A DNA stretch of 64,000 bases from an uncultured Coriobacteriia bacterium (GCA_963726435.1 CAVSCJ010000001.1:18786-82785); one strand, 5' to 3'. Positions 1 through 64,000 are shown, numbered from the stretch's first letter. The notes: generated from the sequence alone by a model not told the origin. A program made the numbers and translations.

Positions 1-777
<777 letters not shown>

Positions 778-841
778 CTAACTTCCTCGTATCGGTGACG
801 CCCCGCGATCGCGGAGCGTCGATGGCGGCTGGATGGCGGGG

Positions 842-1135
842 CTACTTGCCTTCGATGATGGCGTAGATCTCGTCGGCGCGAAGCACCTTGTACTCGTCAT
901 CCCCGAACTTGAAGTCCTGGCCGCTGTACTTGCCGTAGACGACAAGGTCGCCCGCCTTGACGTCGACCGGGACTCGCTTCCCATTGTCGTCCAGCTTGCC
1001 GGGACCCGCCGCCACGACCTTCCCCTCCTGGGGCTTCTCCTGGGCGGTGTCGGGGATGATCAGACCTGACTTGGTCTTCTCTTCCGCCTTGCTCGGCGTG
1101 ACGACCACTCGGTCGCCCAACGGCTTGAGTTTCAT
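842..1135 (-). CDS. groS: Co-chaperonin GroES
   Basis: MKLKPLGDRVVV...TKSGLIIPDTAQEKPQEG. Confidence 0.98.
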   Translation of the reverse strand: MKLKPLGDRVVVTPSKAEEKTKSGLIIPDTAQEKPQEGKVVAAGPGKLDDNGKRVPVDVKAGDLVVYGKYSGQDFKFGDDEYKVLRADEIYAIIEGK

Positions 1136-1256
1136 ACTCTACCCTCCATCGTTTGGTGCCCGGACTTGCCTAGAATGCATTCCCGTAAGTCGATCGGCCT
1201 GCACTCGGGTCGCCGCAGGACTCGTTCCACGAGTTGATACCCGTCGCGACCGACTG

Positions 1257-1283
1257 CTAGCACTCGAAGCCTCCGAGTGCTAG
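1257..1283. promoter_or_regulatory. CIRCE element (HrcA operator)
   Basis: CTAGCACTC-N9-GAGTGCTAG inverted repeat versus consensus TTAGCACTC-N9-GAGTGCTAA, upstream of groES. Confidence 0.93.
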
Positions 1284-1293
1284 CCGCCTCGTG

Positions 1294-1323
1294 ATGATAG
1301 CCGACGCGCCAGCGGATGCGCAA
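1294..1323 (-). promoter_or_regulatory. Putative sigma-A promoter of groESL
   Basis: TTGCGC-18nt-TATCAT immediately upstream of CIRCE. Confidence 0.65.
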
Positions 1324-1413
1324 GACCCGCGTCCGGATATGAGCCCGTGGGACTCAGATAGCCGCGCCTCGCGCGCACGTCCGCACTGGCGCGCGCCGGC
1401 CGCCGGTCCCGGG

Positions 1414-2976
1414 TCAGCCCAGCCGCAGGTCCGGAACGGCCTCCGCACTGAGACCCAGCGTCTCTCCACGCCAAAGGTGCAGGTGAGCAGCCGCCCCGAT
1501 CATCGCGGCGTTGTCCGTGCACAGCTCCGGTGGGGGAACGCTGACGCGCACGCCCCGTGCCTGCATGGCGGAGGTGAGCGCCTCGCGCAGCGCCGGGTTG
1601 GCCGCCACTCCCCCTCCGATCAGGAAGGTCCGGACTCCGCACTCCTCGACGGCCCTGAGGGCCTTGGCCACCTGCACGTCGATCACGGCCGCTTGGAAGG
1701 AGGCAGCGATGTCGGGGAGGTCCAGGTCGCGACCGGCCGCCCTTTCCTTGGCGATGTGGGTGACCACCGCGGTCTTCAGCCCCGACAGCGAGAAGTCGAG
1801 ATCGTTGCTGCGGAGCATCGCGCGCGGGAACGTGATGGCCTCCGGATCCCCGTCGGCCGCCAGCCGCGTGATCGCGGGGCCGCCGGGGTAGCCCAGGCCC
1901 AACGCCTTGGCTACCTTGTCGAACGCCTCCCCCGCAGCGTCGTCGATCGTGGATCCGAGGATGTGGTACTCGCCCCACTCGGGCGCGTGGACTAGAGACG
2001 TGTGCCCCCCCGACACCAGCAGAGCCACGAAGGGCGGGGATACCTCCGGATCGGCGAGCCAGCTGGCGAACAGGTGGCCCTCCAGGTGATTGACGCCCAC
2101 GACAGGCAGCCCGGCCGCGAGCGCGAGCCCCTTCGCGTACGCCACGCCCACCACCAGCGCTCCCACCAGGCCCGGTCCGTAGGTCACCCCGATCGCGGTC
2201 AGGTCGTCGATGGAGACACCCGCTCGCTCGAGCGCCTCGCCGACCACCCCTACGATGGCCTCAGTGTGCTTGCGGGAGGCGATCTCGGGCACCACGCCAC
2301 CGAAGCGGCTGTGGAAGTCTATCTGACTGGCGACGACGTTCGAGAGCACGTCGCGTCCGCCTCGCACCACCGCTGCGGCAGTCTCGTCGCAGGAAGTCTC
2401 GATCGCGAGTATGAGATCGTCCATTCCTTCGTCGAACATGTCGCCCTCCACCCGCATCGGGCGGAAGTCCTCCAGCGCGCCCAGAGCGCGCTCTGAGAGC
2501 GCCTCGGCCGAGGCGATCATCTCGGGATCGTCCAGCGGCCCGCTCCACATCACGAGCGCGTCCTCGCCGGAGTCGCCGTAGTAGCCGTGGCGCCTTCCCT
2601 CCTGGTGGAAGCCGGCATCTGCGTAGAGGACGAGCGCGGCCGCGTTGCTGGGCCGCACCTCGAGGGTCAGTCTCCCGATCCCGCGCCGGCGCGCCTCGTC
2701 GATCAGAGCCGAGAGCAGCGCACTCCCGAGACCGGAACGGAGGGCGTCGGGCCGGACCGCCAGGTTCATGATGTGGCCCTCGCCCTCGACCTCCATCAGC
2801 CCCGCGAAACCCACGATGCCCCAAGGGGACTCAGCGACGAACCAGGCGTGGCCGCTGCCCTGAGTCAGCTCGTCCAGGAACATGCCTCGGCTCCACGGGA
2901 ATGGGAAGCTCGAACGCTCGATGGCCAGAACGGCATCGAGATCGGCATTCTCCATCTCTCTGATGCGGACCGTCAC
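1414..2976 (-). CDS. tsaD: Fusion of RimI-like N-acetyltransferase and t6A synthase TsaD
   Basis: N-terminal GNAT (PWS, LEVRPSN, YY..EDALVM), then ILAIETSCDETAAA, HLEGH, SGGHT, CTDNAAMI in one ORF; GTGA overlap with tsaB. Confidence 0.95.
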   Translation of the reverse strand: MTVRIREMENADLDAVLAIERSSFPFPWSRGMFLDELTQGSGHAWFVAESPWGIVGFAGLMEVEGEGHIMNLAVRPDALRSGLGSALLSALIDEARRRGIGRLTLEVRPSNAAALVLYADAGFHQEGRRHGYYGDSGEDALVMWSGPLDDPEMIASAEALSERALGALEDFRPMRVEGDMFDEGMDDLILAIETSCDETAAAVVRGGRDVLSNVVASQIDFHSRFGGVVPEIASRKHTEAIVGVVGEALERAGVSIDDLTAIGVTYGPGLVGALVVGVAYAKGLALAAGLPVVGVNHLEGHLFASWLADPEVSPPFVALLVSGGHTSLVHAPEWGEYHILGSTIDDAAGEAFDKVAKALGLGYPGGPAITRLAADGDPEAITFPRAMLRSNDLDFSLSGLKTAVVTHIAKERAAGRDLDLPDIAASFQAAVIDVQVAKALRAVEECGVRTFLIGGGVAANPALREALTSAMQARGVRVSVPPPELCTDNAAMIGAAAHLHLWRGETLGLSAEAVPDLRLG

Positions 2977-3749
2977 AGCGCCTCGCTCGCGGGTCCGGCG
3001 ACTCCACTGGCTGGGTTGGTGACCGGCGCTCCGGTCCGGAGGCGCTCGTTGACCTCGGCGTCCGACAGCCGCGTGTAGACGGGGAGAACGGAAGACGGGT
3101 CGCCGTCACCGGCTTCCCCGGCCGCACGCGCGCGCCAGGCGGCAGCCAACAGCGCTTGGCCGGTCGGCGCCCGCATCGCCTCGGGCGCGAGCGACGCGAG
3201 ATCCCCGAGGACGGATATGAACAGCGTCTCATACTTCTCGAGGCCGTCACCGGTCAGCAGCAGAGGTTCGCCCAGTCCGGCCCACTGCCTCGCCACGTCC
3301 GCGGGAGGGACGACCTCGTCCGGCGTGAGGCGCGACACCTGGCCTCCAGCACACCTGAACAGCGCAGGGTAGACCTCCTTGCGCATGGCTTCGCCGACCA
3401 CTCCCAGCAGGCCTTCGCGGCCGGAGAACCGCTCGGCGATCGCATCGGGAGTCCCGACCCCGTACAGCGGTACTCCCAGGCCCTGCGCGATCCCCTTGGC
3501 GGTGGCGACACCGATCCGCACCCCCGTGAACGACCCTGGGCCGCGGCCAACGATCACCGCTCCGACATCGCGCGTCTCCAAGTCGACCGAGGAGAGGAGC
3601 CTCTGTATCGAGGGGACGAGGTGCGTCAGCGAGGCACGCGGGACGTCGAGGTTCACCTCGCCGACGAGATGCACTCCCTCGGCGGTGAAGACGCCCAGCC
3701 CGACGGCCAGCTCCTCGGTGGATGTGTCGATGGCGAGATAGAGCGTCAT
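2973..3749 (-). CDS. tsaB: t6A biosynthesis protein TsaB
   Basis: LAIDTST, GPGSFTGVRIG, PVYTR motifs; ATGA overlap with tsaE stop. Confidence 0.94.
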   Translation of the reverse strand: MTLYLAIDTSTEELAVGLGVFTAEGVHLVGEVNLDVPRASLTHLVPSIQRLLSSVDLETRDVGAVIVGRGPGSFTGVRIGVATAKGIAQGLGVPLYGVGTPDAIAERFSGREGLLGVVGEAMRKEVYPALFRCAGGQVSRLTPDEVVPPADVARQWAGLGEPLLLTGDGLEKYETLFISVLGDLASLAPEAMRAPTGQALLAAAWRARAAGEAGDGDPSSVLPVYTRLSDAEVNERLRTGAPVTNPASGVAGPASEAL

Positions 3750-4240
3750 CGAGACGCGCCGCCCGCGTCGGAGAGCCAGGCGTCGAGCCATCGGCTCGCA
3801 AGGGCCCGCGAACGAGGACCCGTTCCCCCCGGGCGCAGCGCGCGCGTGCACTCATCGACGATCTCCATCGCCACGTCCAGCCTGTCTGCGGGCAACTCAC
3901 CAGGGAAGCGGTCCGCCCACTCTATGGCCGACACGCCGTCCGACTCGAGCCATTCCCAGAAGCCGATGTCGACCAGCTCCTCCGGTCGTTCGAGGCGGTA
4001 GAGGTCGAAATGGTAGAGGGGCGGATCCCCTTGGTGCAGCAGCAGGATGTTGAAGGTCGGGCTCGGCACGTGCCCGATCACACCGAGGCCTTCCGCCAGC
4101 CCTTGGACGAGGACGGTCTTGCCCGCTCCGAGGTCCCCGGAGAGCGCGATGACGTCGCCAGGCTGTGCCATGCCACCCAGGATCGCCCCGGCTCGGCGCG
4201 TCGCCGCGGAGCTCGAGCAGAGCAAGACGGCGTCGCTCAC
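3746..4240 (-). CDS. tsaE: t6A biosynthesis ATPase TsaE
   Basis: [22 protein letters not shown] motifs; GTG start overlapping udg stop. Confidence 0.94.
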
Positions 4241-4881
4241 CCGCTGCTCCCTTCGAACAGACTCGGTTGAGAGGGAGGAGCGGCCGAGCCGCCGTCCAAG
4301 CCGTTCTCGGCCCGGTCGAGCACGACCCGCAGGCGCCGAAAGTCGTCTTCCAGCACCTGGCGCTTGGAGCCGTCGTATAGCGCGGCAGCCGGGTGGAAGA
4401 TCGGTACGATCCGGCGGCCGCCCACGCGGTACAGCTTGCCCCGCAGGGATGAGATCGCAGCTGTGGTGTGAAGCACGTAGTGGGCTGCGAAACGGCCCAG
4501 CGTGGCTATGACCACGGGATCGACGAGCTCGATCTGGCGCGCGAGGAACTGCGAGCAGGTATCGATCTCCAACGGCTCTGGATCGCGGTTGCCCGGCGGC
4601 CTGCACTTCACCATGTTGGCGATGTAGACCTGCGAGCGCTGCAGTCCGATCCCTGCGAGCAGCTCGGCGAGCAGGCGTCCCGCCGCTCCCACGAACGGCT
4701 CGCCGGTCAGGTCCTCGTTCTTGCCGGGTGCCTCTCCCACGAACATGAGTCGCGCGTTCGGATCGCCGCTGCCGAACACCAGGCACGTACGCGCGGCGGC
4801 GAGCGTGCAGCGCTGGCACTCTCCGATGTGGCGCTCCAGCGCACCGAGGTCGGCGCAGTCGCCGGGCCCCGCTACAGCCAC
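4237..4881 (-). CDS. Uracil-DNA glycosylase family 4
   Basis: [27 protein letters not shown] motifs; GTG start with GGAGGAGG SD. Confidence 0.92.
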
Positions 4882-5387
4882 GTCGTGACCTCCTCCAAAG
4901 GCCGGCGTATCGGCTTGCCCGCCGCCTCGGCCGAGTAGCCGACCGGGAGCACCGCCACCGGACGGATGGGGCGCGCAACTCCGATCGCCTCCCTCACAGC
5001 GTCTTCGTCGAACGCGCCCACCCAGCAGGATGCAAGGCCTCGGTCGACGGCGGCGAGAAGGATCGTCTGGACCGCGGCCGAAGAGTCCTGGATCGCGTAG
5101 AGCTCTTCGCCACGGGCGCCGTAGCGCGCCGAGCACGGCCTGGGGTCGACGCAGACGACGATGACCACCGGCGCCGCCGTGGCCCACTTCTGGCCGACAA
5201 CCTGGGCGAGGCGGTCGCGCGACTCTTGGCTCCGCAGCACGACGAAGCGCCACGGCTGGATGTTGCCGGCAGTAGGGGCCGTGACCGCGGCCTCGAGCAA
5301 CGCGTTCACATCCTCGTCGCTCACGTCGAGCCTCGTGTTGAAGTGGCGAACGCTCCGCCGCCTCGCGACGGTCTCCAGAAACTCCAT
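4872..5387 (-). CDS. Nitroreductase family protein
   Basis: [25 protein letters not shown] motifs. Confidence 0.9.
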
Positions 5388-5506
5388 CGACGCCTCCGGT
5401 CGCCGGGGTCCGCCCGGGGGAACGGCTGCCGCGTCCCGGCCGGTGCGCATACATTCTAGACGAGGTCGGTTGCGGGCGCGCCGGGGACGGCCCCGCGGCG
5501 GTTCGG

Positions 5507-5533
5507 GCAGGAATCGGGTCCGGGATGTCGAAC
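5507..5533 (+). promoter_or_regulatory. Putative SigH(Spo0H)-type promoter
   Basis: GCAGGAATC-13nt-CGAAC; same boxes and spacing at 14864-14890. Confidence 0.45.
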
Positions 5534-5565
5534 AACCGCCGCAGGAGAAGGAGCGTGATGACCAC

Positions 5566-5913
5566 ATGGCCATGAACGGACAGCGTCCCGACGTCACCGA
5601 TGAGGAGATCGGGATGCGGACGTTCCAATTGCGCAAGGCCCGGGCCGTGGAGCGTGCCACCGACCGCATGAGGAAGGGCCTCGGCAAGGACTGGTCCTCG
5701 TTCTCGGGTCCCGAGATCGAGGCCATCGGCTACGTGCTCGGTGAGCTGTGGGCCTACATCGCCCACTCGGAGTGGGACGACCTGAAGTTCAGCACCCTGA
5801 CCCTCGAGGACGCTCACAGGATCCTCGACTACGCCCGCGAGCTCGTCGACCACCAGCGCAACAGCGTCGAGGTGCTGAAGGACGTCTATACGCTGATCGT
5901 CTCCCAGGGCTAG
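5566..5913 (+). CDS. Hypothetical protein, 115 aa
   Basis: AAGGAG SD, G/C-ending codons, protein-like composition, fills the gap between minus-strand genes. Confidence 0.8.
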   Translation: MAMNGQRPDVTDEEIGMRTFQLRKARAVERATDRMRKGLGKDWSSFSGPEIEAIGYVLGELWAYIAHSEWDDLKFSTLTLEDAHRILDYARELVDHQRNSVEVLKDVYTLIVSQG

Positions 5914-5945
5914 CGCCGAAGAAGGCTGCACACCTCACGACACTA

Positions 5946-5976
5946 AGCGGCCCGCCACCAACGGTGACGGGCCGCT
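5946..5976. terminator. GC hairpin between convergent genes
   Basis: AGCGGCCCGCCACC-aac-GGTGACGGGCCGCT; no clear U tract. Confidence 0.55.
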
Positions 5977-6042
5977 CCCTTCGTGCAACTCAGCCGTCCG
6001 TGTGGAGCTGCAAGCCCCCCGGCTCGCGGACAGCGGATCGCC

Positions 6043-6697
6043 CTACGCGATGGAGCCCTGCGATATCTTCTTCGTCTCGATCTTCTTCTTGACCTTCTTG
6101 AGGCGGAACAGGTCCTCGCGCGCGCGCTCGTCGAGCGTCTGGCGGATGTAGGCGACCTGCTCCTTGAGCCCAGGGACGGTGATCTGCTCGAGCGCGTTGA
6201 CTCGGCGATTGGTCTTCTGGATCTCCTCACCGAGGCGCTTGAGGCGCGTCTCGATGTCCGCGTACTCGATGATGACGTCGAGGATCCGCTCGAACTTGTC
6301 CGCCGACTCGTCGATGCGTGACGACACGCCGGTCACTGAATATCCGCGAGTGAAGGAACTGCGGACGGGGCTCTCTCCCTTGGTGACCACGGGGACCGAG
6401 ATCCCCATGATCTTCGTGCCGGTCATGTCGACGGAGACGTCGCCCTTGGTGGCCATGCCCGACCGAGCGCACGGCGACGTTGCCGTCAACCGACTTGGCT
6501 ACCGCCAGGCTGTACTGCGCTTCGGCGGTCGTCTTCTGGAGCTGCGACGACAGCCTGAGGGTCTCGTCCATGACGGACATGAACTCGATGAGCAGGGCGT
6601 CGCGCTTCTGCTTAAGCAGATCCATGCCCTGCTGGGCGAGCTGTATCTGGCTTCTCCGCTCGAGTAGCTCTGATCGAGTTGGACGGACCTCCTCCAT
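6043..6697 (-). CDS. atpD: V/A-type ATP synthase subunit D (one frameshift near 6459 in this assembly)
   Basis: PTRSELL, LLKQKRDAL in one frame and KTNRRVNALEQ in another; extra G in a GGG run. Confidence 0.9.
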
Positions 6698-6700
6698 CTG

Positions 6701-8125
6701 CTAGAGGTCGCCCCCCTCGGCGACCTCGGCCGCGTTCGGGTGGTACTTCGGGATGAAGTCGCGGACACGCTTCAGCTCGCTCATCGGCAACCCGGACATG
6801 AGCTCCCAGCTCAGATCCAGCGTTTCCTCGATGGTGCGCCCGACCTCGCCCTGACCGACGATCCGCTTCTCGAAGTCGTCGGCGAAGCGCAGGTAGCGGC
6901 GGTCTGAGTCGGAGAGCGCTTCCTCGCCCACGATGGCGACGAGCCGGCGGAGGTCGCGACCCTGCGCGTAGGCGGCGTACATCTGGTTCGCGACCGCACG
7001 GTGGTCTTCACGCGTCTTCCCCTCGCCGATACCGAGGTTCATCAGTCGCGAGAGGCACGGCAGGGTGTCGATCGGCGGGAAGACGCCGCGACGGTGCAGG
7101 TGCCTCGACAGGACTATCTGGCCCTCGGTGATGTAACCGGTGAGGTCCGGGATCGGATGCGTGATGTCGTCGTCAGGCATCGACAGGATCGGGAGCTGCG
7201 TGACGGAGCCCTTGCGGCCCTTGATGCGTCCGGCGCGCTCGTAGATCGTCGAGAGGTCGGTGTACATGTATCCCGGGTAGCCGCGGCGTCCCGGGACCTC
7301 TTCGCGTGCGGTGGAGACCTCGCGCAGCGCCTCGCAGTAGTTGGTCATGTCCGAGAGGACCACGAGGACCTGCAGGCCCTTCTCGAACGCGAGGTACTCG
7401 GCGACCGTGAGCGCGACCTTCGGGGTTAGCAGACGTTCGACCGTGGGGTCGTCCGCCAGGTTCATGAAGAACACGACGCGCTCCAGCGCGCCCGTGGCCT
7501 CGAACTGCGACATGAAGTACGAGGCCTCGCGATGGGTGATGCCCATGGCCGCGAAGACGATGGCGAACTCCTCGCCCGACTTGACCCGCGCCTGGCGGAT
7601 GATCTGGGCGGCGAGCTCGTTGGCCGGCAGACCCGAGCCGGAGAAGATCGGGAGCTTCTGCCCGCGGACAAGCGTGTTCAGCCCGTCGATCGCGCTGATG
7701 CCGGTCTCGATGAAGTCGGCCGGCTTGTCGCGCGTGAACGGGTTGATCGGGCTGCCGGTGACGTCGAGACGCGCCTCCGGCATGATCTCCGCGCCGCCGT
7801 CGATCGGCTTGCCCGTACCGTTCAGGACGCGGCCGAGCAACTCGGAGCTGACGTCGATCATGGCGACTTCCTCGCGGAAGCTCACAGTCGTACGGTCGAT
7901 GTCGATGCCGCGCGTGCCCTCGAAGACCTGGATGACGGCGATGTCGCCCGAGACCTCGAGGACCTGACCCGTGCGCATGCTGCCATCGGGCAGCTTGATG
8001 TCGACCATCTCGCTGTACGCCACGCCGTGGACGTTGTTGACGAAGATGAGCGGGCCCGTGACGTAGTACAGGGTCCGGTACTCGGTCGTCAGCAGCGACG
8101 GTGTGATGGTGGCTTGTTCTGCCAT
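6701..8125 (-). CDS. atpB: V/A-type ATP synthase subunit B
   Basis: [47 protein letters not shown]; intact. Confidence 0.97.
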
Positions 8126-8130
8126 GTCTG

Positions 8131-9883
8131 CTAGAACACCTCAATCCCGGCGATCTGCTCGGCAAGAGTGCCGATGTACTCCTGCATGAACTTGACCGCC
8201 TCTTCGTGGGGCGTCGTCTTGAGGCCCGCGACGGTGTCGCGGATCGGGAGCTCGAGCACCTGGCGCAGCGAGACGCCGCGGTTGAGCGCCGCGACCGACG
8301 CGTCGTAGAACGCCATGATGATCCGCAGGATCCAGTAGCCCTTCTTCGGCGGGCAGTAGGCGTCGACCTCGTCGAACGCGAACTGCTGCAGGAAGTCCTC
8401 GCGCAGCATGCGCGCGACCTCCAGGATGATCTTCTCGGATTCCGGCAGGGCGTCGGGACCGACCAGCTGCACGATCTCCTGAAGCTCGGTCTCCTTCTGG
8501 AGGATGAACATCGCGCGATCGCGGAAGGACACCCAGTCGGAGGCCACGTTCGCCTCGTACCAAGGGCGGACCCCCGCGAGGTAGAGCGTGTAGCTCTTCG
8601 TCCACGAGATGGCCGGGAAGTGGCGCCTGTGCGCGAGCGACGTGTCGAGCGCCCAGAAAGCACCCGTCACTCGCAGCGAGTTCTGCGTCATCGGCTCGGA
8701 CATGTCGCCGCCTGCCGGCGAGACCGCACCGACCATCGTGACTGACCCCACGCGCCCTTCGCCGCCGAGAGCCTGGCAGCGGCCCGCACGCTCGTAGAAC
8801 GCCGCGAGGCGGGTCGCGAGGTACGCCGGATAGCCTTCCTCACCCGGCATCTCCTCGAGTCGGCCTGAGACCTCGCGGAGCGCCTCGCCCCACCTGGAGG
8901 TCGAGTCGGCCATCATCGCCACGTTGTAGCCCATGTCGCGGTAGTACTCGGCGAGCGTGACGCCTGTGTAGATGGACGCCTCGCGGGCCGCGACCGGCAT
9001 GTTCGACGTGTTCGCGACCAGGATCGTGCGGTCCATCAGCGGGGCGCCGGTCTTCGGGTCCTCGAGCTCGGGGAACTCCGCGAGCACCTCGGTCATCTCG
9101 TTGCCGCGCTCTCCGCAGCCCACGTAGACGATGATGTCCACGTCGGCCCATTTGGCCAGCGACTGCTGGGTGACCGTCTTGCCCGTGCCGAAACCGCCCG
9201 GGATGATCGCGTTGCCGCCCTGGGCGATCGGGAAGAACGTGTCGAGGATGCGCATCCCGGTCAGGAACGGCGTGCCGGGATCGAGCTTGCGCGCGTAGGG
9301 ACGGCCCTGGCGGACCGGCCACTTCTGCGTCATCCCGACCTTCGTCCCGTCATCGAGGGTCGCGACGACTGTGTCGATGGTGTACTCGCCCTCGGGAACG
9401 ATCGTGGCGACCGTGCCGGACGCGTCCGGCGGGACCATGATCCGGTGGACGATCGTCTGGCCTTCGGGCGTGGTGCCGACCGCGTCGCCGCCCAAGACCT
9501 TGTCGCCGACCTTCGACCGCGGGCGTGAACTTCCACTTCTTCTCGCGGTCGAGCGCGGAGGCTACCGTACCGCGAGTGATGTAGTCGCCGGTCTGCTTGG
9601 CGATCACCGGCAGCGGCCGCTGGACGCCGTCGTAGATCGAGGAGAGCAGCCCCGGTCCGAGCTCGACCGTCAGCGGGCCTTCCGTCGATTCGACAGGGTC
9701 GCCGACGATCAGACCGGCTGTGTCCTCGTAGACCTGGATCGTCGCAGTCTCGCCCTCGAGACGGATGACCTCGCCCATGAGTCCCAGCTTGCCGACTCGG
9801 ACCACGTCGTACATCTTGGCGCCGGACATGCCTTTGGCTACGGCGACCGGGCCTGTGATCTTGGAGATGCTTCCTGCGATCAT
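8131..9883 (-). CDS. atpA: V/A-type ATP synthase subunit A (one frameshift near 9515)
   Basis: QVYEDT, ELGPGL then [23 protein letters not shown] split over two frames. Confidence 0.94.
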
Positions 9884-10218
9884 CTATCCTCGCCTCAAAG
9901 TGATGTCGAATCCGATTGCGCGACGGATCAGGCGGGACAGGTACGCCCCCCGCTCCTCACCGATGCGCAACTTCTCGGTGATGGGCAACGAGATCACGAT
10001 CGGCCGGTAGATCGAGTCGATCTTCTTCTGAAGACGCTCGTCGATCGCCTCCATCATCTCGGTGTTCACCGCGATGATGCCGCGTCGTGTCGTCGTCGAC
10101 CAGCTGTGCAAGAATCCTGCGCGCGAGCTCGCTTGTTCTCCGCCTCATACACGTCCACGCCGGCGAGCCTGAACCCGTCGGCGGTATCGGGATCGGTGAG
10201 GACCGCGAGCCTATACAA
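9884..10218 (-). CDS. atpF: V/A-type ATP synthase subunit F (frameshifted)
   Basis: TTG start MYRLAVLTDPDTADGFRLAGV; C-terminus LIRRAIGFDI. Confidence 0.85.
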
Positions 10219-11345
10219 AGATCAGTTCCTTCCTCATCCGGTCCGCCGGCATGCCGACGGCATTGCCCTTGACGATGATGCGGAGGTTCGTGACCTCGTT
10301 CTGCTTCGCGTACAGGTAGCTCACCATGACGCCGAAGCCCGAGCGGGTCGCCGAAACCCGACCCGAGCGCCCGTCCTCATGACGTAGTCCTCGAGAGCAC
10401 GCTCCAGTACCGCGATCGAGTTCGCGTCCATGTAGGCGCCGAGCACCTTCTCGAGCTGCATCGAGTACGGGGTGCCCTTCAGGGCGTCGATGACCTCGTC
10501 GACGTCCGACAGGGCGGTCAGGCTGACAGGAACAGCTCCTCGTTGACGTGGATGCCTCCGCTGCAGGAAGAACCGGGCCACGTCCATGTCGGTCGTGTCC
10601 GCCTTCAGCAGGCGGAACGCGGTGACGAGGTTGGTGGAGTCGACCTGGAGACCCAGGATCGTCCGCGCCAGAACGTAGTTCGCCCTGCGGCTCGTGAGCC
10701 GCTTCGCTGCCCACTGCGAGTAGTACCGGTCGAGGGCCAGCTCGAGGATCGGAGAGGTCGCCCTCCTTCAGGTACTCCTGCACGCGACTCGCGCAGGGGG
10801 ATCGAGTACGGCGACCCCCACGTCCACAGCGTGTCCGTGACGGCCAGCACGTCTTCGAGCCCCGCCAGCTCCCTCAGTTCGACCTGCGTCATCTCGCCGA
10901 CGGGCAGGAGGCTGTCGATGATCGTCTCCGGCTTCAGCCTCATGTGCTTGCCGCGGATGATGGTCTTCACGTTGAACAGGTCCCAGCGTCCCAGCAGGGT
11001 CACGGTGAGCAGCCTGGCCTCGTCGTTGATGAAGCCCATGATCTTGTCGAACGTCCTGACCATGTTGTCCTTCAGGGCGTCGTCCACGACCGCGACCGTG
11101 TGCCCCTCTATGAGCCGGGCCTCGAGATCGGGCCCGTACTCCGTTCCCAACAGGAGCTGGATCATCTTGTTGAGATCGCCGGCCGACATCAGCTCCTCGA
11201 AGAAGGCGGCGCCCAGCAGGTTCGACTTCATGCCGCGCGTGCGCGCGTTGCCGTAACCGTAGTCCTTGGTGCGCGGACGACGGTCGCGCCTCAGCTTGGG
11301 AGCCTTGGGCTTCTTCTTCGTGAGAGCGCTGATGCTCAGCTTCAT
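10211..11345 (-). CDS. atpC: V/A-type ATP synthase subunit C (frameshifted)
   Basis: YGYGNARTRGMKSNLL, WDLFNVKTIIRG, YLYAKQNEVTNLRII across frames. Confidence 0.85.
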
Positions 11346-11921
11346 GCGAAGAGGATCTCCGCGACGGTGGCCTGGATGTGCTTGCGCACCTTGACCAGAC
11401 GGTCCTCGATCGTGTTGCGCCGGTAGACGCGACCACCCGCGCTGATCACGTTGAGCCCACCGAGTATCTCGGGCGAGGTCTCGATCTCGGCCTTGAACCC
11501 GAGATCGGCCATGACCTTGGCCGCGAGCTCGGCGTCGCCGGGCGCCACCTGGACCACGAGATCACCGGCGACCCGATCGGTCGCCTCCTCTGGCCAGCGC
11601 CCTGAACAGCGCCTCGTACTCCTTCGTGCCGCGACTTGCGCTCATGGCCGCGCCCGCGTCGGCGTAGACCTTGGCGAAGCCGGCGTCCTGAGCCACGGCG
11701 ATCTGACGCCTCCGCTCGAGCTTGGCCGCGTTGATGATCTGCGCCGCTCGAGAGTGCACCTGCACCTTTGTCGCGGCCACCTTGGAGTCGCGTACCCGGT
11801 CGGCTTCAGCCCTGGCCTCGGCCACGATGCTCTTGGCCTGCTCCTTGGCGTTGTCCATCAGGACACGGCAGTCATGGTCCGCCTGCTCGTCCAGCGCGCG
11901 GAGGATGTCTTCTATCGCCAT
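11342..11921 (-). CDS. atpE: V/A-type ATP synthase subunit E (frameshifted)
   Basis: MAIEDIL coiled-coil N-terminus; GG..NTIEDRL..VAEILF C-terminus; operon position. Confidence 0.82.
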
Positions 11922-11961
11922 CTGTGGGTCCTTCCCCGCATCGAGTTCATCGACCGCGAGC

Positions 11962-12291
11962 CTAGGCGGCGTTGATCATGAACGCGATAACGAAGCCCAT
12001 CAGGACGATGATCTCGGTCAGTGCGGTGATGACGATGAGGTTGGTACCGGCCTCGGGCTCTCGGCCAGAGTGCCCGCAGCAGCGGCACCGATCCTGGACT
12101 GCGCGTAGCCGGCGGACATGGCGGCGATGGACATCGTGACGGCCGCGGCCGTCGCCTTGGCGATTGCGACGTTCGGCGCAGACGGCCACTGTGGGCGCCG
12201 TCTCCTGTGCGAACGCCATTGCCGGGACCGCGATCGCGGCCAGGAACGTGCCCCCGACCATCACCTTCCTTGCGAGCTTGCTGTTGATCAT
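11962..12291 (-). CDS. atpK: V/A-type ATP synthase proteolipid subunit K/c (compensating frameshifts)
   Basis: Alternate frame gives AGYAQSRIGAAAAGTLAE, then ALTEIIVLMGFVIAF. Confidence 0.85.
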   Translation of the reverse strand: MINSKLARKVMVGGTFLAAIAVPAMAFAQETAPTVAVCAERRNRQGDGRGRHDVHRRHVRRLRAVQDRCRCCGHSGREPEAGTNLIVITALTEIIVLMGFVIAFMINAA

Positions 12292-14294
12292 GCGCTCTTT
12301 TCACCTCCGGTTTTGTGGAACGGCTTGTACGGTTCCTTGCTCGGCTCGTAGAACTTGCCGAAGAACTCCAACAGGTTGAGACGTATTGCATGGATGTTCG
12401 GGCTGAATGCGGAAACCAGGATGTTCACCGAGTGGAGCAACAGCCCGACGATTATACCGAGCAATCCCCGAGTCTTGGCCAGCTGCAAGTGAGTTCACCG
12501 CATCCGCGAAGATCGCGCCCGCGAGGCCCAGGGCCATGATACGGATGTAGGACGCGACGCTCGTGATGAGGCTGATCGACTCGACGAGGCCGAGCGCCTT
12601 GCCGCCCTTGAGCGCGTAGTAGAGGCCCACCGACGACGGCGAGGCCGGCGATGACGCCGACTGACCGTCTTGGCGCGGCGCCAGGCTCCGAGGACCGGCC
12701 GCGACGTCCGAAGAGCGACGAGCCCGCCGAGGAAGCCGAGCATGCCGCCCTTCTCGTAGACGTGGCTCATGTGCTTCGTCTTGACGCCGTTGATGATGCC
12801 GAGCACCAGGCCGAACACGACCTGGATGCAGGCCCATCGCGAGCGACAGGCCGATCATGAAGAGGCGCGAGGTCCGTCGCCGACGCGGTGGATCGGCAGA
12901 GTGAGCACGCCCGGAGCTGATGTGTGATCGGTGATCCAGTACGGCATCGAGCAGGTTGCCGAAGAACTCGCCGTAGACGAAGCCCCAGACGATCGCCATG
13001 GTGCACGCCGGGCCCAGGATGCCGGTCGCCATCTGGATGAACGGCTTGTCCTTGAACTTGAGGCGGAGCCAGATGACGAGCGCCAGCATCACGAGCGCCG
13101 TAGCCGATGTCGCCGACGATCATGCCGAAGATGATCGGGTAGAAGACGGCCAGGATCATCGTCGGGTCGAGCGTGCCGTAGGCCGGAAGGCCGCCGCGGA
13201 AGTTGAGCAGCATCTGGAACGGCGCGACCTCCTTGCGGTTCTACGAGCGGACACGGGAGTCTCGCTGAAGTCGTGCTCGTCGATCTCGAGCTGGCTGACG
13301 ATGACGTCCTCGCCGAACGCTGGCGCAGGGTCTTGCGCAGGTCGGCGATGTCGACCGACGGGGATCCAGCCGGAGACGACGAACGCGTAGTCGGTCTGGC
13401 CGAACTTCGGGATCGCCGAGATCTCGTCGATGCGGTCCGACAGGACGTCACGGATGGTCGTGAGGCGCAGGTACCACTTGGCTCGACATGCCCTCGAGCT
13501 CCTTGCTCGACGTCCTCGAGCTGCTTGGGCAGGGTCTTCTGGCGCTCCTTGACCGTCTCGTAGGCCTGGTCGAACGCCATGCCCTGCAGGTCGGAGGGGA
13601 GGCGGATCTGGTTGACGTTCTCGATGGCCAGGAACTTGTGCACCGGCTCCGAGTACGTCTTGTTGAACACGATGATGGCGGCGGTCGTGTCCTCGTCGAC
13701 GTCGGTGGACACGATCTCGCACTGCTTGTTGGTGATCTCGTCGAGCTCGTCCTTGAGCTGGTCGAGAGCGCTCTTGTACTTGCGCTCCACCAGCAGCGCG
13801 ACGGAGTCGAAGTTGCCAGTCGTGACGATCTGCTTCGCGAGCGGCTGGATCTTCTGCAGGATCGGCTCGTAGCGAGCCAGCAGCGACGAGCTCGCTCTCG
13901 ATGCTCGGTCTGCGAGATCGCAAGACCGCTCGTCTTCTCCTCGACCTCGTCGACGACGTGGGCGATCTCGTCGGAGAGCTCGGCCGAGTCGAGCTTCCAC
14001 AGGCGCGGCGTACTCCTTCTGGCGCTTGGCCTCGTCGACCTTGGTGCCGGGCAGCTGAAGAGCCTTGATCACCGCGCGCACTCGGATCAGGAGTTCCCCC
14101 ATGCGCTCGAGCTCCTGGTCCTGCGACTGCACGAGCTCCATCTGGTCGAGCTGGAGCTCCTTGGACTCGATCTTCTGCGACAGGTCCTCGATGTGGACCT
14201 TGCCATGCTCGTGGAGCATGTCCACGACGTCGAAGAACTTGCTCTTCGGCCCGATGATCTCGATCTTCGCCATTGGCACCAACACGTGCGACAC
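12288..14294 (-). CDS. atpI: V/A-type ATP synthase subunit I/a (multiple frameshifts)
   Basis: DPT..FGMIVGDIGYG, SYIRIMALGLA, HAIRLNLLEFFGKFY..YKPF fragments. Confidence 0.88.
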
Positions 14295-14329
14295 CCCCTC
14301 CCGTCACCCGCTGCGCGGGTGAGGAAACC

Positions 14330-14732
14330 TCAGACCTTGGTGACGGCCTCTACGACCATCTTCGACGGCCTTGGCGCGACGGGATTCCGCCTTCGCCTCG
14401 ACCTCGGCCACTTCCGACATCGACGTTCGCCAGGATCCTCGCGGCCTCCTGCTCGGCCTCGGCGATCATGCGCCTTCTCGACCTCGCGGGCGGCACGTCT
14501 CGCCTTCCGCCTCTCCACCGGAGAGCGTCTCGGCGGCCTTCTTGCGAGCGTCGGCGACGATCTGCTCCGCCTTCTTCTTGGTCGAGAGCACGCGCCCCGA
14601 GATCTCGAGTTCCTTCTCGCGGATGAGGTACAGCGGCGAGTTCGGGAGTTCCTTCTTGATCACATCCTGATAGAACTTGATGTGTTCGAGGCTCTCCTGC
14701 TCGGTCGACTTGTCCTCTACCACCGCATCCAC
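14330..14732 (-). CDS. V/A-type ATP synthase subunit G/H (frameshifted, start uncertain)
   Basis: E/K/A-rich coiled coil (IREKE..AEQIVADARKKA); first gene of the operon. Confidence 0.65.
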
Positions 14733-14863
14733 CTCTCTCCCGCCGCTGATGCGGGACATATCCAAGGCCAGGCGTCACGGGTACGTGATGCCTGTCGTCC
14801 AGCAGGGTCATACCGTGCGGATAGCACCACCCGCACGGCTGAACGGTGTGTCTCATCGCTCCA

Positions 14864-14890
14864 GTTCGTCGCGGTGCGCCGGATTCCTGC
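14864..14890 (-). promoter_or_regulatory. Putative SigH(Spo0H)-type promoter of the ATPase operon
   Basis: GCAGGAATC-13nt-CGAAC on the minus strand. Confidence 0.45.
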
Positions 14891-15023
14891 AAGATGCCGC
14901 AGCGCGGCAGAGCGTGTCGGAGCCCCCGGCGCGTGAGGCACGCAAGCGCGGACGTGCACGCGTGGGCACGCATGAGAATGCTACCACGATAGATGCTACC
15001 GTCCGGTGCCCTGCGGGTACAGG

Positions 15024-16166
15024 TCACGCCCGCACGGTGTACAGGCGGGGCAGGCGCGACCCGTAGCCGCAGGCGATCTCGTAGTTGATGGTCCCGAGCC
15101 GCTTCGGCCTGCTCGTCGATGGTCAGTGCGTGACCGCCCTGCTCGCCCACGAGCACGGCCTCGTCACCGACCGCGACCTCAACTCCTCGCGGGACCTCGA
15201 CCATGAGCTGGTCCATGCAGATCCGACCCACCTGCTGGCACTCGGCGCCGCGCAGCACCACGCGCATCCGATTCGAGAGTCCCCTGCGCACGCCGTCCGC
15301 GTAGCCCAACGGCAGCGTGGCGATCACTGCCGGCGATGCGGCGCGCCAGGTCAGGCCGTAGGAGACCCCCTCTCCCATCGGCACTCGGCGCACCTGCGTG
15401 ACGCGCGCCTTCACCGACATCGCCGGACGCAGTTCCACCGCTGCCTTGGTCGCCTCGCAGGGATGCAGGCCGTAGACAGCGATCCCGCACCTCACCATCC
15501 CGAAGTGCGTCTCGGGATGCAGGATCGTCGCCGGGGAGTTCGCCGCGTGCACGATGCCCAGGGTCGATGCCGCTGCCGCGGATCTCTCCCAGCGCGCGCG
15601 TCGAATCGCTCCAACTGTCTCTCGAAGTCCCAGTCGCCCGGGACGTCGGCGGTCGCGAAGTGCGTGAAGACCCCTTCGAGGACGATTCCCGGAAGGTCCC
15701 TGAGCGTGACTCGCGAAGGCAGCCGCATCCGTCCAGTCGACGCCGACCCGGTTCATCCCCGTGTTCACCTTCAGATGGTACGGGACCTCGGTCGAAGCCG
15801 AGACAGCGGCGCGGGAGAGCCCGGCCGCGAACTCAGGGGAGAACACCGCCGGCCTCAGGCCGTACCGTCGGAGGGAGGGAACGGACGAGACGGGCGGCTC
15901 GGAGAGGATGTGGATGGGCGCGGTTATGCCCGCCTTGCGCAGTCTCACTCCCTCGTCGACTGTGGCGACGCCGATGCGGTCCGCTCCAGCATCCAGCGCG
16001 GTCCGAGCGACCTCCGACTGCGCCATGTCCGTACCCGTCCGCCTTCACGACGACCATGAACAGCGTCTCGGTCGAAGTCAGCGATCTCAGGGCGCGCGAC
16101 GTTGTGGGCGATGGCGTCCAGATCGACTTCGACCCAGGCCCATCTTCGATCGACGGGACCGGCCAC
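15024..16166 (-). CDS. alr: Alanine racemase (multiple frameshifts)
   Basis: WVEVDLDAI, VVKADGYGHG, HLKVNTGMNR, GYADG, GRICMDQ across frames. Confidence 0.92.
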
Positions 16167-16168
16167 GG

Positions 16169-16626
16169 TCAGCCCGCGAGCGATCGGACGATGTCGGACT
16201 TGCTGACTGATGCCGACCAACTCGTCGCCGTCCATGACCGGCACGCGGGCCGACGTCGCGCTCGACGATGAGGGTGGCGACGTCGGTGACCAGCGCCTCG
16301 GGGACCACTGTCACCGGGTCGGTCGTCATCACGTCGGCGACCGTCGCCCCGACCGCCTTGCGCAGCGCGGACTCGTATCTGTCCTGGGCGCCCGGCGCGA
16401 AGATGTAGCCGCCGAGCAGGCTCAGGTACGTCGGGAAGTGGACCTTCACGTCGGCCATGATCAGGTCGCCCTCGGTGACCAGGCCGACGAGCTTCCCCTT
16501 CTCGAGCACCGGCAGTGCGCCGATGCGCTTGCCGGTCATCAGGTGTGCCGCCTCGGTGACCGTCATGTCCGGACCGACCGTGACGGGATCGGAGGTCATG
16601 ATGTCTCTCGCTGTGAGTTCGGCCAT
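16169..16626 (-). CDS. CBS-domain protein (frameshift near the 3' end)
   Basis: ARDIMTSDPVTV..LPV..LVGLVTEGD; second CBS VADVMTTDPVTV. Confidence 0.85.
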
Positions 16627-16647
16627 CGCGGGTCCTTCCATCGCGGG

Positions 16648-17535
16648 TCAGGCGCCGGCCGCGAGCAGCGGGCGGAACGCCTCGGGGAGATATGCAACCA
16701 CATCCTCGGCGGTACAACAAACGGCGGTGAGATCGTCGGCAGCCGCCTCGCCGGCCGATCCGTGGATGTAGGCGCCCAGCGCGGCGGCCTCGAGCCCGGG
16801 CGTGCCCTGAGCCAGGAGTGTCCCCACTATGCCAGCGAGAACGTCGCCGGTCCCGAGTGTGGCCAGCTCAGGTCCGCCGGATGGGTTGAGAACGAGCCGC
16901 CCCCGCCAGGCGATCAGCGTGCCCGCACCTTTGAGCAGCGCCGTGGCGCCGCCCACCGCGAGCGCAAGGGCGGTCGCGTCCCGATCGGCGTCCACGACAT
17001 CTCGCGTGACTCCCATGAGCCGCGCTGCTTCACCGGCGTGCGGGGTCAGCACCGTGGGCGCGCTTCGTGCGGCGACCGGCGAAAGGTCGCTTCCGAGCGC
17101 GAAGAGCGCGTCGGCGTCCAGCAGCAGCGGGATCGTGAGGCGTGCGATCAGATCCAGGACGGCCGCGGAGGTGTCGGCCGAGCGTCCCAGACCGGGCCCG
17201 AGAACGACCGCATCGGCCTGCAGCGCGGCCTGGATGATCGCGTCGACGGCCTCCGGGCCGAGCGACCCTCCGGCCCGGGCTGGCAGCGCCATCTTGACCG
17301 GCACGGTGAGCTTCACCTCGACGACCGGCAGCGACGGAGCGGGCACAGCTACCGTCACGTAGCCGGCACCCGCCCGCAGCGCGGCATCGGCGGCTAGGCA
17401 GACGGCCCCCGTCAGCCCCGGCGCTCCGCCGACCAAGAGCAGTCGCCCGCGGGTCCCCTTGTGATCGCTTGTCTGCGGCCGCCTGATCAGGCGCGCGTAG
17501 TCGGACGCCGTCCACGACTCTCGCTCAGCACCCAT
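16648..17535 (-). CDS. nnrD: ADP-dependent NAD(P)H-hydrate dehydratase (standalone)
   Basis: HKG.RG, GPGLG, DADAL, LTPHAGE, LKG, GTGDVLAG. Confidence 0.9.
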   Translation of the reverse strand: MGAERESWTASDYARLIRRPQTSDHKGTRGRLLLVGGAPGLTGAVCLAADAALRAGAGYVTVAVPAPSLPVVEVKLTVPVKMALPARAGGSLGPEAVDAIIQAALQADAVVLGPGLGRSADTSAAVLDLIARLTIPLLLDADALFALGSDLSPVAARSAPTVLTPHAGEAARLMGVTRDVVDADRDATALALAVGGATALLKGAGTLIAWRGRLVLNPSGGPELATLGTGDVLAGIVGTLLAQGTPGLEAAALGAYIHGSAGEAAADDLTAVCCTAEDVVAYLPEAFRPLLAAGA

Positions 17536-17560
17536 CCTTGCCGCCTCCGCTCCAGCGTGC

Positions 17561-18040
17561 TCAGCCCTGCGGCTCCGGATCCTCCAGGTCATCGACCAGG
17601 CTCTTCGCGTCCCGGAAGGCGGCGGCGCGGCGCTTCGCCTCATCGCGACCCTCGTCCGGAGTCGGATCGCCGGTGATGGCCACCGCGGACGCCACCGCGG
17701 TCGTGTGCGTGTAGGAAAGCGACAGGTGCAGCTCACGCACGCCGATCTGCTCGGCCACCTCCGCCGCGCGTCCGCTCAGCCGGGGCGTCGGACGACCGCC
17801 GGCGTCCCTCGCGACCTCGACGTCTGTGAACTTCATCCCCGCGAAGCCCGTGCCCAACGCCTTGAGCACGGCTTCCTTGGCCGCGAAGCGCAGGGCGTAG
17901 TGGACCTCGGGCTTGTTGCGCTTCTCGCAGTACGCGCGCTCCTGTTCGGAGAAGAGCCGCTCCCGCATGCCCGGATGGCGCTCGAGCGCCGCCGCCATGC
18001 GGTCGATCTCTACGATGTCCACCCCGAGACCGGCGATCAT
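17561..18040 (-). CDS. acpS: Holo-ACP synthase
   Basis: GVDIVEI, RFAAKEA.LKALGTG, LSLS. Confidence 0.93.
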   Translation of the reverse strand: MIAGLGVDIVEIDRMAAALERHPGMRERLFSEQERAYCEKRNKPEVHYALRFAAKEAVLKALGTGFAGMKFTDVEVARDAGGRPTPRLSGRAAEVAEQIGVRELHLSLSYTHTTAVASAVAITGDPTPDEGRDEAKRRAAAFRDAKSLVDDLEDPEPQG

Positions 18041-19870
<1,830 letters not shown>

Positions 19871-19999
19871 CTGCTCGACCTCCAGGTCGTATCAAGTCCA
19901 TTGGGAGATACCCCACGCGTGTGCGCGTGCGGCTGCAGGGACGCACGGCGCGCCTGCCTGCAAGGGTGTCCGCGCGTGTAGCGCGGGAGTCCCTGGTCC

Positions 20000-20155
20000 C
20001 GCAGCCGTTTTGTCTCCGCGGTCACCCGCGGGCTTTGTCGGTGCGGTGACGACATCGGGATGAGATGCCGGGGAGCCATCCGCCGAATGTTTCGATGAGC
20101 TCCCGCCTCGTCGACTGCCCCACTACATGGAAACGGGCAGTCCCGGCGCTTGGTC
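20000..20155 (-). ncRNA. glmS ribozyme (GlcN6P-activated); 3' boundary approximate
   Basis: AAGCGCCGGGAC-P1-GACGAGG..AUCGAAACAUUCGGCGGAUG..CCCGG core upstream of glmS; predicted cleavage between 20150 and 20149. Confidence 0.92.
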
Positions 20156-20303
20156 GCGATCGGACGTGCGGTCTTCGTCCGGCTTCACACCCCCTTCCGA
20201 CGCCACATCGTGCGTCGTCCCGGCGGCCTTCCTCAAGGCAATCGTAGCACCCGGCGGGAGATGCGCGGGTCACGGTTCGTTGACGGCTGCCCGAGCAGCT
20301 CCG

Positions 20304-21638
20304 CTATCCGAGCTCCCGTTCGACGACCGCCACGATGCGGTCGGCCGTGGCCTGGGCGACCGCGCGATCGGAGGCCTCGACCATGACGCGCACGAGGGGT
20401 TCGGTGCCGCTGGCCCGCACCAGGACGCGGCCGGTGTCTCCGAGCACCGCCTCCTCTGCGGCGACGGCCGCCAGCAGAGCCGCGTTCCCCTCCGCACCCC
20501 CCGTGTCCGACACCGGCACGTTGACGAGCACCTGCGGATATGTGGTCATGACCGACGCCAGCTGGGAGAGAGGCTTGCCGCTCTCCTTCATCGCACGGGC
20601 CATCTGCAGGGCCGTGACGAGCCCGTCGCCGGTGGTCGCGTACTCGAGGAAGATCACGTGGCCCGACTGCTCCCCACCCAGCACTGCCCCCGCCGCGCGC
20701 ATGCCGTCGAGTACGTTCCGATCGCCGACCTGGGTCTTGACTACCCGGATCCCGCGCTCGCGCATGGCGGCTTCGAATCCCATGTTCGCCATGACGGTGC
20801 TGACTACTGTATCGGCCGCCAGGCGCGACCCGCGCTTCATCTGCGCGGCGGCGACCGCCATGATGCGATCGCCGTCGACTACCGCGCCCGTCTCGTCCAC
20901 GGCTAGCGTCCTGTCGGCGTCGCCGTCGTGGGCGATCCCGATGTCCGCCCCGGTTTGGCGCACGAGAGCGATCAGCGGGTCCAGATGGGTCGAGCCGCAG
21001 CCCGAGTTGATGTCGGAGCCGTCCCAGTCGCAGTTCACGGCTGCAACATCGGCGCCCAGGCGCCGGAATGCAGCCTCGCTCGAAACGGCCGCGGCTCCGT
21101 GGGCGCAGTCGATGGCGACCTTGAGCCCGTCCAGGGTGCCGGGCACCGTGGCGGCGGCGTGAGCGACGTAGCGCTCGACCGCATCGCCGATAGTGCTCGC
21201 GGAGCCGCTTCGTACGTCCTCTGGACGGACTGACGGCTCGGCCGCGGTCACGCGAGACTCGATCTCCCGCTCCACTTCGTCGGGAAGCTTGAAACCGTCG
21301 GCACTGAAGAACTTGATGCCGTTGTACTCGGCGGGATTGTGGGAGGCGGAGACCACGGCGCCGCCGTCGGCTTCCAGCGCGCACGTCAGGAAGGCGACCG
21401 CGGGCGTCGGTACGATCCCCGCCAGCAGCGCGTCGCATCCGGCCGAGCGGATCCCATCGACCAGCGCCGACTCCAGCCACTCGCCGCTGGCGCGCGTGTC
21501 GCGGCCGACCACGATGCGGCCCGCCCCGCCTCTGCACAGCAGCGTACCGGCCGCCTCGCCTAGACTGAAGGCCAGCTCCCGGGTGAGTTCGGAGCCCGCG
21601 ATGCCGCGGACTCCGTCGGTGCCGAATCGAAGGGACAT
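20304..21638 (-). CDS. glmM: Phosphoglucosamine mutase
   Basis: FGTDGVRG, SASHNP, DGDADR, GGEQSGH, RASGTEP. Confidence 0.96.
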   Translation of the reverse strand: MSLRFGTDGVRGIAGSELTRELAFSLGEAAGTLLCRGGAGRIVVGRDTRASGEWLESALVDGIRSAGCDALLAGIVPTPAVAFLTCALEADGGAVVSASHNPAEYNGIKFFSADGFKLPDEVEREIESRVTAAEPSVRPEDVRSGSASTIGDAVERYVAHAAATVPGTLDGLKVAIDCAHGAAAVSSEAAFRRLGADVAAVNCDWDGSDINSGCGSTHLDPLIALVRQTGADIGIAHDGDADRTLAVDETGAVVDGDRIMAVAAAQMKRGSRLAADTVVSTVMANMGFEAAMRERGIRVVKTQVGDRNVLDGMRAAGAVLGGEQSGHVIFLEYATTGDGLVTALQMARAMKESGKPLSQLASVMTTYPQVLVNVPVSDTGGAEGNAALLAAVAAEEAVLGDTGRVLVRASGTEPLVRVMVEASDRAVAQATADRIVAVVERELG

Positions 21639-21724
21639 GTAGGCGGGTCCTTGTCGCTCGACGGGGCGCTCGGAGGGCGTTCGCTCCCTCCTCCCGGACT
21701 TGATGATAGCGCCTGGGCATCGAA

Positions 21725-21756
21725 GACCCGCCGCCTATGGGACGGGGCGGCGGGTC
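21725..21756 (-). terminator. Hairpin after rpsI
   Basis: 11-bp stem GACCCGCCGCC/GGCGGCGGGTC; weak U tract. Confidence 0.55.
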
Positions 21757-21781
21757 CTGGGTTCGATGCGGGTCGAGCCGG

Positions 21782-22177
21782 CTAGCGCTTGCTGAACTGA
21801 GGACGCTTGCGGGCCTTCTTGAGGCCATACTTCTTGCGCTCGACCATTCGCGGATCGCGACGCAGAAGACCGTTCTTCTTGAGCTCGGCGCGGTAGTCCT
21901 CGCCAGCCTCGAGCATCGCGCGAGCGATCCCGTGGCGCAGCGCGCCGGCCTGGCCCGAGAGCCCGCCGCCGTGGATCGAGGCGAGGACGTCGAACTTGCC
22001 GACGGTGTCGGTCACTTTGAAGGGAGAGTCGACCAGCGTCATTAGCACGGCACGGCCGAAGTACGCCGCCGCGTCGCGGCCGTTCACGGTGATGGTGCCT
22101 GTGCCGGGCATGAGGCGCACGCGCGCGACCGAGGTCTTGCGGCGGCCGGTGCCCTGGTAGATGGCCTTGTCGGTCAT
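21782..22177 (-). CDS. rpsI: 30S ribosomal protein S9
   Basis: GRRK, GGGLSGQ, PQFSKR. Confidence 0.98.
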
Positions 22178-22183
22178 AGGTGG

Positions 22184-22618
22184 CTAACCCTCCAGCTTGA
22201 TCTGACGGGGCTTCTGGGCCTGGTTCTTGTGATCCGGGCCGGCGTACACCTTGAGCTTCATGCCCATGGCGCGGCCCAGCGTGTTCTTCGGCAGCATGCC
22301 CTTGACGGCGTGCTCGATGACGCGCTCCGGGTGCGTCGCCATGCGGTCGCCGAGCGAGACCTCTTTCAGTCCCCCGGGGAAGCCGCTGTGACGGAAGTAC
22401 TTCTTGTCCGCGAGCTTGTTGCCGGTGACCTTGATCTTCGAGGCGTTGACCACGATCACGAAGTCACCGGTGTCCACGTGCGGGGTGTACTGCGGCTTGC
22501 GCTTGCCCTTGAGGATCTGGGCGACCTCGCTCGCGAGCCGGCCGAGCGTCATATCGGTGGCGTCGACGAGCAGCCATTCGCGCTCGACTTCACCGACCTT
22601 GGCGTGGTACGTCTTCAC
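22184..22618 (-). CDS. rplM: 50S ribosomal protein L13
   Basis: [20 protein letters not shown]; GTG start. Confidence 0.97.
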
Positions 22619-22699
22619 TCGTTCTCCTAGTTGGTGCACGCGCATTCGCGCTCTCGGGCGTTCCTCGAGTTCACGGGGCTCTCCGGAACGAACCCTCAC

Positions 22700-22756
22700 A
22701 GTCTGCCACGGGAGGGTGTGCCCGTCAACGAAACAAACGCGGCCGGGCGTGTCCAT
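22700..22756 (-). promoter_or_regulatory. rplM promoter with upstream 21-bp motif
   Basis: ATGGACACGCCCGGCCGCGTT then TTGACG-17nt-CAGACT. Confidence 0.6.
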
Positions 22757-22789
22757 CGGGCGCGTCCGGCCCCACTCGTGCGCGGGTCT

Positions 22790-23569
22790 CTAGAGCCAGC
22801 ACTCCTCGGGGTAGGTCACGTGCCACAGCGTGAGCCCGTGCGGCGGTGCCGTCATCCCCGCCGCCTCGCGGCGGCAGGCCTCGAGCGCAGACGAGATCCA
22901 AGCGGGATCGCGTTTCCCTCTGCCGACGTCCACGAGCGAGCCCACGACGATCCGGACCATCGAATGGAGGAAGGTGCGGCCCGTCACGCGCACGAGCACG
23001 CACTCCTCGCCGAGTTCGCATGACTCGAGTATCTCGATCTCCTCGATGTCGCGGACGGTGCGCCGGTCGCGCGCGCTCCCGCTGACGCAGAAGGCGCGGA
23101 AGTCGTGCTCCCCCGTCAGCTGGGCGGCTCCTGCCCGCATGGCTTCGAGGTCGAGCTCCCGTTTCACCCACCACGCGCGTCCGCGGAGCGCAAGCGGCGG
23201 CGTGGGGCCCGGCACCAGAGTGTAGCGGTACTCGCGAAGCACCGCGTCGTAGCGCGCCGAGAAGCCGTCCGCTGCCGACCGCACCGCGGTCACGACTATG
23301 TCGGGTCCCGCCAAAGCGTTCAGCCCGACCTGCAGGCGGTCGGCCGGCGGGTCTCCCGGCTCGCTGGCGAAGCTCACGACCTGTCCGTGGGCGTGGACCC
23401 CGGCATCCGTCCTGCCCGCACCAACGATCCCGACGTCGCGCCCGAGCACGGTGTGCAGCGCCGACTCCAAAGCGCCTTGGACGGTGACGAGCCCCGGCTG
23501 CCGCGCGAATCCGTGGAACCCCGCGCCGTCGTAGGCGATGGTGAGAGCCGTGCCGCCCCGCCCGGTCAC
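22790..23569 (-). CDS. truA: tRNA pseudouridine(38-40) synthase
   Basis: YDG.GF.GF, GRTDAGVHA, GEHDF, FLHSMVR, APPHGL. Confidence 0.95.
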   Translation of the reverse strand: MTGRGGTALTIAYDGAGFHGFARQPGLVTVQGALESALHTVLGRDVGIVGAGRTDAGVHAHGQVVSFASEPGDPPADRLQVGLNALAGPDIVVTAVRSAADGFSARYDAVLREYRYTLVPGPTPPLALRGRAWWVKRELDLEAMRAGAAQLTGEHDFRAFCVSGSARDRRTVRDIEEIEILESCELGEECVLVRVTGRTFLHSMVRIVVGSLVDVGRGKRDPAWISSALEACRREAAGMTAPPHGLTLWHVTYPEECWL

Positions 23570-24372
23570 AGCATCACCCCGACTGCAACGAGCAAGGCGG
23601 CGGCGATCAGCATGGTGCTCCAATCGGAGGCACGCATCCGCGCCTCCACCAGCCGTGTCCGCCCCTCACTCCCCCGATAGCAGCGGGCTTCCATCGCCGT
23701 GGCCAGCGCGTCGGCCCTCCGGAACAGCTGGAAGAACAGGGGCACCAGAACGGGCGCGTACGCGCGCACACGAGCGATGGGGCCGCCCGCGTCGAAGGAC
23801 GCACCGCGTGCCTGCTGGGCCGTCATGATCTGCTCGGCCTCCTCCGCGGTAGTGGGTATGAAGCGCAGCGCGATGGTCAGGGTCATCGCGAGGTCGCCCA
23901 CGGGCACCCCCACGTACTTCAGCGGCGCCATAGCGCGCTCGATGCCACCCGCCAGTTGCAGCGGGCCGGTTGTGAGGGTCAGAAGCGAGGTACCGGTCAC
24001 CAGGAGCATGATCCGGATAGCGAAGAAGGCGCCCCTTCTCAGCCCTTCGCCGTCGACCGCGAGCGGACCGAGGCGCGCCAGGGCCTCCGCGGGCTGCCAC
24101 CTAAAGGCGTTGGCGGCGATGGTCAGCACCATGATCACGGCGACCGCCTTCAGCCCTCGCGCGACCGCGCTCGGGGGCACGTGGGAGACGATCGTCGCTG
24201 CGGCGACGGCTCCCGCAAGCACGGCCAAGCCGACGAACCCGGGAAGCCGTTCGTCCAGCATGAACAGCGCGAGGGTGAACGCGGCGACCACTCCTATCTT
24301 GGCTGCGGCGTCGAGTCGGTGGAGGGGCGACTCACCGGGAACGTACTGGCCTATCCCTGTGATGCGTCTCAT
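23566..24372 (-). CDS. ecfT: ECF transporter transmembrane component T
   Basis: GQYVPG.S.LHRLD, IALRFIP, AMEARCY. Confidence 0.92.
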   Translation of the reverse strand: MRRITGIGQYVPGESPLHRLDAAAKIGVVAAFTLALFMLDERLPGFVGLAVLAGAVAAATIVSHVPPSAVARGLKAVAVIMVLTIAANAFRWQPAEALARLGPLAVDGEGLRRGAFFAIRIMLLVTGTSLLTLTTGPLQLAGGIERAMAPLKYVGVPVGDLAMTLTIALRFIPTTAEEAEQIMTAQQARGASFDAGGPIARVRAYAPVLVPLFFQLFRRADALATAMEARCYRGSEGRTRLVEARMRASDWSTMLIAAALLVAVGVML

Positions 24373-25226
24373 GCGGGATCGCTCGTCCCGGCTCTCAGCG
24401 CACCTGCCAGCAGGTCGGCAGCGGCCTCCACGTCGAGAGTGAGCGCTCCGGCCGGCGCCCGCCCGCCCGCACGCGCGAGCATGAGCGAACGCGGGACCTC
24501 CGGCGGATCGACGTCGCCGGCGTCGGCGAGCCGGGGGAGCGCTTCCAGCAGTTGCCGCACGTCGCCTTCGAAGACGGGGCGCCCGCCTCGCAGGGCGAGG
24601 ACGCGGTCGGCTCTAGCCAGGAACGTCTCCGCGTCGTGGGTCACGACGAGCACGCCGGCGTCCGCGCGCGCGGCCTCGATCGCAGCGCAGACCGCTTTCT
24701 TCCCGCTCGCGTCCAGACCGGCCGTCGGCTCGTCGAGCAGCAGGTAGCGCGGCCGCATGGCCAGCACGCCGGCTATGGCGGCCCGGCGTGCCTCGCCCCC
24801 CGAGAGCGACCAAGGCTCGCGAGGGCCGAACTCCTCCGGATCGAGCCCGACGGCCCAGAGGGCGGCGCGCGCGTCTCGGAGCGCCTCGTCGGGGGCGCGC
24901 CCGAGGTTCCGCGGACCGAAGGCGCAATCCTCCTCCACGGTGATCGAGAAGAACTGCGACTCGGGTCTCTGGAAGACCAGCCCCACCGCACCTCGCTCCG
25001 AGCCACGGCCGGAGGCGGGACGACCGTCGACCTCGGCGCTGCCCTGCGTCACCGGCAGGAGCCCGGCGGCGGCGCGCAGCAGAGTGGTCTTGCCTGCGCC
25101 TGTCGAGCCCACGAGAAGGACCAGATCCCCCTGCTCGAGTGTCAGTGAGACCCCGGAGAGCGCCACTGATGCCAGCGAGGTGCCGGCGGCGTACTCGCAT
25201 CTGATACCGGTGAGGATCAGTGCCAC
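24369..25226 (-). CDS. ecfA2: ECF transporter ATPase A2
   Basis: GSTGAGKT, FQRPESQ, LSGGE, DEPTAGLD. Confidence 0.9.
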   Translation of the reverse strand: MALILTGIRCEYAAGTSLASVALSGVSLTLEQGDLVLLVGSTGAGKTTLLRAAAGLLPVTQGSAEVDGRPASGRGSERGAVGLVFQRPESQFFSITVEEDCAFGPRNLGRAPDEALRDARAALWAVGLDPEEFGPREPWSLSGGEARRAAIAGVLAMRPRYLLLDEPTAGLDASGKKAVCAAIEAARADAGVLVVTHDAETFLARADRVLALRGGRPVFEGDVRQLLEALPRLADAGDVDPPEVPRSLMLARAGGRAPAGALTLDVEAAADLLAGALRAGTSDPA

Positions 25227-26032
25227 AGCGCGTCCACCACGCCCTCGGCGTCCGCAACGGCCACCGGAACGTCGAACCCCCGCCTGCGCAGCGCCGCGGC
25301 CAGACGCGCAGCGGGAGGCAGTGCGAGTCCTACCCTCTCCATCAGAGACGCATCGCCAAGCAAACCCTCGGGCGGGCCGTCGAACACGACGCCCCCGGCC
25401 GCGAGGCCGATGACACGATCGGCCCGAGTGACGCCCGCCGTGTCGTGAGAGACGATCAGGACGCCGTGACCGTCGTCGTGGGCGAGGCGGCTGGCTATCT
25501 CGAGCACGGACCGGCGACCCACCGCGTCGAGCATCGCGGTCGGCTCGTCGAAGACCAGGTATCGGGGAAGCATGGCGAGCGCGCCGGCCACGGCGAGCCG
25601 CTGCTTCTGCCCCTCGGAGAGCAGGTGCGGCTCCCTGCGCTCGTACCCGTCGAGGGCGACGGCATGAAGGGCGGCGTCGACGCGTTCGCGGATCTCCGCG
25701 CTCGGCAGCCCGACGTTCTCCGGTCCGAACGCGCAATCCTCCTCCACGACCGTGCCGACTATCTGGTCGTCGGGATCCTGGAACACCATCCCAACTAGCG
25801 ACCGCACGGTCCACAGCGATCCGGGATCGGCAGTGTCGAGCCCGTCCACGAGCACCCTGCCCTCTGAAGGCACGAGCAGGCCGTCGCACAGTAGGGCCAG
25901 GGTCGACTTGCCGCTCCCGTTCGCGCCGACTACGGCGACGAGCTCCCCTCGCTCCAGTGTCAGCGAGACGCGGTCGAGCGCGAGCGGCGCGCCGGGGCGA
26001 TATCGGAAGGAAGCGGACTCGAAGACGATCAC
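25217..26032 (-). CDS. ecfA1: ECF transporter ATPase A1
   Basis: GANGSGKST, FQDPDDQ, LSEGQKQR, DEPTAMLD. Confidence 0.9.
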   Translation of the reverse strand: MIVFESASFRYRPGAPLALDRVSLTLERGELVAVVGANGSGKSTLALLCDGLLVPSEGRVLVDGLDTADPGSLWTVRSLVGMVFQDPDDQIVGTVVEEDCAFGPENVGLPSAEIRERVDAALHAVALDGYERREPHLLSEGQKQRLAVAGALAMLPRYLVFDEPTAMLDAVGRRSVLEIASRLAHDDGHGVLIVSHDTAGVTRADRVIGLAAGGVVFDGPPEGLLGDASLMERVGLALPPAARLAAALRRRGFDVPVAVADAEGVVDALWH

Positions 26033-26140
26033 TCGGGCAGCAGGTCCCTTCATGCAGCGGGAGGGCCGGCACAGATGCGCGGCCCTCCCGAGATAGTACC
26101 TTGCCCCGACGCCTGTCACGAGCCGCCGGGCGCGATGCGC

Positions 26141-26533
26141 CTAGTCCACAAGCTCCATGATCACCATCGGAGCGTTGTCACCCTTGCGCGGACCGAGCTT
26201 AAGGATGCGCGTGTAGCCGCCCTCACGCTCCGCGAAGCGCGGCGCGATGTCGTGGATCACGCGGTAGGACACTTCAAGGTCCTGCTTGCCCGTGGCCGGG
26301 TTCACGACCTTCTTCTCCCCGCCGAGTGCTGCGATGATCAGGCGGCGCGAGTGCACGTCGCCGCGCTTGCCCCAGGTGATGATCCGGTCGACGAGCCCCC
26401 GGACCTCCTTGGCGCGCGTCTCGGTCGTCTTGATGCGCTCGTTCACGAGCAGCGCAAGGGCCAGACTGCGCAGGATGGCCTTGGTGTGGCTCGCGTCGCT
26501 ACCGAGCGCACGCCCCTTCTTCAGGTGTCGCAT
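26141..26533 (-). CDS. rplQ: 50S ribosomal protein L17
   Basis: MRH, IKTT..AKE, GGYTRI, RKGDNA. Confidence 0.97.
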   Translation of the reverse strand: MRHLKKGRALGSDASHTKAILRSLALALLVNERIKTTETRAKEVRGLVDRIITWGKRGDVHSRRLIIAALGGEKKVVNPATGKQDLEVSYRVIHDIAPRFAEREGGYTRILKLGPRKGDNAPMVIMELVD

Positions 26534-26552
26534 GTGCTTTCCGTCTCTCCTT

Positions 26553-27491
26553 CTAGCCTTTGAGCCCCAAGCCCATCTGCTGAAGCTTGTCCTTCACTTC
26601 TTCGATGGACTTGGCGCCGAAGTTTCGGATGTTGAGAAGATCGGCCTCAGTGCACTCGGCCAGCTGGCCGATCGTGTTCACGCCTTGGCGCTTGAGGCAG
26701 TTGAACGAGCGCACGGTCAGGTCGAGGTCCTCGATAGGAGTGTCGAGTGGACCGGCCGCGTCGGCGGGCGTCTCGTCGAACGTGATCCCGAGCTCCGCCC
26801 CGCTCTGGTTCTCGAAGAGCATCATGTGGTCGTTGATGATCTTGGCGGCAGCCCTGACGGCCTCCCCCGGGTCGACCGCCCCGTTGGTCTCCAGCTCGAC
26901 GATGAGCTTGTCGTAGTCCGTGCGCTGGCCGACGCGGGTGTTCTCCACGAGGTAGGTGCAGCGGACCACCGGGCTGAACAGCGAGTCGATCGTGATGACC
27001 CCCAGCGGGTCGTCGCTGCGCTTGTTGCGGTCGGCCGACACGTAGCCCCGGCCGACCTCGATGCGCATGGACATCTCGAGTTTGGCGCCCTTGTCCAGGG
27101 TCGCGATGACCGCCTCCGGGTTGACGAGCTCGAACTCGGACGGGATGGCAAGATCGGCTCCGGTCACAGTCTTCGGGCCGGTGGCCGAGAGCGTGGCGAC
27201 CGCATCCGAGATGTCGTCCGGGCCGCCGTTGGAGCGGAACACCAGCTGCTTCACGTTCAGCACGACGTCCGTGACGTCCTCGCGGACGCCCTTGATCGCG
27301 GTGAACTCGTGGTGAACGCCTTCGATGCGGATCGACGTCGCGGCCGCGCCTTGGAGCGACGAGAGCAACACCCGGCGCATGCAGTTGCCCAGGGTGTAGC
27401 CGAAACCACGCTCGAGCGGCTCCGCGACGTACCTCGCGGTGCGCGGGTCGATCTGCACGTCCGAGACGGTCGGCTTCATGAAACCTGTCAT
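26553..27491 (-). CDS. rpoA: RNA polymerase alpha subunit
   Basis: EPLERGFGYTLGN, LTVRSFNCLKR, NFGAKS. Confidence 0.98.
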   Translation of the reverse strand: MTGFMKPTVSDVQIDPRTARYVAEPLERGFGYTLGNCMRRVLLSSLQGAAATSIRIEGVHHEFTAIKGVREDVTDVVLNVKQLVFRSNGGPDDISDAVATLSATGPKTVTGADLAIPSEFELVNPEAVIATLDKGAKLEMSMRIEVGRGYVSADRNKRSDDPLGVITIDSLFSPVVRCTYLVENTRVGQRTDYDKLIVELETNGAVDPGEAVRAAAKIINDHMMLFENQSGAELGITFDETPADAAGPLDTPIEDLDLTVRSFNCLKRQGVNTIGQLAECTEADLLNIRNFGAKSIEEVKDKLQQMGLGLKG

Positions 27492-27529
27492 CTACCTGCC
27501 TCCTTGGCGGGATGAGAGAAATGCGCCGG

Positions 27530-28156
27530 TTACTTCGAGTAGAGCTCGACGATGAGCTGCTCACGCACCGGCAGATCGATCTGGTCGCGGGTCGGCAGCG
27601 CCAGGACCTTGCCCTGGAGCTTCTCGACGTCCACTTGAAGCCAAGCGGGGACCTCGATCCGGGCCGACGAGATGATCGCGGCCTTGACCACGGACATCTC
27701 CTTCGCCTTGGGGGCCACCGATACCGTGTCGCCAGGGCGTACCCGGTACGAGGGGACGTTCACCCTCTTGTCGTTGACCATGATGTGGTTGTGGCGGACG
27801 GTCTGCCTCGCCTCATCACGCGACGCTGCGAAGCCGAGACGGTAGACGACGTTGTCGAGCCTGCTCTCCAGCAGGCGCAGCAGGTTCTCGCCCGACTTGC
27901 CCTGCTGGCGACTGGCGAGCTCGTAGTACGTCCTGAACTGCTTCTCCAAGACGCCGTAGGAGCGCTTGGCCTTCTGCTTCTCACGCAGCTGCACGCGGTA
28001 CTCGCTGTCGCGGGGGCGCTTGCGGCCGGCCTGGCCGGGCGGGAACGGGCGGCGCTCGACGCCGCACTTGTCGCTGTAGCAGCGATCGCCCTTCAGGAAC
28101 AGTTTGATGCCCTCACGACGGCAGAGGCGGCAGTCCGCGCCTGTGTAACGTGCCAA
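27530..28156 (-). CDS. rpsD: 30S ribosomal protein S4
   Basis: [29 protein letters not shown]. Confidence 0.98.
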
Positions 28157-28180
28157 CTTGGGATCCCTCCTAGAAGAGGA

Positions 28181-28588
28181 CTAGACGCGGCGGCGCTTGC
28201 GCGGCCGGCAGCCGTTGTGTGGTATGGGCGTGCAGTCCTGGATGCTTGCGATCTCGAGCCCCGTGGCCTGCAGAGAACGGATGGCGGTCTCGCGGCCTGA
28301 ACCGGGGCCCTTCACGAACACGGACACCTTGCGCATGCCGTGCTCCATGGCGTCCTTCGCGCACTGCTCGGCCGCCAGTTGCGCGGCGAACGGCGTCGAC
28401 TTGCGGGAGCCCTTGAACCCGACCTGACCCGCGCTGCGCCACGTGATGACGTTGCCGGCCGGGTCGGTGATCGAGATGATCGTGTTGTTGAACGTGGACT
28501 TGATGTGAGCCTGACCCACGGCGATGTTCTTGCGCTCGCTGCGCTTGACGCGGGTCTTTGCTGCCTTCTTCTTCGGGGCGGCTGCCAT
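28181..28588 (-). CDS. rpsK: 30S ribosomal protein S11
   Basis: [21 protein letters not shown]. Confidence 0.98.
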
Positions 28589-28590
28589 CG

Positions 28591-28968
28591 CTACTTACCT
28601 GCCTTCTTCTTTGCGCCGATCTGGCGACGCGGGCCCTTGCGGGTGCGCGCGTTGGTATGGGTCCGCTGTCCGCGGACCGGCAGGCCCCTGCGATGGCGAA
28701 GGCCGCGGTAGCAGCCGATCTCCATGAGTCGCTTGATGTTCTGGCTGACCTCGCGACGAAGGTCGCCTTCGACCTTCAGGCTGCGATCGATGTACTCGCG
28801 GAGGCGGACGACCTCCTCTTCGGTCAGGTTGCGTACGCGCGTGTCCGGGTTGATGCCCGTCTCACGCAGGATCTTCTGGCTCGTCGTGAGACCGATCCCG
28901 AAGATGTAAGTGAGGCCGATCTCCACGCGCTTCTCGCGCGGAAGGTCGACGCCGGTTATGCGTGCCAA
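28591..28968 (-). CDS. rpsM: 30S ribosomal protein S13
   Basis: [26 protein letters not shown]. Confidence 0.98.
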
Positions 28969-28993
28969 GGTTCTATCTCCTCCGGGGTCGGGA

Positions 28994-29107
28994 CTAGCCC
29001 TGCCGCTGCTTGTGGCGCGGGTTCTCGCAGATCACGAGCACGCGTCCGTGGCGGCGGATGATCTTGCACTTCTCGCAGATCCTCTTGACAGAGGGTCGTA
29101 CCTTCAT
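28994..29107 (-). CDS. rpmJ: 50S ribosomal protein L36
   Basis: Manual translation [37 protein letters not shown]. Confidence 0.97.
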
Positions 29108-29184
29108 CTGCCGTTCCCTTCACAAGTCGTTCGCTCTATGTTCACACCCAGCCGCAGGTGCTTCTTTGCCATGGAGTGCAAACA

Positions 29185-29205
29185 AACGCCGCCGGGCGTG
29201 TCCTT
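29185..29205 (-). promoter_or_regulatory. Copy of the 21-bp motif upstream of rpmJ
   Basis: AAGGACACGCCCGGCGGCGTT; no convincing -35/-10 pair adjacent. Confidence 0.45.
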
Positions 29206-29240
29206 GCTTCCTCCCCGGTGGCGGGTCGAGCGGGTCATAG

Positions 29241-29462
29241 CTACTTGTAGCGATAGGTGATTCGGCCCCGCGTCAGATCGTAGGGAGACAGTTCGACGAC
29301 CACCTTGTCGCCGGGCAGGATGCGGATGTAGTGCATCCTCATCTTGCCCGAGATGTGAGCAAGCACTTTGTGGCCGTTCTCCAGCTCAACGCGGAACATG
29401 GCGTTGGGGAGAGGTTCGGCTACGGTGCCTTCCATCTCTATGGCGTCGCCGTTCTTTGCCAA
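29241..29462 (-). CDS. infA: Translation initiation factor IF-1
   Basis: [23 protein letters not shown]; TTG start. Confidence 0.97.
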
Positions 29463-29545
29463 ACAAGGTCTCCTTCTACAGGCGGGACGTGAAGCCGCAA
29501 ACGGGGAGTATACCAACACGCGCTCTCATCGTCCAGCCGGAGCGG

Positions 29546-30292
<747 letters not shown>

Positions 30293-30300
30293 GGGCTCGC

Positions 30301-30951
30301 TCAGGCCTTCGCGCGCAGGATGGCCGTGACATCAGCGTACACGTCGTCTGCCGGACGGTTGCCGTCGACGGTCCTCAGCAGGCCTTGGGCCTCGTAGTAG
30401 GGCACCAGCGCGGAGGTGACGGCATCGTAGTCGTCGAGGCGCTTGGTGGCCGCCGCAACCGTGTCGTCGTCGCGCTGATAGACCTCGCTGCCGCAGACGT
30501 CGCAGACGTTCTCAGTCGCAGGCATCTCGCCCAGAACGTTGTAGATCTTGCCGCACTTACGGCACTGACGGCGCGCGGTGAGGCGCCTCATCAGCACGTC
30601 GCGCGGCACCTCGATCGCGATGACCGCGTCGAGGTGAGTGCCCATCGATCCCAGCGCCGCGTCGAGCGACTCGGCTTGCGGCAGTGTGCGAGGGAAGCCG
30701 TCGAGCATGAAGCCTTTGGCGCAGTCGGCCTGCTGCAGACGATCCTTGACCATGCGGATCACCACGTCGTCGGGAACGAGCTGCCCGGCGTCCATATAGC
30801 GCTTGGCCTCCAGCCCGAGAGGAGTCATCTCCGAGACGTTCTTGCGGAAGATGTCGCCGGTCGAGATATGCGTCAGCGAGAAGTCCTCAACCAGCCGGGC
30901 GGCCTGCGTCCCCTTGCCGGCGCCGGCTGCGCCCAGAAGCACGATGTTCAT
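30301..30951 (-). CDS. adk: Adenylate kinase (zinc lid)
   Basis: GAAGAGKGTQ, LDGFPR, CRKC..CDVC, QRDDD. Confidence 0.96.
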   Translation of the reverse strand: MNIVLLGAAGAGKGTQAARLVEDFSLTHISTGDIFRKNVSEMTPLGLEAKRYMDAGQLVPDDVVIRMVKDRLQQADCAKGFMLDGFPRTLPQAESLDAALGSMGTHLDAVIAIEVPRDVLMRRLTARRQCRKCGKIYNVLGEMPATENVCDVCGSEVYQRDDDTVAAATKRLDDYDAVTSALVPYYEAQGLLRTVDGNRPADDVYADVTAILRAKA

Positions 30952-31048
30952 GCCCACCCTCCTCGTACTCTGATCTCCGATGTCACGCCGGGCGGGACCC
31001 GGAAGCCCCCGAGTCCCGCCCCGCGGTGGTGCCGAGCCCAATCTCTCC

Positions 31049-32347
<1,299 letters not shown>

Positions 32348-32349
32348 GG

Positions 32350-32790
32350 CTACTCGACCGTCCCGCCCGCAGCCTCGATCTTGGCCTTCGCCGTGGCGGA
32401 GACCTTCTGCACCTTCACTGTCAGCTTGCGGGTCAGCTCGCCGTCACCGAGGACCTTCACCACGGCGTCGACGGACTTGACGACGCCCTTGGCCTTCAGG
32501 CTCTCCACGTCGACGGTGTCCCCGTCGGCGAACAGACCTTCGAGGCGGGCGACGTTGACGACGTCGTACTCCTGACGCCAGCGGTTCGTGAAGCCGGGGA
32601 GCTTCGGCAGGCGCATCGCGAGCGGGTTCTGGCCGCCCTCGAAGCCGGGGCCCTTGCCCCCGCCTGCGCGGGAGTTCTGGCCCTTGTCGCCGCGACCGGC
32701 TGTGCTGCCGTGGCCGCTCCCGTTGCCGCGTCCGACACGCTTGCGCTTCTTTGTCGACCCGGGGGCCGGTGAGAGATCGTGCAACTGCAT
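32350..32790 (-). CDS. rplO: 50S ribosomal protein L15
   Basis: RVGRG.GSG, GFEGGQ.P. Confidence 0.97.
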
Positions 32791-32885
32791 GTTCGTTCTC
32801 CTTCTTCTTCGCCACCGGCCCTCGTGCGTGCGGGACCCGGTCGCCGGCCGCTCGCCGCCGGCGGACTGGACTCGAGCTTGTAGCG

Positions 32886-33080
32886 CTAGATCTCCTCGAC
32901 CTTCACCAGGTGCCTGACCTTGTGGATCATGCCGCGGATGGCGGGTGTGTCCGCCTGCTCCACGGTGTCGTGCATGCGCTTGATCCCCAGGGCGCGTACG
33001 GTCCTCCGCTGGTCGCGGGCGAGCCCGATCCCGCTTCGCACCTGGGTGATCCGGAGCGTCTTGGCACTCTCCTTCGCCAC
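32886..33080 (-). CDS. rpmD: 50S ribosomal protein L30
   Basis: [21 protein letters not shown]. Confidence 0.95.
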
Positions 33081-33082
33081 AG

Positions 33083-33592
33083 CTACTCCTCCCAACCGTA
33101 GACCTGGCCCACCGTCTTGCCGCGACGCCGGGCGATGGTGCTGGCGGCCGCCAAGGACTGGAGTCCCTGAGCGGCGGCCTTGACCATGTTCAGAGCGTTG
33201 TCACTCCCGAGCGACTTCGACAGGACGTCGGTGATGCCGGCCAGCTCGAGAAGGGCGCGCACCGGACCGCCGGCGATGATCCCGGTACCAGGCGAGGCCG
33301 GCTTGAGCATGACGCGACCGGCGCCGAAGCGACCCATCACGGCGTGCGGGATCGTCCCTTCGCTCATCGGGAACTTGAACATGTTCTTCTTCGCGTCCTC
33401 GACGCCCTTCTTGATGGCCACCGGGACCTCAGCGGACTTGCCCATGCCGACGCCCACGTTGCCCTTGCCGTCACCGACCACAACGAGCGCGGTCAGCGAG
33501 AACCTCCGGCCTCCCTTGACGACTTTGGAGACCCGGTTGATGTAGACGACCTTCTCCTGAAGCTCCGAGACCGGAGCGATGTTGCGTGCCAT
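33083..33592 (-). CDS. rpsE: 30S ribosomal protein S5
   Basis: [18 protein letters not shown]. Confidence 0.98.
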
Positions 33593-33609
33593 TGTTGAGA
33601 TCGTCCTCT

Positions 33610-33978
33610 CTAGAACGTCAGCCCGGCCTCGCGGGCGCCGTCGGCCAGGGCCTTCACGCGACCGTGATACAGGCGGCCGCCGCGGTCGAACACGACCTCG
33701 GTCACGCCCTTGTCCAGAGCGCGCTTGCCTATCGCCTTGCCGACAGCGGCCGCCGCGGCGACATTGCTGCCGCTCTTGACGGAGGCCCTGACCTCGGCGT
33801 CGAGCGTCGACGCCGACGATATGGTCGTGCCGGTCACGTCGTCAATGAGCTGCGCGTAGATCTGCGCGTTGCTGCGCGTCACCCTCAGCCGCGGCCGAGC
33901 GGCGGTGCCATGCACCTTGCCGCGGACCCGGCGCTGACGGCGAGCGAGCTTGAACGCCTTTGCCTTCAGGTTGTCCAT
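33610..33978 (-). CDS. rplR: 50S ribosomal protein L18
   Basis: RPRL, FDRGG..YHGRV, AREAGL.F. Confidence 0.97.
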
Positions 33979-33994
33979 TTGCCCTTCAGCCCTT

Positions 33995-34531
33995 CTACTT
34001 CGCCGTCTTGCCGAGCTTGCGACGTACGTGCTCGCCCTCGTACCGGACTCCCTTGCCCTTATAGGGCTCGGGCTTGCGCCACTTGCGGATCTCGGCAGCG
34101 ACCTGTCCGACGCGCTGCTTGTCGATGCCGCTCACCGTGATCCTGGTCGGGGCCGGGACCTCGAACGTGATGCCCTCCGGCGCCTTGACCAGAACCGGGT
34201 GGCTGAAGCCCAGCGCGAGCTGGATGTCGCTCCCCTTGAGCTCGGCGCGGTAGCCTACGCCCACGATCTCAAGGTTCTTGTGGAAGCCCTCCGACACGCC
34301 CGCGACCATGTTGGCCAGCAGAGTGCGCGTCAGACCGTGCAGCGAACGGTGGCCTCGCTCGTCGCTCGGGCGCGCGACCGTGAGGAGCCCATCCTCCAGC
34401 GTCAGCGCCATGTCCTCGTTGAACGTCTGGGTCAGCGACCCCTTCGGCCCCTTCACGGTGACCGTCGATCCATCTATCTGCACCTCGACCCCGGACGGGA
34501 TCGGGATGGGCTGCTTGCCGATTCGAGACAC
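33995..34531 (-). CDS. rplF: 50S ribosomal protein L6
   Basis: [19 protein letters not shown]. Confidence 0.98.
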
Positions 34532-34563
34532 GGCGATCCAGCTCCTTTCCTTGTCCTGTCCGT

Positions 34564-34962
34564 CTACCAGATGTAGGCGATGACTTCGCCGCCGACGGCG
34601 GCCTTCTTCGCGGCCTTGTCGGTCATGACGCCCGAAGACGTCGAGATGACCGCTATGCCGAGTCCGCCCAGAACGCGGGGCAGCTCGTCCTTCTTGGCAT
34701 ACACGCGCAAACCAGGCTTGCTGATCCGCCGGATGCCGGTGATGACGCGCTCACGCTTCGGTCCGTACTTGAGTTGCAGCGTCAGGGCCGCTTGGACGTC
34801 GCCCGGAACGACTTCGTAGCCGGAGATGTAGCCCTCCTCCTTGAGGATTCGGGCGATCTCCACGAGCTTCTTCGACGATGGCATGGACACCGACGTCTGG
34901 AACGCGTTGTTGGCGTTCCGGATGCGGGTCAGCATATCGGCGATCGGATCGGTCATGCTCAT
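34564..34962 (-). CDS. rpsH: 30S ribosomal protein S8
   Basis: [18 protein letters not shown]. Confidence 0.98.
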
Positions 34963-35073
34963 CTTTGGATACCTCCTATGGTCCTGTCGTACGCCTGACA
35001 GGAGAGTGGTTCGCGCCCCCCCGTGGGTTGCGCGCCTTCCCGCCCGCCCGGCCGCGTCGGTCTGCGGCCTCTC

Positions 35074-35259
35074 CTACCAGCTTGCCTTGCGGACGCCCGG
35101 GACCTCGCCCTTGTTCGCCAACTCGCGCAGGCACACGCGGCACAGGCCGAACTGGCGATAGAAGGCACGCGGGCGACCGCAGCGATTGCACCGATGGACG
35201 CCACGGACGCCGAACTTCGGCGTGCGCTGGGCCTTCGCGATCATCGACTTCTTGGCCAC
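35074..35259 (-). CDS. rpsN: 30S ribosomal protein S14, type Z (C+)
   Basis: [21 protein letters not shown]; 61 aa. Confidence 0.96.
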
Positions 35260-35328
35260 TTCTACTCCCATCGAACGTCTCTGCCGCCGGGCTCCCGGGA
35301 ACGGGTGCCCTGCGGCGATACCGGATCT

Positions 35329-35871
35329 CTATTTCTTGAAGGGGAAGCCGAAGCCCTCGAGCAGGGCGCGGCACTCCTCGTCGGTATTGGCGGTGGTGAC
35401 GAACGTGATGTCCATGCCTCTGATGCGGTCGACCTTGTCGTAGTCGACCTCGGGGAATATGAGCTGCTCGTCTACTCCCATCGAGTAGTTGCCACGGCCG
35501 TCGAACGAGTCGGGGTTGATGCCGCGGAAGTCGCGGATGCGCGGGAGCGCGGTCGCGAGCAGGCGGTCCAGGAACTCCCACATGCGGTCCCCGCGGAGCG
35601 TGACCTTGGCGCCTATGGGCATGCCTTTGCGGATCTTGAAGCCCGCGATCGACTTCTTGGCGCGCGTGATCATCGGCTGCTGACCGGTGATCGTGCGCAG
35701 GTCGGCCACCGCGGAGTCGAGGAGTTTGGCGTCCTGAGAAGCGGCGCCCACCCCCATGTTGACGACGATCTTGCTGAAGCGCGGGGGCTGGTTGATGTTG
35801 CCGTACGCAAGCTCGGTCATCAGCTTCGGGACGACCTCGTTGCGGTACTTCTCTTTGAGTCTTGGGGCCAC
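35329..35871 (-). CDS. rplE: 50S ribosomal protein L5
   Basis: [20 protein letters not shown]. Confidence 0.98.
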
Positions 35872-35972
35872 TTGTCTTCCTCCGGTCCTTCTTCGTTATC
35901 GCGGGCGCCGGATTCCTGACCCGGCGTCACTTGGCTCACCGCCGCTTCCAGTGCGCGACGGCTGCGTCGGTG

Positions 35973-36296
35973 CTACTTGTCGACGTCCTTGCCGCACCTC
36001 TTGCAGACCCGCACGCGAGTGCCGGCCTCGCGGCGGCGGCTGACTCGCGAAGGCTGCGAGCAGTTCGGGCAGATCAGCATCACGTTGGACACGTGCATCG
36101 TGCCCTCGTGCTGCATGATCCCGCCCTGCGGGTTCTTCTGGCTGGGGCGCGTCGCGCGCTTGACCATGTTCGCGCCCTCGACCATGACGCGCTGCTTCTC
36201 GGGGTAGGCGCGGAGCACCTTCCCCTCCTTGCCGTTGTCCTTGCCGGCTATGATGCGGACCTTGTCGCCGCGCCGGACGTGCATGGAACTCGCCAT
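35973..36296 (-). CDS. rplX: 50S ribosomal protein L24
   Basis: GDKV..IAGKD.GK, HVSNV. Confidence 0.96.
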   Translation of the reverse strand: MASSMHVRRGDKVRIIAGKDNGKEGKVLRAYPEKQRVMVEGANMVKRATRPSQKNPQGGIMQHEGTMHVSNVMLICPNCSQPSRVSRRREAGTRVRVCKRCGKDVDK

Positions 36297-36311
36297 TTGT
36301 ACGCGGCCTCC

Positions 36312-36680
36312 CTAGATGACTTCGGGCGCGAGCGACACGATCTTCATGTAGCGCTTGTCCCGCAACTCTCGCGCGACAGGACCGAAGATGCGCGTGCCGC
36401 GCGGGTTGCCCTGGTTGTCGATGATGACAGCGGCGTTGTCGTCGAACTTGATGTAGGAACCGTCGGCCCGACGGACCTCCTTCTTGCAGCGGACGACGAC
36501 CGCGCGCACGACTTCTCCCTTCTTGATCGCGCCGTTCGGGATCGCTTCCTTCACGGTCACGACGATCACGTCACCGACGCGCGCATAGCGGCGCTTGGAG
36601 CCGCCCAGCACCTTGATGCACAGCACCTGCCGTGCACCCGAGTTGTCCGCTACTTTGAGTCGGGTCTCTGCCTGGATCAT
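36312..36680 (-). CDS. rplN: 50S ribosomal protein L14
   Basis: [24 protein letters not shown]. Confidence 0.98.
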
Positions 36681-36696
36681 CCTCTTGCCTTCTCCT

Positions 36697-36792
36697 GAGC
36701 GCCTCGCCGCGTCAGCGGCGGGTGCAGCCTGTCGTTCCGAGTGCCTCGCCGCGTCAGCGGTGGGCGCGCCCGTCCTTCCGAGTACCTCGACG
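36697..36792. repeat. Tandem repeat of 41-42 bp, about 2.3 copies, in the rpsQ-rplN spacer
   Basis: Units start at 36697, 36739 and 36780; GCCTCGCCGCGTCAGCGG core identical in the first two. Confidence 0.85.
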
Positions 36793-36873
36793 CTCCAACG
36801 ACGGGCGAAGACCCATCCCCAGAAGCGCCCCGAAGCTTCAGCCGCGGGCAACGCCCGTCTGCTGGAAGCTTCG

Positions 36874-37134
36874 TCACTTTGCCTTCTCCACGATCTCCAC
36901 CAGCCGCCACCTCTTGAGCTTGGAGAGCGGACGGGTCTCCATGATCTTGACGACGTCGCCGACTCCGCACACGTTGTTCTCGTCGTGAGCGTGGTACTTC
37001 GTGGTGTGGGTCATCATCTTGCCGTACAGCGGGTGCGGCTTGCGGCTCTCGACCTTGACGACGCATGTCTTGTCGCCTGCGGTAGAGACCACGACGCCCT
37101 GCCGCGCCTTGCGGCTGTTGCGATCCTCGGTCAT
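36874..37134 (-). CDS. rpsQ: 30S ribosomal protein S17
   Basis: HPLYGK, AHDE, ETRPLSK.KRW. Confidence 0.97.
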
Positions 37135-37158
37135 CTCAACGATCCCTTCCTCACTCAC

Positions 37159-37374
37159 TTAGGACGCCGCAGCTTTGCGGGCGGCCTCGATCTCGCGATA
37201 GCGGATCTCGGTGTGCACCCGCGCGATGTCGCGCTTCACGTCCTTGATCTTGCCGGGGTTGTCGAGCTGGCCGGTAGCCAGCTGGAACCGCAGATTGAAC
37301 AGCTCGACGCGAGCGTCCTTGAGCCTCTGCCCCAGGTCCGCCTCGGCCATGTCGTGGATCTCTGATGCCTTCAT
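37159..37374 (-). CDS. rpmC: 50S ribosomal protein L29
   Basis: [18 protein letters not shown]. Confidence 0.96.
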
Positions 37375-37803
37375 CTATGACTCACCGCCGCTATCGGTTC
37401 TGCTTACGAACTTGCACTTGATGGGCAGCTTCTGTGCGGCCAGCCGCAGCGCTTCGCGGGCGACCTCTTCGGAGACTCCGGCGAGTTCGAACATGATGCG
37501 GCCGGGCTTGACGACCGCGACCCACTTCTCGGGACTGCCCTTGCCCGAGCCCATGCGGGTCTCGGCTGGCTTCTGCGTCACGGGCTTGTCCGGGAAGATG
37601 GTGATCCACACCTTGCCGCCACGCTTCATGTGGCGTGTCATCGCGACACGTGCGGCCTCGATCTGGCGGTTGGTGATCCACTCGGCTTCAAGCGCCTTGA
37701 GCCCGTACTCGCCGAAGTTCAGCTCGGTGCCTCCCTTGGCATTGCCGTGCCAGGCGCTGCCGCGCTGGACCTTGCGGTGCTTGACTCTGCGTGGCAGTAG
37801 CAT
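37375..37803 (-). CDS. rplP: 50S ribosomal protein L16
   Basis: QIEAAR, RMGSGKG. Confidence 0.98.
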
Positions 37804-37805
37804 CT

Positions 37806-38537
37806 CTAGCCTCGACCTCCCCCGTCACGGCGAGGACGACGGTCGTCGCGGTCGCGCTGGGGCCGGGACGGACGGGCATCCGCGGCCTCATAGAGCGAGG
37901 CGATGGTCTGACCGGGCATGAGGTCGCCGCGGTAGACCCACACCTTCACGCCGCACGCGCCGAACGTCGTGCGGGCGGACGCGGTGCCGTAGTCGATCTT
38001 GGCGCGCAAGGTGTGCAGCGGTACGCGACCCTCGCGGTACCACTCGCGCCTGCCCATCTCCGCGCCGCCGAGGCGTCCCGAGCACTGGATACGGATGCCG
38101 AGAGCCCCGCCCTTCATGGCAGCGGTCACGGCCTTCTTCATCGCGCGACGGAAGCCCACTCGGGCCTCGAGCTGCTCGGCGATGCCCTGAGCGACGAGCA
38201 CGGCATCGAGCTCGGCGCGCTTGATCTCGTTGATGTTGACCGAGATGTGGCCGGTGCCGATCTTCTCGAGGTCCTTGCGCAGGGTGTCGACCTCGGTGCC
38301 CTTCTTGCCGATGACGATGCCTGGACGCGCGGTGAACAGGGTCACGGTGACCTTGTCGCCCGTGCGTTCGATGTCGATGCGCGACAGCGCGGCCCGCTTC
38401 AGGCGCTTGGTCAGATAGCGGCGAAGCTGGATGTCCTCGTACAAGGTCTTGTCGTAGCCCTTGCCCTGGAACCAGCGGGAACGCCACTCCTCGGTGATGC
38501 CCAGGCGGGGACCGACGGGATAGACTTTCTGGCCCAT
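37806..38537 (-). CDS. rpsC: 30S ribosomal protein S3
   Basis: [23 protein letters not shown]. Confidence 0.98.
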
Positions 38538-38539
38538 GC

Positions 38540-38890
38540 TTAGGCCCCCTCTCGTTGCTTGACGACGATTGTGATGTGGCTCGAGCGCTTGAGGATCTTG
38601 AACGCGCGGCCCATCGCGCGCGGCTGGATCCGCTTCAGGGACGGTCCCTGATTCACGAAGGCCTCAGAGACGTAGAGCGTCTCGGGATTCACCTTCAGGT
38701 TGTGCTCGGCGTTGGCCACGGCGCTCGCGAGCACCTTGCCGACCACTTCCGCCGCGCCCTTCTCGGTGAAGCGGAGTATGGTCGTGGCCTCGCTCGCGGA
38801 CTTCCCGCGGACCAGGTCCACGACGAGGCGCGCCTTGCGCGGGCTGACCCGCACGAACCTCGCTACTGCTCTTGCTTCCATTTGGTTCAC
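38540..38890 (-). CDS. rplV: 50S ribosomal protein L22
   Basis: SPRKAR, SAVANA, PRAMGRA; start may be ATG at 38881. Confidence 0.97.
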
Positions 38891-38959
38891 AAGCCCTTTC
38901 GGCTCCTGCTCGGCCGACCGCCGTCTCGCGGCCGCATCGGTTCGATCATTCTCGGCCGG

Positions 38960-39235
38960 CTAGCGCCGGGCCTTCTTCGTGTCCGCGTGCCCTCTGAACG
39001 TCCGCGTCGGGGAGAACTCCCCGAGCTTGTGCCCGACCATCGACTCGGTGACGTACACCGGGACGTGCTTGCGACCGTCGTGCACCGCGATGGTGTGACC
39101 CACCATCTCGGGGAAGATGGTCGACGCGCGGGACCAGGTCTTGATGACCTTCTTCTCGCCCGCCTCGTTCATCTTCCGGATCCTCGCCAGCAGCCTCGGC
39201 TGGACGAAGGGCCCCTTCTTCAGGCTTCTGCTCAT
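38960..39235 (-). CDS. rpsS: 30S ribosomal protein S19
   Basis: [19 protein letters not shown]. Confidence 0.98.
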
Positions 39236-39277
39236 GTACTACTCCAGTTCCTGTTCGAAAGACTTGTCGGCCATCCG

Positions 39278-40108
39278 CTACTTCTTGCGGCGGCGGATGA
39301 TCAGACTGCTCGAGGCCTTCTTCTTGTTGCGCGTGCGGTGGCCCTTGGTCGGGACTCCCCACGGGGTGACCGGGTGACGGCCGGCGGACTTGTTCTTGCC
39401 CTCGCCGCCGCCGTGCGGATGGTCGACGGGGTTCATCGCGGTGCCGCGGACGGTCGGGCGCTTGCCCAGCCATCTGTTGCGGCCCGCCTTGCCGATCGAG
39501 ATGCCCTCGTGCTCGGCATTGCCGACGACTCCCACGGTCGCGCGGCACGTCAGCGGCACCATGCGCATCTCCGAGGAGGGCATGCGCAGGATCGCGTGCT
39601 GCCCCTCCTTCGCCATCAGCTGGCAGGAGGTGCCGGCGCTGCGGGCGAGCGCAGCCCCCTTGCCGGGCTGGAGTTCTATCGCATGGACGATGGTACCGGT
39701 CGGGATGTCGCCGAGCGCCAGCGCGTTGCCCGGCTTGATGTCGGAGCCCGGGCCGGAGGTGACAGTGTCGCCCACGGCCAGCTTGGCGGGGGCAAGTATG
39801 TAGCGCTTCTCCCCGTCCGCGTAGTGCAGCAACGCGATCCGGGCGGAGCGGTTCGGGTCGTATTCGATGGCGGCGACCTTGGCGGGCACGCCGTCCTTCT
39901 TGCGCTTGAAGTCGACAAGACGGTACTGGCGCTTGTGGCCGCCGCCCTGATGCCGCGTGGTGATGCGGCCGTTGTTGTTCCGCCCGCCCGTCTTGTGCAG
40001 CGGGGCGAGCAGCGACTTCTCGGGATCGGTCCTAGTGATCTCCGCGAAGTCGGAGACCGACTGGAACCGGCGACCCGGTGAGGTCGGCTTGTACTTCTTG
40101 AGTGCCAT
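39278..40108 (-). CDS. rplB: 50S ribosomal protein L2
   Basis: [21 protein letters not shown]. Confidence 0.98.
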
Positions 40109-40273
40109 TCCCTACTCCTCTCTCAAAGCCCGATGGCCGGGTCTGCTTGGCACTCTCAGCCACGTCTTCCCACGTGGCTCACAGACCTCGACGCCGGACT
40201 TAACACGGTGCCGGGCGGCTCCATCCCTGAGAACGAAGAACCGGCATCGTCGGCCGCTGGTGGGGCGGCTACC

Positions 40274-40561
40274 CTATCTGCCGCCCTCGAAGAACTCGAT
40301 CGAGTCGCCCTCTTTGAGGGTGACCACGGCCTTCTTCCACGAACGGGTGACTCCCGCCGTCGCCCTCAGGCGACGGCTCTTGCCAGGCACGCGCATCGTG
40401 TTCACGCGCGTGACCGTGACTTTGAAGACCTCGGCGATCGCGTCCGCGATCTCCGGCTTGCTCGCACGCTTGTCGACCTCGAACGTGTAGCGGTTGTGCT
40501 CGATCCCGGCATAGCTCTTTTCCGAGATGATCGGCCGGATGATGACGCTGCGGGCGTCCAT
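40274..40561 (-). CDS. rplW: 50S ribosomal protein L23
   Basis: PIISEK, VNT, WKKA.V.L. Confidence 0.96.
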   Translation of the reverse strand: MDARSVIIRPIISEKSYAGIEHNRYTFEVDKRASKPEIADAIAEVFKVTVTRVNTMRVPGKSRRLRATAGVTRSWKKAVVTLKEGDSIEFFEGGR

Positions 40562-40562
40562 G

Positions 40563-41186
40563 TTACGACAGCACCCCCTCGAGGTACTCGAGCGCCGGCT
40601 TGGTGAGGACGAGCGCTGCGTTGTCGACCAGATCGTAGGTGTTCGACTCCGCGGCGGTGATCACGCGCACTCGCTCGATGTTGCGGAACGACTTGACCGC
40701 CGTCTCGTCGCCGTTGGGAACGACGACGGTCACGCGGCCCTTGATCCCCAGCGCCTCGATCGTGGCTGCGGCGACCTTGGTCGACGGCTCTGGCATCTCG
40801 AGCGAATCGATCACGTACAGCGCGCCGTCGGCGGCTTTGGCAGACAGGACGCTGCGCATCGCAAGCTTGACGACCTTGTTCGGGACACGGAAGCCGTAGC
40901 TTCGCGGGTGCGGCCCGAACACGGCACCGCCGCCCGTCCACTGCGGTGAGCGGGTCGAGCCGGCGCGGGCGCGGCCCGTGCCCTTCTGACGGAACGGCTT
41001 GGCACCGCCGCCCGACACCTCTCCGCGAGTCTTGGTGTCGTGGGTGCCGGCACGGCGCCCTGCCATCTGGCTGCGCACCACGAGGTGCACGGCATGGGTG
41101 TTGGGCGCGATGCCGAACACGGTGTCGGACAGCTTGACCGTCCCGACCTTCTCGCCCTTCATGTCCTTGACTTCTACAGTCGCCAT
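40563..41186 (-). CDS. rplD: 50S ribosomal protein L4
   Basis: KP.RQKGTGRAR.GS, GGG..FGP. Confidence 0.97.
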   Translation of the reverse strand: MATVEVKDMKGEKVGTVKLSDTVFGIAPNTHAVHLVVRSQMAGRRAGTHDTKTRGEVSGGGAKPFRQKGTGRARAGSTRSPQWTGGGAVFGPHPRSYGFRVPNKVVKLAMRSVLSAKAADGALYVIDSLEMPEPSTKVAAATIEALGIKGRVTVVVPNGDETAVKSFRNIERVRVITAAESNTYDLVDNAALVLTKPALEYLEGVLS

Positions 41187-41214
41187 CTTCGTCTGTCTCC
41201 TCGTTTCCTGCCGG

Positions 41215-41835
41215 CTAGCTCGCTCGAATGACAAGCAGGGCGTTCTTGCCGCCGGGGACAGCGCCCTTGACGACGAGCAGGTTCTGCTCCGCATCGACCT
41301 TGATGACTTCCAGTTTCTGCACCGTGACCGTGTCGGCGCCCATGTGCCCGGGCATCTTCACGCCGCGAAGAACGCGGGACGGGGACGCGCACATGCCGAC
41401 CGAGCCGGGAGCGCGGTGGAAGTGAGATCCGTGGCCACCGGGGCCGCCCTTGAAGTTGTGACGCTTCATGACTCCGGCGAAGCCCTTGCCCTTGCTCGTG
41501 CCGACGACGTCGACTCTGCTCCCGACCTCGAAGATACCGACCGTGATCTTCTGGCCGCGCCTGAAGGCCTCACCCTCGTCCGTACGGGCTTCGGCCATGT
41601 GGCGCTTCGGGTCAAGGTTCGCCTTCGCGAAATGACCCGCAGCGGGCCTGTTGGCCTTTCCTTCCTTCATGTCTCCGAACGCGAGTTGAACGGCGTCGTA
41701 GCCGTCCGTCTTCTTCGTCTTGACCTGCGAGACGAAGCACGGGCCCGCTTCGATGACGGTCACCGGGATCAGCCGGTCGTCGTCGCTCCAGACCTGGCTC
41801 ATTCCGAGCTTGCGGCCGAGGATCATCTTGCCCAT
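41215..41835 (-). CDS. rplC: 50S ribosomal protein L3
   Basis: K.GM, SKGKGFAG..KRH, GAVPG. Confidence 0.98.
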   Translation of the reverse strand: MGKMILGRKLGMSQVWSDDDRLIPVTVIEAGPCFVSQVKTKKTDGYDAVQLAFGDMKEGKANRPAAGHFAKANLDPKRHMAEARTDEGEAFRRGQKITVGIFEVGSRVDVVGTSKGKGFAGVMKRHNFKGGPGGHGSHFHRAPGSVGMCASPSRVLRGVKMPGHMGADTVTVQKLEVIKVDAEQNLLVVKGAVPGGKNALLVIRAS

Positions 41836-41986
41836 CGTCTCTTCGCTCTCTTCCTTCTCGTGCGGTCGTGGGTCCCATCTCGCCCTGCAGCGCCCGCCCT
41901 CTTCTCGCGGGTCGTGCCCAGAGGACCGCTCCTCTTCAATGAACCACCGTCGGCCACTTCCGTGGCCGGCCGTGCCGCACCTACTG

Positions 41987-42298
41987 TCAGAGCTTGATCT
42001 CGATGTCGACGCCGGCCGGCAGTTCGAGCCGCATGAGCGAGTCGACTGTCTTGGCGGTCGGGTCGAGGATGTCGATCAGCCTCTTGTGGATCTTCATCTC
42101 GAAGTGCTCGCGGCTGTCCTTGTTCACGTGCGGCGAGCGGATGACGCAGTAGAGGCTGCGCTGCGTAGGCAGCGGGATCGGCCCCGAGACGCGCGCGCCG
42201 GTCCGCTGCGCAGTCTCCACGATCTTCTTCGTGGACTGGTCAACGATCTCGTGGTCGTACGCCTTGAGCCGGATCCGGATCTTCTGCTGGTTCGCCAA
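41987..42298 (-). CDS. rpsJ: 30S ribosomal protein S10
   Basis: [23 protein letters not shown]. Confidence 0.98.
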
Positions 42299-42359
42299 CT
42301 TGGTTCACCCTTCGTGACGCTTAGGACTTCACTGCCAATGCGCGTTCCCCGAGACTGTC

Positions 42360-43562
<1,203 letters not shown>

Positions 43563-43573
43563 TTCTTCCTCCT

Positions 43574-45664
43574 CTAGCCCTGCGAGCCTTGGGTCTTGGA
43601 CACGATCTCGTCCGCGACGGACTTCGGGACCTGTTCGTAGGCCCGGAACTGCATCGTGTAGACTGCACGGCCCTGGGTGCGGCTGCGCAGGTCGGTGGAG
43701 TAGCCGAACATCTCTGAGAGGGGCACCTTGGCGCGGATGACCTGCGCGTTGCCGCGCGGCTCCATGCCCTCGATGTGCCCGCGGCGGCTCGAGAGGTTGC
43801 CCATCACGTCGCCCGCGAAGGCCTCCGGGGTGACGACCTCGACCGACATCATCGGCTCGAGGAGCTTGGGGGCCGAGCGGCGCATGGCCTCCTTGAAGCC
43901 CATTGACGCGGCGACCTTGAACGCCATCTCGTTCGAGTCGACCTCGTGGTATGAGCCATCGACGAGAGTGACCTTGACGTCGACGATGGGGTATCCGGCG
44001 ACGACTCCCGTGGAGAGCGAGTCCTGCACTCCCTTGTCGACAGAGCTGATGTACTCCTTGGGCACCGACCCACCGACGATCTTGTTCTCGAAGGCGTAGC
44101 CGGTGCCCGGCTTCTGCGGCTCGAGATCGAACACGACGTGGCCGTACTGGCCGTGACCGCCCGTCTGGCGGACGAACTTGCCCTCGACCTTGGCTACGGC
44201 CTTGCCCGCGGTCTCGCGATACGCGACCTGCGGCTTGCCTACGTTCGCCTCGACCTTGAACTCGCGAAGGAGGCGGTCGACGATGATCTCAAGGTGCAGC
44301 TCGCCCATTCCGGCGATGATGGTCTGCCCGGTCTCGATGTCGGTGCGGACCCGGAAGGTCGGATCCTCTTCGGCGAGCTTGACCAGACCGATGCCGAGCT
44401 TGTCCTGCTCCGCCTTGGTCTTGGGCTCGATCGCGATGTCGATGACAGGCTCCGGGAACACCATCGACTCAAGGAGCACCGGGGAGTCCTCGACGCACAG
44501 GGTATCGCCGGTGGACGTGCTCCTGAGGCCGACGGCCGCGACGATGTCGCCCGCCATCACCTCGTCGACGTCCTCGCGATGGTTGGCGTGCATCTGCAGC
44601 AGGCGGCCGATCCTCTCGCGGCTGTCCTTGGTTGCGTTGAGCACGTAGGAGCCAGCCGACAGAGTGCCGGAGTAGACGCGGAAGTAGGTCAGCTTGCCGA
44701 CGTAGGGGTCGGTCATGACCTTGAAGGCCAGCGCGGCGAAGGGGACCTTGGGGTCGGCCCTGCGCTCGACCACTTCGTGTGTCTTGAGATCCGTGCCCTT
44801 GATCGGCGGGACGTCCAGGGGCGACGGCAGGTAGTCGAGGATCGCGTCGAGCAGAGGCTGGACGCCTTTGTTCTTGAAGGAGGCGCCGCAGGTCACCGGG
44901 GTGAGCCCGCAGGCGATGCAGCCCTTGCGGAGAGCGCCACGAAGGTCGGCAGCGGAGACCGGCTCCTCGTTCAGGACCCTCTCCATGAGCGCGTCGTCAT
45001 AGTCAGCGGCGAGGTGCAGGAGTTCGTCTCGGTAGAGCGAGGCATCGTCGGCCATGTCGGCGGGGATCTCGCCGGTGGTAGGGTTGATCCCCTTGTCGTC
45101 CTCGTTGAAGAAGATGGCCTGCATCTCTGCGAGGTCGACTATGCCGATGAACTTGTCCTCGGCGCCGATCGGCAACTGCAGAAGCGCGGGCTTGGTGGCA
45201 AGGCGGTCCTTCATCATCCCGACGACGTTCATGAAGTCCGCGCCGGTGCGGTCCATCTTGTTGATGTACGCGATACGAGGTACGCCGTAGGTGTCCGCCT
45301 GGCGCCACACGGTCTCGGATTGAGGCTCCACTCCCCCGACGGCGCAGAACACGGCGACCGCTCCGTCCAGGACGCGCAGAGACCGCTCGACCTCGACCGT
45401 GAAGTCGACGTGGCCGGGCGTGTCGATGATCTGGATACGGTGGTCCTTCCAGAAGCAGGTCGTCGCGGCGGAGGTGATCGTGATGCCGCGTTCCTGCTCT
45501 TGGACCATCCAGTCCATCGTGGCCGCGCCTTCGTGGACCTCGCCTATCTTGTGCGTCTTTCCCGTGTAGAACAGGATGCGCTCGGTAGTCGTGGTCTTAC
45601 CGGCATCGATGTGGGCCATGATGCCGATGTTGCGCGTCTTCTCCAGGGAGTACCGCTGTGCCAT
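43574..45664 (-). CDS. fusA: Elongation factor G
   Basis: [20 protein letters not shown]. Confidence 0.99.
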
Positions 45665-45707
45665 GTTGTGCTGTCTCAGTCCCTCTTGTCGTCTTGTGAG
45701 GCGTCCG

Positions 45708-46178
45708 CTACCAGCGGTAGTGCGAGAAGGCGCGGTTGGACTCCGCCATCTTGAACAGGTCCTCGCGCTTCTTGACCGACGCGCCGATGCCGTTGGCGGC
45801 GTCCATGATCTCGTTGGCGAGGCGGTCGGCCATGGTCTTCTCGCGGCGCTTGCGGGAGAAGCCGACGATCCAGCGGATCGCCAGAGTGGTCGAGCGGCGG
45901 GCGCTGACCTCGATCGGCACCTGGTACGTTGCGCCGCCGACGCGCTTCGGCTTGACCTCGAGCGCGGGGCGCACGTTATCCATGGCCTTCTTGAAGACCG
46001 ACAGAGGGTCCGTGCCCGTCTTGGTCTCGACCATGTCGAAGGCTGAGTACACGGTGCGCTCGGCGACGGCCTTCTTGCCGTCGAGCAGGATCTTGTTGAT
46101 GAGCTGGGTCACGAGCCGGTTGTTGTAGATCGAATCCGGCTGGACTTCGCGACGGGCAGCTGCGGCGCGCCTCGGCAT
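45708..46178 (-). CDS. rpsG: 30S ribosomal protein S7
   Basis: [19 protein letters not shown]. Confidence 0.98.
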
Positions 46179-46253
46179 GACTGGTCTCCTCCAGGTGACT
46201 GGGACGTACGGCGAATGAGCGGCGGCGTCCTCCGCCGTCCGCTCGATTCGGCG

Positions 46254-46625
46254 CTATTTCGGCTTCTTGGCCCCATAGCGGCTGCGGGCCTGCATGCGGT
46301 TGGTCACCGCAGCGCAATCCAGAGCCGCACGGATGATCTTGTATCGCACACCCGGGAGGTCCTTCACGCGGCCGCCGCGCACGAGCACTATCGAGTGCTC
46401 CTGGAGGTTGTGGCCTATGCCCGGGATGTAGGCGGTGACCTCCATCTGGTTCGTCAGACGGACGCGCGCCACCTTGCGCAGAGCCGAGTTCGGCTTCTTC
46501 GGCGTCGTCGTGTAGACGCGCGTGCACACGCCGCGCTTCTGGGGATTCCCCTTCAGCGCAGGCGTCTTGCTCTTGCTGACCGCCTGCTTGCGGCCCTTGC
46601 GGACCAGCTGATTGATCGTCGGCAA
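46254..46625 (-). CDS. rpsL: 30S ribosomal protein S12
   Basis: [22 protein letters not shown]; TTG start. Confidence 0.98.
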
Positions 46626-46718
46626 CGCTGTCTCCTTTACCGCCTTCGTTTCCGCCCTCATGGGCAGGCCATGTCGCGGCGCGCGCGGACGCGCTACCGT
46701 CCTAGGCCGCAAGGTGGC

Positions 46719-46774
46719 ACTCTAGCAAGGTCCCGAGGTCGTGTCAATCAGTCAACGCCCCCGGGCGTGTCCAT
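46719..46774 (-). promoter_or_regulatory. str operon promoter with upstream 21-bp motif
   Basis: ATGGACACGCCCGGGGGCGTT then TTGACA-17nt-TAGAGT with TGn extended -10. Confidence 0.75.
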
Positions 46775-46810
46775 ATGCGGTCGCCACCGTCCCTCGGCCG
46801 CGGATGCGAC

Positions 46811-46845
46811 GGGGTGGGCGCCCCCTTCCCAGGGGAGCCCACCCC
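46811..46845 (-). terminator. Hairpin after rpoC
   Basis: GGGGTGGGC...GCCCACCCC stem; no U tract. Confidence 0.45.
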
Positions 46846-46871
46846 TCTCGGTTCTCTACACTTCGGAGGCC

Positions 46872-51146
<4,275 letters not shown>

Positions 51147-51237
51147 CGTAGCTCCTCCTCATTTCAAGCCCGGGTGTTCCTCGAGAGCGGCGTCTGCCGG
51201 GCAGGGCAGTCCGGGCCGGTCCTTGCGCGGGCGGTCC

Positions 51238-54200
51238 CTACTCGGTCGAATCCGTGCCGATCGACTCGGCGTCGACGACCGAGAAGGCGTCGTCGAGCGA
51301 TATGTCCAAGTCCTCGTCGTCCAGTTCGGGCAGTTCGTCGAGAGCGCTCTCGTCCCTGGAAGCGCGAGAGTCTCCCTCCCCGATGGCGCCCAGATCGAGC
51401 CCCAGTTCCTCGGCGGTCCTGAAGATGTCCTCGTCCTCTTCCTTCAGTTCGATCTCCACGCCGGTCTCGGAGATGATCTCGACGTCCAGACACAGGGACT
51501 GCATCTCCTTGACGAGCACCTTGAATGACTCTGGGATGCCCGGCTCGGGTATGTTCTCGCCCTTGACGATGGCCTCGTACGCCTTGACGCGGCCGACCAC
51601 GTCGTCGGACTTGATAGTCAGGATCTCCTGGAGCACGTAGGCGGCGCCGTAGGCGTACAGGGCCCACACTTCCATCTCGCCGAACCGCTGTCCGCCGAAC
51701 TGCGCCTTGCCGCCCAAAGGCTGCTGAGTGATAAGCGAGTACGGCCCGGTCGACCGGGCATGGATCTTGTCGTCGACCAGGTGCAGCAGTTTCAGGATGT
51801 AGATCTGGCCCACCGTCACGTCGGCGCGGAACTGCTCCCCGGTGCGGCCGTCGTAGAGGCGCGACTTCCCCGTGCGCTCGACGCTGGGGATCATCGCCGG
51901 CTCCACGAGCTTGCCGTAGCGGGACTCGGCGCGCAGGCGCGCATTGCGGTCCGACGCTTCCAGCACGTCCTCGATCTCGGCCTCGCGGGCGCCGTCGAAG
52001 ACCGGCGTCGCACAGTAGATGCCGCCGTCGACGGGTTCCTTCTGCTTGGGGTCATCGGACCAACCGACGAAGGCCGCCCAGCCAAGGTGCGTCTCGAGCA
52101 GCTGCCCGATGTTCATGCGGGACGGGACGCCGAGAGGGTTCAAGATGATGTCGACGGGACGTCCGTCGGCCAGGAAGGGCATGTCCTCGATCGGGAGGAT
52201 CTTGGAGATGACTCCCTTGTTGCCGTGCCGGCCCGCGAGCTTGTCGCCCTCGTTGATCTTGCGCTTCTGGGCCACGTACACGCGAACCAACTCGTTGACG
52301 CCCGGAGAGAGGTCGTCGCCGTTGTCGCGCGAGAACTGCTGGACGGAGATGACGCGGCCGGTCTCACCGTGCGGGACCTTCAACGACGTGTCGCGCACCT
52401 CGCGCGCCTTCTCACCGAAGATCGCCCGAAGCAGGCGCTCCTCTGCGGTGAGCTCGGTCTCGCCCTTGGGGGTGACCTTGCCGACGAGCACGTCGCCCGG
52501 GAATACCTCTGCGCCGACGCGGATGATGCCGTCGTCGTCGAGGTTGGCCAGCACGTCTTCGCCGACGTTCGGGATCTCTCGGGTGATCTCCTCGGGGCCG
52601 AGCTTGGTGTCGCGAGCCTCGACCTCGTACTCCTCGATGTGGATGGAGGTGAGGACGTCTTCCTTGACGATGCGCTCCGAGAGGATGATGGCGTCCTCGT
52701 AGTTGTAGCCCTCCCACGGCATGAACGCGACGAGGAGGTTGGTGCCGAGCGCGAGCTCGCCGAGCTCGGTCGAGGGACCGTCGGCGATCACGTCGTCGAT
52801 CTCGACCTTCTGGCCGATCGCGACCACGGGGCGGTGATTGATGCAGGTGCCCTGGTTCGAGCGCATGAACTTCGGCAGGTGATACTCGTCCAGCGCGCCG
52901 TCGTCGCCCCGGATAGCGACCAGGTGGCTGTCCACGCGCTCGACGATGCCGGAGCGGCGGGCGCGCACGATCTCGCCGGTGTCGACCACCGAACGGTGCT
53001 CCATTCCCGTGCCGATCAGCGGCGCTTTCGGGCGCAGCAGAGGCACGGCCTGCCTCTGCATGTTGGAGCCCATCAGCGCGCGGTTCGCGTCGTCGTGCTC
53101 GAGGAACGGGATGAGCGCCGTTGCGACGGAGACCATCTGGCGCGGGGAGACGTCCATGTACTCGACGTCTGCGGGGTGGACCTCCTCGGGGTCGCCGCCC
53201 TTGCGCATGCGGCACAGGACCGTGGGGCGCTCGAACTTGCCCGTCTTCGGGTCGAAGGTCTCGTTCGCCTGCGCGATGATGTAGCGGTCTTCTTGGTCGG
53301 CGGTCAGGTACTCGATGTCGTCCGTGACCTTGCCCTTGACCACCTTGCGGTACGGAGTCTCGATGAACCCGTACGGGTTGATGCGCGCGAAGGTCGCGAG
53401 CGAGCCGATCAGCCCGATGTTAGGGCCTTCAGGAGTCTCGATCGGGCACATCCGCCCATAGTGGGACGGGTGCACGTCGCGGACCTCGAAACCTGCACGC
53501 TCGCGCGACAGGCCGCCAGGGCCCAGCGCGGAGAGGCGCCGCTTGTGAGTGAGCCCGGCCAGCGGGTTGGTCTGGTCCATGAACTGCGAGAGCTGGCTCG
53601 AGCCGAAGAACTCCTTGATCGCGGCCACGATCGGCCGGATGTTGATGAGCGACTGCGGCGTGATCTGCTCGACGTCCTGGGTTGTCATGCGCTCGCGCAC
53701 GACTCGCTCCATGCGGGCGAGGCCGATCCGGAACTGGTTCTGGATCAGCTCGCCCACCGAGCGGACGCGCCTGTTGCCGAAATGGTCGATGTCGTCGACG
53801 GTGTAGCCGTCGCGAGACTCCCACAGGTTCACCAGATAGCGCACGGCCGCGAGGACGTCCTCGCTCGTTAGCGTCGACTGGTCGATCGGCAGGTCGAGGC
53901 CGAGCTTGGTGTTCACCTTGTAGCGACCGACCTTCGCGAGGTCGTAGCGCTGGGCGTTGAAGAACAGACCGTCCAGGAGCGACCGGGCGGACTCGACCGT
54001 CGGGGGCTCACCCGGACGAAGGCGCTTGTAGATCTCGACCAGCGCCTCTTCGCGGTTCTCGGTGTAGTCCTTCTCCAGTGTGCGCTTGATGCACTCGGAC
54101 TCGCCCATGAGCTCGAGGATCTCCTCGCGCGTCTCGGCGATACCGAGCGCCTTCAGCAGAACGGTGACCGGCTGCTTGCGTTTGCGGTCGATGCGCACGG

Positions 54201-54753
54201 ACACGACGTCCTTGCGGTCCGTCTCCAGCTCGAGCCACGCGCCGCGGGCTGGGATGACCTTGGTGGTGAAGATCGCCTTGTCCGAGGTCTTGTCCCGCTC
54301 CTCCGAGTAGTAGACGCCCGGAGAGCGCACGAGTTGCGAGACCACGACGCGCTCGGTCCCGTTGATGACGAAGGTGCCGCGATCGGTCATGAGCGGGAAG
54401 TCGCCCATGAACACCTGCTGCTCTTTGACCTCGCCGGTCTCGCGGTTCAGGAAGGCGACGTCGACGAAGAGCGGCGCCTGGTAGGACATGTCTTTCTCTT
54501 TGCACTCCTCCACGGAGTACTTGGGATCCCCGAACTCGTGCGCGCCGAACTCCACCGCGAGATTCCCGGTGAAGTCTTCGATCGGTGAGATGTCCTGAAA
54601 GGTCTCGTTCAGACCTTCGTCGAGGAACCATTTGAAGCTGTCACGCTGAAGGGCGATGAGACTGGGAACGTCGAGCACTTCAGGGATCTTCGCAAATGTG
54701 CGGCGCTGGCGAAGACCAGCCTGGACAACGCGGGATTCGGCTCCACGGGGCAC
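51238..54753 (-). CDS. rpoB: RNA polymerase beta subunit
   Basis: [29 protein letters not shown]. Confidence 0.99.
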
Positions 54754-54806
54754 CAGGTGATTCCTCCTCCGGTCGTGGGGCTTAGCTACATACGCGGCAA
54801 ACTGTC

Positions 54807-54835
54807 AGTCTAGGCAAACGGCGTGCCAGGGTCAA
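54807..54835 (-). promoter_or_regulatory. Putative rpoBC promoter
   Basis: TTGACC-17nt-TAGACT. Confidence 0.65.
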
Positions 54836-54918
54836 GGCCCTTTTTGCGGCGTCCCGCAGCCCCGATGCGCCGCGAATGCCGCGCGTTCCGGACCCCTGCC
54901 GGCTGGGGCGAGAAGACG

Positions 54919-54956
54919 CCGGCAGGGCCGGGAGCTCGAGGCCCCGACCCTGCCGG
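54919..54956 (-). terminator. Hairpin after rplL
   Basis: CCGGCAGGG...CCCTGCCGG stem followed by a short pyrimidine run on the minus strand. Confidence 0.55.
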
Positions 54957-54976
54957 GATGGATCGCCGCGAGAGTG

Positions 54977-55360
54977 CTACTTGACCTCGACGACGGCGCC
55001 TGCCTCTTCGAGCTTGCCCTTGGCCTTGTCGGCCTCGTCCTTGTTCACGCCTTGCAGAACGGAGGCGGGAGCCGACTCGACCAGGTCCTTCGCTTCCTTC
55101 AGTCCGAGACCCGGGACGATCTCGCGGACGACCTTGATGACCGAGATCTTGTTCGGGCCGACCTCGGCGAGGACGACGTCGAAGGTGGTCTTCTCCTCCT
55201 CCGGCGCGGCTTCGCCGGCGGTGGCGCCTGCGGCGGCCACGGCGACGGGAGCGGCAGCGGAAACACCGAAGATCTCCTCGAATTCCTTGACGAGCTCCGC
55301 CAGCTGGAGTGCCGGCATCTCCTTGATAGCCTCGATGATCTCATCCTTGCTTACAGCCAT
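54977..55360 (-). CDS. rplL: 50S ribosomal protein L7/L12
   Basis: [18 protein letters not shown]. Confidence 0.98.
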
Positions 55361-55451
55361 GGTGTCCAGTTCTCCTTTGCTCTGATCTTCATTCGGCCGG
55401 CCCAGCGCTCCCGCGCGACCCGCGCCTCACGGTCTTCTTCTCACGCGCTGG

Positions 55452-55973
55452 CTAGGCCGCGGCCTTCTGGTCCGCGATCGCCTTCAGGACGCGGGCGAAC
55501 GCGCCCGCGGGGCCGGCCAGAACGCGAACGAACCCGGACATCGGGTTCTGTATCGTGCCGAGCAGCTTCGCGATGAGCTGATCACGCGACGGGAGCGCCG
55601 CCAGTCTCCGCACGCCGTCGGCCGTCGTGATGGTGCTGTCGACGAAGCCGCCCTTGAGCTCGAGCGCCTTGTGCGCCTTCGCGAAGTCCACGAGCGCCTT
55701 CGCCGGGGCGACCGGGTCGCCGAAGCTGAACAGGAACGCCGTCGGGCCCTCGAGCAGATCGCCGAGGTCCGGCAGAGCGAGTTCGCGCATCGCTATCTGA
55801 GCAAGAGTGTTCTTGTACACGCGCAACTCGGCGTCGGTGTCTCGCAGGGAGACGCGGAGCGCTTGGATCTCCTTGACGGTCAGGCCGCGGTAGTCGGCCA
55901 GGATGACCGCCGAGGACCGTGCGAACCGGTCCTTGATCTCGCCTACCTCTTCTATCTTGTGGGCATTGGGCAT
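55452..55973 (-). CDS. rplJ: 50S ribosomal protein L10
   Basis: DYRGLTV, KNTL, LAALPSR. Confidence 0.97.
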   Translation of the reverse strand: MPNAHKIEEVGEIKDRFARSSAVILADYRGLTVKEIQALRVSLRDTDAELRVYKNTLAQIAMRELALPDLGDLLEGPTAFLFSFGDPVAPAKALVDFAKAHKALELKGGFVDSTITTADGVRRLAALPSRDQLIAKLLGTIQNPMSGFVRVLAGPAGAFARVLKAIADQKAAA

Positions 55974-56184
55974 GGTTGTCCTTCTTCCCTCCCTTCGTCC
56001 GCGTACCACCGCACGGTTCGTCCCCGCAAGAGCTGGGACGGTGGCGGCGGCAACGCCGGTCTCCGGGATCGAGATGGCCCCGGAAGACGACGTGGCCTCC
56101 GCCGAAGGATCTCGGCGGAGGCCACGGACGATTCAGTCTCGTCGCGCGTCCTTTCCGGCCGGTGGCCGGGAAGGACGCTCATGG

Positions 56185-56262
56185 ACATCCACCTCGGCAG
56201 GCGGGACTCTATCGTCCCCTTGGGCCCCGCTTCTCAGCGCAGGCACCGGCTGTCTTCGGCAG
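56185..56262 (-). ncRNA. Ribosomal protein L10 leader
   Basis: CCGAAGACAGCCGG...CCTGCCGAGG hallmark segments upstream of rplJ. Confidence 0.75.
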
Positions 56263-56357
56263 CGTCGGTCGGTATCGCGTGATGTCAAATGGTGCGGAGC
56301 GTACCCTACCACCCTGGAGGTGCCGGGGGCAAGCGCGCCCGCCACCGCCGCTGTCGA

Positions 56358-57062
56358 CTAGTCCTCGAGGAGGTTTCGGATGCGGGTCGGATCGACCTTG
56401 ATGCCGGGCCCCATCGTGGTGCAGATCGTGATCGTCTTGATGTACCTGCCCTTGGCGGACGCGGGTTTCGCGCGCAGGATCTCGTCGAGAACGGCGCGGT
56501 AGTTCTCGACCAGCTTGTCGGTGTCGAAGGACACCTTGCCGATCCCCACGTGCGCGATGCCGAACTTGTCGGCGCGGTACTCGACCTTGCCTGCCTTCAG
56601 CTCCTTGACGACGCGACCGACGTCCATGGTCACGGTGCCCAGCTTCGGGTTGGGCATCAAGCCGCGGGTCCCGAGGATCTTCCCCAGACGGCCGACCTTG
56701 GCCATCATGTCCGGGGTCGCTATGGTGGCGTCGAAGTCGAGAAAGCCGCCGTTGATCCTCTCGATGAGGTCGTCGTCGCCGACGATGTCGGCGCCGGCCG
56801 CCTCGGCCTCGCGTGCCTTCTCGCCGGAGGCGAACACGGCGACGCGGACCGTCTTGCCTGTCCCGTTCGGGAGCGAGACCGAGCCGCGGACCTGCTGGTC
56901 CGCCTGACGGGTATCGACGCCGAGACGGAAGTGGGCCTCGACGGTCTCGTCGAACTTCGCGGTCGACAGCTCCTGGCTCAGCCCTATCGCTGCGAGCGGA
57001 GTATGGATCGTCTCCTTGTCGACCTTCGCGCGGACCTCGGCGAGCCTCTTTCCGATCTTCAT
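56358..57062 (-). CDS. rplA: 50S ribosomal protein L1
   Basis: KFDETVE, GLMPNPK.GT, TMGPG. Confidence 0.98.
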
Positions 57063-57075
57063 CTGTGGAACCTCC

Positions 57076-57108
57076 TGTGGTCGACGGGCCCTTCTCGGAC
57101 CCTCCCAC
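57076..57108 (-). promoter_or_regulatory. Putative L1-binding leader before rplA
   Basis: GTGGGAGGGTCC-GAGAA-GGGCCCGTCGACCAC next to the SD; resembles the L1 site fold. Confidence 0.5.
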
Positions 57109-57156
57109 TACCTCTGCTGCGCGCTCGGGCGGATGCGCGGGCGCGTTCTTGCCGCG

Positions 57157-57582
57157 CTACTCCTCGACGGTGATGCCCATCGAGCGGGCGGTTCCCTCGA
57201 TGATCCTCATGCCGGCCTCTATGTCGTTCGCGTTGAGGTCGACCAGCTTGGTCTGGGCGATCTCACGGACCTGGTCCCGGGTCACCGACGCGACCTTGTC
57301 GCGGTTCGGCGCCCCCGAGCCCTTCTCCACGCCCGCGGCGGCCTTGAGCAGGACGGCCGCGGGAGGGGTCTTCGTTATGAACGTGAACGAGCGGTCCTCG
57401 TAGACGGTGATCTCGACCGGGGTGATGGTGCCGAGATTCGACTGAGTCTGCGCGTTGAACGCCTGGCAGAACTGCATGATGTTGACCTGATGCTGGCCGA
57501 GCGCGGGCCCGACCGGAGGGGCCGGGTTCGCCTGTCCGGCGGGGATCTGCAGCTTGATGAATCCTACGACCTTCTTGGCCAT
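57157..57582 (-). CDS. rplK: 50S ribosomal protein L11
   Basis: [24 protein letters not shown]. Confidence 0.98.
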
Positions 57583-57729
57583 GATGTCTGTACGTCCGAT
57601 CCTTCTCGTCGGCGCCGCGCTCGTGCGCGCCGCCTGCTCTCCCGCTCTACGACACGACGCCTACCCTGCCTGAGAAGCCCGGTACGGGGGCATCACTCCC
57701 GCCGGCGGGCCGAGACGCGTCGCAGATGT

Positions 57730-58263
57730 CTACAACTTGGCGACCTGATCGAATCCGAGTTCCACGGGCGTCTCGCGCCCGAAGATCGAGACCATGACCT
57801 TGATCTTGCCCTGGTCGGGGTTGACTTCCGCGACGGTGCCGTCGAACTCCGCCAGCGGCCCGCTGGTCACCTTGACGGCCATCCCCTCGTGGAACTCGGT
57901 GAACGACTTCGGCTTGACGCCCTGGACCCCGGTGGAGCCCTTGATCCGCTTCACCTCTTCGCGTGACAGGCCGACCGGCTTGCCTTGGCTGCCCACGAAA
58001 CCGGTGACCCCGGGGGTGTTGCGCACGACATACCAGGAGTCGTCGTCGAGCTGCATCTCGACGAGTATGTAGCCCGGGAAGACCTTCTTGTCCGAGGTGA
58101 CCTTCTTGCCACCCTGCTTGATCTCGGTGATCGTCTCTTTCGGTATGAACACGTCGAAGATCTTGCCGGACATCTGCATCGACTCGATGCGGTGCTCGAG
58201 GTTCGCTTTGACCTTGTTCTCATATCCGGAGTAGGTGTGGATGACGTACCAGCGCTTCGCCAT
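57730..58263 (-). CDS. nusG: Transcription factor NusG
   Basis: WYVIHTYSGYE, FPGY, IFGRETPVEL. Confidence 0.97.
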   Translation of the reverse strand: MAKRWYVIHTYSGYENKVKANLEHRIESMQMSGKIFDVFIPKETITEIKQGGKKVTSDKKVFPGYILVEMQLDDDSWYVVRNTPGVTGFVGSQGKPVGLSREEVKRIKGSTGVQGVKPKSFTEFHEGMAVKVTSGPLAEFDGTVAEVNPDQGKIKVMVSIFGRETPVELGFDQVAKL

Positions 58264-58268
58264 CTTCC

Positions 58269-58499
58269 CTAGCCCCCGACCTGTGCGAGGAATCGGACAA
58301 CGGCGCTCGACACGTAGTCGAGACCGAAGATCAACACGATGAAGATGGCGAGCGTGACCACAACGATCCAGGAGGAGTTGACGATCTCGGTGCGCGAGGG
58401 CCATACGACCCTGCGCATCTCGGCCTTGACGTCGTTGAAGTAGCGAACGAGTCGCTTCAGCAGTCCGGGCTTCGCTGCCTTGACGCTTGTCTGGGCCAT
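58269..58499 (-). CDS. secE: Preprotein translocase SecE
   Basis: EMRRVVWPSR plus one TM helix. Confidence 0.95.
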   Translation of the reverse strand: MAQTSVKAAKPGLLKRLVRYFNDVKAEMRRVVWPSRTEIVNSSWIVVVTLAIFIVLIFGLDYVSSAVVRFLAQVGG

Positions 58500-58601
58500 C
58501 TACTCGGACCGTCCTCTCGGGTCCCCTGCCATCGGGCGGGGATGGATGCTCATGCTACCGGGCCGAAGTCTGCAACGTGCGTGGCCCGGGATGGTCTCGT
58601 G

Positions 58602-58677
58602 TGGCAGGCCAGGAGGGACTCGAACCCCCAACATCCGGTTTTGGAGACCGGCGCTCTACCATTGGAGCTACTGGCCT
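58602..58677 (-). tRNA. tRNA-Trp(CCA)
   Basis: 76-nt cloverleaf, anticodon CCA, encoded CCA end. Confidence 0.97.
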
Positions 58678-58711
58678 ATACACCGTTTCTCTCAGGAGAC
58701 GCAGGCGATGT

Positions 58712-58861
58712 CTACCTGGTCTCCTTGTGGACCGTGTGGCAGCGGCACCACTTGCAGTACTTCTTGTACTCGATGCGCTCCGGGTTGTTCTGCTTGTTCT
58801 TCGTCGTCGTGTAGTTGCGGCGCTTGCACTCCGTGCAGGCGAGCGTGACGAGCGTCCTCAT
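58712..58861 (-). CDS. rpmG: 50S ribosomal protein L33 (C+)
   Basis: Manual translation [17 protein letters not shown]...[16 protein letters not shown]. Confidence 0.96.
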
Positions 58862-58937
58862 GGTATCGCTTCCTCCGGATGGACCCTGCCAGTACTCCCG
58901 CGGACGCGCATGCGGGGCGGGCCGGGGACGGTAGGGT

Positions 58938-58967
58938 AATCTACCACCCGCTCTCGAAGGGTGTCAA
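58938..58967 (-). promoter_or_regulatory. Putative rpmG promoter
   Basis: TTGACA-18nt-TAGATT with TGn extension. Confidence 0.65.
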
Positions 58968-58986
58968 ACCGCTCGACGAGCAGGCG

Positions 58987-59024
58987 AGCGGGACCCGGCC
59001 TCGTTTGTCGGGCCGGGTCCCGCT
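58987..59024 (-). terminator. Hairpin after second tuf
   Basis: 14-bp perfect stem AGCGGGACCCGGCC/GGCCGGGTCCCGCT; no U tract. Confidence 0.55.
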
Positions 59025-59050
59025 ACCTCATTTGCGTATGTGAAGGCGTC

Positions 59051-60238
<1,188 letters not shown>

Positions 60239-60387
60239 TTCTTCCTCCTTCTTCCTTCAAAGACGCGGCGCGGATCCGATCGGACTTGGCTCCGCGCTCA
60301 TTGCCCGTCGACGCCCCGTGCTTATCGATCCTGCTTGCTGCTGGAACGTGTCTACGACCGGCCGTCGGGCTCGGGCGTGGATGACCA

Positions 60388-60465
60388 TGGTAGCGGTGGC
60401 TGGACTCGAACCAGCGACTCCGCGGGTATGAACCGCGTGCTCTGAACCAACTGAGCTACACCGCC
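60388..60465 (-). tRNA. tRNA-Met(CAT), elongator type
   Basis: Cloverleaf, anticodon CAT, paired 1-72, CCA end. Confidence 0.93.
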
Positions 60466-60539
60466 GTGTACATGTGACCGGCGTGCGGCGCGGAGAGCTG
60501 GACTCCCCGCCTCGGCCGCACGATCCGGTGAGCCGTGAG

Positions 60540-60615
60540 TGGAGCCCACAATCGGACTCGAACCGATGACCTCTTCCTTACCAAGGAAGTGCTCTGCCGA
60601 CTGAGCTATGTGGGC
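60540..60615 (-). tRNA. tRNA-Thr(GGT)
   Basis: 76-nt cloverleaf, anticodon GGT. Confidence 0.96.
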
Positions 60616-60618
60616 GTG

Positions 60619-60703
60619 TGGTGGGGGCGCCAGGATTCGAACCTGGGTAGGCGTAGCCAACGGGTTTACAGCCCGTCCCCTTTAGCCACTCGGGCACACC
60701 CCC
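60619..60703 (-). tRNA. tRNA-Tyr(GTA)
   Basis: 85-nt cloverleaf with long variable arm, anticodon GTA. Confidence 0.96.
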
Positions 60704-60767
60704 ATACAAACAAAAAGCCGTATTCGCGATGTCAAGGTCGGCCACCACCCTGCGAAAAGGCGTGGAA

Positions 60768-60825
60768 ATACTACAGGCCCGTCGCAACCACTGTCAACGG
60801 CGGCAACGCCACCGGGCGTGCCCAT
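60768..60825 (-). promoter_or_regulatory. tRNA-tuf operon promoter with upstream 21-bp motif
   Basis: ATGGGCACGCCCGGTGGCGTT then TTGACA-18nt-TAGTAT. Confidence 0.7.
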
Positions 60826-60938
60826 GGATGATCGGGCGTTCTCGCGGCCTTCCGAAGGGTCGTCGAGTCGCTTCGGCTGAAGACGCGAACGGAGGCATGA
60901 GCTGGCAGCGCGGCGAACCTCCGTAGGATACATCGAAC

Positions 60939-61014
60939 TGGAGCCGGCGGGGGGACTCGAACCCCCGACCTATCGCTTACAAGGCGATTGCTCTGCCAAC
61001 TGAGCTACGCCGGC
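60939..61014 (-). tRNA. tRNA-Thr(TGT)
   Basis: 76-nt cloverleaf, anticodon TGT. Confidence 0.96.
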
Positions 61015-61051
61015 GCGCGCACCATTCTATTCGATGGGCCCGAAGGCGCCC

Positions 61052-61696
61052 TCAGCAGGCGCGGCACCGCTGGATCTGGATCTCCACCTTGCGCTTGACG
61101 CGCTGCAGGGCGTTGTCCACTGCCTTGGAGTGTCGGCCGAGCGTCTCAGCGATCTCGCAGTAGGAGTTGCCCGACATGTACAGGCGGAGCACGTCGGCCT
61201 CGAAACCCGATAGCGCGCCGGTGAACCCTTCCTTGATGCTCGCCGTCTCCCAGGCCGCTATGACGACCTCAGCCGGATCGCAGACCTCGCGCGCCGCGAG
61301 TATGTCGGAGAGGACGCGGTCGCCCTCTTCCTCTGAGGCGGCCGGACGGTGGAGCGAGATGTAGGTGTTCAGCGGCGTGTGCTTCTGCCGCGTCGCGGTC
61401 TTGATGGCGGTGATGAGCTGGCGGGTGACGCAGAGCTCCGCGAAGGACCGGAACGAGGCCTGGCGCTCGGGACGGAAGTCGCGGATCGCCTTGTAGAGGC
61501 CGATCATGCCCTCCTGGATAACGTCGTCCCTGTCGGCGCCCGCCAGGAAGTACGACCTGGCCTTGCAGCGGACGAAGCTTCGATACTTCTGGAGCAGTGC
61601 GGAAGACGCGCCTTCGTCACCGGCTTGGGCCGCTACGATGAGATCCGACTCCGTGTCCGTCTGCTGGCGACGGACCGTCCCCCCTCGTACGACCAC
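61052..61696 (-). CDS. sigH: RNA polymerase sigma factor SigH (Spo0H family)
   Basis: ARSYFLAGAD, QEGMIGLYKAIRDF, TAIKTATRQKH.PLN, DNALQRVKRK; GTG start with GGAGG SD. Confidence 0.93.
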   Translation of the reverse strand: MVVRGGTVRRQQTDTESDLIVAAQAGDEGASSALLQKYRSFVRCKARSYFLAGADRDDVIQEGMIGLYKAIRDFRPERQASFRSFAELCVTRQLITAIKTATRQKHTPLNTYISLHRPAASEEEGDRVLSDILAAREVCDPAEVVIAAWETASIKEGFTGALSGFEADVLRLYMSGNSYCEIAETLGRHSKAVDNALQRVKRKVEIQIQRCRAC

Positions 61697-61861
61697 TGCT
61701 TGATCCTCCCCGACTCGAACAACCCCGTGCAAGGCCCATTCGGAAGCCGCTCCGCGCCCTCCCCGACACGGTACGGCACTCCGGACGCTACCGTTCGCAC
61801 CCCGCCTTGTCAACGCGGCGGGGCCGATTCCTGCAAAGTCGCGCAGGGACCGTGGAACAGG

Positions 61862-62380
61862 TCACCGTTCGTCGGCTTCGCCGCGCCCCGCCAACCGGTC
61901 CAGACGGGCGAGGACGCCGGCGTCCAGCGTATCGGCCAGCGTGGCGCGGCGGCGTGGGGAGTCCGACTCGCGGCGCCACTCGGTCTCGTCACCCTCGAGT
62001 TCCCGGGCGAATGCCGCGGAGCGCGTGACGGTGACCGAACCGCCGCCCGCCGCCCAGCGGGTGGCGCTGTCGGAGGTGACGATCTCGACACGGTCACCCG
62101 AGTCACGGGCGGCTGACGCGAGCAACTCGATCACGGCGTCGGCTTCGTTTCCGTGGGGAGAGAAGATGACTGTGACGCCGCCGACCTGGCTCGGGGTCCC
62201 CTCGGACGCGGGGTTCCCCCCGCCATCGAAGACGACGGTGACGCCCTGGCCTTCCGCCACGCGCGAACCGAGGTCCGCGATGAGACGCTCGCGCGCGCCG
62301 TCGATGTCGCGCTCCGCGAGGGCGGCGTAGCGGGACGTGCCGAGAAGCAGGTTGTAGCCGTCGATGATGAGCCGCCTCAC
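61862..62380 (-). CDS. NYN-domain protein (YacP/Rae1 family)
   Basis: IIDGYN, VVFDG, EAD..IE, VTSD motifs; located between rlmB and sigH. Confidence 0.9.
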   Translation of the reverse strand: MRRLIIDGYNLLLGTSRYAALAERDIDGARERLIADLGSRVAEGQGVTVVFDGGGNPASEGTPSQVGGVTVIFSPHGNEADAVIELLASAARDSGDRVEIVTSDSATRWAAGGGSVTVTRSAAFARELEGDETEWRRESDSPRRRATLADTLDAGVLARLDRLAGRGEADER

Positions 62381-63132
62381 GTGTCGCCAGCCCCCCGGGG
62401 CGACAGCGTGCGGCGAAGCCACTCGTATGCGAGCACGGCGGTGGCTGCCGACACGTTGAGCGATGAGATCCGGCCGCGAACCGGGAGCGACACGAGCACG
62501 TCGCATTCGCGCTCGGTCAGACGGGCAAGACCGCTCCCCTCGGCGCCCATCACGAGGGCGATCCGCCCTTCGAGCGGAGCGTCCCAGACGACCGTGGCGG
62601 CCTGCTCGGAGGCGCCTGCCACCCAGTAGCCGGCCTCCTTGAGACGCGAGAGGCAGCGCGCGATGTTCGGCTCGCGGCAGATCGGAACGTGCTCCGCCGC
62701 TCCGGCGGCGGACTTGAGCGCCGAGGGGGTCATCGCGGCGGCACGGTCCTTGGGGATCAGCACGCCGGCAGCCCCGACCACCTCGGCGGTGCGGACCACG
62801 GCGCCCAGATTGCCCGGGTCCGTCACGTGATCGAGAACGACGATCAGACTGCTACCGTCGTTCTCGCTGGCTCGCAGCACGTCCTCGAGGCTCGAGTAGC
62901 GGAACGGCTCCACCACAGCGATGACTCCCTGATGCGAGCCTCTCTCGCTCATGCGGTCCAGCTCACGCCTCCCGACCTCGTCGACCGGGATCGCCCGCGA
63001 GCGCGCGGCCGAGCGAAGGCCGTCGAGAGGGTCTCCATGCCGCACGCCCTCGAGCAGGAACAGACGCTTCACCGCGCGGCCGGAGCTCAGAAGCTCGGCG
63101 ACGGCGTTCCTTCCCTCGACGGTCTCCTCCAC
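62377..63132 (-). CDS. rlmB: 23S rRNA (G2251-2'-O)-methyltransferase
   Basis: HQGV, DPGNLGAVVR, GAEGSG, SLNVS. Confidence 0.94.
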   Translation of the reverse strand: MEETVEGRNAVAELLSSGRAVKRLFLLEGVRHGDPLDGLRSAARSRAIPVDEVGRRELDRMSERGSHQGVIAVVEPFRYSSLEDVLRASENDGSSLIVVLDHVTDPGNLGAVVRTAEVVGAAGVLIPKDRAAAMTPSALKSAAGAAEHVPICREPNIARCLSRLKEAGYWVAGASEQAATVVWDAPLEGRIALVMGAEGSGLARLTERECDVLVSLPVRGRISSLNVSAATAVLAYEWLRRTLSPRGAGDT

Positions 63133-63142
63133 GGCGACGGCG

Positions 63143-64000
63143 CTAGCCTCGAGCCGGGACGATGCGCGGCCCCGACGGCGTGTCCTCGATGCGCCGGCCC
63201 GCGTCGCCTAGCCCGTCACGGATCCGGTCGGCCGCAGGCCAGTCGCGCTCGCGGCGAGCCGCCTCCCTAGCGTCGAGCAGCGCGGCCTCGGCATCCGCGC
63301 TGTCCGCGCCTGTGTAGCCAACGAGACGGGCCGCGAGCTCGACGAGGGGATCGGCGACTTGCCCCTGCACCGTCTGTGTCAGCGTGAACGACTGTGTGGC
63401 CGAACCGGTGGCAGGTATCGTCACGCCGAGCACGGAGAGCAGCTCGGCCACCGCGCCCTCGGCCTGGCCCAGCGCATCGAGATCGGCCGGCCCGAGGTCA
63501 GATCCGACGCGGGAGCGGAAGCCGTTGGCCACGCGGGCGAGCTCGAACAGGACGCCAAGAGCACCCGCGCTGTTGAAGTCGTCGTCCATCTCCGCATCGA
63601 ACCGGGACCGAGCGTCCGACACGGCGGCCACGAGGGCCAGCCTCTCCGACTCGGGCGCACCGGAACCCGGTGCCCGCCGGCCACGGATCCAGCGCACTTC
63701 GCGGATCATGTTCTCGAGACGCTCGTATGCCGTCCGCGCCTCGTCGAGACGCTCGGTTGAGAAGTCCAAAGGACTGCGGTAGTGCGTCTGAAGCATCAGG
63801 AGACGGATGACCGATGCCGGGTAGGAGTCGAGCACGTCCTTCAGCAACAGGAAGTTGCCCAGCGACTTGCTCATCTTCTCCGAGTTCACCTGCAGCAGGC
63901 CGCCGTGCATCCAATACCTCACGAACTGCTTCCCGGTGGCCGCCTCCGACTGCGCGCGCTCGTTCTCGTGGTGCGGGAAGATCAGGTCCGTGGCGCCACC
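63143..64000 (-). CDS. cysS: Cysteine-tRNA ligase, 3' part
   Basis: GG.DLIFPHHENE, KMSKSLGN, HYRSP, MDDDFN, ADRIRD.L. Confidence 0.97.
   Translation of the reverse strand, partial: GGATDLIFPHHENERAQSEAATGKQFVRYWMHGGLLQVNSEKMSKSLGNFLLLKDVLDSYPASVIRLLMLQTHYRSPLDFSTERLDEARTAYERLENMIREVRWIRGRRAPGSGAPESERLALVAAVSDARSRFDAEMDDDFNSAGALGVLFELARVANGFRSRVGSDLGPADLDALGQAEGAVAELLSVLGVTIPATGSATQSFTLTQTVQGQVADPLVELAARLVGYTGADSADAEAALLDAREAARRERDWPAADRIRDGLGDAGRRIEDTPSGPRIVPARG

Follow-up and report, generated by a model that had tools for sequence, protein, structure and literature searches.

A predicted WhiA-type box upstream of translation-operon promoters in an uncultured Coriobacteriia bacterium

A motif repeated on the minus strand of a 64,000-nt stretch of DNA (the window) from an uncultured Coriobacteriia bacterium was identified as the predicted DNA site of the transcription factor WhiA, located just upstream of translation-operon promoters. 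A probability of about 0.8 was assigned to this reading. Judged by its sequence, the box is of a described operator type, and the coordinated translation regulon proposed in a preliminary description of the window holds as a prediction. We infer WhiA binding at these sites, and likewise where transcription begins and whether it is raised or lowered. The statement in the preliminary description that the motif was not a described operator had to be withdrawn, since the core equals the published WhiA box and the 17-mer nearly equals the sites upstream of rpsJ in Streptomyces and Mycobacterium. Its proposal of an activator site or UP-element analogue coordinating translation genes was retained in part: a predicted protein-binding cis-element and the set of translation genes remain, but the UP element does not, in view of the internal sites without a -35 box and the position of the site in Mollicutes.

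Boxes and adjoining promoters in the window

Four same-strand copies of GGRCACGCCCGGnnGCGTT were found on the minus strand, at the coordinates where a 21-bp motif had previously been reported, and the gene contexts given for them (rplM, rpmJ, rpsL and tRNA-Tyr-Thr-Met-tuf) were correct. The following features were recorded.

22700..22728, minus strand: putative rplM promoter, TTGACG (22728-22723)-17 nt-CAGACT (22705-22700), identified by eye
22735..22756, minus strand: WhiA-type box 1 (ATG-GACACGCCCGG-CC-GCGT-TT), 17-mer core at 22737-22753, upstream of rplM-rpsI
29184..29205, minus strand: WhiA-type box 2 (AAG-GACACGCCCGG-CG-GCGT-TT), between infA and rpmJ
40205..40221, minus strand: degenerate box relic between rplW and rplB (GAGCCGCCCGGCACCGT; disrupted core, 3 mismatches)
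46719..46747, minus strand: rpsL promoter-like site TTGACA-17-TAGAGT, from the consensus scan, 10/12 consensus matches
46753..46774, minus strand: WhiA-type box 3 (ATG-GACACGCCCGG-GG-GCGT-TG), between the rpoC end and rpsL
60768..60797, minus strand: tRNA-Tyr operon promoter-like site TTGACA-18-TAGTAT, from the consensus scan, 10/12 consensus matches
60804..60825, minus strand: WhiA-type box 4 (ATG-GGCACGCCCGG-TG-GCGT-TG), upstream of tRNA-Tyr, tRNA-Thr, tRNA-Met and tuf

The pattern GGRCACGCCCGGNNGCGTT matched exactly four times, always on the minus strand (22736-22754, 29185-29203, 46754-46772 and 60805-60823). With up to 3 mismatches allowed, 8 matches were observed in the window compared to 1.62 +/- 1.36 in shuffled sequence, and none of 100 shuffles reached 8. 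All four copies were intergenic, had one orientation relative to the downstream gene and were located at orthologous promoter positions.

The distance from the end of the box to the -35 box was 8 nt at rplM, 7 nt at rpsL and 8 nt at the tRNA-Tyr operon, in agreement with the earlier observation that the palindrome ends 7-8 nt before TTGAC[AG] in three cases. The palindrome itself, ACGCC-N4-GGCGT with one mismatch at rplM, was also as described. A properly spaced -10 box had been claimed for all three promoters; those of rpsL and tRNA-Tyr were called by the consensus scan, whereas TTGACG-17-CAGACT before rplM (gene start at 22618) was seen by eye only and was not called. In relatives the rplM promoters were arranged alike but had better -10 boxes (TATAGT, TAAAGT, TAGAAT). 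Box 2 is located at the head of rpmJ-rpsM-rpsK-rpsD-rpoA-rplQ, and nothing promoter-like was found at rpmJ by the consensus scan, which left this box without an adjoining -35/-10. A fixed orientation was thus seen at four sites and a position directly upstream of a -35 box at three, rpmJ being the exception. Given the absence of a -35 box at the rpmJ and rplB boxes, one mechanism may not suit all sites. Box 3 is followed by rpsL-rpsG-fusA-tuf-rpsJ and the genes after these, and the upstream neighbour of box 4 is tRNA-Thr(tgt). In the RNA runs only 5-7% of the sampled words were present, and only as contigs.

The relic between rplW and rplB is probably weak or inactive in this genome. At its orthologous place in two gut-type genomes, GATACACCCGGACGCGT was found 104-142 nt before rplB.

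Occurrence in the genome and conservation in Coriobacteriia

A scan of the whole 2,005,544-base genome with the 21-mer consensus gave 23 matches at up to 4 mismatches. Matches with 0-1 mismatch were the four copies of the window only; none had 2 mismatches and two had 3, one of which corresponded to the fusA codons for DTPGHV. The possibility of a REP-like repeat, raised in the preliminary description as many genome copies in random orientation, was thereby answered by only four copies in one orientation. Box-bearing translation operons were also found outside the window. In this genome three 2-mismatch matches were located before rplU, rpsT and rpsA, the last being a candidate, and in gut relatives rplB was added. 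The 8-mer core alone occurred at chance level: base composition predicts about 231 copies for the genome and 217 were counted, and the window had 13 against 11.0 +/- 3.3. It is therefore the extended box, together with where it is located, on which the WhiA assignment is based.

Of the enrichment predicted earlier for rRNA, tRNA and ribosomal-protein promoters, that at rRNA promoters was not seen: no box was present in the 700 nt before the 16S gene of the genome on contig C6. Likewise, the promoter-like sites 54835-54807 (before rpoB) and 58967-58938 and the candidate before groES contained no match at up to 3 mismatches and no 8-mer core, which agrees with the absence reported for the rpoB and groES candidates. 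No sign of autoregulation of the Streptomyces type was seen, as whiA itself had no box in its vicinity (1.5 kb), which counts against the WhiA reading.

Across Coriobacteriia the full box reads R-T-R-GAYACGCCCGG-NN-GCGT-K-K and ends 3-10 nt before the -35 box. Orthologous promoters that keep it are those of rpsL, rplM, tRNA-Tyr-Thr-Met-tuf and rpmJ, and also rplU, rpsT and rplB. Orthologous sites were present in 41/41 genomes of an order-level survey and in named Coriobacteriia records. Distinct sites numbered 28 for rplM (117-141 nt before the gene), 41 for rpsL, 5 for rpmJ (96-127 nt before the gene) and 33 for the tRNA type. Among the last, tuf was detected downstream of 17, while 16 were assigned by promoter type alone; of 12 loci with this type of promoter, taken from the two groups and examined with ARAGORN, 11 had tRNA-Tyr. 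The rplU box matched the consensus in two relatives, and an rpsT box was found 119-126 nt before the start codon at 9/30 loci, all in the family of the window.

A single orientation was kept by all 109 distinct sites. Most of these were gathered with patterns that fix the core positions, and with this limit G1, A4, C5, C7 and C8 of the core were invariant, position 3 was C or T in 109/109, position 2 was A in 106 and position 6 was G in 107 and A in 2. In the downstream half CGG-NN-GCGT-KK, positions 9-11 and 15-17 were invariant and position 14 was G in 106 sites, these positions too being fixed by the collecting patterns. The unconstrained flank had K at +18 in 108/109 sites and K at +19 in 106/109. 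The 17-mer contains at most 4 or 5 A/T positions. The fifth pair of the palindrome (C8-N13) was kept in only 53/109 sites, and the palindrome within the box is, by this sequence comparison, incidental.

WhiA, proposed mechanism and alternative explanations

The Coriobacteriia core GAYACGCC corresponds to the published WhiA-binding core. Binding to a GAYACRCY core conserved before rpsJ operons was demonstrated by EMSA and MST in Mycoplasma gallisepticum (Fisunov et al. 2024, Front Microbiol, PMC11701221). GACACGCC is the WhiA motif of M. tuberculosis determined by ChIP-seq and in-vitro IDAP-seq, with a regulon enriched in ribosome genes and with rpsF and rplB activated (NAR Mol Med 2026, PMC13473873). 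WhiA ChIP targets in S. venezuelae include infA, efp, rpsH, rpsJ and rpsA, all down in the whiA mutant (PMC3781837). The association of the box with translation operons agrees with these published WhiA regulons. In our own search, 41/138 actinobacterial genomes from outside this class had the variant GACACRCCCGANNGCG; among 24 loci retrieved, 7 were before rpsJ and 3 before rpsL. Box 4 has G instead of A at core position 2, an observation against the WhiA reading given that M. gallisepticum WhiA is sensitive to single substitutions in the core (PMC11701221).

The WhiA of this genome has 328 aa and the Pfam domains WhiA_N, LAGLIDADG_WhiA and HTH_WhiA, and it aligned with S. venezuelae WhiA (8DY7, 8DY9) at E = 1.5e-41. 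Residues R266, K287, R293 and R295 of the S. venezuelae protein, for which contacts with the DNA backbone or the GACAC motif have been reported (PMC10243135), are conserved in the alignment as R270, K291, R297 and R299. HTH_WhiA was detected in 80/81 Coriobacteriia genomes; the negative genome (100% complete, 70 contigs) still had one exact box. No match to WhiB (PF02467) was obtained in this genome, which is 91.9% complete, the C. glutamicum control being positive, and WhiB was found in 1/81 genomes of the class. The WhiB partner of the WhiA/WhiB dual-activator type was thus not found here. In-vivo binding of WhiA in Streptomyces is WhiB-dependent (PMC10243135), and with WhiB in only 1/81 Coriobacteriia genomes the Streptomyces mechanism cannot simply be carried over; in a class without WhiB, WhiA would have to act without the WhiB bridge of Streptomyces and Mycobacterium.

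WhiA is a monomer in which a degenerate scaffold of the LAGLIDADG (homing-endonuclease-like) type is combined with a helix-turn-helix at the C-terminus, the latter resembling sigma region 4. In the proposed mechanism, the helix-turn-helix would read the asymmetric core (RTR)GAYAC(GCC), and the linker helix and endonuclease-like domain would lie over the downstream half CGG-NN-GCGT-KK, whose position corresponds to that of the published auxiliary motif, starting 7 nt after the core. The asymmetry and length of the box fit such a monomeric, bipartite binder. Predicted target promoters are those of rpsL(-S10-spc), rplM-rpsI and tRNA-Tyr/Thr/Met-tuf, with promoter-less internal sites before rpmJ and, in some genomes, rplB. 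The output of these operons could in this way be tied to one signal, maybe energy (ATP) status, as shown for Mycoplasma WhiA. Published WhiA proteins both activate (M. tuberculosis, PMC13473873) and repress (Mollicutes, PMC11701221). The position upstream of the -35 box, together with the Streptomyces and Mycobacterium data, tips the balance very slightly towards stimulation.

A compact multi-operon regulon and a WhiB-independent WhiA in an actinobacterial class may be novel. A bolder proposal, which we hold tentatively and at less than even odds, is that Coriobacteriia WhiA acts alone as a dedicated master translation regulator, with an unusually long, information-rich box of 22 bp in consensus sigma-A promoters (ribosomal protein, tRNA, EF-Tu), at about -40 to -62, and direct contact to RNA polymerase. 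If true, WhiA would here have a mode of action independent of WhiB. The coupling of ribosome synthesis to energy state could then be its ancestral job, and the regulons for cell division and sporulation in Actinomycetes would be later derivatives.

It is unlikely that the box is bound by a different, Coriobacteriia-specific protein, its likeness to the WhiA box being coincidental or the result of competition for one site. Such a protein could explain why conservation of the 3' half CGG-NN-GCGT greatly exceeds that of described WhiA auxiliary motifs, where the endonuclease-like domain binds only weakly, and why the genome without detectable whiA keeps a box. A class-specific factor would not, however, account for a site that is conserved throughout the phylum and also in S. 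aureus (GACACACCCGGCCGC), and nearly the same 17-mer is present in Streptomyces and Mycobacterium at sites that are ChIP peaks of WhiA or conserved sites for it. UP elements are A/T-rich and are contacted in the minor groove. A GC-rich analogue contacted directly by the RNA polymerase alpha C-terminal domain, with no dedicated factor, would suit the three window boxes at about -40 to -62, the classical UP position, and the promoters of highly expressed genes; we regard it as highly improbable, because the box is GC-rich rather than A/T-rich, high in information and asymmetric, recurs without a -35 box before rpmJ and rplB and downstream of the start site in Mollicutes, and is missing from the rRNA promoter candidates and the strong promoter-like sites 58967 and 54835.

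Even less credence was given to a role in RNA, as a small terminator, attenuator or processing signal in read-through from infA, rpoC, truA and tRNA-Thr. A palindrome of 4-5 bp, ACGC(C)-N-(G)GCGT, and a weak 5-pair hairpin with TTGTTTG called by the consensus scan at rpmJ (29199-29186) are compatible with it. The arms are invariant and so show no covariation, the fifth pair is often lost, the rpmJ T-tail is not kept in relatives, and terminator-like calls were not enriched (5 vs 2.5 +/- 1.6). Furthermore, Rfam searches of the rplM and rpsL regions (E <=1) and of the whole window (gathering score) gave no match, and the box precedes the predicted promoter at three sites. A dispersed repeat or chance similarity, for which nothing speaks except the GC-richness of the genome, was given almost no weight and is refuted by the copy number of four with no 2-mismatch 21-mer, the intergenic position on one strand, the shuffles (0/100) and the orthology in 41/41 genomes.

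Comparison with known systems

Growth-rate control of rRNA, tRNA and ribosomal-protein promoters in E. coli involves the UP element and Fis sites. These are functional analogues, being upstream elements common to translation-machinery promoters, but the sequences and proteins are unrelated and the rRNA promoter candidates here lack the box.

The rpsJ-operon site of PMC11701221 is like the present box in its core and in its seat at the head of a large ribosomal-protein operon. In both, the auxiliary part begins 7 nt after the core (GTTGT in M. gallisepticum, GT-K-K here). The Actinomycetes entries of its Supplementary Table 3 agree with the Coriobacteriia 17-mer at 16/17 positions, as does the S. 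coelicolor rpsJ site GACACGCCCGACCGCGTGG of that table, which also matches the KK flank; the S. aureus site in the table is the one given above. The paper covers one operon (rpsJ), compared to at least four operons including tRNA-tuf here. In Mollicutes WhiA is a repressor and its site is located behind the start site, at +22 to +40, whereas the box here is upstream of the -35. As rpsJ is fused behind str, the Coriobacteriia box precedes rpsL rather than rpsJ. A search of the main text and three supplementary files of PMC11701221 for names of Coriobacteriia genera and of the class gave no match, and rplM, rpsL and tRNA are not mentioned in the main text.

The M. tuberculosis WhiA/WhiB2 regulon has the same 8-bp motif and includes 17 ribosome genes, the rpsJ operon among them (PMC13473873); its 149 peaks extend to cell division, DNA replication and PE/PPE genes, with co-binding of WhiB2. 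In this genome, by contrast, only translation genes have the extended box, and a search for WhiB-like genes was negative. In the S. venezuelae sepX complex (Lilic et al. 2023, PMC10243135; PDB 8DY7, 8DY9), sigma region 4 is linked by WhiB to the N-terminal domain of WhiA, and the targets are cell-division genes. The C-terminal domain of WhiA recognises GACAC in the way that sigma region 4 recognises TTGACA (PMC10243135). GACAC is on the non-template strand and upstream of the -35, as here, and the sepX DNase footprint of 17 nt compares with a box of 17-22 bp in Coriobacteriia.

The box in the window and in the genome

A check of the sequence confirmed the four 21-mers of the preliminary description, together with their positions on the minus strand and their claimed contexts. 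The corresponding boxes are:

22735-22756, minus strand: box on the 5' side of rplM-rpsI
29184-29205, minus strand: box in the infA/rpmJ gap
46753-46774, minus strand: box in the rpoC/rpsL gap
60804-60825, minus strand: box 3' of tRNA-Thr (tgt) and 5' of tRNA-Tyr/Thr/Met, behind which a second tuf lies

Exact matches to GGRCACGCCCGGNNGCGTT were observed four times in the window. With up to three mismatches allowed, eight matches were found, compared to 1.62 +/- 1.36 in 100 dinucleotide-preserving shuffles, none of which (0/100) reached eight. Scanning of the whole genome (2,005,544 bases, 7 contigs, 67% G+C), of which the window is C1:18786-82785, with the 21-mer consensus resulted in 23 hits at up to four mismatches. 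Since the four window sites made up the class of 0-1 mismatches and no hit had two, a REP-like repeat with many dispersed copies was excluded. Three mismatches were seen in two hits, one of them in the DTPGHV codons of fusA. The 8-mer core GAYACGCC alone occurred at chance frequency, both genome-wide (217 observed, about 231 expected) and in the window (13 observed, 11.0 +/- 3.3 expected), and it is the extended box, together with where it is placed, that provides specificity. The motif had not been recognised as a described operator; GAYACGCC is, however, the published WhiA-binding core (PMC11701221, PMC13473873), and the motif is thus a described operator, a predicted WhiA site.

A search of the genome with the 17-mer at up to two mismatches gave 58 matches, whose intergenic or coding labels are a rough guide, as the crude GC3-based ORF caller covered about 63-76% of each contig. 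Three of them, all on contig C6, had a promoter-like context before translation genes:

C6:498056, at most two mismatches: rplU box
C6:479641, at most two mismatches: rpsT box
C6:646038, at most two mismatches: candidate rpsA box

The rplU box has the consensus form in two relatives (loci L022 and L023). Of 30 loci, nine, all of them in the window's family, keep the rpsT box with 0-2 mismatches at 119-126 nt 5' of the start codon; in other families a degenerate version abuts the -10. The rpsA frame itself (G000:C6:644654-645826) runs into Arg/Pro-rich nonsense beyond about 160 residues, probably by an assembly frameshift. Enrichment at rRNA promoters, which had been expected, was not found in this genome, as the 700 nt 5' of the C6 16S gene contain no box. 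Upstream of a second 16S copy (G000:C5:3887-6087) the sequence is AT-rich and carries three promoters of the TTGACA...TAAAAT type, which sets it apart from the remainder of this genome of 67% G+C. This end of C5 may be mis-binned or chimeric; the contamination estimate for the genome is 2.13%.

Conservation and promoter context

Matches at up to one mismatch were observed in 41/41 genomes of the same order, on one strand and clustered with window-like spacings (e.g. G020:C3). A scan for GACACGCCCGGNNGCGT-N(3-12)-TTGAC in one genome per species gave at least 117 loci. Among the matches listed, the great majority were records of Coriobacteriia, Eggerthellaceae, Adlercreutzia, Gordonibacter, Slackia, Paraeggerthella, Lancefieldella, Parvibacter, Rubneribacter and Ellagibacter, and hits in Micromonospora, Nocardia, proteobacteria and other scattered taxa were without promoter context. 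Classification of the fetched sites by tblastn, using the window's own proteins as queries, placed at least 109 distinct sites 5' of translation genes.

Distinct sites by downstream gene (of 109)
rpsL: at least 41
rplM: at least 28
tuf behind tRNAs: at least 17
tRNA-tuf promoter type, flank too short for tuf: at least 16
rpmJ: at least 5
rplU: at least 2

For the tRNA-tuf promoter type, 12 loci were checked with ARAGORN, and 11 of them contained tRNA-Tyr. A consensus box was also found 104-142 nt before rplB in two gut-type genomes (loci L165 and L171), the window's counterpart being a degenerate relic only (40205-40221). The full motif reads R-T-R-GAYACGCCCGG-NN-GCGT-K-K. Among the matches listed, the 5' flank has R at -3 (106/109), T at -2 (77/109) and R at -1 (108/109), and the 3' flank has K at +18 (108/109) and +19 (106/109). 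The palindrome described earlier is not the conserved unit: for the fifth pair to form, N13 must be G, as it is in 53/109 sites. In L047, a Candidatus Limnocylindrales record labelled Chloroflexota, a consensus box is followed by TTGACC...TATAGT and an apparent tRNA gene start; the box may be genuine and lie outside the class, or the contig may have been mis-binned. In one relative (L178, G472:C1:353009-353025) a box-like GAAACACCCGGACGCGT lies 54 nt 5' of groES, a single case and possibly due to chance.

Promoter-like sites next to the window boxes are:

46747-46719, minus strand: rpsL site TTGACA-17-TAGAGT, an independent call of the consensus scan
60797-60768, minus strand: tRNA-Tyr operon site TTGACA-18-TAGTAT, an independent call of the consensus scan
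rplM, minus strand: putative promoter TTGACG-17-CAGACT, read by eye without a consensus-scan call

No promoter was called at rpmJ by the consensus scan. Among the matches listed, the distance from GCGT to the -35, pre-set at 3-12 by the search pattern for 82 sites, was 5 nt at rpsL (35/41 sites), 8 nt at the tRNA operon (30/33) and 3-9 nt with a mode of 7 at rplM.

Further conserved elements were observed downstream of the boxes. One of them, CCTGCGGCTGGG(T/C)GTG-nAG-ATAGA, lies 3' of the rpmJ box and 5' of the start codon of rpmJ (29108-29185 in the window, and in L002, L006, L007, L017 and L020). No -35/-10 is recognisable in it, and Rfam gave no match to it when the whole window was searched at gathering score; it may be the leader of an r-protein gene or a promoter of an unusual kind. 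The leaders of rplM (22619-22699, GGGTTCGTT..GCCCCGTGAA) and rpsL (46626-46718, CCACCTTG(C/T)G(A/G)C) are kept class-wide, matched no Rfam family at E <= 1 and are candidates for autoregulatory r-protein leaders. A glmS ribozyme (19989-20161, minus strand, 92.9 bits) precedes glmS, so that the rplM-rpsI-glmM-glmS run has the predicted WhiA box at its start and a ribozyme switch inside. Two full-length tuf genes, at 42360-43562 in the str operon and at 59051-60238 behind tRNA-Tyr/Thr/Met, encode products identical in their first 30 residues. Directly 5' of the tRNA-tuf-(tRNA-Trp)-secE-nusG-rplK cluster, cysS, an rlmB-like methyltransferase gene, a YacP/NYN-domain gene (61862-62506) and a small sigma factor gene (61052-61813, Sigma70_r2 + r4_2) follow in this order on the minus strand (61052-63922). 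This corresponds to the B. subtilis order cysS...yacO-yacP-sigH-rpmG-secE-nusG, and by this gene order the small sigma factor may be the positional counterpart of SigH.

WhiA as the predicted box binder

A single WhiA was found in the genome (locus L150:1432-2415, minus strand, 328 aa), with a CofD/YvcK-like gene and gap as neighbours and with the domains WhiA_N, LAGLIDADG_WhiA and HTH_WhiA. It aligned with S. venezuelae WhiA (cryo-EM complexes 8DY7, 8DY9) with an E-value of 1.5e-41. The residues compared were those named by Lilic et al. 2023 (PMC10243135). As read from the alignment, R266, K287, R293 and R295 of S. venezuelae correspond to R270, K291, R297 and R299, and L274 to I278. Among the backbone contacts of the N-terminal domain R177 corresponds to R180 and R185 to K188, and R174 and R181 are not conserved in the alignment. 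HTH_WhiA was present in 80 and the WhiB family PF02467 in one of 81 Coriobacteriia genomes of at least 90% completeness. No PF02467 match was obtained in the window's genome, the C. glutamicum control being positive. No sign of WhiA autoregulation was seen: in this genome no 8-mer core lies within 1.5 kb of whiA, and none is consistently present there in 12 relatives.

In Streptomyces, association of WhiA with its partners requires DNA. GACAC is recognised there by the WhiA C-terminal domain, while the DNA just 3' of it is touched by the linker and the N-terminal domain, the latter being bridged by WhiB to sigma region 4 (PMC10243135). The Coriobacteriia box is asymmetric and 17-22 bp long, and would span roughly -39 to -62 if the -35 occupies -35 to -30. 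CGG-NN-GCGT-KK is placed where the WhiA linker and N-terminal domain would sit. As this part is strongly conserved, the gap from box to -35 is 3-10 bp and WhiB is lacking, it is proposed that WhiA may act alone on sigma-A holoenzyme at these promoters. We infer WhiA binding, the start sites and the effect at the Coriobacteriia boxes. The box position and the Streptomyces and Mycobacterium data lead us to lean slightly towards stimulation. In Mycoplasma, WhiA is an ATP-relieved repressor with its site downstream of the start (PMC11701221). The promoters here, close to consensus, may work unaided, and the internal rpmJ and rplB boxes without a -35 may reflect a different mode of action.

That another protein binds the box is improbable, as it would leave the phylum-wide conservation unexplained. 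The earlier suggestion of an UP-element analogue fits neither the composition of the box nor its occurrence at sites without a promoter. Spacing ruled out a sigma-54 promoter (GG-N10-GC does not fit) and an ECF promoter (GGAC..CGTT about 11 nt apart), and an overlapping promoter as well, since no -10 follows the TGGACA-like part at a spacing of 17 nt. A hairpin or terminator was rejected given that the arms are invariant, the fifth pair is not kept, the rpmJ T-tail is not conserved and there is no Rfam match.

Comparison with published WhiA sites

WhiA control of r-protein operons is already in print, and what is new here is an incremental, though clean, addition: a box of 22 bp, class-wide in Coriobacteriia; a compact predicted regulon with four to eight translation operons, one of them tRNA-tuf; a fixed orientation with promoter-specific spacing upstream of the -35; and, as a proposal, a WhiB-independent WhiA in an actinobacterial class. 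Several genera that are common in the human gut belong to the Coriobacteriia, among them Eggerthella, Adlercreutzia, Gordonibacter and Slackia. As a case the class is very clean, with few near-identical boxes, all at translation-machinery operons, and WhiB in 1/81 genomes. Cultured strains would therefore allow direct tests of three questions: whether regulation by WhiA is possible without WhiB, whether control of ribosome synthesis is the conserved core function of WhiA, and which role falls to the 3' half of the box. The box could also serve as a simple annotation marker of the main r-protein and tRNA-tuf promoters of the class. Literature searching by ACACGCCCGG gave matches on unrelated subjects, and no description of WhiA sites in Coriobacteriia was found in the literature searched, the supplementary PDFs of the key papers being outside its scope.

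In M. gallisepticum, WhiA binds GAYACRCY via its helix-turn-helix and an auxiliary motif via its endonuclease-like domain, and the motif is kept 5' of the rpsJ operon in most bacteria that retain whiA (Fisunov et al. 2024, PMC11701221). Supplementary Table 3 of that paper includes sites from S. coelicolor (..GCGACACGCCCGACCGCGTGGGTCGG..), M. tuberculosis (..GCGACACGCCCGAGCGCGGGG..) and S. aureus (..CTGACACACCCGGCCGCTTTGCC..). For M. tuberculosis WhiA, both ChIP-seq and in-vitro IDAP-seq gave GACACGCC, with ribosome genes enriched in the regulon (2026, PMC13473873). ChIP targets of S. venezuelae WhiA include infA, efp, rpsH, rpsJ and rpsA, all lower in the whiA mutant (PMC3781837).

A search for GACACRCCCGANNGCG gave matches in 41/138 genomes of other actinobacterial classes and in 2/13 of Coriobacteriia, the reversed-pattern control matching in 10 genomes. 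Among 24 fetched loci, rpsJ was located 87-175 nt downstream in seven and rpsL 74-114 nt downstream in three; in the other 14 no translation gene was seen. At the sequence level, this search confirmed the homology of the box across classes. The G11 form, as in the window, was exact in 21/33 sampled Coriobacteriia genomes, compared to 21/368 in other classes. Both tallies include the unpublished genomes G274, G345 and G041, which are excluded from the sites described individually.

The 17-nt WhiA footprint at sepX of S. venezuelae is similar in size to the Coriobacteriia box, and GACAC lies on the non-template strand at both (PMC10243135). The Streptomyces rpsJ site (PMC11701221) is the same as the Coriobacteriia 17-mer at 16/17 positions and shares the KK flank. 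Actinomycetes-type rpsJ and rpsL boxes (loci L196-L206) run on as CCCGACC-GCG(T/G)G-GGTCGG, a 6-7 bp inverted repeat overlapping the 3' half of the box, whereas the Coriobacteriia boxes are without this extension.
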